Of a stretch of 64,000 nt of DNA, positions 1 to 64,000 are shown piece by piece; positions within the stretch are counted from its first letter, which is position 1, and every line of letters begins with the position of its first letter. Both the position numbers and the translations under genes were made by a program. Where the stretch lies: assembly GCF_964194025.1 (NCBI RefSeq), contig NC_134482.1, forward strand, positions 29,202,001-29,266,000. Direction: 5' to 3'. The stretch comes from Convolutriloba macropyga (taxonomy: Eukaryota). The notes beneath the pieces were generated by a model. It did no database searches. It saw only the letters and a list, made by a program, of their open reading frames with translations, and was not told where the DNA came from.

Positions 1-459
1 AATACGTTTCTTGCAACGTTTTAAGATTGTAAGTCGTCGTCATGCTCAAATTGTGCATCGCCCAAAATTTCAAAATTTTTTTCGAATTTTTCACAATTTT
101 TCATGATTTTGCTATGAACATCATGGGAATCAAAACCAAGGATGTACAGTCTATTTTCAGAAAAAAAAGTATCTATGCGAATAGACTGCACATAATGAGG
201 TAGCAACATACTCTTAGGATACACTGAAACAGTACTGGGCCGACGATATGCAATTGGAATACAATGTTTCAGTACTGATTTACTATGGGACTAGGGTCCG
301 GGTAACTAAACTGATTGATGTCATAATAAAAACCACCCGTCCTCAACTTATTGTTTTGTTTTTTAAAGCCCGGCCTCGACTCTGGTGATTGCGCACTTTG
401 ATCAAGAAACCGAAGGCATTTAGTTTAAATCAAAAAGAAACTTAATTAAAAGTAATCAT

Positions 460-668
460 TGTATGCACGAAAGTCTGGACGCAAGCAATTTTGAACGTAC
501 GAATGTCTGGACATGGGGATTTTTGAACGCACGTAGAACGCACGAAAAGTTTTGAACGCGCGGAAGTCTGGACATGGGCACTTTCAATCTGAGAGGGTCT
601 GAACTTAGACACTTTCCGTCTGGGACGGCCTGGACATATCGACTTTCTGTCTGGCACCTCAACCTGGG
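460..668 (-). mobile_element. Truncated CCCAGG-family MITE (one end preserved)
   Basis: The reverse complement of 600-668 (cccaggttgaggtgccagacagaaagtcgatatgtccag) aligns with the left end of 9713-9994. Internal gtctggac repeats are present. The other terminus was not found, so the start is approximate. Confidence 0.7.
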
Positions 669-1239
669 CAGATTTTACGAATCTGGCTGTTTTATTTTTC
701 CTCGAAAGAACTGTTTCGGTTTTTCAAATTTCTCACTAAAACCTTGCAATCCCGAGTCCAGAAATCGTCGTTTTCAAACGTATGAAAATCGTCGGTGTGT
801 TTGGTGTCAGCTAGACAAAAGCAACGAAAGCCCTAATCGTTTTTCTTTGTTACCGACGAGATGTTTGCTTTATAAACGTACCATAATGTCGGTATATTTG
901 GCTTTAAACTCAAGAAAACCTCGGTACGTTTAGTTTCCAACAAGAAAAAATCATGAGAAAACGATTTGTGTACTTACTTTCTCGAAATCATATGGACTCC
1001 TTGAGTGTTCTTTGATGAAGTGAGTCCCATTAATATTGATCAAAAGGTCTTTTTAGCTTTTTAAACGGAAGAACAAGAAAAATCATATTTGTTCGCCTAG
1101 TTTTATGATTGAACCAAAGAAGAGCTCTGTTTTGCACTATTTCGGCGAAGTGTATCTATCCAACACTTACCTTTGCAATTCCTGCAATTAAAAAGTATCA
1201 TAACTTTTTACTACATTATTTACATAAAATTTTCAAGTG

Positions 1240-1990
1240 TTCATACGAAACATAGCCAAAATTTTTTATATTTGAAACCGAACATACAGAATTTATGAAA
1301 CCGAAAATGCCGACGTTTCCTTTTGTTTTGAGATAGAAGCAAAAAAGGTAATTTTAAAAACTGAACACCACTTGACGTTAAAACACCGAGCATACAAAAC
1401 TTAAGAAACCCAGCATACTGGTGTTCTCTTGCGTTCCAGACCGAACAAACCAATCTTAAGATTCAACATTGAGCATACCAAACGTTTATTACGTTTAATC
1501 TTACGCTGAATTTGAACAGAACAAATCTAACCCGAACATTTCTTATGTTTGTAACGAAACTAACCGAATCTCAGAAACAGAATATACTAACCATCTCTTA
1601 CATTTCAAAACGGAATACTTTAAAACGGAAAACATTTAGAACTTTTTATTAACAAAAATATGAAACCTAACCAGACCAAGTATGCCAATTATTTTTTGCT
1701 TTGCACTAGCATTCAAACAAATCAAATATAAGAAAACGAACACTCCGAAAAATTGTTAGGTTTCAAAACAGAACACAACGAGCATATTCTTGCGTTTAAA
1801 TACCGAACAGATAGACTTTAAGATACCGAACGTTCTGAGATTTTCTTGCGTCTCAGGAGAAGCATACCGGTGTTTTTTTTTTACTTATGAGTCCGAATAT
1901 GCAGAACAAACCACCGTACCCAGAGTTTCCAACGTGGAAATTCGAACTTAGCGAACATATCTCATTTGGTTTTTCTTCAGTCGTCGGGGT
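1240..1990. repeat. Degenerate interspersed/tandem repeat rich in aaaccgaacatac-like motifs
   Basis: Many imperfect accgaa(c/t)atac and ttcttacgtt motifs. The same motif family recurs at ~8700-9030. Boundaries are approximate. Confidence 0.5.
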
Positions 1991-2020
1991 TAACGTTCTC
2001 TCGGAAACATCAAGCAGTAA

Positions 2021-2631
2021 CCCGGGTCGAGGTTTGGCGGTGAATTTTCGTAAGAAATGCGGTGAAATGCGATGAAAAAAAAATTTCACCGCGTATTTCT
2101 TACACCTTTTTGCGGTGAATGCGGTGAACCGCGGTGAATTATTTATTTTCACCGCGTTCTCAATATTCTTACAAAAATATTCTTCATCAACCGTGTTCGA
2201 ACCTGTGACCTCCTGCATGATTTCAACTGCTTAACCCCCTGCGCAAATAGTCACTTACAGTTTTAAAATTTCTTGTGCATTTAGTTCAGATAGAGTAAAC
2301 TTTGGAAATCATATGCGGTGAATTTTTGTTAGAAATGCGGTGAATTTTGCGGTGAATTTTTGTAAGAAAAGCGGTGAAATGTGGCGAATTATTTTTTTAC
2401 CGCTTTCACCGCTTTCGCCGCATTTCTTACAATAATTTGCCACAAAAGTCGATGCGGTGAATTTTTGTAAGAAATGCGGTGATTTTTGCGGTGAATTTTT
2501 GTAAGAAATGCCGTGAAAAGCGGTGAAATATTTTTTTTGACCACATTCACCGCAATCACCGCATTTCTTACAAAAATCCACCACATTCACCGCATTTCTT
2601 ACAAAAATTTACCCAAAAACCTCGACCCGGG
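2021..2631 (+). mobile_element. Non-autonomous CMC/EnSpm-like MITE (GCGGTGAA-repeat family), copy 1
   Basis: 15-bp TIR cccgggtcgaggttt / aaacctcgacccggg, AA on both sides (2-bp TSD), and dense gcggtgaa/ttcaccgc subterminal repeats. Confidence 0.9.
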
Positions 2632-4339
2632 AAGCTATGCTGAATTTGAGAGACAATGGTTCAAATTTTAGTCACAATTAACAAAGAGGTTAGTTTATGT
2701 GCGTTTGCGCAAAATGTGCTAACCGAGGTTGGCTATATTATTAGGTAAATTGTCTACCAGGTAAAAAAAAGATATGAAACTTTTTAATGAAAAAAGAGCA
2801 GTTTATTGAGCAGTGGTGTGTGTGAGTGAAGTGAAGAATTTCTATTTTAGTAGAACGCGCGAAAGCCATACTGGAGAAGAAAGTTGGTAGAAAGAAATTG
2901 CAATCAAGCTAATACCATCTCTGAAGCAGAATAACAACAATTTTTTAGAATAGATATTCATTTTTGACAAAAAGAAGAAACAATATGCTAATCTGAATTC
3001 AATATACATCTATCTAAAAAATATGTTTCAAACGCTAATGTCGCTTGTTTAACAGGGCCTTACCTAGCCGCAGCGAAACCAAACTAAACATCATCATTTC
3101 ATTGGTCCAGAGCAGTACAACAGATTTAGAAAATTGTCAATAAGAATTTTCGCTATTTTAAAAAAAAATCAATCATTCGCTCTAAATTATCTTGCCACAT
3201 TACTTGATTCAGGGCAACTAGTCTGTTAAATTTTAGTTGACTTCTTCTTTTTCGCCATGCTGAATTTTTTGTTTGTAATTTTTTTGTTGTTTTTCACTTC
3301 ATAAACTATGAAATATCCATTTTAAAAATTATTAAATGTTTTTAGACTCTTAATTGGTCGTTCTGAGTTACAACAGATAAAAGAGCATGCTTACTAGTTA
3401 ATTCAGAAGCATTACAAAAACATAAGAAAGGTAAATTTTTGGAGACGGAAGAGTAGACTAATGGAAAGACTTTTCCTCAACTCATGAATTGACATTTGCT
3501 CAACCTTATTTTTGTAACTAAGGATTTTAAGTCGAGAAAAAATTAAGCAAACTGTCTAGGGTACATCTGGAGAATAATAGCTGGGAAAGAACTAAGTGTA
3601 AGGTTTTTGCTTCATCAGAAATCCAGAGCAGAGAATTTAAGTCCAACAAAAATTGAGAAAGAAATTTTTGGCTCAGCAAAAATCTTTCATACTGAAAAGT
3701 TGAACCATATTGAACTTGATTGCTAAATTTTGGGTCACGCATTTCATTGACTTTTCTTTGTTTTTGGCCGAGCTCAGTCTTCTCATAAGTCGAGGCCTAA
3801 TTTGGAAGACGCGAATCGCTAAACTAGATGTGTTTTCATGGCCCAATGATTATACTGCCAATTTCAATCGGATCGATTAAAAAAATAAAATGGGTCTGAA
3901 ATGATGACGAAAGAGAATTAATCGGCAAAAGATTGGGGGTTAAATTAGGTTCTACTTTGCTTGAAAGCAGATACTAATTTATATCAAATAAAGCGAATAG
4001 CATAAAAATAAAGAGGCTGAATTTGCATTCCTGCAATTGTGACTATTATAACCCGTGCTCGAGCAAAACCTGTGAAGATGAAGACAATATACCTCATTTC
4101 TGTTTTTTCTAAAGACAGAGCATAAAAAGAATGAATCTAAAGACCAGAGTTTATAAATCGTTATCTTAGACCGTTTATGTAAAATGCACTGAAACTGTCA
4201 ACGTTGACTACGTTGCAACGTTGACTAATGCGGACTGTCTGGACGCCATAAAACGTTTTTCAGCACGACGTGGCTGCCCGAAAATATTTATAGCGTTAAA
4301 TCATTGGAACTCGGGGGGAAATTGAGCTTCGAAAATTAT

Positions 4340-7300
4340 AAATGGACAGAGAGAGAAGAAAAGCACCTAAAACGGTTAAGAGCATTCGCTATAGTACAGA
4401 AACATGAGGATCAAATTGGAGCAAGCCCAAATCATGATCACGACGCATCTCTTGCATTACCCAACAATTTCAATGAATGAACTGAATCTGATATTTTATC
4501 TAACCTTCATCATGGTGTTTATTTACAAAATCAATGAAGGCTGTTTAAGCTAAAGATTTTCATTGAACTACAAAAAAACTCAAGCTCTATCGAAGGGACT
4601 TACGCAACAGGGCAGTTGTTTTTTTTTCAAAGGAATTTCCACACAGCCTAACTGGTAACCTGGATTTAACATCATCAGCAAATCATCAGGATTTGAATAC
4701 TTCTCAACTTCATTGAAATATCAAAAACACCATCTGATTTAAATAGTGCCTTTAAAATCAAAAATTCAACAAAAACCATTAAAAAAAACGATGAAAACAA
4801 AAAATAGAGTAAATTACATCAAAAGTTTTTGCTGAAATGGGTTGTTAGTCCCTCTGTCTTTGGCAAAAAGTTGACACTGCGATGATTCTCACCAATGATC
4901 AAGAAACTATCTACCCTTGCAAATCCCGCTCTGCACTTGAAGTAGTATTTATACAACTCAGATAAAAAGATCTTGTTGTTGAGTGCGTTTTTTCTTTGGT
5001 TTTCAAAAAGGCTGGTTAGGGTTATGTGTGATCCTTGCGCGCTGTTAGTATCTGAAATAATAACCACTTAGTAATAATACTCTGTATAATGCAGACACAC
5101 TGGAAGTAGTTCTAGTCATGAAATTATGCATCACAGAGCAGTGTTGCAACTGTGATCGCAGATCTAAAAATGATGAAGACTGACTTCACTGCATGCCTGG
5201 TCCACTCAACACTTGTTTTGCTTGATTCGAAAAATGATTCAGAGAGATAGAGACTTGAGGCTCTCTTTTCGGACAAAGACACTCAAAGAGCAGGACCCCA
5301 GATTGTCGTCGCAATGGTGCTCCGGTTTACTTGGCGTGGAGTTCATTTCTCTAAAGTTCAGTATACTAAAAAAACCTGAGGCTTCTTTGAAGGGTGATGT
5401 ACAAATAAAAGTGTTGCTCGTGTTTTGGTTAGATATTCAACTTGCAGCTTGCTAGCGGAAAAACAGACGTGGAAAAATGCTATTCAAGTCACAGTAATTT
5501 CCAACACTTTTTTATGGGGTAGATTTCATTTGTTGGAAGAAAGTATTTGACATTTTTCTTCTGTGTTTTAAGGAAATTTAAATTTGTTGAATGACCAGAG
5601 AAAGTTTTTCAAAAAGAGCGGATGAAAAGAAAAGCACTTAAAACGGTTAAAAGCATTGGCTATAGTACAGAAACATGAGGATCAAATTGGAGCAAGTCCA
5701 AATCATGATCACAACGCATCTCTTGTAATACTCAACAGTTTTAATGAATGAACTGAGTCTGATTTTTTATCAAACCTTCATCATGGCGTTTATTTACAAA
5801 ATCAATGAAGGTTGTTTAAGCTAAAGATTTTCATTGAACGACAAAAAACTCAAGCTCTGTCGAAGGGACTTGCGCAACAGGACAGTTATTTTTTTTCAAA
5901 GGAAACTTCCCCACAGCCTAACTGGTAACCTTGATTTAATATCATCAGCAGATCATCAGGACTTGAATACTTCACAACTTCATTGAAATATCAAAAACAC
6001 CATCTGATTTAATTAGTGCCTTTAAAAAGCAAAAATTCAACAAATACGATGAAAAAAAACGTGGAAAACAAAAAATAGAGTGAATTAAATCAAAAGTTTT
6101 TGCTGAAATTGGTTGTTACTCCCTCTGTCTTTGGCAAAAAGTTGACACCGCGAAGATTCTCACCAAAGATCAGGAAACTATCTACCCTTGCTAACCCCGC
6201 TCTGCACTGGAAGTAGAATTTTTACAACTCAGATGAAAAGATCTTGAAGTTGAGTGCTTTTTCTTTATATTTGGTTTTCAAATAAGCTGGTTAGAGTTAC
6301 TTTCGACATACTTTCGACTTACTTTGCGCAAAAGACCGAGTTAAAACAGTACAATTCACTACCAACCTGAAATTCACTACAAACCTGAAAACGGTTGGTA
6401 ATGGAAGAGAAAACTATGTGTGATCCTTGCGCCGATTAGTATCTGAAAGAGAAACCACTTAGTAATAATACTGTGTATAATCCAGACAAACTGGAAGTAG
6501 TTCTAGTCATGAAACTATGCATCACAGAGCAGCTTGCAACTGTGATCGCAGATCTAAAAATGATAAAGACTGACTACACTGCATGCCTGGTCCACTCAAC
6601 ACTTGTTCTGTTTTATTCGAAAAATGGTTCAGAGAGATAGAGACTTGAGGCTCTCTTTTGGGACAAAGACCCTCAAAGAGCAGGACCCCAGATTGTCGTC
6701 GCACCGGTGCTCCGGTTTACTTGGCGTGGAATTCATTTCTCTAAAGTTCAGTATACTAAAAAAAACCTGAGGCTTCTTTGAAGGGTGAGGTACAAATAAA
6801 AGTGTTGCTCGTGTTTTGGTTAGATATACAACTTGCAGCTTGCTGGCGGAAAAACAGACGTGGGAAAATGCTGTTCAAGTTACAGTCATTTCCAACACTT
6901 CTTTATGGGGTAGATTCCGTTTGTTGGAAGAAAGTATTGGACATTTTTCTTCTGTGGTTCCAGGAAATTTAAACTTGAGGAATGACCAGAGAAAATATTT
7001 CAAAAAGAGCGGTTGAAATGAAAAGCACTTAAAACGGTTAAGAGCAATGGCTATAGTACAGAAACATGAGGATCAAATTGGAGCGAGCCCAAATCATGAT
7101 CATGTCGCATCTCTGGTAATACTCAACGATTTCATTGAATACGCTGAATCTGAAATATTTTCTAACCTTCATCATGGCATTTACTTACAAAATCATTTAA
7201 AGCTGGTTGTGCTAGCGATTTGTTTTGACCGACAATAAAGAATCAGGCGTTGTCGGAGGTCGGAGGGATTTCAGCAACAGCAAGGACGTTTTTCAAGGAA

Positions 7301-7620
7301 ATTTTCACAAAGCCTCACATGTAACCTCGATTTATTAACATCAGCAGATCATAAGGGCTTCAATACTTCTCATCTTCCTTGAAATATCAAAAATACCATC
7401 TGACCTAATTAGTGCGTTAAAAAAGCAAAAATTCAACGATTACGGTGATTAAAAAGGTTGAAAACAAAGAACAGAGTAAACTACGTCAAAAGTTTTTGCT
7501 GAAATGCACTTGAACTGGTGTTTTTACAACTTCAAATATAGAGCTTGAAGTTGAATGCAATTTTTTTCTCTTTGGTTTTCAACCAAAATGGTTAGGATTA
7601 CTTCGACGTTTTTGCGCAAA
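4340..7620. repeat. ~1.3-1.4 kb tandem segmental repeat, about 2.5 diverged copies
   Basis: The marker ctatagtacagaaacatgaggatcaaattggagc recurs near 4390, 5660 and 7050. The ORFs at 5213 and 6778 share KVLLVFWLDIQLAAC. No product is recognisable. Confidence 0.85.
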
Positions 7621-7746
7621 GTACCGAGGTGTAAAACACTTTTTCTGTATTATGACAGTCATTTCTCTCTGACAATCACCCAAACAAAATCTGCTTCCGG
7701 CAAATTTCTGCAGTTTATTTACACAAATTGTGGCCATTTGCTCAGG

Positions 7747-8224
7747 CCCGGGTCGAGGTTTTTGGGTTAGTTATTGTAAGAAAAGCGGTGAAAGCGGTGA
7801 ATTTTTATAAGAAATGCGGTGATTGCGCTGAATGCGGTAAAAATAAACATTTCATCGTATTTCACCGCATTTCTTACAATAATTCACCGCATTTGCAAAA
7901 ATGTACCGCATTAACTTTTGTGTTACAAAAGTTCACCGCATTTCTTTCCAAAATTCAGCGCATTTGCTTTCCAACGTTTACTCAATCTGGTTTAAGTTCA
8001 CAAGAAATATCAAAGAGGTAAGTGACGGTTAGAGTTGTGGAATAAGCAGTTGACGGCATCCAGGAAGTCAAAGTCCTTTATAGTAAGAATAAAAAACGCG
8101 GTGATAATGAATAATTCGCTGCGATTCAACGCAAAAGAGTGTAAGAAATACGCGGAGAAAATTGTTTTTTCACCGCCTTTTACCGCATTTCTCACGAAAA
8201 TTTGCCGCCAAACATCGAACCGGG
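7747..8224 (-). mobile_element. GCGGTGAA-family MITE, copy 2 (inverted, more diverged)
   Basis: Starts cccgggtcgaggtttttgggt (reverse complement of the copy 1 right end) and ends ccgccaaacatcgaaccggg. The flanks GG/CG are not a perfect TSD. Confidence 0.85.
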
Positions 8225-8269
8225 CGGTGTGCCAACAAAATTTTATAGCAATTTCATATAATCGTTAGT

Positions 8270-9070
8270 ACTCATGTAGGAAAAAACGACGATACCGACG
8301 GTTTCTTACGTTTTCTAACCAAAGATTTCTCAACTAGGGTTGCCGTTCGAGTCTTCGCCACCACTGTTGCCTAGAAGTTGAATGCGTGAAGATTAACTTT
8401 AACCAACGTTTGGTTAAAGCTTGGTTTATTTGGTTCAAATGTTCTCAGATAGGTCAGTTTGCCTGTTTCCAAAATTGTAATTCTCATGTACAATTGAACT
8501 TTCGGCTGCTGTTTTGTCGTTTTATGGTGATTGCACGTGATATGCTGTTATTGGGTGAAAATTAATCAATTTCAGCTGAGCCAAAAACGACGAAAGCCCT
8601 TAGGATTTTTTCGTCGGTATCGTCGTTTTTGTTCGGTATTAAACATAAGAAAGACTCGGTATCGTCGGTATCCTCGTAACGTACTGGAGGTTTCCTGCGT
8701 TGTCAACCAAGCATACCGACTGCGTTCTCAATTATGTTACCAAAAACCGCAAACTTTTTTTAACGTCTATTAATCAAACATACCAACTCTGGCTATAATT
8801 ACCGGATCTTGCAAAACCGAACATACCGAAGCTTTCTTACGTTCTAGACCGAAAATACCGACAATTTCTTACATTTGAAACCGAATATACGGAATCTTGC
8901 ACAACCAAACATACCAAAGCTTCTTACGTTCTAGACCGAAAAAACCAACAAATTCTTACATTTGAAACGGATCATACAGAACAAACCAAACATGCCGACC
9001 ATTTCTTACGTAGAAAACCGAATCTACCCAGCATTTATTGCGTCGTTTTTGTTCGCTCTTCTCAACTAGG
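8270..9070. repeat. Decayed MITE-like repeats related to 700-930 and 1240-1990
   Basis: Shared cgacga/tcgtcg and accgaacatac motifs. Two ttctcaactaggg terminus-like strings near 8327-8339 and 9059-9070. Confidence 0.45.
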
Positions 9071-9712
9071 GAACGACAACGCTGAGGTTTATGACAACAA
9101 TGACTAAAAAAATTCCTGTTAACATAGTGACGAGGCAAAACTCGGTTTTGAAAAAAACAATGATATTGGTTGAGAAGCCAAGTTCAATGTAATCACCAAT
9201 TCATCTTCAATATAGGCGTTTGATTGATCCCTTTAAGGAGAACTGATGCGATTCGCTGAACCAACTTTTGGTGTTCAATTATCTGGAACAGTTCCTGACG
9301 ACTTTTTAAACAAAAGCAACAACGAATTAGAACGTGATTTGAATTACGAAAATTTTGGGCAATTTTTACCAACAACAATGTTTTCTTTTGAGCTTGTGTT
9401 CTATTTAGTGGTAAACCATTCAAACCTTGAAAGCATCTGAAAGTAATTTACTTTCGACAAAAAAGTGCTGCTGCGAAAAGATTGCATGTTGAAGATCAAC
9501 ATAGAATAAACGGCTGTTATAGAAAGAAAATAGTATTTCTTTTTTGACAATAATTAAACATGTTGAAGTCCACTTATGTTGGTAACATCAACCATTAGAA
9601 ATATCATAAACACTTATTAAGAGGCATTCGGATATAATTTTTAGCTTCCTCTTCCGTGGATCTCCTAATATTTGCCACACTTAGTTTCCAGATTTTCTTA
9701 TTCGGATTGACA

Positions 9713-9994
9713 CCCAGGTTGAGATACCAGACCAAAAGTTGATATATGCAGACCGTCCCAGACGGAAAGTGCATATGTACAGACTCGCCTGCGTTCAAAG
9801 CGGCCTATGTCCAGACTATCATGCGCTCACAGTTATTTATATCCAGACTATCGTGCGTTCAAAGTTAACTATGTCCAGACTATCGTGCGTTCATTTTTGT
9901 TTCCAGACCGTGCAAATTTAAACAAACGACACCACCCCTGTGCGTTCATTTCGGTCTGGATATATCGACTTTCAGTCTGGCACCTCGCCCTGGG
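9713..9994 (+). mobile_element. CCCAGG-family MITE, complete (282 bp)
   Basis: Imperfect TIRs cccaggttgagataccagac / gtctggcacctcgccctggg, CA on both sides (2-bp TSD), and internal tccagactatcgtgcgttca repeats. Confidence 0.85.
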
Positions 9995-12900
9995 CAGTCT
10001 TGCACCGCATAATTTGTTCTGAAATTGAAAAATTAGGTGGTTCAGTTAGGCATAAATGGAAGGATGGAGACATTTTTGACGATATATTTGCAGAAAAATA
10101 TTTTGGATTTTTTATTAAACAAATGTGGTGAAACATATGTAACGAACCATGGTGTTTGATGCTGAAAAGTTTAAAGCTAATTAAAATTGATCAGGGATAA
10201 CAATAACAAGAATGAACCAAGCTAGATGAAACTAGTACAAATTTATCAGATACTTAGTTACATAGTTTGTTACTTAGTTATGAGCGGTTACAATAACAAT
10301 CGCACATGCTGATTTCGAGATCGAAGTCTAATAAGATTTCTCGTTGGAACGATCTTCTGTTAGACGTTTATTTGCAGATTAAAACCAGCAGTAAGTTATA
10401 ATTTGCTGAAGGGCTATAAAATGCCCAGTTTAATCTGTCTACACAAGCATATCGCTATCCGAGGACAATTAAAACATATTATTTTGTAGAGATCTTAAAT
10501 GACTGAATAATCCTAAGTTTCATGTAAATGGGGGTTTCGATTCTAGCCCGATGAATTTTATCAGAGAAGTATTGCAAATATAACACTGTCGTATCAAAAT
10601 CAGTTTTCGACAAAAATGAACAATTTGTCGCTGGTCCTACGATCATAACGGCTTATGTGCAACATTTTATCGTTTAAATGGTTATGGGAGTTTGTGCATT
10701 CCTATATAAGCGTATGCGTTATTAATTGGATATGACTTCAAGTTGATGATTTATTTAGTTCAATCAAACTAGAGAGCAACTGAGTTTTGGAAGATCAGAA
10801 AGTTAACGAGAAGTAGTTCCGCCTACGAACGATAACTTGCACTTGACAGCATCTGTGGTTCAGTTCGGCGTTAAAAGTTAAAATCATGACCCGGATAATT
10901 CATAGTAGAGGGGACTTCTCATAGAGTAATGACATATATGATTTTTTAAAAATAATTATATGTTTACCAAAAAATACAAAAATCCAAATAGTTTTCATCA
11001 CATTTTTTTCATGAAGAAAGCACGAAAATTGAACCGCATTACCGTTAATACTCTGATTTTCTCTCTGATATAAAATCAAAATTTGGAAGCAGATGTACAA
11101 TAATAATAGTAATAAAAAATTTGAATTATCTAATATGTGATATAATAAGTTTATTAACAAGTTTTTTGCTTCGCTCTCATATATAATTTGCACTTGATGG
11201 GTTTGATTTTCATTAAGTAGTTTTTGGTCGCTTTAGAATGAAGTCCTACATGGTTTTTGAAAGCGTGTCTTAGCGTCTCAAAAATAGTTCCTGTAGTTGT
11301 TTCATACAATTGACTGTTTAGCGAGGCACATAAAGGTGTATTTCGACGACGATAAAAGAATTAACACAGGTAAATCGCCGTTTTATCCACACATGTTTTT
11401 GGTAAATAAAGAATTTTTTTAAAAAATCACTTAAACAAAGATTGAATTGCACAGTTAAACTAGAAACAACTACGGGGAACTAATTCATCATACGATACAG
11501 TTTCTAAAGTTAGTAGTAAAATTGCCCAAGTTCCAGAATTTTTATAGTGTTAATAACATAGCAGGATTTGATATATGACTATGCTTAAAAATAGTATAAC
11601 CGCAAAAAATGGTTTGAATAACGGTCTTTTGCAAAATACAAATAACCTGCTTTGTTCGTACTCACCATCAAATAATTTTTATACAAATTTTCATTGCATA
11701 TCTGCAAAAAATTTTTAGTCTGCAAAAAATTTTTAACTTCTATTCTCTGTCTCCAAAAAAATCAAATGGGCCACCAAATTAAACCGACCAGAATCGAAAA
11801 GAAAGAGTGGCTAAACACAGAAATTTTGCTGGAAAATTCTCACAAAGTATATTTTTTTTACTTGACTAGAGAGTTTTCCTACAGATGTCAGATTACTTTC
11901 TTTTTAAGGGCACCGTATAAAATTTCGTATGGGCTTAAGTACGGCTCCATTTTAATCTTGATACGGCCTTTCTACAGCAGCTTATTCAATTTGATTCGTC
12001 CTTAATACGGTAACTTAGAAGTCTTAGTATTGCCTTACAATTGTGTTAGTATGGTCGTAGAAAGCTTATTGAGGTATCCAGATCTTAGAACGGTTTTTAT
12101 TCAAGACTTATACGGTACCGTACTACAGTCTCACCAAGTGTTCCAAGTTTGGGAAACCTGGGTGATTTATTTCTTTTTCGCATCATCGAGTTATCATTGG
12201 AATCAACCCCAGGCTTAGTTTCTTTGATCAATCTGAAAGCAAATGAACAAACTTTTATGCATTTGACTTTTTTATATCTGTTTAAAAAAAATCTATAGTC
12301 AAAATTCATCAAAACTGGAAAAAATGTTCCCTACTTTGCTTTCTCCAGATTTTGATCATACGTTGAGTCAGTTCATGTTCCTCTTTATTTTTATCGTAAT
12401 TTTTTATTAATGAAACACTGCCAATGTCTTTGTCACTAACAAAATACTTGTTGGCCACGAAATCATCTTTTCTATATGATCTCGCACAGTCACTGGAAAA
12501 TCAACTACGAGTTATGAGATATTTAGATGGTTTGCATTTTAGTGCGGCTTGATTGCGGCATTTTTGGTTGATTAACCCTCTTCGAAACATTAAATAATTT
12601 TTATCAACAAAAAAAGTAACCATACGTACCTGCATCCTAAATGAGAGCCATATCTGTTTTTGTATCTTAACGAAGCTCATCATTGATCATCAGCCCTCGA
12701 CAATACATTTTTATTTCTGTTTGTTATTATGTCATTGTTTTTGGCAACCCTTTCCAAAACATCCTATTAGAGTATATTAAACTGAAGAGCGTTGGTCAAA
12801 CCGCATAGGATGGAATGTGATTGTTGGTCAAACCAAACGCATGATCAAGTTGTGAGCTTTGAACAGCAGATCAAAACTTGAAAAACAAATTTCTGCCAAA

Positions 12901-13469
12901 CCGAGCAGACCAAATTGTGGTCACTGGTCAAAATATCCAGAGCAAAATAGTTAATGACCAGAGAAAATGGAACAAAATTCGGTATTGGCCCATTTAAAGG
13001 CGCAACCGGAACGTGGTTCAGACTATAAGATATGGATAGCACCTGATCCGGCAAGTGCGACCCAAGTTGGTCTGGCCAGAAATTGTCTTGAATCTCTTAC
13101 TGCATCCTGGGATAGCAGCATATCAGAAAATGCCAAAAAATAACCCAACATAATCGAAATCATAAAACCGTTTCTTATCTTATCAAATTTGGTATTCGTT
13201 TCTGAGTTTTTGCTATTTTAACATTATTAAGCTCAACCAATATTTGCAAAAAAGACTTTAATGAGATAAAATTGGCAATTGTGACGTGGTCCTCAGTTTT
13301 AAACCGACTAACCAGACATGAAAATTTTATGTTGAAGATCGTATACGATGTCAGACATTTGACGTATTGTGTTTTTCTAGAACTAAGACGAAACACCTTC
13401 TGAAACTGAGATAAAAAAATTAGCTTTTCTGATATTGGAATGCATGACATTTTTACGACAACTTTGACA

Positions 13470-13760
13470 TACATGTAGAGAAAAACTATTTGTGAGCAAC
13501 TTTTGATTACTAGGAGTTCATGATTGACGGTAGGTTACTAAGAAAAGTTGTTTTGTTTGTTTTCTTTTGTTTGCTTTTCAGGAATTGTCACTTTTTTAGT
13601 ACTTGATATTGCTCCGATTGCCAAGGAATCATTGCTTTTTATATGATCGTTCAATTTTTCTGGAAAATTTACTTCCAGGGATAATTAGACCCGTAACTTA
13701 GTTGAATTTTTGGCGCATATGATTGTGGGTTATTTGGTTGATGGGCCAAGATGTTTTATG
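13470..13760. repeat. Diverged repeat unit whose partner lies at ~47480-47770, across the giant transposon
   Basis: Shared ordered blocks: acttttgattac.aggagt, ttgttttcttt.gttt.cttttcag, ttgctcc, ccaaggaa, tttatatgatcgttca, ggaaaat, cagggata.ttaga. Confidence 0.7.
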
Positions 13761-14074
13761 AACAGCCGAAAATGAAACAACACCTCCTTGTGTCAATACC
13801 AGGAGCCTCATATCTTTTTGTTTCATTGCTAAGATCTTATGATTGATCGTCCATCCGAGGTGACATATTTTTCATTTTTTTAAAATTCTGTATCAGTCTT
13901 TTTAGGAATTCAAACATTTATAATAACCTAATAAAAACAGATGGTTGAATTTTTACATTTTACATTCGAAGAGGTGATTTTATACTGTCATTCAATGCAA
14001 AAATAGGCAGTTTTTTTCTTAATTTTTTTCTATTTTAATTCTTTTTTATGATCCGTCTTCTAGTTATTTCCTTG

Positions 14075-14263
14075 CCCTAGTCGAGAGAGGATGTTAATCT
14101 TGCAAGATCTTGAAAGATTCTTGCAAAAAACTGTTAATCTTGCAAGATCTTGCAAGAGGATGTTAATCTTGCAAGATCTTGCAAGAGGATGTTAATCTTG
14201 CAAGATCTTGCAAGATGCTTTCAAGATTAACATCCTCTTGCAAGATCTTGCAAGATTAACATC
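14075..14263 (+). repeat. Left TIR and subterminal repeats
   Basis: CCCTAGTCGA terminus followed by multiple gatgttaatcttgcaagatcttgcaaga units in both orientations. Confidence 0.9.
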
Positions 14264-14329
14264 GAAAAACCTCCTTTATTGAATCGCTCTATGATGTTGC
14301 CGTTTTTTGACAAGTTTTGTGAACAAAAT

Positions 14330-17300
14330 AGCTTTTAATGACTCTGGCTAGTTTGTTAGGCCCTGACAAACGTCATTTCAAAGCCTCCCGTGACATCCAT
14401 CTGAAATTTTTTATTGTTTTACCTGACTTTTTTTTCAAGAAATACGCTGTTTCTCTGACTCTAAGCGCATAGAACCACCACAACGGTTCTGTACCCACGA
14501 TCTCTAATCATAAGTAGGCAGATGAGTTGAATGACAGGCCTAGATCACGCGAAAAAGTTGATCATGGGTTTTTTGTGGTGATAATATAATGGTTTTTGGT
14601 GATAAACTATGTTTATGGCGAAATTCGTAAATGGTCACTTTTCTTGGGCTTCCGATCCTTTCCAAAACCATTCTATAGCAAAACGGCACTTCTACCGGGG
14701 TTTAAAAAAGCTGGAAAAATGAAATTAGGGTGCAAAATTTGTTTGCCATAAAACATTATTTCTCTCGGGCGTAAACAGAAAATTTCATATTGACATTACA
14801 GGTGATATAGCTGTAAGACAGCAAAATCTTATAAAAAACGCTGTTTGATGGTTTTTTCATTGACATTGCTTCTAACAACTGTGGCTAGTTTGTAAGGCCC
14901 TCACGAACGTTATATCAAAGCCTCCAGTGACATCCATCTGAGCTTTTTCACTGTTTTACCTGACTTTTTTTCAAGAAAAACGCTCTTTCTCTGACTCCAA
15001 GCACATAGAACCACCACAACGGTTCCGTAACCACGATCTCTAATCATAAGTAGTCGGATGAGTTGAATGACAGGCCTAGATCACGCGAAAAAGTTTATCA
15101 TAGGTTTTTTGTGGTGATAATATAATGGTTTTTGGTGATAAACTATGTTTATGGCGAAATTCGTAAATGGTCACTTTTCTTGGGCTTCCGATCCTTTCCA
15201 AAATCATTCTATAGCAAAACGGCACTTCTACTGGGGTTTAAAAAAAGCTGGAAAAATAAAATTGGGGTGCAAAATTTTTTTGCCATAAAACATTTTTTCT
15301 CTCGGGCGTAAACAGAAAATTTCATATTGACATTACCGGTGATATAGCAGTAAGAAAGCAAAATCTTATAAAAAACGCTGTTTGATGGTTTTTTATTAAC
15401 AACGCTTCTAACGACTGTGGCTAGTTTCCTAGGCCCTGATAAACGTCATATAAAAGCCTCCAGTGACATCCATCTGAGCTTTTTTTATTGTTTGACCTGA
15501 CTTTTTTTTCAAGAAAAACGCTCTTTCTCTGACTCCAAGCACATAGAACCACCACAACGGTTCCGTAACCACGATCTCTAATCATAAGTAGTCAGATGAG
15601 TTGAATGACAGGCCTAGATCAGGCGAAAAAGTTGATCATAGGTTTTTTGTGGTGATAATATAATGGTTTTTTTGTTGATAAACTATGTTTATGGCGAAAT
15701 TCGTAAATGGTCACTTTTCTTCGGCTTCCGATCCTTTCCAAAATCATTCTATAGCAAAACGGCACTTCTATTGAGGTTTAAAAAAAGCTGGAAAAATAAA
15801 ATTGGGGTGCAAAATTTTTTTGCCATAAAACATTTTTTCTCGGGCGTAAACAGAAAATTTCATATTGACATTATCTGTGATATAGCAGTAAGAAAGCAAA
15901 ATCTTATAAAAAACGCTGTTTGATGGTTTTTTCATTGACATAGCTTCTAACAACTGTGGCTAGTTTGTAAGGCCCTGACGAACGTTATATCAAAGCCTCC
16001 AGTGACATCCATCTGAGCTTTTTCACTGTTTTACCTGACTTTTTTTTCAAGAAAAACGCTCTTTCTCTGACTCAAAGCACATAGAACCACCACAACGGTT
16101 CCGTAACCACGATCTCTAATCATAAGTAGTCAGATGAGTTGAATGACACGCCTAGATCACGCGAAAAAGTTGATCATAGGTTTTTTGTGGTGATAATATA
16201 ATGGTTTTTGGTGATAAACTATGTTTATGGCGAAATTCGTAAATGGTCACTTTTCTTGGGCTTCCGATCCTTTCCAAAATCATTCTATAGCAAAACGGCA
16301 CTTCTACTGGGGTTTAAAAAAAGCTGGAAAAATAAAATTGGGGTGCAAAATTTTTTTGCCATAAAACATTTTTTCTCTCGGGCGTAAACAGAAAATTTCA
16401 TATTGACATTACCGGTGATATAGCAGTAAGAAAGCAAAATCTTATAAAAAACGCTGTTTGAAGGTTTTTTATTAACAAAGCTTCTAACGACTGTGGCTAG
16501 TTTCCTAGGCCCTGATAAACGTCATATAAAAGCCTCCAGTGACATCCATCTGAGCTTTTTTATTGTTTGACCCGACTTTTTTTTCAAGAAAAACGCTCTT
16601 TCTCTGACTCCAAGCACATAGAACCACCACAACGGTTCCGTAACCACGATCTCTAATCATAAGTAGTCAGATGAGTTGAATGACAGGCCTAGATCAGGCG
16701 AAAAAGTTGATCATAGGTTTTTGTGGTGATAATATAATGGTTTTTGGTGATAAACTATGTTTATGGCGAAATTCGTAAATGGTCACTTTTCTTCGGCTTC
16801 CGATCCTTTCCAAAATCATTCTATAGCAAAACGGCACTTTTATTGAGGTTTAAAAAAAGCTGGAAAAATAAAATTGGGGTGCAAAATTTTTTTGCCATAA
16901 AACATTTTTTCTCGGGCGTAAACAGAAAATTTCATATTGACATTATCTGTGATATAGCAGTAAGAAAGGAAAATCTTATAAAAAACGCTGTTTGATGGTT
17001 TTTTCATTAACAAAGCTTCTAACGACTGTGGCTAGTTTCCTAGGCCCTGATAAACGTAATATCGAAGCCTCCAGTGACATCCATCTGAGCTTTTTTATTG
17101 TTTTACCTGACTTTTTTTCAAGAAAAACGCTCTTTCTCTGACTCCAAGCGCATAGAACCACCACAACGGTTCCGTAACCACGATCTCTAATCATAAGTAG
17201 TCAGATGAGTTGAATGACAGGCCTAGATCACTTGAAAAAGTTGATCATAGGTTTTTTGTGGTGATAATATAATGGTTTTTGGTGATAAACTATGTTTATG

Positions 17301-20300
17301 GCGAAATTCGTAAATGGTCACTTTTCTTGGGCTTCCGATCATTTCCAAAATCATTCTATAGCAAAACGGCACTTCTACTGGGGCTTAAAAAAAGCTGGAA
17401 AAATAAAATTGGGGTGCAAAATTTTTTTGCCAAAAACATTTTTTCTCTCGGGCGTAAACAGAAAATTTCATATTGACATTACAGGTGATATAGCAGTAAG
17501 AAAGCAAAATCTTATAAAAAACGCTGTTTGATGGTTTTTTCCTTAACATAGCTTCTAACGACTGTGGCTAGTTTGTAAGGCCCTGACGAACGTTATATCA
17601 AAGCCTCCAGTGACATCAATCTGAGCTTTTTTACTGTTTTACCTGACTTTTTTTTCAAGAAAAACGCTCTTTCTCTGACTCCAAGCGCATAGAACCACCA
17701 CAACGGTTCCGCAACCACGATCTCTAATCATAAGTAGTCAGATGAGTTGAATGAAAGGCCTGGATCACGCGAAAAAGTTGATCATAGGTTTTTTGTGGTG
17801 ATAATATAATGGTTTTTGGTGATAAACTATGTTTATGGCGAAATTCGTAAATGGTTACTTTTCTTGGGCTTCCGATCCTTTCCAAAACCATTCTATAGCA
17901 AAACGGCACTTCTACCGGGGTTTAAAAAAAGCTGAAAAATAAAATTAGGGTGCAAAATTTTTTTGCCATAAAACATTTTTTCTCTCGGGCGTAAACAGAA
18001 AATTTCATATTGACATTACCGGTGATATAGCAGTAAGAAAGCAAAATCTTATAAAAAACGCTGTTTGATGGTTTTTTCATTAACAACGCTTCTAACGATT
18101 GTGGCTAGTTTCCTAGGCCCTGATAAACGTCATATCAAAGCCTCCAGTGACATCCATCTGAGCTTTTTTATTGTTTGACCTGACTTTTTTTTCAAGAAAA
18201 ACGCTCTTTCTCTGACTCCAAGCGCTTAGAACCACCACAACGGTTCCGTAACCACAATCTCTAATCATAAGTAGTCAGATGAGTTGAATGAAAGGCCTGG
18301 ATCACGCGAAAAAATTGATCATAGGTTTTTTGTGGTGATAATATAATGGTTTTTGGTGATAAACTATGTTTATTGCGAAATTCGTAAATGGTCACTTTTC
18401 TTGGGCTTCCGATCCTTTCCAAAACCATTCTATAGCAAAACGGCACTTCTACCGGGGTTTAAAAAAAGCTGGAAAAATAAAATTAGGGTGCAAAATATTT
18501 TTGCCATAAAACATTTTTTCTCTCGGGCGTAAACAGAAAATTTCATATTGACATTACAGGTGATATAGCAGTAAGAAAGCAAAATCTTATAAAAAACGCT
18601 GTTTGATGGTTTTTTCCTTAACATAGCTTCTAACGACTGTGGCTAGTTTGTAAGGCCCTGACGAACGTTATATCAAAGCCTCCAGTGACATCAATCTGAG
18701 CTTTTTTACTGTTTTACCTGACTTTTTTTTCAAGAAAAACGCTCTTTCTCTGACTCCAAGCGCATAGAACCACCACAACGGTTCCGCAACCACGATCTCT
18801 AATCATAAGTAGTCAGATGAGTTGAATGAAAGGCCTGGATCACGCGAAAAAGTTGATCATAGGTTTTTTGTGGTGATAATATAATGGTTTTTGGTGATAA
18901 ACTATGTTTATGGCGAAATTCGTAAATGGTTACTTTTCTTGGGCTTCCGATCCTTTCCAAAACCATTCTATAGCAAAACGGCACTTCTACCGGGGTTTAA
19001 AAAAAGCTGAAAAATAAAATTAGGGTGCAAAATTTTTTTGCCATAAAACATTTTTTCTCTCGGGCGTAAACAGAAAATTTCATATTGACATTACCGGTGA
19101 TATAGCAGTAAGAAAGCAAAATCTTATAAAAAACGCTGTTTGATGGTTTTTTCATTAACAACGCTTCTAACGATTGTGGCTAGTTTCCTAGGCCCTGATA
19201 AACGTCATATCAAAGCCTCCAGTGACATCCATCTGAGCTTTTTTATTGTTTGACCTGACTTTTTTTTCAAGAAAAACGCTCTTTCTCTGACTCCAAGCGC
19301 TTAGAACCACCACAACGGTTCCGTAACCACAATCTCTAATCATAAGTAGTCAGATGAGTTGAATGAAAGGCCTGGATCACGCGAAAAAATTGATCATAGG
19401 TTTTTTGTGGTGATAATATAATGGTTTTTGGTGATAAACTATGTTTATTGCGAAATTCGTAAATGGTCACTTTTCTTGGGCTTCCGATCCTTTCCAAAAC
19501 CATTCTATAGCAAAACGGCACTTCTACCGGGGTTTAAAAAAAGCTGGAAAAATAAAATTAGGGTGCAAAATATTTTTGCCATAAAACATTTTTTCTCTCG
19601 GGCGTAAACAGAAAATTTCATATTGACATTACCGGTGATATAGCAGTAAGAAAGCAAAATCTTATAAAAAACGCTGTTTGATGGTTTTTTCATTAACAAC
19701 GCTTCTAACGATTGTGGCTAGTTTCCTAGGCCCTGATAAACGTCATATCAAAGCCTCCAGTGACATCCATCTGAGCTTTTTTATTGTTTGACCTGACTTT
19801 TTTTTCAAGAAAAACGCTCTTTCTCTGACTCCAAGCACATAGAACCACCACAACGGTTCCGTAACCACGATCTCTAATCATAGGTAGTCAGATGAGTTCA
19901 ATGACAGGCCTAGATCACGCGAAAAAGTTGATCATAGGTTTTTTGTGGGGATAATATAATGGTTTTTGGTGATAAACTATGTTTATGGCGAAATTCGTAA
20001 ATGGTCACTTTTCTTCGGCTTCCGATCCTTTCCAAAATCATTCTATATCAAAACGGCACTTCTATTGAGGTTTAAAAAAAGCTGGAAAAATAAAATTGGG
20101 GTTTAAAATTTTTTTGCCAAAAAACCTTTTTTCTCTCGGGCGTAAACAGAAAATTTCATATTGACATTACCGGTGATATAGCAGTAAGAAAGCAAAATCT
20201 TATAAAAAACGCTGTTTGATGGTTTTTTCATTAACAAAGCTTCTAACGACTGTGGCTAGTTTCCTAGGCCCTGATAAACGTCATATCAAAGCCTCCAGTG

Positions 20301-23300
20301 ACATCCATCTGAGCTTTTTTATTGTTTGACCTGACTTTTTTTCAAGAAAAACGCTCTTTCTCTGACTCCAAGTACATAGAACCACCACAACGGTTCCGTA
20401 ACCACGATCTCTAATCATAAATAGTCAGATGAGTTGATTGAAAGGCCTAGATCACGCGAAAAAGTTGATCATAGATTTTTTGTGGTGATAATATAATGGT
20501 TTTTGGTGATAAACTATGTTTATGGCGAAATTCGTAAATGGTCACTTTTCTTGGGCTTCCGATCCTTTCCAAAACCATTCTATAGCAAAACGGCACTTCT
20601 ACCGGGGTTTAAAAAAAGCTTAAAAAATAGAATTAGGGTGCAAAATTTTTTTGCCATAAAACATTTTTTCTCTCGGGCGTAAACAGAAAATTTCATATTG
20701 ACATTACCGGTGATATAGCAGTAAGAAAGCAAATTCTTATAAAAAACGCTGTTTGATGGTTTTTTATTAACAACGCTTCTAACGACTGTGGCTAGTTTCC
20801 TAGGCCCTGATAAACGTCATATAAAAGCCTCCAGTGACATCCATCTGAGCTTTTTTATTGTTTGACCTGACTTTTTTTCAAGAAAAACGCTCTTTCTCTG
20901 ACTCCAAGCACATAGAACCACCACAACGGTTCCGTAACCACGATCTCTAATCATAAGTAGTCAGATGAGTTGAATGACAGGCCTAGATCAGGCGAAAAAG
21001 TTGATCATAGGTTTTTTGTGGTGATAATATAATGGTTTTTGGTGATAAACTATTTTTATGGCGAAATTCGTAAATGGTCACTTTTCTTGGGCTTCCGATC
21101 CTTTCCAAAATCATTCTATAGCAAAACGGCACTTCTACTGGGGTTTAAAAAAAGCTGGAAAAATAAAATTGGGGTGCAAAATTTTTTTGCCATAAAACAC
21201 TTTTTCTCTCGGGCGTAAACAGAAAATTTCATATTGACATTACCGGTGATATAGCAGTAAGAAAGCAAAATCTTATAAAAAACGCTGTTTGATGGTTTTT
21301 TCATTAACAAAGCTTCTAACGACTGTGGCTAGTTTCCTAGGCCCTTATAAACGTCATATCAAAGCCTCCAGTGACATCCATCTGAGCTTTTTTATTGTTT
21401 GACCTGACTTTTTTTTCAAGAAAAACGCTCTTTCTCTGACTCCAAGCTCATAGAACCACCACAACGGTTCCGTAACCACGATCTCTAATCATAGGTAGTC
21501 AGATGAGTTGAATGACAGGCCTAGATCACGCGAAAAAGTTGATCATAGGTTTTTTGCGGTGATAATATAATGGTTTTTGGTGATAAACTATGTTTATGGC
21601 GAAATTCGTAAATGGTCACTTTTCTTGGGCTTCCGATCCTTTCCAAAACCATTCTATAGCAAAACGGCACTTCTACCGGGGTTTAAAAAAGCTGGAAAAA
21701 TAAAATTAGGGTGCAAAATTTTTTTGCCATAAAACATTTTTTCTCTCGGGCGTAAACAGAAAATTTCATATTGACATTACCGGTGATATAGCAGTAAGAA
21801 AGCAAAATCTTATAAAAAACGCTGTTTGATGGTTTTTTATTAACAACGCTTCTAACGACTGTGGCTAGTTTCCTAGGCCCTGATAAACGTCATATAAAAG
21901 CCTCCAGTGACATCCATCTGAGCTTTTTTATTGTTTGACCTGACTTTTTTTTCAAGAAAAACGCTCTTTCTCTGACTCCAAGCACATAGAACCACCACAA
22001 CGGTTCCGTAACCACGATCTCTAATCATAAGTAGTCAGATGAGTTGAATGACAGGCCTAGATCAGGCGAAAAAGTTGATCATAGGTTTTTTGTGGTGATA
22101 ATATAATGGTTTTTGGTGATAAACTATGTTTATGGCGAAATTCGCAATTGGTCACTTTTCTTGGGCTTCCGATCCTTTCCAAAATCATTCTATAGCAAAA
22201 CGGCACTTCTACTGAAGATAACAGAAAACTGGAATAATAAAATTGGTGTGCAAAATTTTTTGCCATAAAACATTTTTTCTCTCTGGCCTAAACAAGAAAT
22301 TTCATATTGACCTTACCGGTGATATAGCAGTAAGAAAACAAAATCTTATAAAAAACGTTGTATGATGATTTTTTTATTAATACAGCTTTTGATGACTGTG
22401 GCTAGTTTGATAGGCCCTGATAAACGTCATATTGAAGCCTCCAGTGACATCCATCTGAGATTTTTTATTGTTTTAACTGATTTTTTTTCAAGAAAAACGC
22501 TGTTTCTCTGACTCCAAGCACGTAGAACCACCACAACGGTTCCGTAACCACGATCTTTATTCAAAAGTAGCCAGATGAGTTGAATGAAAGGCCTAGATCA
22601 AGTGAAAAAGTTGATCATAGTTTTTATGTGGTGATAATATAACGGTTTTTGGTGATATACTATGTTTATGGCGGAATTCGTAATTGTTCACCTTTCTTGG
22701 GCTTCCGATCCTTTCCAAAATGACTCTATAGCCAAACGGCACTTCTACGGGGGTTTAAAAAAAATCTGGAATAATAAAATTGGAGTGCAATTTTTTTGCC
22801 ATAAAACATTTTTTCTCTCGGGCCTAAACACAAAATTTCATGTTGACCTTACCGGTGATGTAGCAGTAAGAAAACAAAATCTGATAAAAAACGTTGCTTC
22901 ATGGATTTTTTTAATATTACGGCATTCAATGACTGTGGCTAGTTTGTTAGGCCCTGATAAACGTCATATCAGGGGCCTCCAGTGACATCAATCTGAGCTT
23001 TTTTTTATTGTTGTATCTGATTTTTTTTCAAGAAAAACGCTGTTTCTCTGACTCCAAGCACATAGAACTACCACAACGGTTCCGTAACCACGATCTCTAT
23101 TCATAAGCAGTCAGATGAGTTGAAAAACAGGCCTAGATTGCGCGAAAAAGTTGACCATAGTTTTTATGTGGTGATAATATAACGGTTTCTGGTGATATAC
23201 AATGTTTATGGCGAAATTCGCAATTGGTCACTTTTCTTGGGCTTCCGATCCTTTCCAAAATCATTCTATAGCAAAACGGCACTTCTACTGAGGATAACAG

Positions 23301-25970
23301 AAAACTGGAATAATAAAATTGGTGTGCAAAATTTTTTGCCATAAAACATTTTTTCTCTCTGGCCTAAACAAGAAATTTCATATTGACCTTACCGGTGATA
23401 TAGCAGTAAGAAAACAAAATCTTATAAAAAACGTTGTATGATGATTTTTTTTATTAAAACAGCTTTTGATGACGGTGGCTAGTTTGATAGGCCCTGATAA
23501 ACGACATATTGAAGCCTCCAGTGACATCCATCTGAACTTTTTTATTGTTTTAACTGATTTTTTTTCAAGAAAAACGCTGTTTCTCTGACTCCAAGCACGT
23601 AGAACCACCACAACGGTTCCGTAACCACGATCTTTTTTCAAAAGTAGCCAGATGAGTTGAATGAAAGGCCTAGATCAAGCGAAAAAGTTGATCATAGTTT
23701 TTATGTGGTGATAATATAACGGTTTTTGGTGATATACTATGTTTATGGCGGAATTCGTAATTGTTCACCTTTCTTGGGCTTCCGATCCTTTCCAAAATGA
23801 CTCTATAGCCAAACCGCACTTCTACGGGGGTTTAAAAAAAAGCTGGAATAATAAAATTGGAGTGCAATTTTTTTGCCATAAAACATTTTTTCTCTCGGGC
23901 CTAAACACAAAATTTCATGTTGACCTTACCGGTGATATAGCAGTAAGAAAACAAAATCTGATAAAAAAACGTTGCTTCATGGATTTTTTTATTATTACGG
24001 CTTTCAATGACTGTGGCTAGTTTGTTAGGCACTGATAAACGTCATATCAGGGGCCTCCAGTGACATCAATCTGAGCTTTTTTTTATTGTTGTATCTGATT
24101 TTTTTTTCAAGAAAAACGCTGTTTCTCTGACTCCAAGCACATAGAACTACCACAACGGTTCCGTAACCACGATCTCTATTCATAAGCAGTCAGATGAGTT
24201 GAAAAACAGGCCTAGATTGCGCGAAAAAGTTGACCATAGTTTTTATGTGGTGATAATATAACGGTTTCTGGTGATATACTATGTTTATGGCGAAATTCGC
24301 AATTGGTCACTTTTCTTGGGCTTCCGATCCTTTCCAAAATCATTCTATAGCAAAACGGCACTTCTACTGAGGATAACAGAAAACTGGAATAATAAAATTG
24401 GTGTGCAAAATTTTTTGCCATAAAACATTTTTTCTCTCTGGCCTAAACAAGAAATTTCATATTGACCTTACCGGTGATATAGCAGTAAGAAAACAAAATC
24501 TTATAAAAAACGTTGTATGATGATTTTTTTATTAATACAGCTTTTGATGACTGTGGCTAGTTTGATAGGCCCTGATAAACGTCATATTGAAGCCTCCAGT
24601 GAGTGACATCCATCTGAGCTTTTTTATTGTTTTAACTGATTTTTTTTCAAGAAAAACGCTGTTTCTCTGACTCCAAGCACGTAGAACCACCACAACGGTT
24701 CCGTAACCACGATCTTTATTCAAAAGTAGCCAGATGAGTTGAATGAAAGGCCTAGATCAAGCGAAAAAGTTGATCATAGTTTTTATGTGGTGATAATATA
24801 ACGGTTTTTGGTGATATACTATGTTTATGGCGGAATTCGTAATTGTTCACCTTTCTTGGGCTTCCGATCCTTTCCAAAATGACTCTATAGCCAAACGGCA
24901 CTTCTACGGGGGTTTAAAAAAAAGCTGGAACAATAAAATTGGAGTGCATTTTTTTTGCCATAAAACATTTTTTCTCTCGGGCCTAAACACAAAATTTCAT
25001 GTTGACCTTACCGGTGATATAGCAGTAAGAAAACAAAATCTGATAAAAAACGTTGCTTCATGGATTTTTTTATTATTACGGCTTTCAATGACTGTGGCTA
25101 GTTTGTTAGGCCCTGATAAACGTCATATCAGGGGCCTCCAATGACATCAATCTGAGCTTTTTTTTATTGTTGTATCTGATTTTTTTTCAAGAAAAACGCT
25201 GTTTCTCTGACTCCAAGCACATAGAACTACCACAACGGTTCCGTAACCACGATCTCTATTCATAAGCAGTCAGATGAGTTGAAAAACAGGCCTAGATTGC
25301 GCGAAAGTTGACCATAGGCTTTTTATGGTGATAATATAACGTTTTTTAGTGATCTACTAAGTTTTTGGCGAAGTTCGTAAATAGTCACATTTCTTGAGCT
25401 TCCAGTCCTTTCCAAAATCATTCTATAGCAAAACTGCACTTCTACTGAGGCTAACAAAAGCTGGAAAACTGAAATGGGGTCCCAAAAATAATTTTTGGCC
25501 TTAAAACAATCATTGTCTCGGGCCTAAACGGAAAATTTCATTTTGACTGTACCGGTGATAAGAATACAAAATATTATTAAAAAAATGTTGTTTGATGGTT
25601 TTCTCACACAAAATAGCTTTCAATGACTGTGGTTAGGTTGTTAGGATCTGATAAACGTCATATCAAAGCCTCCAGTAATATCCATCCAAGCTTTTATTTT
25701 GTTTTGTCTGACTTTTTCCAAGAAAATCACTGCTTCTATGACTCGAAGCGCATGGAATCACAACAAGGGTCCAGTTATTTTAATCGCTAAATATACATCA
25801 ATATCGGATATATATCAGGGGTCTATTAGACCAAAAAAGGTGACCATAAGTTCTTTGTGGCGACAACAGAACGCTTTTTGATGGTATAATATGTACAAGG
25901 CGAAATTCGAAATTGTAACTCTTCTTTAACCTAGGAACCATTCCAAACTCATTCTATGGCAAATCGGCAC
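14330..25970. repeat. AT-rich satellite array, ~537-bp monomer, about 22 copies
   Basis: The marker gaaccaccacaacgg recurs every ~537 bp from ~14471 to ~25223, plus a degenerate copy near 25754. Repeated shadow ORFs confirm the period. Confidence 0.95.
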
Positions 25971-28264
25971 TATTAATTTACCGGCAAGAAGTACCATGTG
26001 TTGTTTTCTTGCGAAAACCATTTTTGGTTGTGCTAATACCGGTGTTTTCAGTTGTCTAACAAAGGAAATTGGCAAAAAACAATGTTCGAAGCGTTTTGTT
26101 TGAGTTATACCGTGACCACTGCTTCATATAATTAAAACTCAATAACATCGATACACAGTGAACAGTAAAAGACCAGTAGAAGTAATTTGTTTCATGATTT
26201 GACTGCATACAAAAGGTTTAAACGTCCAAGTTTTGAAGTTTCGGGAGTTCGGTTTAGTCAGCTCCAAACTCCCTGTTTTCAGGTTTTTCCTGTTTCCGCT
26301 CAATCATGGGTTGGAAAACAGTGTATCTAGCATTTTTTAGACCTCCACTTGGCCACCTAACATGCTGATGATAGCTGATTTGCGAATTTACAATTTATGA
26401 ACTTTTCTTTGATTTTGAACGTTTTTTTTATGCAAAAAGACAAACATTCAGTGAAATTGTAGTGCAGGGTCACGAAGACTTTTGAAAGAGTTGCATAGGT
26501 AGGAGTGACTCTTAGAATGGCCCGGACAACAAAAGTCCAGCCATTGAATTGCGTTGCAAAGGCTGGTATTGGTGATTTCGGGGGTTTTGATGGTACTGGA
26601 TCGGAGAGCAATTTTTTTGCCATAAAACATTTTTTCTCTCGGGCCTAAACACAAAATTTCATGTTGACCTTACCGGTGATATAGCAGTAAGAAAACAAAA
26701 TCTGATAAAAAACGTTGCTTCATGGATTTTTTATTATTACGGCTTTCAATGACTGTGGCTAGTTTGTTAGGCCCTGATAAACGTCATATCAGGGGCCTCC
26801 AGTGACATCAATCTGAGCTTTTTTTTATTGTGGTATCTGATTTTTTTTCAAGAAAAACGCTGTTTCTCTGACTCCAAGCACATAGAACTACCACAACGGT
26901 TCCGTAACCACGATCTCTATTCATAAGCAGTCAGATGAGTTGAAAAACAGGCCTAGATTGCGCGAAAGTTGATCATAGGCTTTTTATGGTGATAATATAA
27001 CGTTTTTTGGTGATCTACTAAGTTTATGGCGAAGTTCGTAAATAGTCACATTTCTTGAGCTTCCAGTCCTTTCCAAAATCATTCTATAGCAAAACTGCAC
27101 TTCTACTGAGGCTAACAAAAGCTGGAAAACTGAAATGGGGTCCCAAAAATAATTTTTGGCCTTAAAACAATCATTGTCTCGGGCCTAAACGGAAAATTTC
27201 ATTTTGACTGTACCGGTGATAAGAATACAAAATATTATTAAAAAAATGTTGTTTGATGGTTTTCTCACACAAAATAGCTTTCAATGACTGTGGTTAGGTT
27301 GTTAGGATCTGATAAACGTCATATCAAAGCCTCCAGTAATATCCATCCAAGCTTTTATTTTGTTTTGTCTGACTTTTTCCAAGAAAATCACTGCTTCTAT
27401 GACTCGAAGCGCATGGAATCACAACAAGGGTCCAGTTATTTTAATCGCTAAATATACATCAATATCGGATATATATCAGGGGTCTATTAGACCAAAAAAG
27501 GTGACCATAAGTTCTTTGTGGCGACAACAGAACGCTTTTTGATGGTATAATATGTACAAGGCGAAATTCGAAATTGTAACTCTTCTTTAACCTAGGAACC
27601 ATTCCAAACTCATTCTATGGCAAATCGGCACTATTAATTTACCGGCAAGAAGTACCATGTGTTGTTTTCTTGTGAAAACCATTTTTGGTTGTGCTAATAC
27701 CGGTGTTTTCAGTTGTCTAACAAAGGAAATTGGCAAAAAACAATGTTCGAAGCGTTTTGTTTGAGTTATACCGTGACCACTGCTTCATATAATTAAAACT
27801 CAATAACATCGATACACAGTGAACAGTAAAAGACCAGTAGAAGTAATTTGTTTCATGATTTGACTGCATACAAAAGGTTTAAACGTCCAAGTTTTGAAGT
27901 TTCGGGAGTTCGGTTTAGTCAGCTCCAAACTCCCTGTTTTCAGGTTTTTCCTGTTTCCGCTCAATCATGGGTTGGAAAACAGTGTATCTAGCATTTTTTA
28001 GACCTCCATTTGGCCACCTAACATGCTGATGATAGCTGATTTGCGAATTTACAATTTATTAACTTTTCTTTGATTTTGAACGTTTTTTTTTATGCAAAAA
28101 GACAAACATTCAGTGAAATTGTAGTGCAGGGTCACGAAGACTTTTGAAAGAGTTGCATAGGTAGGAGTGACTCTTAGAATGGCCCGGACAACAAAAGTCC
28201 AGCCATTGAATTGCGTTGCAAAGGCTGGTATTGGTGATTTCGGGGGTTTTGATGGTACTGGATC
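24941..28264. repeat. Recent ~1661-bp tandem duplication covering the satellite end and adjacent unique DNA
   Basis: Identical ORFs at 25699 and 27360 (offset 1661). At the junction near 26603, ggtactggatcg runs back into satellite sequence. Confidence 0.92.
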
Positions 28265-28739
28265 GAGTAATTTTCGAAAATTTCGATGAAATTGAGTGCT
28301 TTTGAAAAGTACTCCAAAAGTACTGAACGCAATTGAGCATGTGTGGTATCGTTGAACTCAGCAAGAGCTCTTCTTTGTTTGAGCCACCGGTGAAGTGCGT
28401 AGTATTGGTCGCTGAGAAAATATTAACCCCTGATTTCAGGCAAAATGCTTAATTTTGACCCTCTTTTTCACCGCACGAATGGTACCTTTATATAAGCGGT
28501 TTTTGTAGATGTACTATAGCAATTTACAACCCTCGTCATCTCCACAGTTGAGCCCCATAAGTTTTCCTATGCGTTTTCTGGAGTTGTGTGGGTGAAATTT
28601 GACGATGTACGTCGCGAACCAGGTCAAATTTAGGCTATGTTACAAAACGGTATTTTTGAAATATCTCATTGTTGACTGAACCAATTTCTGTTCTGTTTGA
28701 AGATTATGACAGGTTATATATTGCTGTTGAAGGCCCAGG

Positions 28740-29330
28740 GGACCGCGTATAGGCTTTTGTGAACCAGGGTGTGATTTTTAGCCGGTACATGGGGCGCAAT
28801 TTTCGACCCAAATAGTGGTCTGTACCGAACCTGCGGAGATGGAAAAAGTATGTTAAAAAGGTACTTTTAGTGATGTTTATAGGTTATTTATAACGCCCAC
28901 TATATGTAGTTACTCATGAACCATGGTTGTATGCAGGTTTTCTGGTATCTAGATGGTGTATTTTGCCGGTACAGGGGTCCTAACATCCGACCCTTATAGA
29001 GGGGGTACATAACCTGCGGAGATGAAAAAAGTGTGTTAAAAATGTCTTTTTAGTGTCGTCTATAGGCTATTTATAACCCCTATTATATGTAGTTACTCAT
29101 GAACCATGGTTGTATGTAGGTTTTCGGGGATCTAGATGGTGTATTTTGCCGGTACAGGGGTCCTAACATCCGACCCTAATAGAGGGGTACCTTAGCTGCG
29201 GAGATGAAAAAAATGTGTTAAAAATGTGCTTTTAGTGTCGTCTATAGGCTATTTATAACCCCCATTATATGTAGTTACTCATGAACCATGGTTATATGTA
29301 GGTTTTCGTGGATATAGATGGTGTATTTTG
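28740..29330. repeat. ~182-183-bp tandem repeat, 3-4 copies, with a further degenerate copy near 29560-29710
   Basis: gatggtgtattttg recurs at ~28952, 29135 and 29317. tatatgtagttactcatgaaccatgg occurs three times. Confidence 0.85.
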
Positions 29331-31009
29331 ACTCCATAGGGGGGTGGGGGGTGGTAAGTGGCCTCATTTTGAGCGATGGTACGAAACACCAAACTGTTGA
29401 TTAATATGTGAATAGTGAAGCAAATCTGGTTCTGTTTTATTCACCAGGCTCGTCGTGTATTGTACTACCAAACTGAGGGGGTCGCACATCGACTACTGTT
29501 TGATATTTGGATGGTACTTTGGCCCCTATTTTGGCCTCAAAATTGTCGTATGTACCACAGCGGTGGAGGCGATTGAAATGTGTTTAAAATGTACTTACGG
29601 AGTTGTGTATAGGCTATATAGACCCCCAATTATATGTAGTTTCTGGCGAGCTCAGTTTGTATACACGATTTCGGGCATCAAGATGATGTATTTTGCCTCT
29701 GTATAGCGGTACATGGCCATGTTTGTAGTATGGGGCCAACTCACTGCATTGAAAGCTGTTTGTAAATCGTTTACAGGTGTGTGGTACTCTTTGTAGAGGT
29801 TTGTAATAATGTTTCAAGGGTCCCCTGGGAGTGTCACCCTCAGGGGTGATTTCTCTGATGTTTGACACACGTCATTTTCTTTGATCACATTTGTACTTTG
29901 GGTACTAGTACTGTTCCTTAAAATTTCCATATATCATCTTAGAGCGACCCCATTGTGGCTCTGTTTTTTTTTATTTGAGCCTGTCTAATGATGTGTGTGT
30001 ATACAGATAACAAAAGGGTTGCGTGTAATGTTTCTTGAGAAAGTGTTGAAAAATAACCAAAACTTTGTCCACTTTTTTTATTCAGTCAAAGGAAATTTAG
30101 TGTTCTTCCTTCTGGCTGACTTGTTCTTCACTGTCCCTCCGCTATTAATATTATTATACTAATACTAATGTTGGTAGCGTATAGCTGCTGGCTAGTGAAA
30201 TCCGCCCGGTGTTGGTTTGTTTTGGTTTTGATGTTGTTATCATTTTTATTTTAGTATTTCTATTTCAGTTCTTGTTTGGTTTTGCTGCTGTTGTTCAGCT
30301 CTCTTCTGTCGCCTGCCTTCCTACATTCTATAGGTGAGAGCCCCCTTCTGTTTAGGCTAGCCGGTTAGCAAGGAAAAGATATTTTCGTTTGTTTAGTTGT
30401 GAAAAATATGGATAAGGCCGAAAAGCAAAAAGTTTCCGAAACCCGAAAAAATTATTTAAACCATATTTGTGATTATATAGTGAGCGCATTTAATATTTGT
30501 CCTGCTTTTAGTCCTTCTTCCGTGTGCTAGGAGAGCCTAAATGATAACTCCAAGTAGTTAATAGTGCAAATTTTCTTTTTTCAACGAAAAAATATGGCTT
30601 GACCAAAGATCTTCATTTTTTTCATGTCTCGTAAAACTTATCAAAAAGCAAGTAGTCCATTCTTCTGAGAGTCCCACTTAAAACAGATGTGTCCATTGAG
30701 GTACAGCGGAAGCATCCAATCTGCCTTTGTGTAAAATCTGGACAAATCTTAAAACCAACTTTATCCTATCTAATATACGAGAAATGAAAAACTTGAAAAA
30801 CTTTGGTTAAGAAAATTTTTTTCGTCGAAAAGAAGCGTTTTTGTTATAGTAACAGTTTGGAATTATAGCGAAGTTTTTCCTCGCACACACAAGAAGTACT
30901 ACAGGCGGTATAAGTTTTAAATGTGTTTAGTATATAATATCTTTAAAAAAATGTGCTCTTGTAAAAAAAAAAGTTTAGTTCGGGTTGCGTTCAGAATGGA
31001 ATGAAAATT

Positions 31010-31037
31010 AAAATGCGCTCTGTCAGGGACGCGTTTT
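31010..31037 (+). promoter_or_regulatory. Conserved-loop hairpin, copy 1
   Basis: aaaatgcg-CTCTGTCAGGGA-cgcgtttt (one G.T pair). Confidence 0.65.
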
Positions 31038-31094
31038 GGTTTACATCAAGAACAAAATTTTGAGAGTCATTTCGTTTTCTAGTCTTCACTGCCA

Positions 31095-31835
31095 ATGAGG
31101 TAAGAATTGGGTTCTGTGTTTTATATTTAAATGACTCAAAAGTTTCTTCTCAATTTTAAATTATGCTCGAATTAAACTTTTTGCTCTAATCATGCTCGAA
31201 TCGAAAAATTTTTTAGCCATGAGTCGACTTCCAGAGGCTACAAAAAATCAGCCCGAATGATCGAAAAAGAGGCCGCTGCTCTCAATGTTTCCGACTGCGA
31301 ATTGCCACCCAACTGGTTTTATTTGTTTTACTTCGAAACTGATGATAAATTTAGTAAAATTCCGGCAGATAGTCCAAGGTGGCCTTTGGACTATAAGAAC
31401 TCCCAGAAGGTCTCTCTGATGTACGGAGATCAGGTTGATATTATCTGTTATGCTCATTGAGGAAAAGCATTAGGAGAATTCAAATATCAAGGATATGAAA
31501 AGGATGTCAATAAATACCTGCGTGAATTATGTCAGTCTAACGGCGCTGCTGCGAGGGAGGAAGCTGTCAATATAGGATGCGGTAGCTCTCAGGGCAGCAA
31601 TCGAAATGACAACAATCAAAATGATCGGCCAAGTTGCAGCCCGGAAATTGGTTTACCATCATCGCAAAGCCGACTTGTGATCGATAATGAGGCAGTTGCG
31701 GACGAACCACCCTTCGTTGACGCATTGGTAGAGGATTACTTCGGTCGCGCGGCCAAAAAGTCTAAGAAATCAAAAACCCCAGAAGGAGGAGCAGCTTGTT
31801 CGTCATCAAGCCAGTCGGATGAAGTAAGAATTTAG
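31095..31835 (+). pseudogene. Transposon gene A, 5' part (spliced; one in-frame TGA)
   Basis: Exon ATGAG (31095-31099), GT-AG intron 31100-31216, then one reading frame MSHESTSRGY...QSDE broken only by TGA at 31458-31460. A strong donor GAA|gtaaga at 31824 suggests splicing to the downstream BEN-like exon. Confidence 0.6.
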
Positions 31836-31850
31836 TTCAAAAAATCAAGT

Positions 31851-31880
31851 CTTCATGTGCTCTGACAGGGACACATGAAG
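31851..31880 (+). promoter_or_regulatory. Conserved-loop hairpin, copy 2
   Basis: cttcatgtg-CTCTGACAGGGA-cacatgaag (perfect 9-bp stem). Confidence 0.65.
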
Positions 31881-32055
31881 TTTTTCTCCACAAAAATAAT
31901 TTTTGACCAATGAGATTACTGCAAAACCATTTAGGATTACTTTTAGTATGTTAAGTAAATTGATGGTCAATGTGATTGTTAGGAAGATATTTGTTGCTAT
32001 CTCAAATCGACAAACTATTGGCTCTAGAAATTTTCAATAACTCTTAAATACTTTT

Positions 32056-32598
32056 TTGAAAGAGTTCACTTGGGAGCGGTTCCAATTCGTTATGACAAAA
32101 ATTGAGAAAAGGCTGGACGCCGCTACAGATGTGATGCGTTCATTGAAGACCTTTGGGAGGAAAGCCATGGAGGAACTCAACCGGCTTCATGAAAATGCCG
32201 AGCAAAACAGAGATGACCCGATTGAAGAAAACGAACGCTCCTTCGAAGTTGAATCGCTGATGTATAATGGTGTTAATCTCTTGGGATTGGGTGGCAACAC
32301 ACCCCGTGAACGTGCTCTTCTTATTGCTAACAAAATTTGGACCCCCGAGGAAAGGAAAAAATACTGCATTGCTCCAAGGAAATTGCTCATAGGTGAGAGG
32401 GAGCCAGCAGACGAGGAACGAACAGAAGTTTTTCGTAGCGCTTTGATGGGTGTTTTGAACAACGATTTCAATGAGGTGAAATACCGTGATATTCTCAGGT
32501 ACGTAAACCAACAAGGTGTGGATATGCAACGAAAGCGAATGTCAGTTGGAAACGAAAATCGTAATCCTGAAACTGATTCTAGTCAAGAGGACGCTTAA
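32056..32598 (+). CDS. Coiled-coil plus BEN-like domain protein (probably the last exon of gene A)
   Basis: TPRERALLIANKIWTPEER...REPADEERTEVFRSAL...ILRYVNQQGVDMQRKR follows the BEN helical pattern (lF/WT.eE, LDp.r..ir, In.k...rr). The TTG start is not a real eukaryotic start, and the acceptor is unresolved. Confidence 0.7.
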   Translation: MKEFTWERFQFVMTKIEKRLDAATDVMRSLKTFGRKAMEELNRLHENAEQNRDDPIEENERSFEVESLMYNGVNLLGLGGNTPRERALLIANKIWTPEERKKYCIAPRKLLIGEREPADEERTEVFRSALMGVLNNDFNEVKYRDILRYVNQQGVDMQRKRMSVGNENRNPETDSSQEDA

Positions 32599-32623
32599 AA
32601 GCTGTTACAATGAAATACGTGTG

Positions 32624-32647
32624 CTTGTGCTCTGTCAGGGACACAAG
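32624..32647 (+). promoter_or_regulatory. Conserved-loop hairpin, copy 3
   Basis: cttgtg-CTCTGTCAGGGA-cacaag, 25 nt after the stop at 32598. Confidence 0.65.
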
Positions 32648-33127
32648 AACATTTAAAAAACGGCTTGCTTCTGAAAGCGAAAAGTCTTTCTGGATTTTTT
32701 TCTTTTGTTCTATTTTGATGCCAGTTCTTTTGATTTCTTGTTTTATGACTGAAGATTTGAGCTCTCATATTTGTGCTGTTTTATTCAATTGCTGCGTGCC
32801 ATTGGACAAAAGTACAAAAACTTTTCTCATGGGGCTAGTATTCATTTTGATTTTGGGGCTATAATACAAATATGACCTACTTGTTTTGCGGCCAACTTTC
32901 CTATTGTTCTGATGTATGCTTTATTCAATATTTGAGAGGCCACTTAATTAGCGTTTGAATTTTTTGCATGATTCATCTCGCGCATTAATAAAATAATAGC
33001 TTGGCGAACGTTTTTAACAGCTCTGGATCAAAAGTGAAGGCAACTGAATTTGTCGTGCGTGTCTATATAGGAATTTTAGGTTTGCTCAAATTGTGATTTT
33101 TTTCAGAATAAATTGAAAAGTTGAAAA

Positions 33128-33944
33128 ATGCCTGGTCAAAACCAACCCAGGTTTCGCCCGAACAGAAACGCCGTCAATGTTCTTAAGAGAATTGAAGAGG
33201 CACTAAGACAATTAGACATGGCTCAGGTGGATGCAGTCAACTTTTTGCTTTGGGCTGCAAAATCATTGAGAAAAATTGTAAGCTTTTTTTTAAATTGCTT
33301 TCAGTCAAAGTTTGTGGCATTTATATTAGCCCTGTTGGTCTTTTTGTGCTTTTTTTCCTGGACTGATGTTTTGCATGAACGATCGAACATTATGAGCAAT
33401 TGATAAAGCAATCCCCGTGTGCACCCCTCTACTGGATATCCGGCCACGAACCCTTTCGCTTGAAACCTGTCGCTTGAGAGCAATTAAGCTGACCGTAGTT
33501 GGTTACGTTCAAAACTAAAATTATTCTTTTTTGTCATAGAACGTTAAACAGAGTCAAAAACAACGGAAAAACCCGAATAATCGGCTGATGTATAAAAATC
33601 GAAATCTCTTGGCCTACAGTGGTGCAAGCGATGACTACTCAGGGTACGGCAAGTTTTTAACGAGGTGCATCCTATCAAAAAAGGAACGAAAAATAACTTG
33701 CTGGTTTGCACAACGATCGGTCAGGGACGGACGCGTACCAGCCTCTGAGGAAGATGAAAGTTATTTTCGAGGTTTAAATTTTTCGAACTTCAGTTTTTTT
33801 CGGAGTTTTTAATTTTTTTTACTTACGACATAAATTTTAGAAGCAGTCAGACGGTTCTGTGGGGACAGCCTCTATGCCCTGAGACGTGTAAAGGATGCTG
33901 CCAATGCGTACGGCATTCATGAAAGAAAGCAACGGTTCGGCTAA
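33128..33944 (+). CDS. Gene B: three-exon, 161-aa BEN-like paralogue (exons 33128-33277, 33540-33771, 33841-33944)
   Basis: Two GT-AG introns (phase 0 and phase 1) give an uninterrupted ORF. The product aligns with 32056-32598 (LMY...NLL...G, ERK..C, R.PA.EE....FR.A, N..G). AATAAA lies at 34012. Confidence 0.75.
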
Positions 33945-34017
33945 AGCAAAGATGATGCATGAAACATGAACTGAATTACGAAACTGATTTTAGGTTGTTA
34001 AGAAACGAGAAAATAAA

Positions 34018-34039
34018 TGGCGCTCTGACAGGGACGCTA
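34018..34039 (+). promoter_or_regulatory. Conserved-loop hairpin, copy 4
   Basis: tggcg-CTCTGACAGGGA-cgcta (one G.T pair), with AATAAA on both sides. Confidence 0.6.
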
Positions 34040-34220
34040 ATAAAGTTTCTTTTTTGGCTAAGTTACTCCTCTTGTTTCAAAATATAATGTCAATCTAATT
34101 GAATTTTTGGAATATTTTTAATGTCTTGAGGCTTTAAAGAATCTCAGGAAAAATTGGTTTATCCCTCTCCCAATAAAATTCTAGCTTATCTGACTAATTT
34201 AACTATGCTTTTTAAGATTC

Positions 34221-36851
34221 ATGGCACAGGGATTGTTTAATTACTATTTCAACGCCTCCAAAAACTTTTCCAGGTCCATTGTGACGTGGAAACAGCTAGC
34301 TAGGGTTGATCAACAACTAACTTCTAAGTGGGTGGACACAGAAACTGTTTCATCGCATAAGATTCTCATAGAGGGTGAGGAAGTACACAACGATGACATC
34401 ACCTCAATGCATAAGTTCCTTGACGACGAGTACTGCAAAAGTATGCTATCGGTTGAATACAAAACTGTAAGTTACTTACCAAATGAGGACTACGTTCAAT
34501 TAGGTCTGTATACGAAATCTGATATTCAAAAAGGTGAAGTAGTAAATGGTGTCATAGGATTTCTGTCAGAAATTACTGATGCGGAGATAATACCAGGTTT
34601 TAATGACGTGTCAGTTTTATGCAGTAAAATGAGAGATGAGCAATGGCTTATGCTAGGTCCAATTTCTTTCGTTAATGCTTCCTGTAGGTCGAACGTCGAA
34701 TACAGACAAAAAGGTAGATTAGTGGTTTGCGTTGCCACAAAGAATATTAGCACGGGCGATGAATTAACTGTTTTTTACAATCGTCATTATTTTGGCAAGT
34801 TTAACATCAATTGTCTCTGCCCCTACAAAAGCGAGCATGGTGACCCTTGTCCAAACGATCCCGAGCCGGTAAGAAAACGCAAAAAAATAACCGAACAGTT
34901 AATTACGACACCAAGTTTCTCCTCTTTAGAATCGTCTATTCCCGAAACTCCAATAAGAAGAATTGTACTTGAAAAACTGCCCCCTAGACGCTCGCTATAC
35001 GAAATTTCGAGTTCTTCAAATGTTGATCAAGAATCTTACTTGAGCTATAACAGTTTTTTTAGGAAAATTGATCAATCCCTAAGCCCCCAAAAAATAAGTA
35101 CACCTGTTCGCTGCGACCCGATCACAAGTTCGTCTCCGAGCGGTTTTTCTGTTTCTCCGCAGCCGCCTCAAGATCAAACTCTTTCGGACGTTTTTGGTAC
35201 TCCTATAATGTTAGGTAATTTTGAAACAGAAAATGTTAAAGAAAGAAACAGTCAAACCCAGTTCAATAACGGTAATGAAATCTTTAGTGCTTTTCAGGTG
35301 CAAGAGGAAGGAACAGAGTTGTTCGAGGGAGCCAGTCTTTCAACTGAAGGCTTCATGAAGGACTTTGAAGCTTTGTCTGATAAGCATAAGCTACCAAAAA
35401 TTGCAAAAATTGATTTGTTGAAGCTTTTTGCTAAGGCACTTCCAGTACCTAATAATCTTTTTGCTAAACTGTCTATGCCATTTTTACCAGCCCTTACATC
35501 TAATGTGTATGAAAGTGGTAAGTTTGTTTGTGTGGACCTGAAAACGCAGCTCGAAAAAATTTTAATCCGAAATTCGACTTATATTTTGAAGTCTTGGCAA
35601 GACGATTATCCCTGGTTTACTCAATGGGACAACTTCAAAAGTAATGAGGTACAATTAGTTTTAAATGTAGACGGTGCATCAGTTTTCAAGTCATCTAAAA
35701 TATCTGTTTGGCCGACTTGGGTTCAAGTTTTCAATTTGCCCCCAAAACTACGGGGTGCTTTTTCAAATCTTTCTCTCCTAGGTCTTTGGCATGGAAGATC
35801 AAAACCACTTTTTGATAAGCTTTTGCCCCTAATTGTGTTTGAAATCGAGTCTTTGTGCGAGCCAATTATGCTCATTGAGGGTTTAGGAACTATCAGTTTT
35901 CGGATCAGAACCATTGTCGCAGACATGCCAGCGACGGCAAGTGTTTTATGTATGAATCAATTTAACGGCTACTCTTCATGTCCTCATTGTTTCATAAAAG
36001 GCTTTTGGCAAAATTATAGGATGCTGTTTTCCGTGACAAAACCCTTCAAACTTCGCGAAAATAAGGATTTCAAAGCCTGCGGTTGGGCAGCTGAGCGAGA
36101 TGGCGATATCAAATGTGGCATTAAGTCTTCAACCCCCCTCAATAGTATCTTAGATTTACCTTGGGATTGTCCAATTGATCCAATGCACCAAGTTTTTCTG
36201 GGTACAGGTAAAGTTTTGACGAAATTGCTTGTATCTTTGGCTAAGTCAAAATTGAAGGAAGCAAATAACTTAATGATGCAAGTTAAAGTACCTTTCGATA
36301 TTTTGCACCGAATAAAGTCTTTAGATGAGATCAAGTTCTGGAAAGCTTTCGATCTCAAATTGTTTTTTTTTCATGTGGGACCTCTTGTTTTTAGAAAAAT
36401 TCCCGTCCGTAGGGTTTTGTATAAAAGCTTCTGCGTGCTCAGCACAGCCATGAGACTGCTCTCTCAACAAACGGCAACCGAAGCTCACATTAAGTCAGCA
36501 GATGAGCTCATAACTCTTTTTTTCAGTAATTTTGTAGAACTTTACGGAGTGGATTCGCAGTCATTCAACTTTCATACAATGCAACACTTATGTGAACAGG
36601 TTAGGCGCAACGGACCCCTTTGGCTTTTTTCGGCCTTTTGTTTTGAGTCTGCAAATCACAACCTTCTAAGTGCTGTTCAAGGGACAATTAAAGAACCAGA
36701 GGCTATAGTTCAACAGTTTATTAAGCACCAAGCTGCGATTAATTGCACTACTAATAATCAAGCTGAAAAATATCTCAAGGGGCTGACAACGGTAGACGAC
36801 GAGACTCTACGTTTTTGCGATAATAAGAATATTTCCTCTTTTTTTTTCTAG
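34221..36851 (+). CDS. SET domain (SUV4-20/Set9-like) fused to a CMC/EnSpm-type DDE transposase
   Basis: aa ~93-200 form the SET domain: GFNDVSV, LMLGPISFVNASCRSN, GDELTVFY, YFGKFNINCLC. An NLS-like RKRKK and an S/P-rich linker follow. Transposase motifs: NVDG (D484), VWP, VADMPA (D568), GYSSCPHC, DPMH, HTMQHL, GPLWLFSAFCFES (E809). Confidence 0.9.
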   Translation: MAQGLFNYYFNASKNFSRSIVTWKQLARVDQQLTSKWVDTETVSSHKILIEGEEVHNDDITSMHKFLDDEYCKSMLSVEYKTVSYLPNEDYVQLGLYTKSDIQKGEVVNGVIGFLSEITDAEIIPGFNDVSVLCSKMRDEQWLMLGPISFVNASCRSNVEYRQKGRLVVCVATKNISTGDELTVFYNRHYFGKFNINCLCPYKSEHGDPCPNDPEPVRKRKKITEQLITTPSFSSLESSIPETPIRRIVLEKLPPRRSLYEISSSSNVDQESYLSYNSFFRKIDQSLSPQKISTPVRCDPITSSSPSGFSVSPQPPQDQTLSDVFGTPIMLGNFETENVKERNSQTQFNNGNEIFSAFQVQEEGTELFEGASLSTEGFMKDFEALSDKHKLPKIAKIDLLKLFAKALPVPNNLFAKLSMPFLPALTSNVYESGKFVCVDLKTQLEKILIRNSTYILKSWQDDYPWFTQWDNFKSNEVQLVLNVDGASVFKSSKISVWPTWVQVFNLPPKLRGAFSNLSLLGLWHGRSKPLFDKLLPLIVFEIESLCEPIMLIEGLGTISFRIRTIVADMPATASVLCMNQFNGYSSCPHCFIKGFWQNYRMLFSVTKPFKLRENKDFKACGWAAERDGDIKCGIKSSTPLNSILDLPWDCPIDPMHQVFLGTGKVLTKLLVSLAKSKLKEANNLMMQVKVPFDILHRIKSLDEIKFWKAFDLKLFFFHVGPLVFRKIPVRRVLYKSFCVLSTAMRLLSQQTATEAHIKSADELITLFFSNFVELYGVDSQSFNFHTMQHLCEQVRRNGPLWLFSAFCFESANHNLLSAVQGTIKEPEAIVQQFIKHQAAINCTTNNQAEKYLKGLTTVDDETLRFCDNKNISSFFF

Positions 36852-37194
36852 GTTTATCAATAAAAGTGGTCAATGTTTTGGCTCGCTATCCTATTCCAGA
36901 CTTAACAATAACTTGGGAGAATGCGTAATTCAATTAGGCGACGGTCGTTTCTTTCGTGTTAGTACGTACTGTTCAATTTCTGATGTGTCATATGCTGTTG
37001 GTAGACCTGCTACTAGTGCCCGCAATTTAAATTTGACTTGTACTTCTGATAATTTTGGCCTAATATACGAACTTTTTGGTTTAGGGTCTATGGAAATGGT
37101 TCCCACTTGTAACTTAAAGCACAAGACTGTAGTTTTTGTTGAGCAAAATTTTCTCATCGTGAGTGTCATAAGAGAAGGATTCGAGCATAATTGA
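36847..37194 (+). CDS. Frameshifted C-terminus of the SET-transposase
   Basis: Removing one T from the T9 run at 36839-36847 joins ...ISSFF to SRFINKSGQCFGSLSYSR...GFEHN, giving a 990-aa protein. Confidence 0.7.
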   Translation, partial: SRFINKSGQCFGSLSYSRLNNNLGECVIQLGDGRFFRVSTYCSISDVSYAVGRPATSARNLNLTCTSDNFGLIYELFGLGSMEMVPTCNLKHKTVVFVEQNFLIVSVIREGFEHN

Positions 37195-37272
37195 GATGAA
37201 GAAACTTTTTTTTTGTTTTGTTATTGAATGAAAGCTTCTGTACGTAATTTGCGTTTAATTAATCACAAAAAA

Positions 37273-37300
37273 TCAAGCTGCGCTGTCAGGGCCAGCTTGG
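37273..37300 (+). promoter_or_regulatory. Conserved-loop hairpin, copy 5
   Basis: tcaagctg-CGCTGTCAGGGC-cagcttgg, ending 7 nt before the SGNH ATG. Confidence 0.6.
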
Positions 37301-37307
37301 GAAAAAA

Positions 37308-37871
37308 ATGTATTCAATCGAAGCGTGTTTTAGTCCATCAATCGTTATAGTCGGGGACAGCAACCTGGTGAGGATTCAAAACGAACTTGAAATTGATGTT
37401 GTTCTCCGGCCCTATAAAATCACTCTTCATTGCAGACCCAGCTTCCGAGCTGCCTTTTTGAACGGCGAAGATGTAGTGTTTTGTGCCAATTTCACCCATT
37501 GCATACTTCTATTAGGAAACAATGACATCTCACAACACCCTAACAAACCTTGGCTGACCCCTGAAACTCCTTTAAAAACTGCTGCTAGGCTGTGTGGCTT
37601 CGCAAAGAGACTACAAGAAAATTCTGTCGAAGTTAAAGTTGTCGGTCTTTTAAATCGGCCAGATACGGAATACGAGCCCATACAACAGACTAATATTTTT
37701 TTTCAAAACTTTATGCAAACTGATTACGTTGGTCCTCGTTATGTGAGGCCCATTCATTTTCTTAAAGAAAACATTCCATATGATTTGGCGCATTTGAATG
37801 AGGACGGCAAAAAGCGAGTGCTCGCTCTGTTCCTCAGTATATTGACCACCAGATTTGAAGTTCACCCCTAG
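37308..37871 (+). CDS. SGNH/GDSL hydrolase-fold protein (187 aa)
   Basis: Block I VIVGDS, block III LLLGNND and block V DLAHLN, in the correct order and spacing. Confidence 0.85.
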   Translation: MYSIEACFSPSIVIVGDSNLVRIQNELEIDVVLRPYKITLHCRPSFRAAFLNGEDVVFCANFTHCILLLGNNDISQHPNKPWLTPETPLKTAARLCGFAKRLQENSVEVKVVGLLNRPDTEYEPIQQTNIFFQNFMQTDYVGPRYVRPIHFLKENIPYDLAHLNEDGKKRVLALFLSILTTRFEVHP

Positions 37872-38330
37872 TGTTCATGTTCTGAAAAGTTATGTTAACG
37901 TAAGAAATTGGTTGTTGATTGATTAGGTGCTCTCTCGGAATGCTAGATCTTAACAATTCAGTTTCTTGAACCAACATTTTTCAAAATTCTTGTTGTCCTA
38001 TAATAAAAGTTTTTGTAAAAAACAAAGAAAAAATAGTTGACAGAAAAAAATAAAACAAAAAAAGCTTCTTTCTCTTTCAATCCTTCTGTTCCTAATATTG
38101 TTTTCAAGAAGAAAGCAAAAAATGAAAACAGTTAAAAACTCAGTAAAAAGCGAAAATAAATGTTTAATTCGAAACATAAAAAACTACCCAAAATTTAATT
38201 TGGTCTTATTACAGAGCGTACTTTAATGAACGAAAATTGAAAATTCTCTTGCTTTCTCAAATATTGTTTCGAAGAGCATGCTGGTTTTGAGCACGGTAGG
38301 AAAAAACCAACTGCAATTTTTAAATGAAAA

Positions 38331-38352
38331 ATGTGCTCTGACAGGGACACAT
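38331..38352 (+). promoter_or_regulatory. Conserved-loop hairpin, copy 6
   Basis: atgtg-CTCTGACAGGGA-cacat. Confidence 0.6.
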
Positions 38353-38679
38353 AGATACTGACAATTGAAATTTTTTAGCTGCAGATAAATGCAAACGACA
38401 AGTACTCAAGTTTTTCCAAAAGTTGGTACAAAACATTAGGTACAGAAAATATTTTAAATTATGCAATAAAAAAAATCTTAAGTTGAAAAATGTTAAGCCA
38501 TTTTTTTGCCGAAGTGCTCTTCAAACTTATCCAATGAGAATGACCAGAGATGATCATAAAGTCTCAATGATAAAAGTTGTGCTGCAGCATTGATATCACG
38601 TAAATTTGCAGAAATGTTCTTGCGCAAGTTTTCAAACTTTTAAAATGCAATACGGTGTTGAAAAAAAAACGATAATAAC

Positions 38680-38711
38680 AATCTGTGTGATCTGGCAGGG
38701 ACACATAGATT
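38680..38711 (+). promoter_or_regulatory. Conserved-loop hairpin, copy 7
   Basis: aatctgtgtg-ATCTGGCAGGGA-cacatagatt (one G.T pair). Confidence 0.6.
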
Positions 38712-38829
38712 ACTTTATAAAAGAAATTGACTCTTGCTGCTTTTGGTTTTCATGTTTATGTACACGAATTGGTGAAGGAAATTCTATGAGGTGGAGACCG
38801 ACCACCCTAAGTATACCAAAAAGTTGATG

Positions 38830-41800
38830 TCTTCTGCATGGACGTCGCGTCGCGTCTTCGGTTTGGGCGATAAGCTGTGTCGTTCCTCCTTTTCCTGTTT
38901 TCGGGTACTCTTAGTGCCCTCCGTTTTTTGCGCGATGCTTAGGCTTTGCTTTGTTTTGGGCACGTGCTTTGCCCCTGTTTGCTTGCGCCACGTAGGATTA
39001 AGGTTTTGCGTTGCTCTTTGTACCCCCTCCCATCTAAGGTTTTTGGCGCAGGCCTTAAGTGTTGCTTTGCCGGGCTTTGCTTTTGCCCATAGTGTGCTAA
39101 GGTTAGGGTGGGTGGTCTCTCCTTTGCCCGCGCCGTTTTAGGTGCCAGGTTTTTTGCGCTTCCGTTTCGCTTTTCCCTCCCCACTTGGGTTCCGGCGCGG
39201 CCTTTAGGTGTTTCTGGCTGGGCTTTGCTTTGCCCTGGTGTGCTCTGGCTCAGTTTGGGGGGTACCCTTGTGCTGAGGCGCTTGGGATTTCTTTGCTGTT
39301 CTGTGTTGTTCAGTTTTCTCTTTTTCTGCAGGATTCGGTGACACCCGAGGATAAGGAGACAACATGAGGAGGGCCTGGTGAGGTCCAGTTTGGGGGTTGG
39401 CTGGTGGGCGCGAGGGACTCTTCACTTGTGTTTGGTAAGTTCTGCCGCAGCTTTTTTTTGCGCGCTGCTTAGGCTTTGCTTTGTGGGCACGTGCTTTGCC
39501 CTTTCTGCCTGCGCCACTTAGGATTAAGGTTTTGCGTTGCTCTTTGTACCCCCTCCCATCTAGGCTTTTTGGCGCAGGCGTTAGGTGTTGCTTTGCCGGG
39601 CTTTGCTTTTGCCCATAGTGTGCTTAGGTTAGGGTGGGTGGTCTCTCCAGTGCCCGCGCCGATTTAGGAGCTAGGTTTTTCGCGCTTCCGTTTCGCTTTT
39701 CCCTCCCCACTTAGGTTTCGGCGCGGGCTTTAGGTGTTTCTTGCTGCGCTTTGCTTTGCCCTGGTGTGCTTTGGCTCGGTTTGGGGGGGGGGGTACCCTT
39801 GCGCTTATGCGCTTGGGATTTCTTTGCTGTTCTGTGTTCAGTTTTCTCTTTTTCTGCAGGATTCGGTGACACCCGAGGACGAGGAGACAACACGAGGAGG
39901 TCCTGGTGAGGTCCAGTTTGGGGGCTGGCTGGTGGGCACGAGGGACTCTTCACTTCTGTTTGGTAAGTTCTGCCGCAGCTTTTTTTGCGCGCTGCTTAGG
40001 CTTTGCTTTGTGGGCACGTGCTTTGCCCTTTTTGCCTGCGCCACTTAGGATTAAGGTTTTGCGTTGCTCTTTGTACCCCCTCCCATCTAGGCTTTTTGGC
40101 GCAGGCCTTAGGTGTTGCTTTGCTTTTGCCCATAGGGTGCTTAGGTTAGGGTGGGAGGTCTCTCTTTTGCCCGCGCCGATTTAGGAGCTAGGTTTTTCGC
40201 GCTTCCGTTTCGCTTTTCCCTCCCCACTTAGGTTTCGGCGCGGGCTTTAGGTGTTTCTTGCTGGGCTTTGCTTTGCCCTGGTGTGCTTTGGCTGAGTTTG
40301 GGTGGGGGGTACCCTTGCGCTTATGCGCTTGGGATTTCTTTGCTGTTCTGTAATGTTCAGTTTTCTCTTTTTCTGCAGGATTCGGTGACACCCGAGGACG
40401 AGGAGACGACACCCGAGGAGCCCTGGGTGGTGGAGACGACCTTTGGTGTTGGTGGTGGAGTCATCACCCCTTCTGCATGGACTTCGCGTCTTCGGTTTGG
40501 TCGGTAAGCTGTGTCGTTCCCCCCTTTTCCTGTTTTCGGGCACTCTTAGTGCTCCCCGCTTTTTGCGCGCTGCTTAGGCTTTGCTTTGTTTTGGGCACGT
40601 GCTTTGCCCTTTTTGCCTGCGCCACTTAGGATTAAGGTTTTGCGTTGCTCTTTGTACCCCCTCCCATCTAGGCTTTTTGGCGCAGGCCTTAGGTGTTGCT
40701 TTGCCGGGCTTTGCTTTTGCCCATAGGGTGCTTAGGTTAGGGTGGGAGGTCTCTCCTTTGCCCGCGCCGATTTAGGAGCTAGGTTTTTCGCGCTTCCGTT
40801 TCGCTTTTCGCTCCCCACTTAGGTTTCGGCGCGGGCTTTAGGTGTTTCTTGCTGGGCTTTGCTTTGCCCTGGTGTGCTTTGGCTCGGTTTGGGGGGTGGG
40901 GGGGTACCCTTGCGCTTAGGCGCTTGGAATTTCTTTGCTGTTCTGTGTTGTTCAGTTTTCTCTTTTTCTGCAGGATTCGGTGACACCCGAGGACGAGGAG
41001 ACGACACCCGAGGAGCCCTGGGTGGTGGAGACGACCTTTGGTGTTGGTGGTGGAGTCGTCACCCCTTCTGCATGGACTTCGCGTCTTCGGTTTGGTCGGT
41101 AAGCTGTGTCGTTCCCCCCTTTTCCTGTTTTCGGTCACTCTTAGTGCTCCCCGCTTTTTGCGCGCTGCTTAGGCTTTGCTTTGTTTTGGGCACGTGCTTT
41201 GCCCTTTTTGCCTGCGCCACTTAGGATTAAGGTTTTGCGTTGCTCTTTGTACCCCCTCCCATCTAGGCTTTTTGGCGCAGGCCTTAGGTGTTGCTTTGCC
41301 GGGCTTTGCTTTTGCCCATAGGGTGCTTAGGTTAGGGTGGGAGGTCTCTCCTTTGCCCGCGCCGATTTAGGAGCTAGGTTTTTCGCGCTTCCGTTTCGCT
41401 TTTCCCTCCCCACTTAGGTTTCGGCGCGGGCTTTAGGTGTTTCTTGCTGGGCTTTGCTTTGCCCTGGTGTGCTTTGGCTCGGTTTGGGGGGTGGGGGGGT
41501 ACCCTTGCGCTTAGGCGCTGGGAATTTCTTTGCTGTTCTGTGTTGTTCAGTTTTCTCTTTTTCTGCAGGATTCGGTGACACCCGAGGACGAGGAGACGAC
41601 ACCCGAGGAGCCCTGGGTGGTGGAGACAACCTTTGGTGTTGGTGGTGGAGTTGTCACCCCTTCTGCATGGACTTCGCGTCTTCGGTTTGGTCGGTAAGCT
41701 ATGCCGTTCCCCCCCCTTTTCCTGTTTTCGGGCACTCTTAGTGCTCTCCGCTTTTTGCGCGCTGCTTAGGCTTTGCTTTGTTTTGGGCACGTGCTTTGCC

Positions 41801-44800
41801 CTTTTTGCCTGCGCCACTTAGGATTAAGGTTTTGCGTTGCTCCTTGTACCCTCTCCCATCTAGGCTTTTTGGCGCAGGCCTTAGGTGTTGCTTTGCCGGG
41901 CTTTGCTTTTGCCCATAGTGTGCTAAGTTTAGGGTAGGTGGTCTCTCCTTTGCCCGCGCCGATTTAGGAGCTAGGTTTTTTGCGCTTCCGTTTCGCTTTT
42001 CCCTCCCCCCTTAGGTTTCGGCGCGGGCTTTAGCTGTTTCTTGCTGGGCTTTGCTTTGCCCTGGTGTGCTTTGGCTCGGTTTGGGGGGTACCCTTGCGCT
42101 TAGGCGCTTGGGATTTCTTTGCTGTTCTGTGTTGTTCAGTTTTCTCTTTTTCTGCAGGATTCGGTGACACCCGAGGACGAGGAGACGGCACCCGAGGAGC
42201 CCTGGGTGGTGGAGACGACCTTTGGTGTTGGTGGTGGAGTCGTCACCCCTTCTGCATGGACTTCGCGTCTTCGGTTTGGTCGGTAAGCTGTGTCGTTCCC
42301 CCCCCCTTTCCTGTTTTCGGGCACTCTTAGTGCTCCCCGCTTTTTGCGCGCTGCTTAGGCTTTGCTTTGTTTTGGGCACGTGCTTTGCCCTTTTTGCCTG
42401 CGCCACTTAGGATTAAGGTTTTGCGTTGCTCTTTGTACCCCCTCCCATCTAGGCTTTTTGGCGCAGGCCTTAAGTGTTGCTTTGCCGGGCTTTGCTTTTG
42501 CCCATAGTGTGCTTAGGTTAGGGTGGGTGGTCTCTCCTGTGACCGCGCCGATTTAGGAGCTAGGTTTTTCGCGCTTCCGTTTCGCTTTTCCCTCCCCACT
42601 TAGGTTTCGGCGCGGGCTTTAGGTGTTTCTTGCTGGGCTCTGCTGCTTTGCCCTGGTGTGCTTTGGCTCGCTTTGGGGGGGGGGGTTACCCTTGCGCTTA
42701 GGCGCTTGGGATTTCTTTGCTGTTCTGTGTTGTTCAGTTTTCTCTTTTTCTGCAGGATTCGGTGACACCCGAGGACAAGGAGACGACACCCGAGGAGCCC
42801 TGGGTGGTGGAGACGACCTTTGGTGTTGGTGGTGGAGACGTCACCCCTTCTGCATGGACTTCGCGTCTTCGGTTTGGTCGGTAAGCTGTGTCGTTCCCCC
42901 CCTTTTCCTGTTTTCGGGCACTCTTAGTGCTCCCCGCTTTTTTTGCGCGCTGCTTAGGCTTTGCTTTGTTTTGGGCACGTGCTTTGCCCTTTTTGCCTGC
43001 GCCACTTAGGATTAAGGTTTTGCGTTGCTCCTTGTACCCCCTCCCATCTAGGCTTTTTGGCGCAGGCCTTAGGTGTTGCTTTGCCGGGCTTTGCTTTTGC
43101 CCATAGTGTGCTAAGTTTAGGGTAGGTGGTCTCTCCTTTGCCCGCGCCGATTTAGGAGCTAGGTTTTTTGCGCTTCCGTTTCGCTTTTCCCTCCCCCCTT
43201 AGGTTTCGGCGCGGGCTTTAGGTGTTTCTTGCTGGGCTTTGCTTTGCCCTGGTGTGCTTTGGCTCGGTTTGGGGGGGTACCCTTGCGCTTAGGCGATTGG
43301 GATTTCTTTGCTGTTCTGTGTTGTTCAGTTTTCTCTTTTTCTGCAGGATTCGGTGACACCCGAGGACAAGGAGACGACACCCGAGGAGCCCTGGGTGGTG
43401 GAGACGACCTTTGGTGTTGGTGGTGGAGTCGTCACCCCTTCTGCATGGACTTCGCGTCTTCGGTTTGGTCGGTAAGCTGTGTCGTTCCCCCCCCCCTTTT
43501 CCTGTTTTCGGGCACTCTTAGTGCTCCCCGCTTTTTGCGCGCTGCTTAGGCTTTGCTTTGTTTTGGGCACGTGCTTTGCCCTTTTTGCCTGCGCCACTTA
43601 GGATTAAGGTTTTGCGTTGCTCTTTGTACCCCCTCCCATCTAGGCTTTTTGGCGCAGGCCTTAAGTGTTGCTTTGCCGGGCTTTGCTTTTGCCCATAGTG
43701 TGCTTAGGTTAGGGTGGGTGGTCTCTCCTGTGCCCGCGCCGATTTAGGAGCTAGGTTTTTCGCGCTTCCGTTTCGCTTTTCCCTCCCCACTTAGGTTTCG
43801 GCGCGGGCTTTAGGTGTTTCTTGCTGGGCTTTGCTTTGCCCTGGTGTGCTTTGGCTCGGTTTGGGGGGGGGGGTACCCTTGCGCTTAGGCGCTTGGGATT
43901 TCTTTGCTGTTCTGTGTTGTTCAGTTTTTTCTTTTTCTGCATGATTCGGTGACACCCGAGGACAAGGAGACGACACCCGAGGAGCTCTGGGTGGTGGAGA
44001 CGACCTTTGGTGTTGGTGGTGGAGTCGTCACCCCTTCTGCATGGACTTCGCGTCTTCGGTTTGGTCGGTAAGCTGTGTCGTTCCCCCCCCCCTTTTCCTG
44101 TTTTCGGGCACTCTTAGTGCTCCCCGCTTTTTTTGCGCGCTGCTTAGGCTTTGCTTTGTTTTGGGCACGTGCTTTGCCCTTTTTGCCTGCGCCACTTAGG
44201 ATTAAGGTTTTGCGTTGCTCTTTGTACCCCCTCCCATCTAGGCTTTTTGGCGCAGGCCTCAGGTGTTGCTTTGCCGGGCTTTGCTTTTGCCCATAGTGTG
44301 CTTAGGTTAGGGTGGGTGGTCTCTCCTGTGCCCGCGCCGATTTAGGAGCTAGGTTTTTCGCGCTTCCGTTTCGCTTTTCCCTCCCCACTTAGGTTTCGGC
44401 GCGGGATTTAGGTGTTTCTTGCTCGGCTTTGTTTTGCCCTGGTGTGCTTTGGCTCGGTTTAGGGGGGGGGTACCCTTGCGCTTAGGCGCTTGGGACTTCT
44501 TTGCTGTTCTGTGTTGTTCAGTTTTCTCTTTTTCTGCAGGATTCGGTGGTACTCGAGGACGAGGAGACGACACCCGAGGAGCCCTGGGTGGTGGAGACGA
44601 CCTTTGGTGTTGGTGGTGGAGTCGTCACCCCTTCTGCATGGACTTCGCGTCTTCGGTTTGGTCGGTATGCTGTGTCGTCCCCCCCCCCCCTTTTCCTGTT
44701 TTCGAACACTCTTAGTGCTCCCCGCTTATTGCGCGCTGCTTAGGCTTTGCTTTGTTTTGGGCACGTGCTTTGCCCTTTTTGCCTGTGCCACTTAGGATTA

Positions 44801-46950
44801 AGGTTTTGCGTTGCTCTTTGTACCCCCTCCCATCTAGGCTTTTTGGCGCAGGCCTTAAGTGTTGCTTTGCCGGGCTTTGCTTTTGCCCATAGTGTGCTTA
44901 GGTTAGGGTGGGTGGTCTCTCCTGTGCCCGCGCCGATTTAGGAGCTAGGTTTTTCGCGCTTCCGTTTCGCTTTTCCCTACCCACTTAGGTTTCGGCGCGG
45001 GCTTTAGGTGTTTCTTGCTGGGCTTTGCTTTGCCCTGGTGTGCTTTGGCTCGGTTTGGGGGGGTACCCTTGCGCTTAGGCGCTTGGGATTTCTTTGCTGT
45101 TCTGTGTTGTTCAGTTTTCTCTTTTTCTGCATGATTCGGTGACACCCGAGGACAAGGAGACGACACCCGAGGAGCCCTGGGTGGTGGAGACGACCTTTGG
45201 TGTTGGTGGTGGAGTCGTCACCCCTTCTGCATGGACTTCGCGTCTTCGGTTTGGTCGGTAAGCTGTGTCGTTCCCCCCTTTTCCTGTTTTCGGGCACTCT
45301 TAGTGCTCCCCGCTTTTTTTGCGCGCTGCTTAGGCTTTGCTTTGTTTTGGGCACGTGCTTTGCCCTTTTTGCCTGCGCCACTTAGGATTAAGGTTTTGCG
45401 TTGCTCTTTGTACCCCCTCCCATCTAGGCTTTTCGGCGCAGGCCTCAGGTGTTGCTTTGCGGGCTTTGCTTTTGCCCATAGTGTGCTTAGGTTAGGGTGG
45501 GTGGTCTCTCCTGTGCCCGCGCCGATTTAGGAGCTAGGTTTTTCGCGCTTCCGTTTCACTTTTCCCTCCCCACTTTGGTTTCGGCGCGGGATTTAGGTGT
45601 TTCTTGCTCGGCTTTGTTTTGCCCTGGTGTGCTTTGGCTCGGTTTAGGGGGGGGGGTACCCTTGCGCTTAGGCGCTTGGGACTTCTTTGCTGTTCTGTGT
45701 TGTTCAGTTTTCTCTTTTTCTGCAGGATTCGGTGACACCCGAGGACAAGGAGACGACACCCGAGGAGCCCTGGGTGGTGGAGACGACCTTTGGTGTTGGT
45801 GGTGGAGTCGTCACCCCTTCTGCATGGACTTCGCGTCTTCGGTTTGGTCGGTAAGCTGTGTCGTCCCCCCCCCCTTTTCCTGTTTTCGGGCACTCTTAGT
45901 GCTCCCCGCTTATTGCGCGCTGCTTAGGCTTTGCTTTGTTTTGGGCACGTGCTTTGCCCTTTTTGCCTGCGCCACTTAGGATTAAGGTTTTTCGTTGCTC
46001 TTTGTACCCCCTCCCATCTAGGCTTTTTGGCGCAGGCCTTAGGTGTTGCTTTGCCGGGCTTTGCTTTTGCCCATAGTGTGCTTAGGTTAGGGTGGGTGGT
46101 CTCTCCTGTGCCCGCGCCGATTTAGGAGCTAGGTTTTTCGCGCTTCCGTTTCGCTTTTCCCTCCCCACTTAGGTTTCGGCGCGGGCTTTAGGTGTTTCTT
46201 GCTGGGCTTTGCTTTGCCCTGGTGTGCTTTGGCTCGGTTTGGGGGGGGGGGGGTACCCTTGCGCTTAGGCGCTTGGGATTTCTTTGCTGTTCTGTGTTGT
46301 TCAGTTTTCTCTTTTTCTGCAGGATTCGGTGACACCCGAGGACAAGGAGACGACACCCGAGGAGCCCTGGGTGGTGGAGACGACCTTTGGTGTTGGTGGA
46401 GGAGTCGTCACCCCTTCTGCATGGACTTCGCGTCTTCGGTTTGGTCGTTAAGCTGTGTCGTTCCCCCCTTTTCCTGTTTTCGGGCACTCTTAGTGCTCCC
46501 CGCTTTTTGCGCGCTGCTTAGGCTTTGCTTTGTTTTGGGCACGTGCTTTGCCCTTTTTGCCTGCGCCACTTAGGATTAAGGTTTTGCGTTGCTCTTTGTA
46601 CCCCCTCCCATCTAGGCTTTTTGGCGCAGGCCTTAGGTGTTGCTTTGCCGGGCTTTGCTTTTGCCCATAGTGTGCATAGGTTAGGGTGGGGTGGGTGGTC
46701 TCTCCTGTGCCCGCGCCGATTTAGGAGCTAGGTTTTTCGCGCTTCCGTTTCGCTTTTCCCTCCCCACTTAGGTTTCGGCGCGGGCTTTAGGTGTTTCTTG
46801 CTGGGCTTTGCTTTGCCCTGGTGTGCTTTGGCTCGGTTTGGGGGGGGGGTACCCTTGCGCTTAGGCGCTTGGGATTTCCTTGCTGTTCTGTGTTGTTCAC
46901 TTTTTTTTTCTGCAGGATTCGGTGACACCCGAGGACGAGGAGACGACACC
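38830..46950. repeat. GC-rich, strand-skewed satellite array, ~595-bp monomer (first units ~527 bp), about 14 copies
   Basis: The marker gcacgtgctttgccc recurs 14 times from ~38960 to ~46539. The plus strand is G/T-rich and A-poor, with many TTAGG motifs. Confidence 0.95.
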
Positions 46951-47309
46951 CTACGACGAGACCACAGTCACTTGAAAATGAAAAGAAACAAAATTGTTTG
47001 AAAAAAAAACTCAAAGAAAAATCAAAAAAGAAGAAAAGAAGATCAGCGAAGGGAGTCGTCTGCCTGTTGTTTTCTTGTGCTAGATTGGTTTTTCGATGTG
47101 ATGTATTTATTTTTTTTGTATTTATTTTTTTTGTTCTTTTAAATTCAAATTTCATCTGCTTTCCTGAGTTTCTTCTCATAAGACTTAGGTCTAGGATAGG
47201 AACGTTTTTTTGTTACTAAAATAGGATAGGATTGGTTTTCCGCGGCTTTTTTAGGCGCTTTTTTTGTTTAGGATAGGTTAAGGAGAGAAAAAAAATCTGC
47301 AAAATATGC

Positions 47310-47473
47310 TGTTAATCTTGCAAGATCTTGCAAGAGGATGTTAATCTTGCAAGAAAATCTTGCAAAAAAATGTTAATCTTGCAAGATCTTGCAAGAAAAT
47401 CTTGCAAGATTATGCATAATCTTGCAAGATCTTGCAAGATTCTTGCAAGATTAACATCCTAAATCGACTAGGG
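47310..47473 (-). repeat. Right subterminal repeats and TIR
   Basis: Multiple tcttgcaaga units ending gattaacatcctaaatcgactaggg, the inverse of the left end. Confidence 0.9.
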
Positions 47474-50400
47474 TACTTTACACATATAAATACGTAAAAA
47501 AAAATTATGCATAACTTTTGATTACCAGGAGTAAAGCTAACCCGGTCGTTTTGCTTGTTTTCTTTCGTTTACTTTTCAGAAAGGATCAATTTTTCATGAA
47601 TTTGAATTTGCTCCAAGTTCCAAGGAAGCAGTGCGTTTTATATGATCGTTCAGACTTTTATAGGAAAATGCAATTTCAGGGATATTTAGATACCAAACCC
47701 ATCTGTACTTTTTAGCGCTTATGAGTGTAGCATTTTTGGTCGATTGGCAATGGACATCTCTGGCCATGAACAAGCACCACTTTTATCTGGACACCACGAA
47801 AACGCATCCACGAGTTCTGGTTTCCACTTTGTCGTCAAACGAACAAATAGCAACCGGGTTGCGTGGGTGCTGCATGTAGATGCAAGCGCCTAATGAGATT
47901 CTTGGACCATTTCCGCGGCAAATTTTTTTTGGCTCCACCACCCATCCTCAGACTAAGGAGAGCGATAGAACATTACGTTGCGCTTAATCGCTGTAAAATA
48001 GAATACATTTCACAGAAAAGATCCTTCGTTTTTAGCGATTAAAGCGGTTTTCCCCGCTCTCAGCTCAAAATCGTCTCCTTTACCGTGCCTCGAACACTGC
48101 CTCCTGTCATTTAATTGCAACACAATTGTTGTTACTTCAATAAAAATTACGTAATTATGTGGATCAAGGGAGTGGGTGAATTTTATTAGATTTGCTGAAG
48201 TTTTATCAGTTACTTTGTAAGATTTTCAGTCAATGGTTTTTAACGTGGCTCAAAAAGGATGCAAAAACTCAAAAAGGATCTTAAGTTTTTATCTGTAAAA
48301 CCACTTGACCCGTGTTGTAAATTATGACTAGCTCCGCTTGATATTTAGTTTTTTTTACTGTCTACTTAACAACAATCAAACAACAATTTCGCAAACAAGT
48401 TTGTGCAAACATGTCAGTTGAGCAACGCTGTGAGTAATGCAATATAACGGAAAGTTCCTAAAAGCCCTTGAGAACTACATTTACGTTCCGGTTTTTGAGC
48501 GGTTCAAAAATTTTAACACGTAGAAATTTAACACGTAGAGAATAAAAACATGAAATATAGCGAAAAATCAATCCAATGTGATTTACACACTGAAAGTAAT
48601 TGCCATTAGCAAATAAGAATAGATAAAACTCTCTCCTTTGGAAGCTGATTTTTACGTTTTTGGTAACTAAAAGTGGATTAATTAGTTCTAATTTTTTATT
48701 CTAATTCTAATTGCAGCGCCAACTTTTCAATTTTTGTTCTTGGTTTAGGTGATAATTGTCATTTCGCCAAAGATATTCGGAAATTTGAGCAACAAAAAAC
48801 AAATTAAACAATTTTTTGATCAGTTTTACATTAAATTGCTTGCCTGATTATCTGTGTTAAACCAGATTGGAGTTTGTTTGATCTCTTACGATGAGCGTGT
48901 CCGTTCTTATAATGTCCGTGCTCGATTTTCTTAGTACGATCTAGGCATGAAACCAAAGATACCATATGTGAACCTTGCATTTTTGCAAAGTAATCATATA
49001 TGATTGTGGACTGCACATAACAATTTTTTAAAATTAAATGCAATCTGACTACATTAAAGGGAATTTTTGGTATCAGTCAACGTTTTACGAACAATGTAAT
49101 ACCTTTTTTGATTTCCAAAAAAATTATCCAGTTTTTAGCGAAAATAAAGTCACTGAGGTTTTCAGGTTTTAAATTTTTTAGTATGATTTCTGTATGATTT
49201 TCAAGAATTCATATACAATTTTGTATAACTATTATTAAGTCATATAAATTATATATGGTACGTTGCAAAAAATCATTTATGAGCTAGTATCAAATCACAA
49301 AAATTGTATAAGGGATGATCAGGGAAAGGCTGTTTTGACTAGGAGTAAATTGGTGCCAAAGGTTTTTAGCGAAAGGTTTAGCAAATGGTTTTCTCATACT
49401 ACAACAAGCGATGTCATACGACTTTCACAACATCTGTTATTCTGCATTTGTTTATGTTTTTTAGCATTATACATCAACAAAATCAATTGCGGCCGACCAG
49501 GCAAAGTAGAATTAAATTTCAGTCTAGGTCAGCAAGATAGTTTTAACCACTTTGTTTTGATTTTGCACCAATGATAGAAAATGAAATGTTAAATTGATTT
49601 TTTTTCCTGGTTTTACTTATCTGAGATTTTTGAAAAACACAAATTTTTAAGTTGTTATGTTATATGATACACGTCACTCATTTACTAAAATGTGATTGGT
49701 TTCTTTGGAAATACAAGAATGATATTCCTTGTGAGCAAGAAAGTTTTTTTGCCGTAAACCAATATTTCAACCTTTCCTTCATTGTTGTTCTTACAGTTGT
49801 TTAGCCTAATTAAAGTTATTTTTGCTATCAAATGGTTTTTGTAGTTTGTGAAATTACGTTTTGATGATTCAATAAAAATGAAATTGAAAATCGATTCTCT
49901 TCTTTGAAAAAATTTTACATCATCTCCGAAAGTTTAATGTTCCTACATTTTAAAGGAAAAAATGTGAAAATTATATCCTAGCTCCAAGTTTTTATCAGAC
50001 AATGTTCAACCTTGAGTTTTTTGGTGGATCGAAGACGAACAAATGTGGTAACATAATGATATTTTTCCTGCTAGAATTGCACTACAAAAAAGATTTTGCA
50101 AGAGTTTGTAGAATTGAAAAGTAAAGTTAAATTGCATAATTTTGTGGCCCATTTTGGTGACTTTATGGATTCTATGTTATCTTCTGCTGTTATCAGCAAC
50201 ATAGAATCAATATTAAACTGAAACTTGTTTCTTGTTCTCCTTAAAACGCCTATCTTTATAGAATATAGATGGGAGCCGCGAATAATTTAATCTAATGTAT
50301 GGAAAGTCAATTCCCTATCCTCTACATGTTGACAATCTGGAAAAATATAGACACAAGATAGATATAGTTATCTGTTCCAACTTCACTTCGTTTCGTTTCA

Positions 50401-51247
50401 AATTTCGTAATTTTTAATTTCTATTGCTTGCTACCGGTGATTGAAAATTTGTCTGATTTCAGAGAGTTACAAAAACGGTAATGACATTTATGGAAAAACT
50501 GGAGCCTCATGATATTGTTAGATTCTTTAAAAGCCTCTAAGCGCTTTCTTTCACAATTTCTTGTTTTCTCCAGTGATGTACGTCTGATTAAGACTGCGTG
50601 ACTAAATTTGCCTTCAGCAAATAAAATTAGAAAATTGCCAAAAGTAGCCTTCCACCTGTACAGCAATTGACTCCGAAGGCAAACGAAAAGTGAATCATTT
50701 GCTGTGCTCCTGTTTTTCCTTCAAAGGTCGTTTTTGATTATTTGAGTGTGTTTTATCACACTTGACTCCTTGGTTTTTACCTGATCAAAATTGGTCTGCT
50801 CCAAAATGTTAGACGTCATCTGCATTGGCAGCAGTAAACTAAAAGACATCAACTGGAAAGAGCGCAATAGTTTGTTTTGTCAAACAAAACTTGATACAAA
50901 ACAGTATTCCCTTTTAAATCTCTTTTTTGTTGGGATCTTTTCCGTGTGTCTCCCTGCTTATTGGGTGCATATTATTTGCACCCCCGACGCAGGTGCCATA
51001 TTTTTACACATATAACTTTTACTATATAATGACACGTGCTCTTTAACGGAGGGGAGAGGGTACACAACGTACTGTTTTTATGTGCAAATCGTGCTACATA
51101 AAAACAGCCCCAGTCACACGTTCAACATACGGCTGTTGATTTCTTTTTGATCAGATTTTGCGAAAATGGCAAGGCTGTGATGAGCTCTTAAAGACAATTT
51201 TATTCTCAAGATTCAGTGTATTGTGATCATTTAGTTGTTAAAGAGGC

Positions 51248-51836
51248 TGTGATATAGTATGACTTATGTTGGATGGGGCTATCGATTTGGGTACCAAATC
51301 CTTTAAGTTCAGTCAATTTAATTTAGTTCAATTTCATTTAAATTTTTAGTTCTAATTGTTCATTTCCTGTTTGAAGATCAAATCTTCATCATTTCATGCT
51401 TGTTTAATTTGTTTACATATTTTACTGAAATCTTTGTCTGTTCATGTTGTCTAGAAATTCGGTTTGCCGCAATTTGTAAATTTTAGTTATGATCAAATTG
51501 TTGATCACATTTAGTTAATTTTAATTTCACCATTCTTCCTGAGTCTGAGTTCAAGTTTAGTTGCCTCTCTTTTTAATCTGAATTTCGCTCCGCAAATCAT
51601 TCAATTTTGCTATAGCAATTTAAGCCTCATTTCGCTAAGCGAAATACAAGTTGTAAGTTAGAGCTGAAATCGCTTCGCTAATTGCACACATATTTTGCAC
51701 TCAGAAAATTGGATTTCTAAAATACAAATTTAATAGCGAACTCGCTCCGCGAAATAGCCAATAATTCTAAACGACAAGTCTCCTAAATTGGCGGCGCTAA
51801 ATTCATTCTGAATACAGTAACAAATTCTGTGTGACA
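51248..51836 (+). repeat. 5' LTR
   Basis: tgtgatatag...tgtgtgaca. Roughly 5% diverged from the 3' LTR by eye. Confidence 0.95.
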
Positions 51837-52664
51837 TGGCACAGCCAGCTAGCGAATCTCGGAAGACACCGCTGTCAAAAGAGCCATTTTGGGAACCGCC
51901 TACTTCAGATCCTCCAATACGATGGGGAAAAGTGGCGCATTCACGTAAAACTTGCTATCCTTGCACGAGAGAACATCACAATAGATGCGCTTCTTCAACC
52001 GAAACCAACAAATGTACGACTACCAGTTGAGCTGAAATATGAGATGGCAATTGAAGATGCAACGGAAGATACGGAAAGAGACAGACAAATCAGGAACAGT
52101 CAATTGAAACCCCAATGGGAATAGAAATGCCAAAAGCTAACGGAGGCAAGTGTCTTATGCGAAGAACGACCGTGGCATCTATGTGAATAAAAATGTGTCT
52201 CACTCTTGTATTTTAGTATCGGAACAGAGGTTATAATCAGAAACATCTTCATCACTAACATGTTGAACGACTAAGATCAGAGCGAACTTCTTCGTGACAC
52301 AGTTGACCCAGGAAGAGCTCTCAGTATAGCTGTAAATATGGAGAAGGGTCATCAAAATCATCAACGTATTTCATCAAACAATAATAACAGCGCAACTGGC
52401 AGTGCAATAAACGCTATACAATCTTTCAATAGATTTCGCGGCTCGAATGCACGCGGAAATCAATCAGGCAGAGTAACAGTCAATCCAGCAGCGATTGGTC
52501 AATGTAGAGGATTTGGTCATGTTTGGACTACTACAAATCGTCATGTTTGCCCTGCTCTGGATAACAAATGTAATCACTGTGGTTTGCTCAATCACTTCGC
52601 AAAGGTATCTTCTCGTCAAGACAATCGCATTGATAACGTAGAAACTGCTGAATCTACAGAATAA
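51836..52664 (+). pseudogene. gag: gag remnant
   Basis: N-terminal PFWE...DPPI.W.KW (spanning a frameshift) and zinc knuckles CPALDNKCNHCGLLNHFAKV. Several stops and frameshifts. Confidence 0.8.
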
Positions 52665-52799
52665 ATTACACATTCTGAGAATCAATTTGTTAATTATATA
52701 AACTATAATGACCAATTCAACTCTGACTACGATTCTTTGGACAATAATAACGTTGCAACGGTAGAAAGTATTAACACACCGCCTATTGCACTGCAAAAT

Positions 52800-55700
52800 C
52801 TGACGATAACAATTGTAAATACAAATTGTCATTTGCTCCTTGATTCCGGAAGTGGTTGTACTATTATCAATATGTCACTCGCCAAATAAATAGTGTTTAA
52901 TGGTGCACAATCTCAATGGTCAGAGAAAAAACCACTCGAATTAAATTCTTTTCGAATGATATAGTCGATACATTAGGAACCCTAAAAACGCCAGTTCGTT
53001 GTAATGATTGGAAAACCAAAAAAGCCCAAAATAACTGTAGTAGCAGACGGATTTAGACCTATTATTGGACGTGATGTATTTGACCAATTGGAGATAACAA
53101 TTTCACAAAAGCCTTGCCCGAACATAGAAATCAAAAACATAGAAACACCTTGTGCAATAAAAAAATTGCAGGCAAAAGAATTTTCCGAACTAATCTCACG
53201 AAAAGGAAAATCGAACCACCATACAGTAAATTCAAAATTTCACAGAAATTATCGTGTCACGCATCAAAATAGGAGAAAAGTACCAATTCAACTTCAATCA
53301 AAAGTAAAAATCGAACTCGAAAAATTGTTAAATGAAGGACATATCGAAAAATTAACAAACTGTTCTGATCAGTTTTTCATATCTCCAATCGTTATAACAG
53401 TCAAAAAGGACCAATCAATCAAAATAGCATTAGACTCTAAAATCTTGAATAAATCTATTCACAATAACAAGTACCAGATGCCAAATATTGATTCGCTAAA
53501 TCAAAAGATTTCACAATCACTGTCAACAGCACCGCAAGAGACAGCTTATTTTACGACACTTGATTTGCAGTACGCTTATAGTCAATTAAATTTACTTAGT
53601 GATACGACCCACCATTTTAACTTTAATCTTGTAAGCTGAGATATGACCGACACTTATCGTTTCAAAACGGGATTTTACGGACTAACGGATATGCCAGCCG
53701 ATATTGAAAAAGCAATTGATTGTACACTGGCCGGCCTAACTAATACATTCTGCTTTTTAGACGATATACTGATAGTAAGTAGGGGCAGAATTGAACAACA
53801 TCTCGACGTTGTACGGAATTGCTTAAAAAAATTGTATCAAGAAAATGTCATTTTGCAAAAGATAAAATTGAATGGCTCGGACATAGCATCACTCAAACCG
53901 GAATAACACCATTATCGAATAAACCTGATGTAATCGAAAAATTATCATCACCTTCAAATCTCAATAAACTGCGGGCTTTCATGAGATCAGTCCATCATTT
54001 GGGCAAATTTTATCCCAATCTGTCGAAATTGTGTTATCCACTTAGACCTCTTCTTAAGAAAAATACAAAATTCATTTGGACAGATGAACATGAAGAACAA
54101 TTCAAGCTGATAAAATAGAAGATTGCTGAAACAACGGAAAATAAGCATTTTAATCCCGACCTAGAAACACGTCTAAAATGTGATGCCTCACGTAAAATTT
54201 TGGGTTGTGCATTAGACCAAAGAAATCCAAGCGGTTGGCACACCGTGGCTTTTGCATCACGATTTTTAAATTTCGCATCAGAGAATTCGAACTGTTAGGT
54301 GTTGTCTGGTCTATTGAACATTTCAAGTACTATCTCTATGGTAAGCCATTGACTGTAATAACTGACCAGAGGGCTTTGCTTTCGATCAAAATAGAAAATA
54401 GAGCCAACAAATTTTATAATAGTTGACTCAAACGTTGGGTCGATAGATTATTACCTTTTGTTGTTACGATCGATCATCTTGGATCAAAAATGGGCCTCGT
54501 TGACAATATCTCTCGCGACCAACAAAAAAAAGCTGTTAAAATATCTGCTTATGACGAGCAATTCAGAGTTACTAAATTGGACGTGATTAAACGCAGCGCG
54601 AAACGCTTCTTATTAAAGGCTGAGAATTACATCAATTTTGCAGCGCGAAATCCGCTTATAAAACAAGCCTCAAATACCCCACATTCCATTAACAAATTAT
54701 GCAGTGAATTCGCGCCGCGAAATCCAGAATATTCTGCAATTACGGAAAATGAAAATACAATTAGCAAATTAGCAGCAAATAACTCAAATTCTAATATCCA
54801 AATCGAGACAGCAAAAATTCCACACTCGCTTTTTGCCTTAAATCACTCTACAAAACAGTCGACCAATAATTTAAATAATTTTCAACGAATCGCAAGTAAA
54901 TTTCAAAGTGTACTCATGATGTCAAACTCCGACGATGAAACTCTAATGCAAGTGAAGCACTCAACACCATCTAAGGTCAGATTTGCAGACGAGGCAGGTC
55001 CTTCCATGGCTCCCGCAGTGCCAGCAACACCCTCAACGCCCAATAGAGACACTACTATGGACGCCTTTAATATCGCACTGTCCAAAATTTTTTCAAATAC
55101 CCTGATGGCAAGCCTGACTTCTAAGGACGCGATTCTCAAAGAGATCAGGGACTGCGTCCTCACAGAAAAAGAGGACAGATGCAAACAGATTTCCCCATAC
55201 ATTCATAGTTTTTGAAAGGACTTGCATGTCAAGAATGGATGTGTGTGCATCGACGACCGCATTGCAATACCGAATTCGATCAAGGACGCCTATGCGGAGG
55301 CAATTCATGCAACACACCCAGGAAGCTGGGGAATGACGGAAATGGCGAAACATGCATGGTGGCCGTACATGCGTCGTGATATCGTAACAAAAAGGGCAAA
55401 GTGCAATCCCTGTGTCAAAAATGGTAAAAACTTTAAAGTCTTTTATTCCCACTAGCAAATCGGCACCGTTAAAACTATGCAAAGTACCAACTGAAGGAGT
55501 TCAAAATCATTTTGGCGGACCAATCTATAATGAAAAGAATCAAGAAGTTTACTTCATTGCATGCATAGATCGATTTTCTAAATTTCCGACAGCTGAGGTA
55601 TTTGATAGCTCAAATGCAGATAATTTTTTGAAATTTCTTCAAGAATATGTTTTGCTACACGGAATACCTCGTTCTATTAGATTAGACCAAGCGCGATGCC

Positions 55701-57127
55701 AAACTGTATGTAATCAAAATTATCTGAAGCTCCAATACACGACCACAGAGCAATCGGACTTGTTGAAAGCTAATTCAAACAACCAAGAACCGCTTAGCTT
55801 GTATTAAAACGGCGGCGCAAAATGAATTTATTTTGAAAGCACCGATAAATTCTATTATTTACCAACTACGTATATGTCGCCAAAGACTATAAATATATCG
55901 CCATTTGAAGCACACTTTGGCAGAAAAGCGAATACTCCATTAAGTAATATCTCAACTGAACTTGATCCTAGTAGTCTCACATATAAAAGAATATTGAATA
56001 AATATTTAGACCTGGAGACAGTCCGTTGGGATGAGCTAATCTCGGAGGACAACTGGGACAAAGAGGCCAGAAGCGACATTGAGTGGGAACACAATCGTGA
56101 CAGAATGAGAAAAGATGCAACAAGACGAGGCAACGTGGATCCTGACAGGGAAACTCAAGTAATCCCTCATCCAGATGTTGGTCTGGCAGTGCCACGAACG
56201 GAGGCTTCTCTCACAGTCAAGCTGGCAAAGAAAAAGCCAAAGAACAAAAGGTCGAAGAAAAGCCTTTTTGGTCTCTATGAGGTTTTGGCGCCTGGATCTT
56301 CAGTTATCAAAACAGACATCTTCACATCAGTCATCAAAGAACCGGGGAAGCGAGAAGTTACATTTCGCAACTCTGATTTGGCAAAATTTGGGACAAAGGC
56401 AGAACGCCAAACAGAATTGCAAATCTATGCTAGCAGGAGGCCGAAACTACCGTCAGGCAAGATAACGGAGGACTTGATTAATCAGAATGCGAGAGAGGCA
56501 AAGAAAAAGTGAGAGGGAAATAAGAAGATGAAACATAAAAATATTGCAGACGATGTTAGCGCCGTTTCATCAATTCACTCCAATGTAACTAGAGCGTTGC
56601 GAGTACGATGCGATGCCGGTCAAACCAAAGAGAACTGTAGTACCCACACCGCCACAGCCACCAACTGAAAATATATCTGATTTCGCGCCACAATGGAGCT
56701 TCCACTTACGTCAATCGTAATCGCGGAGCCACCCACGAGGCCCAAAAGGAAAGCAGCAACAAAATCTAGTGAAGCTCTCCAGCCAATTCAAAAGCGAAAA
56801 AGATCCTCCCCGTCAATTACAGAATCCGATGAGTCTCTAGCCTCAACCCAAACATGCCCGCCAACTATTTCATCGTCATCTGCACCCTCGCGTCAAAAAC
56901 GACGACAATTGATAAAACAAACGCAAATCCAAAACAAGTCAATTGTCTCTACAATTCAGAAAACTGCGGCCAAAAGTCAGAATGTAGAGTGCGATTATAC
57001 AGTAGGCCCTTGTTCTCCAGTGCAAACATACCCGACCCAATGCTCTATTTCGCCGAATTATGAGGGGCCAGAAACATCTATGACTGTTGGTGAGGCGGAA
57101 AGGCTATATGAAAGCGATTCTGATTAG
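52800..57127 (+). pseudogene. pol: pol remnant (protease, RT, RNase H, integrase, long C-terminal tail)
   Basis: LLLDSGS (~52833), SPIVITVKK, TTLDLQYAYSQ, FLDDIL (~53754), CDAS, ELLGVVW...TDQRAL, H..HPG...WWP...C..C, IDRFSKF. Many disablements. Confidence 0.9.
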
Positions 57128-57226
57128 TACTTATATAAACACTACATTATTATTTACGGTAACCAGCATATATGTTATTGATTTTTTGATAAACCACTTC
57201 GTCGTTTATTTTTGTCGAGGGGGAAA

Positions 57227-57815
57227 TGAGATATAGCCTGACTTATGTTGGAGGGGGCTATCGATTTGGGTACCAAATCCTTTGATTTCAGTTAATTTAA
57301 TTTAGTTCATTTTCATTTAAATTTTTAGTTCTAATTGTTCAATTCCTGTTTGAAGATCAAATCTTCTTCATTTCATGCTTGTTCAATTTGTTTACATATT
57401 TTACTGAAATCTTTGTCTGTTCATGTTGTCTAGTAATTCGGTTTGCCGCAATTTGTGAATTTTAGTTATGACCAAATTGTTGATCACATTCAGTTAATTT
57501 TAATTTCACCATCCTTCCTGAGTCTGAGTTCAAGTTTAGTTGCCTCTCTTTTTAATCTGAATTTCGCTCCGCAAATCATTCAATTTTGCTATAGCAATTT
57601 AAGCCTCATTTCGCTAAGCGAAATACAAGTTGTAAGTTAGAGCTAAATTCGCGTCGCTAATTGCACACACATTTTGCACTCAGAAAATTGGATTTCTAAA
57701 ATACAAGTTTAATAGCGAATTCGCTCCGCGAAATAGCCAATAATTCTAGACGACAAATCTCCTAATTTGGCACCGCGTAATTCATTCTGAATACAGTAAC
57801 AAATTCTGTATGACA
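57227..57815 (+). repeat. 3' LTR
   Basis: tgagatatag...tgtatgaca, directly after the PPT and followed by the TSD. Confidence 0.95.
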
Positions 57816-58362
57816 GAGGCCTAAAAATCATTACGTTTAGTCCAACCTAAGTTTAAGTGTTCTCCTATTTCTTTCAACACCAATTTTTTAATAGTTTTGA
57901 TCATGATAATCTCTTTGACAGGCACTCTTTGTAAGCAGACTTAAAGAGAAGAAAGGCTGCAAGTACTTCTACAATTATAATCATGGCGTCAACACAGAGA
58001 CCGTTTTTTTTGGTTTGCTTTCAAACAGGTAGCAATTACAGTTCCCAGTAGATGGGCAATGGTTACTTGTGCACAAATTTTTTCTGCAACAATTTTTGAT
58101 AACTCCTGTATGTGTTTAATTTTCTGCTGCATAAGATTATGTTTATTCATGAAAGCAATTTTCAGCCAGAGGTTTCTGATAAATGGGGTGAATGGCATAA
58201 CTTGGAAGATACGTAACTTTATTTGACTTGCTTTATGATGATTTGGTTGCAACACTTTCTTTTAAAAGATTTTCTGCGCAATTCCCTTGCTGCACGAGGT
58301 TGCAAGGAGAGCATAATAAGTCTATTTTGAGCTGTCAAAGATGTAGACGATTTTTATTCCAA

Positions 58363-58448
58363 TTGCTAAGCAGTTGGACTGTTCTGAACTTTATGTCGGC
58401 AAATTAATTTGCCGACATAAAGTTGCGAAGCGTCCAACTGCTTAGCAA
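58363..58448. repeat. 86-bp palindrome with a perfect 38-bp spacerless core (58387-58424)
   Basis: ttgctaagcagttggac...aactttatgtcggcaaatt|aatttgccgacataaagtt...gtccaactgcttagcaa. Confidence 0.9.
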
Positions 58449-59454
58449 ACGTTTGTAGGATAACGATTTCCAGATTTCTATTTTAATAATAGTTTCTTTC
58501 TCTATTGTCCGTAATAGCTGCTTAGTTTACAACAAATTGAAAAAACAAAAATTTGCGGACTAAAATTTTTCAGTGAAATTTTTCACAACTGAGTAAGTAA
58601 TTATTTTATTTATTTTCAATAATTGTTTTTCAAAACTAGTCTTAACATTTTTCTTAAAAGTACCTGAGGCTCCATTATTTACTGGAATGATTTTTCTGGC
58701 CTGTATTCGTATGTAAAATCTCTAGTAATATTGTTTTTGAGGAATTGTGTAATTCCTGTCATTCCTTTGAAACAAAATTTACCATAAACTATGTTTTTAA
58801 AATTTCCAAAAGTTCTGAGGACTCAGTAGTATGGCTTTAAAAATTTTTCCAAAAAACAGCAAAGCACTGCTCTAAAATTAAAATTGCCTTCTCTGGTAAT
58901 TGCTTGTTTCGTTTCTGATTATACTTGAATTTCTTTTTACTTGATAAACTTACACATTACGACCTGTTAGGTTTTTCAATTTTTTCTGGTAAGTACAGGC
59001 ACTTCGTTTCAACTAAATAGAGAAAATTGTCCGTTTCATTTCATTTCCTTCTAATTTTCTATTGTGAATGATAGAACTGTGATAGAGTTATGACATTATA
59101 GCTATAATTCTCTCCTTTTACTTTGTTCTTTTTATACTAGACGACTGTCATAATTTGATTATGTTCGACGAACGGACGGAGCACAGTAATATGTGGGTGG
59201 CACATTTTTTGTCAACTCAGAAAAACAATCTTCCTGTCACCAGAAACGTTTTCGTTACATCCTGCTAAGAATCTTGCGCAAAAGTTAACGAGTCTGATAG
59301 CCTGCCACGTGCTTTTATAAGATACCTTATCGGCCGCCGAAAAAATATGTCAGCTCTTTATGCCCATTTTGTGACCTGTTTGCAACTTATGTGGCCAAAC
59401 CTAAGGTATTGACCGCGGGACAGTTATTGACCGCGGGAAAGAGCAGAGTAGGAG

Positions 59455-59680
59455 AGTAGTATAAAAGGATGACAGGGGTCTCAACGGGGGGGGGGGGGGG
59501 GGGGGGGACTATGTATCAAGAGTTAGAATACGCTAAGTGTCCCCACTAGGAGGGACACTTTTGAGATATTCTCCGCAACGCAATTTTTTCTGTCTAATTA
59601 CACTTAACGCATTCTAATCTTAATACATAGTCCCACCCCCCCCCCCCCCGTTGAGAGCCCTGTCAGCTTTTTGTACTACT
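59455..59680. mobile_element. Miniature Polinton/Maverick-like foldback element (226 bp)
   Basis: ~81-86-bp TIRs starting AGTAGT and ending ACTACT, with poly-G/poly-C tracts. Exact 6-bp TSD TAGGAG at 59449-59454 and 59681-59686. Confidence 0.75.
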
Positions 59681-60913
59681 TAGGAGTTAAAATGATCCCA
59701 GATCTGAACTCTTCAAAACTAACAAAAATTAAGTCAAAAGGAAAGGTCTTCGTTTTGAAAAATTATACTCTAAAGTAAAAGTTATAGTTATTGGCAGAAC
59801 TTTGTTCTGTAAGCTTTTTTGATTTTTCCAAACGTTTTAAAACATAGCATGCATTTTTGGTGATAAACCTGCAATTCACAGCGGTTAAAGTGATGCGGTG
59901 TAATGTTCAAAGAGCTGATTTATATCAATTCATCATTACCATACAACCATTTTAATTCCGCGGTTTTTAAAGCAAGAAGCATAAACCATTTTCCTTTCAT
60001 GTACTCGAGGTCAATATTTTCCATCAAAGAGTTAACTTAGAGTTAGCCGGTAAATAATTGAAGTGGTCCCAAATACAATATGTGGAACATTTGCACCAAA
60101 TGACTGGACTTCTTTTTAACTTTTATCAAACTCTTTCCAGTAACGTAAAAAAAATTGAAAAATTGGCTGAGAAAAATGCCCAAATATTCTACCGTTTTAA
60201 TATTTTTGTCAGTCTTTTTTACAGGTAAATTCATTAGATTCGCAAAACCTTATGCAACCAGATCTTTTTGAAGTAAACATGTAAACTATTCTGATTATAA
60301 ACCTCAGGTTGTAAATCTACATTCTTTAAAATATTAAATAATTTTAATTTTTATTAACAGTATTAGTATTGTTATTATAAAATCTTAAAATGTGGTTGAT
60401 CTTACAGCTTAATTTACAAAAGTGAACTCTCATATTTGTCTGTTAACGGGTATTATCTTGTGCTGATCCAGCAAAAACTTAGTGAAAAGATTTTTAAAAC
60501 AAGTTTTAGTTTAAAATGTTTTTAAGAGTTAAAATTTTTTTCTATTTTTGAACGTTTTTCAGGATCAAAAACCTGTTACGCCGTTTTGTTTTTGATCTCC
60601 TTTTTTATAAAAATTTGATTTGTCGGTTGGGCTTCTCAGTTTTCAGGCGAATGGTAAAATTTTTAGTTAGTTTTTGGATCTTCCCTAGTGCCTTATATCT
60701 GTTTGAAGTTTCAGCTAAACATTTCGGCTAGAAACATAAGATCTTTTATGAGAAGATCAGTGGGGCGGTTAAATTGTTGTCGAAAAATAGCAAACTTTTG
60801 TTCTCCAGTTAGTTACCTGTTACTGCCGTTTACAGTTCTTGCGTTACAAGGTTGAAAATATATTCCGCTAAAAGAAAGATGAGAGAGTTACAGTTTATTA
60901 CAAAGAACGACTT

Positions 60914-60978
60914 TTCTATTTAGAGATTTAGAATTCTATTTAGAGATTTGTTTTTCTATTTAGAGATTTAGAATTCTA
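60914..60978. repeat. Short minisatellite (~20-bp unit ttctatttagagatttagaa, about 3 copies)
   Basis: Direct reading of the sequence. Confidence 0.8.
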
Positions 60979-61925
60979 TCAGAGTTCTTGCCACCCTAAA
61001 GCTAACCTGACTTAATGGTTCAAGTTTAGTGTCTGTAATGGGATAATCGATGCACAATTAGAAGAGAGGAGGGGAAACAATGAAATAATAAATTCAAACT
61101 AAAACACATGCAAAATCAAGTTCAAATACATTAAAACTTAGTGTTGCTGAGGTGTCTTTTAAACATAACGGATTGAAACAGATGGACAACATCTATGATT
61201 TCTCACTCATCGATTGAGTACGAGTGAAAACATTGAAAATATAGATGTACGAGAAGAGAAAAATCATAAGCAATAAGAATTTCTCTAAAAAGTAATAAAA
61301 ATGGACGAAAAGATGACACGAAATACATTAGAGCAAGCGTTAACAAAATCTTATCACAAAGAGATATGATAAAATATTCCAGTTTTATTGATAGGTATAA
61401 ATTGTGAAGTTCAAATATAAAAAAAACTCCATTAAAATTAATAATAGAGTAGAATTACTCAAGTTTGAAATAAAAGATTGCCACGGTGGATTATATTAAG
61501 AGTTGATTAAAGTATCATAAACAAATTTTAGACATAAATTTTGAATCTGCAGCAACTAAATAAAGAGATTTTTAATAATGACAGATCAAATAAAAAAGTT
61601 TCCAGGTTACACTATCAGTTATTGGCTTGAAACTTTTCGAAACAAAACAAATTTTTAGAGAGTAAATTGTCATATACTTTAAAAGTTGATATTTGTCCTG
61701 CTGATTGAACTCACAGACCTTGATGTGGACAAAATAAAAAAAATCGGTTTAAACTAACAGTTATCTATACACTTACATTCGATGGTACGGATCTTCCATT
61801 AAGAATTAAATTAGGTGTAAAAAAAGCATTTTAAACATTGTTCAATAGCCGAGCTTATACCAAGCTGCGGGTAGATGGAAAATTAAATACATACATTGAA
61901 TTAAATAACTTTCATTCAGTACTCA

Positions 61926-62308
61926 CCCGGGTAAACCAAAAGTTGTTATCCTAGAACTTTCCTCTTATGGATCCTTAATGTCATAGACGAAAAAAGTTGT
62001 ACGAAAATGGTAGGGTTACAACTTTCCCATAAAGGAAAGTTCTATGGTTACAACGTTATCATAAAGGAAAGTTCTATGACTACAAAGTAAGTACGGTATA
62101 ACTGAAAAGAAACTTTTTCCAATTTTTTTCTTACTAATTTTTTGAAACAAAGTATTTGTGCTTTGTTTTAGCCGTGTTCATCATTTCTCTGAAAATTTGT
62201 TAATTTACAACTTTCATAATATGAAAGTGTTAGGATTACAACTTTTCATAGACGACATAATAGGAAGTTGCAATTTTACAACTTTTTCAATTATTACGCC
62301 AACCCGGG
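61926..62308. mobile_element. CCCGGGT-terminated MITE (383 bp)
   Basis: cccgggt / acccggg termini, CA on both sides, and repeated ttacaacttt / aaagttg subterminal motifs. Confidence 0.7.
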
Positions 62309-62707
62309 CAAGCTTCATAAGAAAAAATTTAGAATATACTAACCGCTTTAAAAACAGCTTTTATCGGAAAAAACCTCAAGAAAAATGTTCGACAAGCAAA
62401 AATTGTTAACGATTAAAGTGACAGGCAAAATTAATCAATTGATGCAGCAGTACCATATAAAAGCAGAGTTGTGCTGACTGACTGACTGACGGATCAAATC
62501 AAGACACACAGAGAAAGAGGAATAGACTAACATTAAAAGAAACCACTCCTGGAAAAAAACGACCATTTTGGACGGAGTGACACTCATGTTTTCAGAAACG
62601 AACTTACTCCAATAGAAAAATAAGATGCCGTGAACAAGAAGTATTGCAATAACATCTTAACAAATTCCCAAAAATAAAAATCAAAAGATACCAAAAAAGC
62701 AATTTCA

Positions 62708-64000
62708 TTTTCGTAAGAAATGCGGTGAAATGCGGTGAAAAAAAAATTTCACCGGGTATTTCTTACATTTTTTGCGGTGAATGAGGTGAATCGCGGCGAG
62801 TTATTTATTCCCAGTGCTCGAACCCACGACATCCACGCCAAGTCCACGCAAGATCTTGGATTTCCACGATACCAATTCCAACTCCACGCAAGATTTTGGA
62901 TTCTTCAAGAACCACACGAGGGTTTCCAGAATCTTGGCAGGAACTTGCGTGGTTTTCCAAGTTTTACTTTTTTTACGAATGCTTCTTTTTTACCCCAAAA
63001 TTACTCAGAAAGACAAAACTTAGAAAAAAAAAACATTTTTTTTCGAGCCCACAGCATTTCTACGTCAAGTTTTCGGAAATTCCTGGTAACAATAGTTGTT
63101 ACCTTGGGATCAATTGAGCAGTCACTCCCACTGCTCTTAACATTTCACTGAGCAATTTCCTGTTCTGTTCAAAAAACCTGGAAAATACACTCGAAGATTT
63201 GTGAGATCTTGGGTTCCCAAGGCAACGCTTACAGGAACCACAGTTTTTCCTGGAAAACAGACTTTCTTGATTTTGCCGTCTTTTCTATCCCAGAAACGAC
63301 TTGAAATGATTATCGACAACGTCATTCACAATAAATTAGCTTTTTCTCCAGTTTCCAAGAAAATTCAGAGAAACACGCCAAGAATTGCAACATCTTGGGT
63401 TCCCACGCCAAGACTTCCAAGAACCTTAGTATTTCCTGGAAGGGTGATCTTCTTGGTTTTTCTGCTTTTTTAACCCAGAAAAGCCCTTTAAAAGTAAGCA
63501 CAACGTTATTCTGCAATAAATAACCATTCTCCCTAGTTTGCAAAAAATCTTGGGAAAACACGCCAAGACTTCCCAGATCTTGGATTCCCACGCGAGCGTT
63601 TCGAAGTACGTGCAAGGTCCACGCGAGCGTTTCTAAGATCTTGGCAAGATCTTGCAAGTCCTCGCGTGGTTTTCGCAGGATCTTGGAAGTCCTTGCGTGG
63701 GGTCGCGCACTGGGTTATCACCGCGTTCAGCATGCCTTCAACTGCGTATTACATCGCGCCAACTCTCGCCTACTTCCTTGATATTTCTCGTGAATTTGAA
63801 TCAGATTGAGTAAACGTTGGTAAGCAACTGCGCGAATTGTTGTAAGAAATGCGGTGAATTTCGCGGTGAATTTTTGTAAGAAATGCGGTGAAATGTGGTG
63901 AAATTTTTTTTCACCGAATTCACCGCTTTCACCGCATTTCTCACATTTGTTTGCCAAAAAAGTTGATGCTGTAAATTTTTGTAAGAATGAGGTGAATTTT
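62708..64000 (+). mobile_element. GCGGTGAA-family MITE, copy 3, interrupted by a nested element and running off the window
   Basis: 62708-62809 matches 2045-2147, and the match resumes at ~63717 (atcaccgcgttc). The left TIR was not seen. Confidence 0.8.
62810..63714. mobile_element. Nested CCCAGTGC-terminated MITE (905 bp)
   Basis: TIR cccagtgctcgaacccacg versus cccagtgcgcgaccccacg (17/19), TT on both sides, and agatcttgg / caagatcttgcaag subterminal repeats. Confidence 0.85.

Follow-up and report, generated by a model that had tools for sequence, protein, structure and literature searches.

One of the questions raised by positions 14075-47473 of the window (the whole 64,000-nucleotide stretch of Convolutriloba macropyga DNA analysed here) is whether two long tandem arrays and the genes between them belong to a single mobile unit, as an earlier note made from the letters alone had proposed. 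The answer, which we hold with considerable confidence, is that 14075-47473 represents a full-length copy, with slight decay, of a young DNA transposon family that has multiple copies and belongs to the Mirage branch of the CMC superfamily.

The ends of the element consist of imperfect terminal inverted repeats (TIRs) of 33 bp, in which 30 of the 33 bases agree when the left end is compared with the reverse complement of the right end. The left TIR (14075-14107, + strand) starts with CCCTAGTCGA, followed by three mismatched bases and then by GGATGTTAATCTTGCAAGA; an exact search of the window finds CCCTAGTCGA only at 14075 (+) and at 47464-47473 (-). As the earlier note had observed, the matching TIRs are accompanied by subterminal repeats, and one 24-bp motif is clustered at both ends. 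The left cluster (14088-14262) comprises four direct copies and one inverted copy of GTTAATCTTGCAAGATCTTGCAAGA, and has 92% identity with the corresponding end of the element of a sister family. On the right, a cluster built around the palindrome ATTATGCATAAT occupies 47308-47473 together with the right TIR, which ends in TCGACTAGGG. With up to three mismatches allowed, TTAATCTTGCAAGATCTTGCAAGA has 16 matches, all of them within 14094-14259 and 47312-47443, against a chance expectation of 0. The adjoining right internal region (46952-47307, + strand) leads from the stub of the last array unit to a stop codon, and then to an A-rich stretch and TAGGATAGG motifs, a layout that is also kept in the sister family.

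The same ends enclose the same content elsewhere. Other contigs of the assembly contain at least four further copies of the family (L006, L007, L014 and L015), at 96-97% identity to the window; these have the exact ends, the gene order and both arrays in common, with unrelated flanks and varying array copy number. L006 is a complete copy of 18.1 kb. The left terminus is identical in L006 and L007, where it adjoins unrelated flanks, and the right terminus recurs in L006 next to another flank and is near-identical in the sister family (L004 and L005). Taken together, the window's family provides three left ends and two right ends that agree down to the last base, beyond which divergence is total. 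The similarity of the sister element (26.4 kb, on ctg36208), whose transposase is 58% identical, starts exactly at base 14075, and it possesses the same subterminal motif, gene order, upstream motif and right-end layout. The termini read 5'-CCCTAGTCGA...TCGACTAGGG-3' in all copies, and ...GACTAGGG in a family with 41% identity (L002). Whole elements, arrays included, are present at different genomic sites, and the claim of a single transposon is upheld by these loci with the same ends, cassette and arrays between different flanks. The 2-bp target site duplications (TSDs) looked for as further support did not appear: no repeat of 2 or 3 bp flanks any of three complete copies, even with the boundary shifted by one base, the flanking dinucleotides being TG/TA in the window, GC/GA in L006 and CT/GA in the sister element. 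Between copies, pS is 0.02-0.03 and pN/pS 0.55-0.77. From the sequences of these copies, we infer that the family has been recently active and moves as a cut-and-paste DNA transposon.

Between the arrays lies a cassette of five genes, all on the + strand, in the order gA, g3, g4, SET-transposase and SGNH hydrolase. The common strand had been read correctly before, but only four genes had been counted, gA having been overlooked. The same five-gene order recurs in the 41% family, and on contigs of three metagenome assemblies (marine; one from Tara Oceans) carrying 43% relatives. In line with the earlier impression that this gene combination does not come from a described family, no description of it was found in the literature. 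The first gene, gA (31220-31835, +), is a conserved accessory gene of unrecognised fold, with the core motif FYF..D..F......WP...N..K..L..GD and no match in Pfam or PDB. It is broken in the window copy by a frameshift near codon 9 (A6 for A7) and by a nonsense change (GGA>TGA at 31458-31460); it is intact (214 aa) in L015 and duplicated in the sister family.

The next two genes are paralogues of each other. g3 (32092-32598, +) encodes an accessory protein of 168 aa, predicted to be all-alpha, and has 11 near-identical copies across 11 contigs. g4 (33128-33944, +) would consist of three exons (33128-33277, 33540-33771 and 33841-33944), separated by putative GT-AG introns of 262 and 69 nt, and its exon 3 is kept in the sister family. 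Both products had been described as BEN-like, a claim for which Pfam, PDB profile and fold searches gave no support. BEN (PF10523) had no match in 10 g3 homologues at E values up to 10, nor did any open reading frame of the window or of the sister family match BEN in Pfam; g3 and g4 had no match in the PDB profile search. The AlphaFold2 model of g3 is all-alpha and of low confidence (pLDDT 47.5), and its Foldseek search returned nothing with E <= 0.001, the best value being 1.3. A relationship of g3 and g4 to BEN, if there is one, would have to be very remote.

The genes also share an upstream motif, YGCTCTGWCAGGGACRC, with six matches, all on the + strand, against 0.07 expected. The first copy lies at 31016-31032 and the others at 31858, 32628, 34021, 38334 and 38688, so placed that one precedes each of gA, g3, g4 and the transposase and two precede the right array, and they are kept at equivalent places in the sister family. 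This shared motif may serve to co-regulate the five genes together with a transcript through the right array.

The fourth gene (34221-37194, +) fuses an N-terminal SUV4-20-like SET domain (approximately aa 90-210) to a Mirage-type DDE domain, with landmarks D484, D568, CPHC at 587-590, HTMQH and FESANH. In the window its frame is broken by an extra T (T9 at 36839-36847, T8 in the intact copy), and L015 contains an intact SET-transposase of 990 aa; HTMQH and FESANH are found in both the window reading frame and this intact copy. The transposase core scores 35.6 bits against Pfam DUF1258, above the curated cut-off of 33.1, and DUF1258 corresponds to Mirage (PMC3985635). Transposase_21 is matched weakly (20.6, below its cut-off). 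The CMC(T) clade is defined by DDE residues with a C(2)C and H(3)H motif (PMC12730594), and D484, D568, C587 and C590 are invariant in nine proteins, down to 25% identity. Both lines of evidence sustain the proposed CMC membership and place the element in the Mirage branch.

The assignment of the SET domain to the SUV4-20 type is likewise well founded, as its ten best PDB matches are SUV420H1/H2 (E ~2e-12), the next-best family reaching E = 0.004. Among named cellular proteins, a fungal histone-lysine methyltransferase comes closest (34% identity). The fusion is kept across families 26-60% identical. The post-SET residues C198, C200 and H206 are invariant, and the catalytic Tyr is kept, Y186 being nearly invariant. 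The cofactor motif reads NASC rather than the canonical NHSC in the window and in most members, NHSC being present only in P0011 and P0014. Because of this replacement, it is uncertain whether the SET domain of the fusion would act as a methyltransferase.

The last gene (37308-37871, +) is intact, encodes 187 aa and is confirmed by motifs and predicted fold as an SGNH (GDSL) hydrolase, as had been proposed. The four blocks GDS, G, GNND and DxxH are kept in 19 homologues, down to 24% identity: all homologues extending to the N terminus have the GDS block, the block II Gly and the DxxH His are nearly invariant, and the Gly, Asn and Asp of GNND are invariant. The AlphaFold2 model (pLDDT 93.6, pTM 0.89) predicts an SGNH flavodoxin-like alpha/beta fold. 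Among its 123 PDB matches at E <= 0.001 in Foldseek, the top ones are all GDSL/SGNH acylhydrolases or scaffolds designed on them, with probability 1.0 and TM scores of about 0.6-0.7.

The two arrays lie inside the ends much as first described (~11.6 and ~8 kb). Satellite A (14328-25971) is non-coding and has a period of ~537 bp and ~21.7 units, with 22 anchor matches; its self-similarity is greater at a two-unit offset (95.4%) than at a one-unit offset (92.7%). Anchor matches number five in L006 (a 4.2-kb array of ~8 units), seven in L007 and at least 7-9 in L014 and L015. The inner edge of the array and adjoining unique DNA are spanned by a 1.66-kb segmental tandem duplication (24938-28265; 24938-26603 versus 26600-28265, 99.2% identity), and a short tandem repeat of 183 bp in 2.8 copies (28828-29330) is also present in other copies of the family. 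Satellite B (38831-46951, +) comprises 14 units with a ~595-bp period and a GC content of 55%. Its units are 95-97% identical, the first two being 527-530 bp long; its AT skew is -0.6 and its + strand contains only 9% A. About nine TTAGG motifs, all in the same orientation, occur in each unit, which also has a block resembling a splice acceptor and, after it, an acidic ORF stub.

The most serious rival, which we rate as a real possibility falling somewhat short of even, holds that the arrays are neutral by-products of unequal exchange, as in plant CACTA elements, and that the SET domain is a non-catalytic tether to nucleosomes or histone tails, so that no system of satellite plus writer would exist. 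Satellite A fits this reading well. It is not kept in the sister family, which has at the same place an unrelated array of four 724-bp units and a single copy of a 123-bp part of the satellite A unit, and its copy number ranges from ~7 to 22 units among copies 97% identical. Satellite A has arisen by lineage-specific amplification of a segment from the left subterminal region, of which the sister family has a single copy, and is therefore probably not designed cargo of the element; unequal exchange in that region may have generated it as a by-product. Satellite B is harder to reconcile with neutrality. In a more distant family, the right array does differ greatly in both sequence and composition, as the rival would predict, but the sister family carries a homologous array at the equivalent place (14 units of 527 bp) in spite of a transposase identity of 58%, and it is among the few non-coding parts that still align. 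In addition, its oriented TTAGG motifs exceed expectation (9 versus 1.3), and it is preceded by the motif common to the genes. Kept between families and rich in oriented YTAGG motifs, satellite B may represent a cis-acting or transcribed part of the element. As to the SET domain, the replacement by Ala of the His that contacts SAM in NHSC, seen in most members, speaks for a role other than writing, whereas the MLGPxxFxNxSC block, the catalytic Tyr and the post-SET Cys and His are kept across 26-60% divergence.

It is less likely, and in our estimate improbable, that a genuine structure contains arrays whose lengths in the window (11.6 and 8.1 kb) are assembly artefacts, collapsed, expanded or mis-joined. 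Long near-identical arrays are error-prone in assembly, and of the three gene lesions, two alter the length of a homopolymer, as is typical of long-read consensus errors; the only other version of the locus (ENA ctg33375) is 99.99% identical, with 0 mismatches and 5 indels, but probably derives from the same reads. On the other hand, the coverage label of the contig (46x) falls within the range of other contigs (38-60x), the right array of the sister element also has 14 units, and array identity decays smoothly with distance, with no abrupt junctions. Finally, the reading in which the termini come from independent short MITEs, with ordinary genomic sequence, satellites and a transposase gene between them, can draw on cassette-free related ends of CCCTAGT type in the window (8339, 9071 and 63531) and on the resemblance of each end cluster alone to most of a small palindromic element, but it is contradicted by the complete L006 and sister elements, each with the two ends flanking the same succession of parts at an unrelated site, and by family ends that agree to the last base before diverging completely, and we consider it extremely improbable.

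As a single transposon, the element can be compared with several known systems. In most members of the CMC(T) clade the termini are 5'-CA..TG-3' (PMC12730594). The element resembles Mirage (CMC superfamily; DUF1258; first described in Caenorhabditis elegans) in its transposase core with DDE, C(2)C and H(3)H, but differs in having CCCTAG..CTAGGG instead of CA..TG termini, in the lack of a detected 2-bp TSD (2-5 bp in the wider clade), in the N-terminal SET domain and four further conserved genes, and in its size of 18-33 kb with internal arrays. With plant CACTA/En-Spm elements it has in common short TIRs, a short subterminal motif repeated many times in either orientation, and the weak Transposase_21 match. 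Like it, these plant elements can have more than one gene, a large size and tandem arrays near their ends. The present element nevertheless has different termini, no 3-bp TSD, other accessory genes and the SET fusion, and belongs to another superfamily branch.

Joined SET and transposase domains are also found in primate SETMAR, whose single polypeptide has a SET domain N-terminal to a mariner DDE transposase. It is encoded by a domesticated host gene, present in one copy, that arose via exon capture; its transposase is of the Tc1/mariner type and its SET domain of another subtype. In contrast, the fusion described here serves as transposase to a mobile element with multiple copies, and is kept across families. 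Genes for a SET histone methyltransferase are reported for HarbingerS and for Phytophthora MuDR transposons (Kojima and Jurka, Repbase Reports 2014, cited in PMC12730594), which resemble the element, as far as this citing description goes, in being DNA transposons with a SET-domain gene. They differ in their PIF/Harbinger and Mutator transposases, whereas the element joins a SUV4-20/KMT5 SET domain to a CMC transposase in one polypeptide. Several fungal DNA transposons (KDZ, Plavaka, EnSpm, hAT7 and others), including members of the CMCT clade, carry TET/JBP dioxygenases (PMC12730594), and thereby an enzyme acting on epigenetic marks alongside the transposase. There it is a DNA-base dioxygenase encoded by a separate gene, and here a histone-methyltransferase-like domain fused to the transposase; hosts and accessory genes differ as well. 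As for the hydrolase, an SGNH-type esterase is also encoded by CR1/L2-type LINEs within ORF1 (ZfL2-1 ORF1 protein, PDB 4c1b). The hydrolase profile matches 4c1b at E = 0.65, which is not significant, and the LINE esterase is a domain of a retrotransposon RNA-binding protein, as opposed to a stand-alone 187-aa gene in a DNA transposon.

In the mechanism that we propose for this family, the DDE transposase, perhaps together with the small accessory proteins, would bind the subterminal motif clusters and mobilise the entire element by cut-and-paste. The SET domain tethered to it may in turn bind nucleosomes or act on them, whether on the element itself or where the DNA is broken; marking of H4K20 would be one example.

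The segment from 14075 to 47473 represents a single transposon of the CMC superfamily carrying a SET fusion and an SGNH gene, as the earlier note had proposed, and both same-family copies and protein matches uphold this reading. The element opens at 14075 with CCCTAGTCGAGAGAGGATGTTAATCTTGCAAG and closes at 47473 with ...CTTGCAAGATTAACATCCTAAATCGACTAGGG. The exact 10-mer CCCTAGTCGA is found at just two sites in the window, which are the two element ends, in opposite orientation, and the ends are identical at 30 of the 33 outermost bases. In addition, a search for the 24-bp motif TTAATCTTGCAAGATCTTGCAAGA allowing up to three mismatches returned 16 matches, all of them at 14094-14259 or 47312-47443, with none expected by chance. 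Satellite A, the left array, is a 537-bp tandem array at 14328-25971 (22 anchor hits in self-comparison), whose inner edge carries a segmental duplication of 1.66 kb (24938-26603 versus 26600-28265, 99.2%, likewise from self-comparison), while satellite B, the right array, consists of 14 units of ~595 bp with 95-97% identity at 38831-46951. The 10-mer, the end motif and the self-comparison thus bear out the coordinates and the description of ends and arrays previously put forward. The window contains no N characters and is AT-rich (~36% GC), except for 40-46 kb, where GC reaches 55% and AT skew -0.6.

Window positions 12662-64000 are 99.99% identical to contig ctg33375_46x of ENA analysis ERZ25071359, with no mismatches and five single-base indels, all beyond 44.5 kb. 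This contig is the same locus, probably built from the same reads, so it would not count as an independent confirmation of the assembly. The window hence derives from a eukaryote represented in that long-read assembly, one whose inferred introns are short and of GT-AG type. Further copies of the family are present in the same ENA assembly. L006 (ctg22494, 1387-19488) is a complete 18.1-kb element with identical termini, unrelated flanks, about eight satellite A units and three or four satellite B units. L007 (ctg36907) has the same left terminus at another site, followed by seven satellite A units, and is 97.3% identical over 15.8 kb. The internal order is shared by L014 (ctg19233), whose arrays extend past the fetched stretch, and by L015 (ctg35691). 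The g3 protein, encoded by one of the accessory genes, forms a cluster of 11 members on 11 contigs. The possibility that the two termini belong to independent MITEs is ruled out by the same-family copies at other sites, from which it also follows that both arrays travel with the element.

Comparison with relatives defines five genes in the element, all on the plus strand: gA, of no recognised family (31220-31835); the small genes g3 (32092-32598) and g4 (inferred exons 33128-33277, 33540-33771 and 33841-33944); the SET-transposase (34221-37194); and an SGNH hydrolase gene of 187 aa (37308-37871). The cassette had been described as four genes on a single strand; the common strand stands, and the count rises to five with gA, which had been omitted. 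The gA product has a conserved core of ~60 residues without a match in Pfam or PDB. g3 and g4 are paralogues, and their description as BEN-like found no support in four tests: no BEN match was detected among ten g3 homologues at E values up to 10, a profile search against PDB gave no match, the predicted model was all-alpha and of low confidence, and Foldseek returned nothing at E ≤ 0.001. The identification of the last gene as an SGNH hydrolase is, on the other hand, well founded, as 19 homologues retain the GDS, Gly, GNND and DxxH blocks, the AlphaFold2 model has a pLDDT of 93.6, and the top Foldseek matches are all SGNH enzymes with a probability of 1.0. Its profile also matches 4c1b, a LINE ORF1 protein, weakly; SGNH esterases are present in LINE ORF1 proteins.

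The ORF at 34221-36851 (876 aa) combines a SET domain (Pfam, 34.9 bits versus a cut-off of 22.4) with a transposase core that matches DUF1258 (35.6 versus 33.1) and, weakly, Transposase_21. DUF1258 corresponds to the Mirage group within the CMC superfamily (PMC3985635). In the transposase, D484, D568 and a CPHC motif are invariant among relatives down to 25% identity, and are followed by HTMQH and FESANH, an arrangement that fits the clade's C(2)C and H(3-4)H signature (PMC12730594). The SET domain is nearest to human SUV420H1/H2 (E ~2e-12, with the next family at 0.004). For a canonical family member, the nearest SET protein is a fungal (yeast) histone-lysine methyltransferase (34%), which together with a thrips protein (26%) makes up the named relatives. 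Thirteen family members share a conserved MLGPxxFxNxSC block, catalytic Tyr and set of post-SET Cys/His residues. In most of them, however, and in the window copy too, the NHSC cofactor motif has Ala in place of its His, which makes methyltransferase activity uncertain.

Three lesions affect the window copy. Two of them are in gA (A6 for A7 close to the start, and GGA to TGA at 31458-31460), and in the transposase T9 for T8 at 36839-36847 splits the reading frame into ORFs of 876 and 93 aa. L015 (12131-15103) encodes an uninterrupted 990-aa SET-transposase, as well as uninterrupted gA (214 aa), g3 (168 aa) and SGNH (181 aa) ORFs, which makes it a candidate autonomous element. Synonymous divergence between copies is 2-3% and pN/pS ranges from 0.55 to 0.77, indicating that the family is young and that its divergence has been partly under selection.

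A sister family was recognised on ctg36208 (L003, L001 and L004 merged), where a 26.4-kb element encodes a transposase 58% identical to that of the window. Similarity at its left end begins exactly at the equivalent of base 14075 and amounts to 92% over 161 bp, its subterminal motif and right-end palindrome are near-identical to those of the window, and its right terminus reads ...CCGACTAGGG. The gene order is gA twice, g3, g4, an intact SET-transposase of 985 aa and the SGNH gene. L005 supplies another right end belonging to this family, where the flanking sequence differs. Some 5 kb past the sister right end, L004 carries a long (CATA/TACA)n-type microsatellite (16800-20297), the source of many false ORFs from the gene caller. 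More distantly, a family whose transposase is 41% identical (L002) keeps the five-gene order, with a right terminus of ...GACTAGGG, subterminal repeats of the type TTTGCAAA and, on the right side, a short array of different sequence. A 1008-aa SET-transposase 43% identical to that of the window is found, identical in sequence and with the same five-gene order, in three metagenome assemblies (ERZ28655150, a Tara Oceans sample, ERZ27289422 and ERZ16600325), on contigs that end about where the arrays would start. Scans of JGI metagenomes with the right-end palindrome and the Tara-type transposase gave no match.

On the left, the sister element has four 724-bp units unrelated to satellite A, and a 123-bp segment shared with the satellite A unit is present there in single copy; satellite A has therefore been amplified from left subterminal DNA in a lineage-specific manner. 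On the right, 14 units of 527 bp follow the SGNH gene and are homologous to satellite B (72-75% by blastn; 60% overall between consensus units, with blocks above 80%). Each satellite B unit contains nine TTAGG in a single orientation versus 1.3 expected (maximum of six across 300 shuffles), and the sister unit contains five TTAGG plus three CTAGG. The TTAGG orientation is that of CTAGG at the right terminus, and oriented YTAGG sites number ~120 over satellite B. The unit also presents an acceptor-like TTTTCTGCAG, then an acidic ORF stub and then a GTAAG donor, a layout that would suit a gene of repeated exons. This reading is rejected: the stub lengths (125 nt in the window, 100 nt in the sister family) are not divisible by 3, a stop occurs immediately in the following frame, and the two consensus units differ by indels that likewise do not come in multiples of 3. 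The ORFs within satellite B are a reflection of its 9% A content.

Another feature of the element is the 17-bp motif YGCTCTGWCAGGGACRC (palindromic core, CTGWCAG), which occurs six times in the window versus 0.07 expected, always on the plus strand (31016, 31858, 32628, 34021, 38334 and 38688). Four of the copies precede gA, g3, g4 and the transposase, one each, and the other two precede satellite B. The sister family keeps the motif at equivalent places (L001, 6498, 8560 and 9788), and it may represent a shared regulatory element.

The 2-bp target-site duplication anticipated earlier is not supported: no target-site duplication is visible in three complete elements, whose flanks are TG/TA, GC/GA and CT/GA, and at ~3% divergence most copies should still retain one of 2 bp. 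Likewise, the search for an empty site found none among the fetched loci. The termini also depart from CA..TG, the form most often seen in the clade. A 200-bp direct repeat (76%) lies ~330 bp to the left of the element (13547-13746) and ~70 bp to its right (47545-47748). It is too divergent and too distant from the ends to be a duplication made by insertion, and probably represents copies of another dispersed repeat. On either side of the element, only other repeats and microsatellite occur, and no RNA genes were found in the window. Among these repeats are tandem ~1.3-kb units at 4353-7506 (e.g., 5023-6109 versus 6415-7505, 87%), unrelated to the element, and a degraded LTR retroelement at 51248-57815, bounded by 589-bp direct repeats (51248-51836 and 57227-57815, 94.9%) and containing ORFs, one of which weakly matches an integrase core (rve). 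Right ends of CCCTAGT type are seen at 8328-8339 and 9060-9071 (TCTCAACTAGGG), with an 87-bp tandem repeat close by (8806-8968). A left end at 63531 (CCCTAGTTTGCAAAAAATCTTGG...) is accompanied by AGATCTTGG-type subterminal repeats of its own (63531-64000) and runs off the window. These CCCTAGT-type ends suggest that the genome harbours a larger group of families sharing the terminal hexamer.

En/Spm proteins bind their own subterminal repeats. Here, the DDE transposase would most likely bind the end clusters and mobilise the 18-33 kb unit as a whole. The SET domain, conserved family-wide, might methylate or bind nucleosomes at the element or at breaks, H4K20 marking being one concrete possibility; the H4K20 mark is read by repair factors. 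A bolder proposal, which we consider improbable, is that of a self-contained mobile chromatin module, in which the KMT5-like SET domain, tethered by the transposase, and the small accessory proteins would gather at the end clusters and at the YTAGG sites within satellite B, writing a defined histone state (e.g., H4K20 methylation) on the element. If this were true, every new insertion would give rise to a repeat block whose chromatin state is set in advance, or would guide the repair of the transposition breaks, and the element would be a natural system in which a satellite travels with the proteins that bind it and with its histone writer.

SETMAR is a domesticated SET-mariner fusion. While SETMAR arose as a one-time fusion by domestication, the fusion described here is the working transposase of a diversified family. 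Transposons known to carry SET genes include HarbingerS and Phytophthora MuDR elements, and TET/JBP genes have been described in fungal transposons (PMC12730594). Neither a fusion of a SUV4-20-type SET domain with a CMC transposase (or SET-Mirage) nor the five-gene set was found in the literature, Repbase and Dfam lying outside this search. The family would add to the CMC superfamily a well-defined lineage with odd termini, no visible target duplication and five co-inherited genes, among them a fusion of a histone-methyltransferase-like domain with the transposase, in an element that still moves or did so very recently. The intact L015 copy, together with the defined ends, would make the role of a histone-modifying domain in a transposon directly testable. 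Moreover, the family offers dated, replicated cases of array growth within a mobile element, from 7 to 22 units, which bears on the birth and dispersal of satellites.

Follow-up and report, generated by a model that had tools for sequence, protein, structure and literature searches.

Covarying, strand-specific hairpins at the gene boundaries of a eukaryotic Mirage/CACTA-type transposon

We report a selected, strand-specific hairpin that recurs within the gene cassette of a Mirage/CACTA-type DNA transposon from an AT-rich eukaryote, where it precedes the first gene and trails each of five genes, always outside the open reading frames (ORFs). The stretch of DNA analysed, referred to here as the window, is 64 kb in length and carries seven copies of the hairpin. 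The explanation that we favour, and which we hold to be somewhat probable, is that these are cis-acting RNA hairpins on the sense transcripts of the transposon, which are read by a co-evolving factor and which mark transcript boundaries.

The seven hairpins lie between positions 31005 and 38711, all on the + strand, and have stems of 5–13 bp whose sequence varies from copy to copy. Their core, CTGNCAGGG, is found on the + strand at 31020, 31862, 32632, 34025, 37283, 38338 and 38692 and is surrounded by contiguous stems of 13, 9, 6, 5, 8, 5 and 10 bp, respectively. Hairpin 1 (31005–31042), whose stem includes 3 G.T pairs, lies 180 nt 5' of the ATG of gene A and has a GT donor-like site approximately 57 nt beyond it. 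Hairpin 2 (31851–31880) starts 15 nt past the stop codon of gene A, hairpin 3 (32624–32647) 25 nt past that of gene B and hairpin 4 (34018–34039), which has AATAAA on either side, 73 nt past that of gene C. Hairpin 5 (37273–37300), in which the apical pair is a G...C variant, occupies the 114-nt gap between the stop codon of the transposase and the ATG of an SGNH-like gene, starting 79 nt past the former and ending 8 nt 5' of the latter. Hairpin 6 (38331–38352) lies about 460 nt past the SGNH-like stop codon and hairpin 7 (38680–38711), which starts about 810 nt past a stop codon, is about 120 nt 5' of the right-hand of two tandem arrays.

An earlier note on this DNA had described seven hairpins of one orientation that share a motif, and both the cores and the stems were recovered at a frequency above chance: the pattern given there, allowing at most one mismatch, has nine matches in the window against 1.1 expected, a number that none of 100 shuffles equals. 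Its range of 5–10 bp for the stems holds for all but the first, which is 13 bp rather than the 8 bp quoted. The two extra one-mismatch matches, at 33715 (in a coding exon) and 56180, have stems of only 0–1 bp, as do two more exact matches to the core, at 56142 on the + strand and 59666 on the - strand. A covariance model, built on 25 copies and run over both strands of the window, returns the seven hairpins only, in agreement with the claim that no copy lies outside the cassette. Over approximately 290 kb searched on both strands, every match falls inside an element gene cassette and on the sense strand.

To examine the structure, 25 distinct copies drawn from five elements were aligned without gaps, with shuffled alignments and slid pairing partners as controls. 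Paired cells amount to 84%, against 60% in the shuffles, and the score for covariation reaches 0.673, compared with 0.205 in the shuffles and at most 0.20 with the partners slid; in neither case did any of 500 shuffles equal the observed value. Changes on both sides are seen in 10 of the 13 pairs. At the five stem positions next to the loop every copy is paired, with 2–5 types of pair per position; the loop is closed by G-C in all copies but one, which has G.U. Compensatory changes thus exceed those of both controls, as is generally expected of a structured cis-acting RNA, and the stems do, as had been suggested, differ between copies and still pair. The '12-nt loop' of the earlier description is conserved in sequence but is not an open loop: it consists of a 1-nt 5' bulge, three pairs and a pentaloop. 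Loop positions 2 and 12 covary (UA in 18 copies, GC in 7, unpaired in none) and form the first pair of a 3-bp apical helix that reads U-A or G-C, then C-G, then U.G. Positions 1, 4 and 5 of the pentaloop are constant, while the outer helix is free in sequence and capped by the near-constant G-C closing pair.

Across the hairpin copies, including those of sister elements, there are 13 internal G.T pairs and no A.C pairs, and therefore the sense strand alone folds. In the seven window stems, the six pairs that depart from the Watson-Crick rules are all G.T when read on the + strand, which is the coding strand, just as had been reported. When the + strand is folded as RNA, z scores of -2.6 to -4.3 are obtained; the fold of the - strand is markedly worse in two tested copies that have internal G.T pairs and slightly worse in a third. 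The folded molecule is most likely RNA rather than single-stranded DNA, since the element has a DDE transposase and we know of no single-stranded DNA stage in DDE cut-and-paste transposition; the hairpins would then act as RNA.

The carrier extends from 14074 to 47473 on the + strand (33.4 kb), its bounds being the start and end of collinear identity, at 92–97%, to two further copies (L008 and L009). It is bounded at either end by terminal inverted repeats (TIRs) of approximately 190 bp, at 14074–14263 and 47298–47473, whose first 10 nt are identical. Each terminus holds nine copies of a 10-bp palindrome that the rest of the window lacks and to which the transposase or the BEN proteins probably bind. 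Two internal tandem arrays enclose the cassette: the left (14325–26600) has a period of approximately 537 bp and a copy number that varies among element copies, and the right (38830–46951), with a period of approximately 530–590 bp, has a + strand rich in G+T and shares homology with the array 3' of the cassette in L001/L002. No matching target-site duplication is readable at the two complete copies, those of the window and L008. The transposase is of the Transposase_21/DUF1258 DDE type, as in the CMC (CACTA/Mirage/Chapaev) elements, and the carrier is a Mirage/CACTA-type DNA transposon.

Five genes are encoded, all on the + strand. Gene A (31219–31835) specifies an orphan protein whose N-terminal domain is Tudor-like and is broken in the window copy by one in-frame stop and one frame change relative to P0056. 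Gene B (32056–32598), whose frame is open, combines an N-terminal coiled coil with a C-terminal BEN-fold domain, of which gene C (33128–33944; three exons common to its relatives) encodes a paralogue (hhalign probability 96% for protein C against B). The earlier identification of BEN proteins holds at the level of the fold, where the top 14 PDB matches are all BEN domains (BANP, Bsg25A, Insv, BEND6, NACC1), with a probability of 1.0 for the top six, a target TM of approximately 0.6 and E = 0.04, but not in sequence searches: proteins B and C match neither the Pfam BEN HMM nor any entry in a PDB sequence-profile search. The transposase (34221–37194), broken here by one frameshift relative to P0001, is a SET domain fused to a DDE domain of DUF1258/Transposase_21 type (DUF1258 35.6 bits against a cut-off of 33.1; Transposase_21 sub-threshold). 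DUF1258 corresponds to the Mirage group (PMC3985635). The fifth gene (37308–37871; frame open) encodes protein E, an SGNH-like hydrolase with GDS, GxND and DxxH blocks. In five relatives GNND and D..H are invariant, and GDS is present wherever the N-terminus is included. The SGNH assignment made previously has these conserved motifs in its favour; there is no Pfam match, and the sole sequence match is to a viral haemagglutinin-esterase at E = 0.5. A Pfam search of the element gave no HUH, tyrosine-recombinase or Rep/helicase gene, and an RNase III gene was not found in it. The presence of introns implies nuclear expression. A look-up by exact protein sequence gave the genomic contig alone. No RNA-binding domain is recognisable in the Tudor-like, BEN-like, SET-transposase or SGNH-like proteins, an observation that counts against the boundary reading.

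Sister elements, with transposase identities of 54–64%, have hairpins with different stems at the same positions relative to the genes. The intergenic DNA between elements can no longer be aligned, and the apical positions and compensatory stems are still kept. The order A-B-C-transposase-SGNH and the single orientation are retained in six sister loci, and the G...C apical variant is found at the position of hairpin 5 in the window, L001/L002, L004, L005 and L006. Subfamilies further removed, L003/L007 and L012, have apical motifs of their own, on the + strand and with G.T pairs, variant types II and III being based on few distinct stems. That apical motifs differ among subfamilies of one genome suggests a co-evolving reader. 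In the decayed copy L008, four of the seven cores are mutated. The family is one of satellite-bearing elements of 18–33 kb, and two members carry the hairpin in tandem arrays (with a 91-bp period in L003 and as three copies in L004), an arrangement more in keeping with a platform for binding than with a terminator.

The position claimed for the hairpins, outside the coding sequence, before gene A and after the ORFs, is upheld, at 180 nt on the 5' side and from 15 to about 810 nt on the 3' side. Taking the window and the sister elements together, most copies start 3–80 nt past a stop codon, and the first hairpin lies 160–180 nt 5' of the ATG of gene A in two subfamilies. Neither hairpin 1, being 5' of the first gene, nor hairpin 5, being so close to an ATG, is in a classic 3' UTR, which speaks against a boundary role. 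Adenine is enriched in the 5' flank (51%, compared with 34%). The adjoining AATAAA signals of the earlier note are only partly substantiated: a PAS-like hexamer is found 5–16 nt ahead of the stem in 8 of the 26 copies, where the background rate is 9.7%. Canonical poly(A) hexamers near only about one third of copies are a further point against the boundary reading. Acceptor-like sites (polypyrimidine-AG) are seen 2–30 nt 5' of several start codons: in the window, those of the transposase and of genes A, B and C, and in L001, those of the transposase, A1 and A2. Hairpins and acceptor-like sites are spaced 8 to about 455 nt apart, and there are intergenic gaps of 230–530 nt.

No match at the Rfam 15 gathering level, including the histone 3' stem-loop, IRE, SECIS, snoRNA and miRNA families, was obtained in 129 kb. 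Scans of the cassette by E-value gave sub-threshold matches only, nearly all of which either miss the hairpins or lie on the - strand; one alone overlaps a hairpin on the + strand, Chlorobi-1 on hairpin 3, and its 12.3 bits fall short of the family's threshold of 50. We found neither an Rfam family nor a paper that matches the motif. A Helitron 3' end or SINE tail was rejected in view of the seven internal copies, the ~190-bp TIRs, the DDE transposase and the lack of any Rep/helicase match in Pfam. The earlier note had named such an end, a random genomic distribution and a failure to covary in homologous elements as findings contrary to its proposal, in which the coding strand bears a structure under selection as RNA (or ssDNA). 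None of these results was obtained: the hairpins are syntenic relative to the genes of a TIR transposon with a Mirage-type transposase, they are confined to the cassettes in the approximately 290 kb searched and their covariation is strong; the proposal is supported.

Several known systems come close. Like the histone mRNA 3' stem-loop (Histone3), whose dedicated reader, SLBP, defines the 3' end of the mRNA and protects it, this is a short conserved hairpin soon past the stop codons of a gene set, but here the outer stem is free, the apex comprises a bulge, 3 bp and a pentaloop, and the motif is private to a transposon, changes among subfamilies and has one copy 5' of the first gene. The likeness is one of design with the packaging signals scattered along ssRNA virus genomes and with nascent-RNA hairpins of the phage boxB or retroviral TAR type, which also combine a loop-plus-bulge motif with variable stems and are recognised by a cognate protein from the same genome with which the motif co-evolves; the present carrier, in contrast, is a cut-and-paste transposon with no evident capsid or arginine-rich antiterminator-like gene. 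Bacterial REP and integron attC sequences, imperfect palindromes with a conserved core and variable arms that lie between co-oriented genes and function on one strand, depend on RAYT or the integron integrase, and attC cassettes are shuffled; they were rejected as candidates, the element being eukaryotic, with a fixed gene order and with neither a tyrosine recombinase nor an HUH (RAYT) gene. En/Spm (CACTA) shares the Transposase_21/DUF1258 superfamily, TIRs with short subterminal repeat arrays, accessory proteins that bind DNA and indications of leader splicing (En/Spm transcripts are alternatively spliced), but its TnpA-binding repeats are duplex DNA at the ends whereas these hairpins are internal, intergenic, single-strand-specific and covarying; we know of no described counterpart in CMC elements. 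In the Mimiviridae, a 'hairpin rule' applies, by which palindromic hairpins of variable sequence, trailing the genes of an AT-rich array, mark transcript cleavage and polyadenylation (PMC4402537). Those hairpins have no conserved apical motif and are cut in the cytoplasm by a virus-encoded RNase III, unlike the present ones, with their invariant apical module and their intron-containing genes.

We infer from these data an action as RNA, a protein reader and a 3'-boundary role. The hairpins would be carried on the element's own sense transcripts, one in the leader region before gene A and one shortly 3' of every ORF, and the apical module would be read sequence-specifically by a factor co-evolving with the element, as the differing motifs of subfamilies in the same genome suggest. 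Their likeliest task would be to define or protect the 3' end of each cistron, with the 5'-side hairpin acting as a stop for read-in.

A different role for the same RNA is conceivable, though we think it doubtful: repeated sites may gather the element's Tudor-like, SET or BEN proteins, or a factor for export, translation or localisation, just as the hairpin repeats of chromatin-regulating RNAs and the dispersed packaging signals of RNA viruses act as recruitment sites. Multiple copies per transcript unit, the tandem arrays, a hairpin in the 5' leader region and a chromatin-type protein set all fit such recruitment, and the subfamily-private motifs imply an element-encoded partner; however, no encoded fold is that of a known hairpin-RNA binder, and recruitment needs neither the regular post-stop placement nor the enrichment of PAS-like hexamers. 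It is less likely again that a five-gene pre-mRNA is cut at the hairpins, with downstream ORFs gaining a leader by cis-splicing or by SL trans-splicing. The acceptor-like sites, the donor-like site after hairpin 1, the location of hairpin 5 between two closely spaced genes and the one orientation and gene order of every subfamily would agree with this, but the intergenic gaps leave space for separate promoters, the spacing from hairpin to acceptor is inconstant and Rfam finds no spliced-leader or other RNA in the 129 kb.

Signals acting as DNA, by extrusion of one strand or as duplex sites for the BEN proteins or transposase in recombination, replication or a chromatin boundary, much as integron attC sites, REP elements or Helitron ends act, we judge improbable. 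Modules of a gene followed by a hairpin do recall cassette arrays, two predicted DNA-binding BEN-fold proteins are encoded and the core contains a CTG/CAG half-palindrome. Yet covarying arms are superfluous to a duplex-binding site, the 13 G.T pairs would be unfavourable in a cruciform, each being an A.C mismatch on the opposite strand, gene order is unshuffled, the enzymes expected of such systems (HUH, tyrosine recombinase, Rep/helicase) are missing beside the DDE transposase and the terminal palindrome is the likelier protein target. Disfavoured, and in our view very improbable, is a functionless by-product, be it tiny palindromic insertion footprints or a mutational artefact between genes: AT-rich intergenic DNA often contains short palindromes and four of the seven cores of L008 are mutated, but apical positions and compensatory stems outlast the alignability of the surrounding DNA, and neither the strict strand and G.T-only biases nor the absence of hairpins from coding sequence and from the DNA searched outside the elements would be expected.

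Cut-and-paste DNA transposons are usually described through their ends and their transposase, and post-transcriptional signals belonging to them are, to our knowledge, hardly known. Here, a multi-gene transposon has a covarying, strand-specific hairpin at each gene boundary, with a motif that changes in concert between subfamilies and so points to a dedicated recognition system. The hairpin is a new RNA motif for catalogues of RNA families and a simple marker with which to find and subtype a family of elements encoding chromatin reader-, writer- and BEN-type proteins. A bolder reading, to which we give a low probability, is that the apical motif of each transcript would be read only by the protein of its own subfamily, perhaps a Tudor-like, SET or BEN module; the element could then recognise its nascent RNAs and use them to delimit cistrons or, acting in cis between the two satellite arrays, to impose its own chromatin state. 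If true, this would be a eukaryotic transposon counterpart of the logic of phage nut/boxB or viral packaging signals and, should the reader be encoded by the element, a tractable case of a mobile element that recognises its own transcripts.

The core CTGNCAGGG occurs seven times in the window, from 31020 to 38692 and on the + strand every time, and is flanked in these copies by complementary contiguous arms of 13, 9, 6, 5, 8, 5 and 10 bp. The earlier note had described seven + strand hairpins with stems that differ between copies and nevertheless pair, and this description holds for what we refer to as hairpins 1-7 (31005-38711). The 14-nt pattern of that note, with at most one mismatch allowed, has nine matches in the window against 1.1 expected, a number equalled in none of 100 shuffles; the surplus matches at 33715 (within a coding exon of gene C) and 56180 have stems of only 0-1 bp, as do two more exact matches to the core at 56142 (+) and 59666 (-). 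The seven stems contain six non-Watson-Crick pairs, and every one of them is G.T when read on the + strand, which is the coding strand, as had been claimed. Folded as RNA with RNAfold, the + strand copies form single hairpins with energies between -7.4 and -15.9 kcal/mol and z-scores between -2.6 and -4.3. On the - strand, folding is clearly weaker in two G.T-bearing copies (for hairpin 1, -4.5 kcal/mol against -15.9 kcal/mol on the + strand), and in the third copy tested, hairpin 5, the two strands are similar (-12.1 versus -14.7 kcal/mol).

A protein search with the SET-transposase of the element returned 20 close relatives (E ≤ 1e-114) in ENA assemblies and four distant matches; the JGI metagenomes searched held no relatives. 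Nineteen of the 20 close relatives come from the single assembly ERZ25071359, in which an exact-protein look-up places the window on contig ctg33375, this genomic contig being its sole match and no transcript appearing, and twelve relative loci (L001-L012) were fetched. Elements with 54-64% transposase identity (L001/L002, L004, L005 and L006) share the window's motif, on the gene strand and at equivalent sites relative to the genes, with stems unlike those of the window; the DNA of these elements can be aligned with that of the window only in coding sequence and across the right tandem array. A search of ~290 kb on both strands with R1, a covariance model of the hairpin of the kind that the earlier note had proposed, gave matches inside element cassettes only and on the + strand only, and additionally detected diverged hairpin copies absent from its building set. 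Of the two near-identical copies of the window element, L009 keeps all seven hairpins and L008, which is decayed, has four altered cores.

The stems were examined in A1, a gapless alignment of 25 distinct hairpin copies tested against one named structure. Pairing is seen in 84.3% of cells compared to 60.4% after shuffling, with none of 500 shuffles matching the observed value, and the covariation score of 0.673 compares with 0.205 for shuffled alignments and at most 0.20 when pairing partners are displaced by 1-3 columns. Every copy pairs at the five stem positions closest to the loop; four of the five use 3-5 pair types, and the loop-closing pair is G-C in 24 copies and G.U in one. Distinct 5-bp stem tops number 17. 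Thirteen G.T pairs lie inside stems with Watson-Crick pairing continuing on either side, no A.C mismatch is present and other mismatches number two. A signal in duplex DNA or a cruciform would be expected to accumulate G.T and A.C equally, and with the imbalance of 13 to 0, selection for folding therefore acts on the sense strand only. The hairpin is thus a selected, single-strand-specific structure on the coding strand, and the covarying stems that had been proposed are confirmed.

The conserved 12-nt loop of the earlier note, on the other hand, is not open and has a structure of its own. Amongst the 25 copies the closing G is present in all and the closing C in 24, and loop positions 3 (C), 4 (T), 5 (G), 8 (A), 9, 10 and 11 (each G) are invariant. 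The remaining positions vary: position 1 is C in 17 copies, A in seven and G in one; position 2 is T in 18 and G in seven; position 6 is A in 12, T in 11 and G in two; position 7 is C in 19 and A in six; and position 12 is A in 18 and C in seven. Positions 2 and 12 covary, as U-A in 18 copies and G-C in seven with none unpaired, and a C-G pair between positions 3 and 11 and a U.G pair between positions 4 and 10 are possible in every copy, from which we derive an apical module consisting of a 1-nt 5' bulge, a 3-bp helix and a pentaloop. Where position 1 is C, RNAfold favours an alternative apical pairing that joins this position to position 11 beneath a triloop; inspection of the aligned letters shows that 15 of the 25 copies cannot form this top. 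The bulge, 3-bp helix and pentaloop are preferred to the triloop fold since they covary. The G...C variant of the apical pair follows the transposase gene in the window, L001/L002, L004, L005 and L006, and its recurrence at one equivalent site across elements implies that each hairpin has been inherited with its position. Past gene B in L004 (6972-7002) and L005 (7040-7070) lies a variant top of 11 nt, which keeps the 3-bp apical helix and has a 4-nt loop in place of the pentaloop.

The hairpins all share one orientation and are restricted to non-coding DNA inside and around the cassette, in agreement with the earlier note. One hairpin lies 160-180 nt upstream of the ATG of gene A in two subfamilies; we considered that hairpin 1 might mark the end of an upstream gene and rejected this, there being no conserved upstream gene. 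Every gene has a hairpin downstream, which after genes A, B, C and the transposase begins 3-80 nt past the stop codon in the window and L001, and up to ~215 nt past it in other subfamilies. The hairpin following the last gene is farther downstream than those after the other genes, and two hairpins precede the right array. In L004, three identical hairpins of the window's kind (type I) at 12801, 13356 and 13894, past the SGNH-like gene, are spaced by ~545 bp and contained in a short tandem repeat. The 5' flank of the hairpins is rich in A (51%, compared to 34% in the non-coding DNA of the cassette), and U-richness was not found in the composition of the 3' flank. Three poly(A)-type hexamers were counted: one stands 5-16 nt 5' of the stem in 8 of 26 copies, compared to 9.7% of random 44-nt windows, such that the proposed proximity to AATAAA survives as an enrichment and fails as a general rule.

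The carrier of the cassette is a 33.4 kb element bounded at 14074 and 47473, as set by comparison with L008 and L009, which are 92-97% identical to the window. These two copies (L008 is 18 kb) depart from the window mainly in the unit number of the left array; in L008 the genes are fragmented and ~0.6 kb is missing inside gene C. The ends were recovered via these copies, a search for inverted repeats within 27-40 kb having missed the terminal inverted repeats, which are ~190 bp in length and identical over their first 10 nt; no target-site duplication was readable at the element ends. Each terminal repeat contains nine copies of the 10-bp palindrome TCTTGCAAGA (14098-14255 and 47316-47450), 18 in all against 0.13 expected and absent elsewhere in the window. 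Comparable to the subterminal repeats of En/Spm, this palindrome is a likely candidate for a duplex binding site of the BEN proteins or the transposase.

Within these ends lie a left tandem array of ~537 bp period (14325-26600), ~4 kb of unique non-coding DNA between this array and the gene cassette, and a G+T-rich right tandem array (38830-46951). The unique part carries a 183-bp tandem repeat of ~3 units (28768-29330) and an inverted repeat whose 56-nt arms are separated by 142 nt (30578-30831). The right array has a GC content of 55% and, on the + strand, an extreme skew of T over A (AT skew -0.6). A homologous array follows the cassette in L001/L002 (L001 15120-22400, L002 8140-16100; 66-74% identity between subfamilies), and this conservation makes the right array part of the element rather than a satellite of the insertion site. 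Outside the element, an LTR-retrotransposon fragment is indicated at 53000-57100 by ORFs and by 576 bp that match the end of L003 bearing RT and integrase, and short repeats at 2020-2631, 7747-7888 and 63863-63999, also found in the L008 flank at 85-90% identity, belong to a separate dispersed host repeat family.

The large ORF of the cassette encodes a SET domain, whose sole named sequence match is KMT5B, fused to a DUF1258/Transposase_21 transposase; DUF1258 corresponds to the Mirage group, near the CACTA transposases (PMC3985635). Protein A is an orphan, for which 1.8 billion representatives yield only 17 relatives, and its model contains a confident Tudor-like barrel, whose best PDB matches are the hybrid Tudor domains of KDM4A/B (probability 1.0, E = 0.02) and whose nearest folds are the KDM4A Tudor domains, including complexes with H4K20me3 and H3K23me3. 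Protein B combines a coiled coil with a BEN fold, protein C is a paralogue of the BEN part of B, and protein E has the SGNH motif blocks. The BEN and Tudor assignments rest on fold matches with modest E-values, and the set encoded at 31219-37871 looks like a chromatin toolkit of Tudor-like, SET and two BEN-fold proteins, accompanied by an SGNH-like hydrolase. The window copy carries a single frameshift in the transposase, and its gene A is interrupted by one stop and one frame change; the frames of gene B and the SGNH-like gene are open. A GT donor-like site past hairpin 1, along with the polypyrimidine-AG sites that precede most ATGs by 2-30 nt (together at 31099/31100, 31217, 32062, 33107 and 34216 in the window and 6075, 7195 and 9996 in L001), suggests that the cassette mRNAs may undergo leader splicing or spliced-leader trans-splicing.

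No single-stranded DNA stage is known for DDE transposons and the sense strand is that of the transcript, for which reasons the folded molecule would be sense RNA. A stem of free sequence bearing an invariant apical module is the classic design for protein-recognition hairpins, and the module would be read by a protein. The hairpins would then mark a transcript boundary, defining or protecting the 3' end and blocking read-in, a role that fits their placement, the A-rich 5' flank enriched in poly(A)-type hexamers, the copy before gene A and the two that precede the right array. For this reading as a whole, a protein-recognised sense-RNA hairpin acting as a transcript boundary, we put the chances at slightly better than even.

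The tandem arrays of hairpins and the chromatin-type protein set would also suit a platform for recruitment or tagging, a reading we consider unlikely. Punctuation of a polycistronic precursor, to which the polypyrimidine-AG sites 2-30 nt ahead of the ATGs of four genes and the donor-like site past hairpin 1 lend some weight, appears to us doubtful, and a signal at the DNA level, already confronted with the excess of G.T over A.C, is improbable. That structures covarying to this degree are a by-product without function we regard as very improbable indeed.

Four scans of Rfam, including that suggested in the earlier note, found no family matching the hairpins, and none of the sequence-defined families tested has them as members. 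In the literature the letters of the motif matched one unrelated primer and no paper containing the motif, and work on DUF1258 and CMC transposons provided a classification in which the hairpins are absent. Closest in design are the histone mRNA 3' stem-loop, the hairpin rule of the Mimiviridae (PMC4402537), dispersed viral packaging signals and the REP and attC palindromes of bacteria; attC-like shuffling of cassettes was rejected, as the gene order is fixed. We rate the hairpins as belonging with the cis-acting UTR or boundary hairpins. We are not aware of any earlier description of covarying, subfamily-specific hairpins that punctuate the genes of a eukaryotic cut-and-paste transposon.

More distant elements (L003, L007 and L012, with 36-49% transposase identity) keep the gene order, and the R1 search found no type-I hairpin in them. 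L003 and L007 share another apical sequence, of 11 nt, on stems of three kinds and past the transposase and SGNH-like genes; between genes A and B of L003 this hairpin is also repeated in tandem with a 91-bp period. A third kind is seen in L012, where a 4-nt loop is enclosed by a CTG triplet paired with a CAG triplet. These variants lie on the + strand only (L003 7286-7923 and 14342; L007 4739, 6418, 7764 and 8232; L012 6533, 6754 and 7916) and, as hairpin types II and III, are thinly sampled; L011, which comes from a second sample, shows no clear hairpin motif. Within these small samples, all copies of a subfamily change in concert within a single host genome, which speaks for a reader of the motif that co-evolves with the element and against a fixed factor of the host.

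Follow-up and report, generated by a model that had tools for sequence, protein, structure and literature searches.

The host element and its gene block

The window analysed here, a stretch of 64,000 nt of Convolutriloba macropyga contig NC_134482.1, contains a mobile element of 33.4 kb that extends from position 14075 to position 47473, ends in CCC..GGG and carries a block of genes on the + strand. NCBI proteins belonging to the same gene family carry the acoel source name Convolutriloba macropyga, and relatives of the element were sought throughout 1.18 Gb of genome sequence. The features of the element, in window positions, are as follows:

14075..14263, + strand: left end; terminal inverted repeat from CCCTAG, then 9 clustered CTTGCAAG palindromes
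14300..27140 (limits approximate): internal 537-bp satellite array, common to close copies
28768..29330: internal 183-bp tandem repeat
31009..31038, + strand: stem-loop copy 1, upstream of gene A
31217..31823, + strand: first coding exon of gene A; globular N-terminal domain, disordered linker and phase-0 donor
31851..31880, + strand: stem-loop copy 2, in the gene A intron
32062..32598, + strand: last exon of gene A; long helix (likely a coiled coil) and predicted BEN-fold domain
32621..32650, + strand: stem-loop copy 3, after the gene A stop
33128..33277, + strand: coding exon 1 of gene B; long helix, with a splice acceptor 21 nt 5' of the ATG
33540..33771, + strand: exon 2 of gene B; front part of the BEN-like domain
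33841..33944, + strand: exon 3 of gene B; last helices, including the predicted recognition helix, and the best conserved part
34014..34043, + strand: stem-loop copy 4, after the gene B stop and just behind an AATAAA
34221..37194, + strand: SET domain fused to a Tnp2/DUF1258-type transposase
37272..37301, + strand: stem-loop copy 5, a variant form, before gene E
37334..37871, + strand: gene E exon; GDSL/SGNH-like domain behind a phase-2 acceptor
38327..38710, + strand: stem-loop copies 6 and 7, after gene E
39000..46950 (limits approximate): GC-rich, T-skewed internal tandem array
47310..47473, + strand: right end; 9 clustered CTTGCAAG palindromes, then terminal inverted repeat to CTAGGG

The family is large, with at least 150 genome matches to B exon 2 and at least 150 to A, and from the former we picked 40 loci to span 43–61% identity. 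The order of the genes (A, B, SET-transposase, E) is fixed among them: 39 of the 40 have A on the upstream side of B, and every one has the SET-transposase and E farther downstream. Ten close copies share ~91–98% identity with the window across the gene block, one of them aligning only to the end of B, and the four elements that could be seen whole measure 21–33 kb. The terminal inverted repeats are short, and ends matching those at 14075 and 47473 are found in other copies. A 2-bp target duplication flanks three of the four elements for which both ends were seen (L095, L100 and L101), a small sample, and the flanks of the window copy show no clean target duplication.

In the transposase, residues 477–600 match DUF1258 above the cut-off (E 9e-9) and Transposase_21 below it (E 2.8e-4). 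The CCC..GGG termini, the 2-bp target duplication and the type of transposase together fit the animal branch of the CACTA transposons, and we conclude that the host belongs to the CACTA/CMC-type DNA transposons of animals; its transposase is fused to a SET domain, and a palindrome lies in its subterminal regions. The same termini, target duplication and Transposase_21/DUF1258-type transposase, along with internal tandem repeats and spliced genes, characterize the SmTRC1-type animal CACTA/EnSpm (CMC) elements; as far as the available part of that description extends (PMC1636069), two BEN-like genes, a SET fusion, a GDSL/SGNH-like gene and a stem-loop restricted to one clade are found in the worm family alone.

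The SET domain (window 34221–34900) stands at the front of the transposase and is kept in 40 of 40 loci. The C-terminal piece of the transposase is read in a different frame, which follows an acceptor-like site near 36850, and a pyrimidine run ending in TAG (window about 36790–36851) precedes it. Since the length of this run varies among close copies, the change of frame is probably an intron rather than a frameshift. Gene E begins behind a phase-2 acceptor in 38 of the 39 rows and has conserved GDS, GNND and DxxH-like blocks; Lipase_GDSL_2 is matched weakly by 7 of 19 members, and the divergence of E between the two main clades is far above that of the other genes. We also considered E as part of a longer fusion protein, for which three unrelated GDSL matches were the only, weak evidence, and we set this aside.

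The octamer CTTGCAAG occurs 19 times in the window, and 18 of these copies lie within the two end clusters (9 + 9); the motif was not found in the window's satellites. Palindrome clusters could be reached at the right end in 22 loci, the stretches fetched for the other 18 containing none, and 20 of the 22 consist of CTTGCAAG, with both main clades represented. In one subfamily (L106 and L107) CTTATAAG takes its place at the right end. This subfamily also has the most divergent B, in which we looked for a diagnostic change accompanying CTTATAAG and found none that could be assigned. The subterminal sequence also includes a 10-mer, TCTTGCAAGA, that shares 8 of 10 bases with the palindrome of the oligonucleotide crystallised with BANP, according to the accessible portion of PMC11472053; we regard this as a lead only.

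Several other repeats and frames were noted in passing. The satellite arrays at 14300–27140 and 39000–46950 travel within the element and differ in length between copies. In another subfamily, two copies have an array of the right-hand type in common, with 96% identity in the alignment. A further repeat family, rich in GCGGTGAA and made up of inverted and short tandem units, occupies 2021–2631, 7747–8201 and 62707–63961; it probably represents the ends of another transposon. Outside the element, at 52986–57127, lie long open frames of 217, 262, 228 and 148 aa with strong AT skew, three of which were compared with Pfam and had no match above the cut-off.

Structure, selection and common origin of genes A and B

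The three exons of gene B, once GT..AG introns of 262 and 69 nt are removed, give a frame of 161 aa. The window by itself offers many GT/AG combinations with long frames, of which this join is one, so that proof of the gene rests on comparison between loci. Intron 2 falls at the same codon position throughout, with GT in 39 and AG in 40 of 40 rows (the window and 39 other loci, the 40th fetched locus having no exon-3 match). Its length ranges from 58 to 350 nt and is not a multiple of three in 30 of the 40; read-through is ruled out, as no row is open. Intron 1 begins with GT in all 22 rows in which exon 1 was found, and AG stands directly 5' of exon 2 in 37 of 40. Over ten subfamily pairs pN is 0.09–0.21 and pS 0.64–0.91, and in two sister subfamilies the NCBI models, which are automatic and annotated as uncharacterized proteins, use both B junctions. 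The first-pass annotation had proposed a 161-aa protein joined from the fragments at 33128 and 33588 through canonical introns, and the conservation of the intron positions across diverged relatives bears this out.

A chance join, or a decayed pseudogene fragment, could be suspected from the many combinations available in the window and from the ten closest copies, among which B has 161 aa in five of the eight resolved (the window included), other lengths in three, and two that could not be resolved. That splice sites, frame and protein are kept despite near-saturated silent divergence, and that the NCBI models have the same junctions, leaves this reading with next to no probability; at the level of the family it is refuted, and individual copies may be dead. 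B is intact in the window copy. We conclude from the pattern of substitutions and splice sites that B is a real spliced gene under purifying selection. Four sequencing runs, present as contigs, gave flat depth across the B introns and no joint at either; these sequences look like DNA. Within intron 1 (window 33276–33539) the read depth is about twenty times that of the rest of the element, and this is likely a piece of a high-copy repeat. We also considered B as an alternative last exon for the first exon of A, which is rejected by an in-frame stop preceding the ATG of B in the window's subfamily; in NCBI models of two other subfamilies B has a short first exon of its own.

Gene A is longer than it had appeared. 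What had been taken for a free-standing open reading frame at 32056–32598 is, from 32062, the last exon of a gene whose first coding exon lies upstream, with a splice acceptor just 5' of its ATG at 31219. The full product is ~380 aa and has an extra N-terminal domain that B lacks in the window's family. A phase-0 AG stands directly before the last exon in 36 of 40 rows, and in two more an AG lies in frame three bases on; three natural proteins of 310–351 aa hold both parts of A in a single chain. In the window this gene is damaged: one nucleotide is deleted near 31241, a TGA interrupts the frame at 31458, and the last-exon acceptor reads AA instead of AG. Where the site could be located in close copies, the TGA is missing (7 of 7) and so is the altered acceptor (8 of 8). 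Across ten subfamily pairs A has pN 0.12–0.31 and pS 0.77–1.02. At the start of A (window 31219–31290 and relatives) a conserved basic motif, (R/K)(R/K)SAR, precedes the N-terminal domain, and we take it to recall the nucleosome-binding motifs of HMGN proteins. In L096–L098, at about 400–600, a second copy of the N-terminal domain lies ~1.1 kb upstream of the gene and has stem-loops of its own.

Several comparisons establish that A and B are homologous, as the four motif pairs quoted in the first-pass annotation, all present in our alignment, had indicated. The pairwise score of 67 was matched by 2 of 20,000 shuffles, and exon 2 alone by 1 of 5,000; exons 1 and 3 of B taken alone against A were not significant in the shuffle test. 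Family profiles of A and B match each other with probability 98.0 (E 2e-13, 75 columns), or 97.5 with exon 2 alone, and each profile recovers all 38 members of the other family. At the DNA level the likeness is restricted to one 34-nt patch (E 0.025), and from such sparse similarity we conclude that the split is old. A tree built from 54 rows unites B in a single group (100/100) with a long stem and places A with three database homologues (97/95). Several subfamily pairings recur on the A and the B side, which together with the single B group implies that the two genes separated before the family radiated. Taken together, the sequence comparisons indicate that A and B are homologues of old divergence, both under purifying selection.

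How the pair arose is less firmly settled. An old duplication retained inside the element had been proposed; its age and the selection on both products stand, and that it took place within the element is left at the strength of the tree, in which sisterhood of A and B has support of 85/83 with no true outgroup, or 80/74 in the tree of 54 rows. The element might instead have taken up two members of one BEN-like subfamily that had diverged beforehand, with no internal duplication. The last helix of B is closer to outside homologues than is that of A, and more columns align (the B profile matches the outside homologues with 98.5 over 94 columns, last helix included, and the A profile with 98.3 over 74), and the modest 85/83 in a tree of this kind would also suit a capture. 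Against it, A and B fall on one side in the best tree and in 88% of bootstrap trees, and they are adjacent, in a single orientation and built on a common plan of helix plus domain. We hold capture to be improbable and a duplication in the ancestor of the whole family to be most likely.

A predicted BEN-type domain

The model of A (pLDDT 79.5) has a long helix at residues 4–48 followed by a compact domain. Compared by VIA with 48,161 chains, its five best matches are all BEN domains, with 82–107 residues aligned and Z of 7.2–9.2 (a value near 9 being moderate for a helical domain): BANP at 9.2 (rmsd 2.5, 92 aligned), BEND6 at 8.8, Bsg25A at 8.1, NACC1 at 8.0 and BEND3 at 7.2. The next match scores 5.5. 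Foldseek likewise ranked BANP first, with probability 1.0 but an E value of 0.04, and sequence identity to the BEN structures is 6–14%. The domain of A is thus predicted, from its modelled structure, to have the BEN fold. In BANP, too, a coiled coil precedes a single BEN domain, according to the part of PMC11472053 available; A and B differ from BANP, BEND6, NACC1, BEND3, Bsg25A/Elba1 and other host BEN proteins in being encoded by a mobile element instead of a host gene and in lying beneath Pfam detection.

For B the assignment is indirect. The model of a full-length natural relative (pLDDT 70.5) has the same order of strands and helices as A. Its 50 best rows in VIA are coiled coils with no BEN domain, and Foldseek places BEN domains at ranks 1, 3, 4, 6 and 8 with probability of at most 0.16 (0.15 at E 1.7 and rmsd 7.7), both searches having used a model whose alignment is shallow over exon 3. 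Of the two BEN-like proteins proposed at first, A is thus predicted by its structure match, and B is BEN-like by homology to A (98, E 2e-13), its own structure search being indecisive.

Pfam BEN (PF10523) left all 30 members of A unmatched, as well as 24 members of B (exon 2) and the full B relatives P0152 and P0153. It appeared below the cut-off in 3 of 26 proteins scanned, all of them distant homologues (14–16 bits against 23.2). Because the cut-off is not reached, we describe A and B as BEN-like proteins outside the Pfam model. A sequence search of the PDB with these proteins returned nothing relevant, and no TnpA-type Pfam family was matched. BEN domains are described as reading the DNA major groove with their last helix, and BANP as oligomerising through a coiled coil and as having been crystallised on a palindrome (PMC11472053, as far as available). 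In the worm family the last helix is present, basic and conserved. Over 20 subfamilies the domain of B has a mean identity of 63% and that of A 49%, and the last helices 77% and 59%; the last helix of A differs between the two clades, whereas the palindrome is the same in both.

Stem-loops of the gene block and the proposed roles of A and B

Seven copies of a 14-nt core with flanking arms are distributed over the window's gene block, all on the sense strand and all noncoding. In 24 loci of the window's clade the core has 137 sense and 6 antisense matches, and all 137 fall outside protein matches; in 17 loci of the second clade neither the core nor a counterpart was found. Among 90 distinct core matches, chosen with the arms disregarded, pairing at arm pairs 2–7 exceeds that of every one of 2,000 shuffles, and an inner pair covaries (T-A, G-C, A-T). 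A set of 30 sequences, hand-picked from good hairpins and so leaning towards structure, folds into a stem, one bulged base, three further pairs and a five-base loop, with 95% paired and two-sided changes in 7 of the 10 pairs. Searched with a tight pattern, the genome gave 202 matches, and with the control 1; among the 100 matches listed, 93 are within 6 kb of an A or B match, and the other 7 are in four places with family genes. Rfam returned 3 weak matches for window 29000–39500, all far below the gathering score. A double-stranded palindrome is disfavoured, as GAAA or GTAA frequently forms the loop and the covariation of the arms includes G-U pairs on the sense strand. Judged by its covariation, this is a strongly covarying, structured element confined to one clade (L081–L103 and the window) of the transposon family.

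A splice acceptor lies a few bases before the ATG of A, B and the transposase in the window, and in many relatives likewise for A and the transposase. Such acceptors would fit a shared leader exon or trans-splicing. One ATG-bearing leader exon for all genes is unsupported, since the acceptor phases before A and the transposase vary, and a literature search on trans-splicing in acoels found nothing specific among the papers it listed.

In the accessible text of PMC2613891, the maize En/Spm element combines a transposase (TnpD) with an accessory DNA-binding protein, TnpA, and has clustered subterminal repeats at both ends; TnpA binds these repeats and is required for transposition. The worm element resembles it in having a transposase, candidate accessory DNA-binding proteins and clustered subterminal repeats at both ends, and differs in that its accessory proteins have a predicted BEN fold, are encoded by two separate genes and would bind the repeats only by our proposal. 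We propose, with a probability of roughly 60%, that an animal CACTA/CMC family has in A and B two homologous accessory genes of old standing, maintained by selection and each encoding a long helix and a predicted BEN-type domain, and that they likely play the part of TnpA by binding the element's own DNA.

In detail, each protein would oligomerise through its own long helix. The short protein B would coat the subterminal CTTGCAAG palindromes and help to pair the ends for the transposase, and since its domain and its last helix are the more conserved, B is a better candidate than A for the reader of the ends. The long protein A may act through its extra N-terminal domain on chromatin or expression, and would probably tether the element to chromatin and connect it with the SET-fused transposase. 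Separate targets for the two proteins, ends for one and satellites for the other, had been suggested; the ends, where the conserved candidate site lies, are retained here as a probable target, and nothing we found supports the satellites. Against a TnpA-like role in general, the palindromes could be read by the transposase itself or by a host factor.

A and B might instead form an obligate heteromer, held together by the long helices and recognising a single asymmetric site, on the model of Elba1 and Elba2 in the fly. The worm pair resembles Drosophila Elba in comprising two divergent single-BEN proteins that might act together, and in Elba both BEN domains are needed at an asymmetric 8-bp site (PMC3510454, as far as its available text goes). 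The two worm genes are neighbours in 39 of 40 loci, purifying selection acts on both, and each encodes a long N-terminal helix. Against these points, the conserved end site is a perfect palindrome, which fits a homo-oligomer better; Elba, in the same source, needs a third, bridging protein; and the last helices of A and B evolve at unlike rates. A complex model of residues 1–52 of the A exon with B exon 1, run without alignments, scored 0.02 against a mark of 0.34, which counts neither for nor against such a complex. We consider an obligate heteromer distinctly unlikely.

The BEN proteins might also regulate the element or counter its silencing, whether at its promoter, at internal repeats or by recruiting SET, and be dispensable for assembly of the ends. 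Known BEN proteins are transcription and chromatin factors (PMC11472053, in the part available), the transposase carries a SET domain and A an extra N-terminal domain. TnpA also regulates the promoter of its own element (PMC1636069, within its accessible text), so that this alternative overlaps with the one we prefer. A subterminal palindrome found throughout the family needs, however, a conserved reader, and it is the last helix of B that is the more conserved; in addition, CTTGCAAG is missing from the satellites of the window, to which that count refers. On balance a purely regulatory role seems rather unlikely to us.

A broader picture, which we offer with considerable doubt, is that of an operon-like cut-and-paste transposon in which the BEN proteins fill the end-binding role of TnpA, one at the ends and the other at chromatin beside the SET-fused transposase, and in which the stem-loops at the gene boundaries would control the cutting or splicing of a long transcript into messages, possibly by way of a protein that the element encodes.

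For B, public annotation already includes sister copies as uncharacterized proteins; the family-wide proof of its structure, the correction of A, the candidate target site and the stem-loop are new here. A full-text literature search on BEN domains and transposons returned no paper on BEN genes in DNA transposons, a result for the texts searched, which does not establish their absence from print. Structure-based surveys have reportedly extended the BEN family to domains of animal transposons; BEN genes in such elements would then be less novel.

The system offers a compact test, with two small proteins and one 8-bp site, and the subfamily of L106 and L107, in which CTTATAAG coincides with the most divergent B, makes with the CTTGCAAG subfamilies a natural pair for binding specificity. 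If B binds the palindromes at the ends, the TnpA counterpart that has been missing from an animal CACTA family would be identified, and BEN domains would join the DNA-binding folds carried by transposons.
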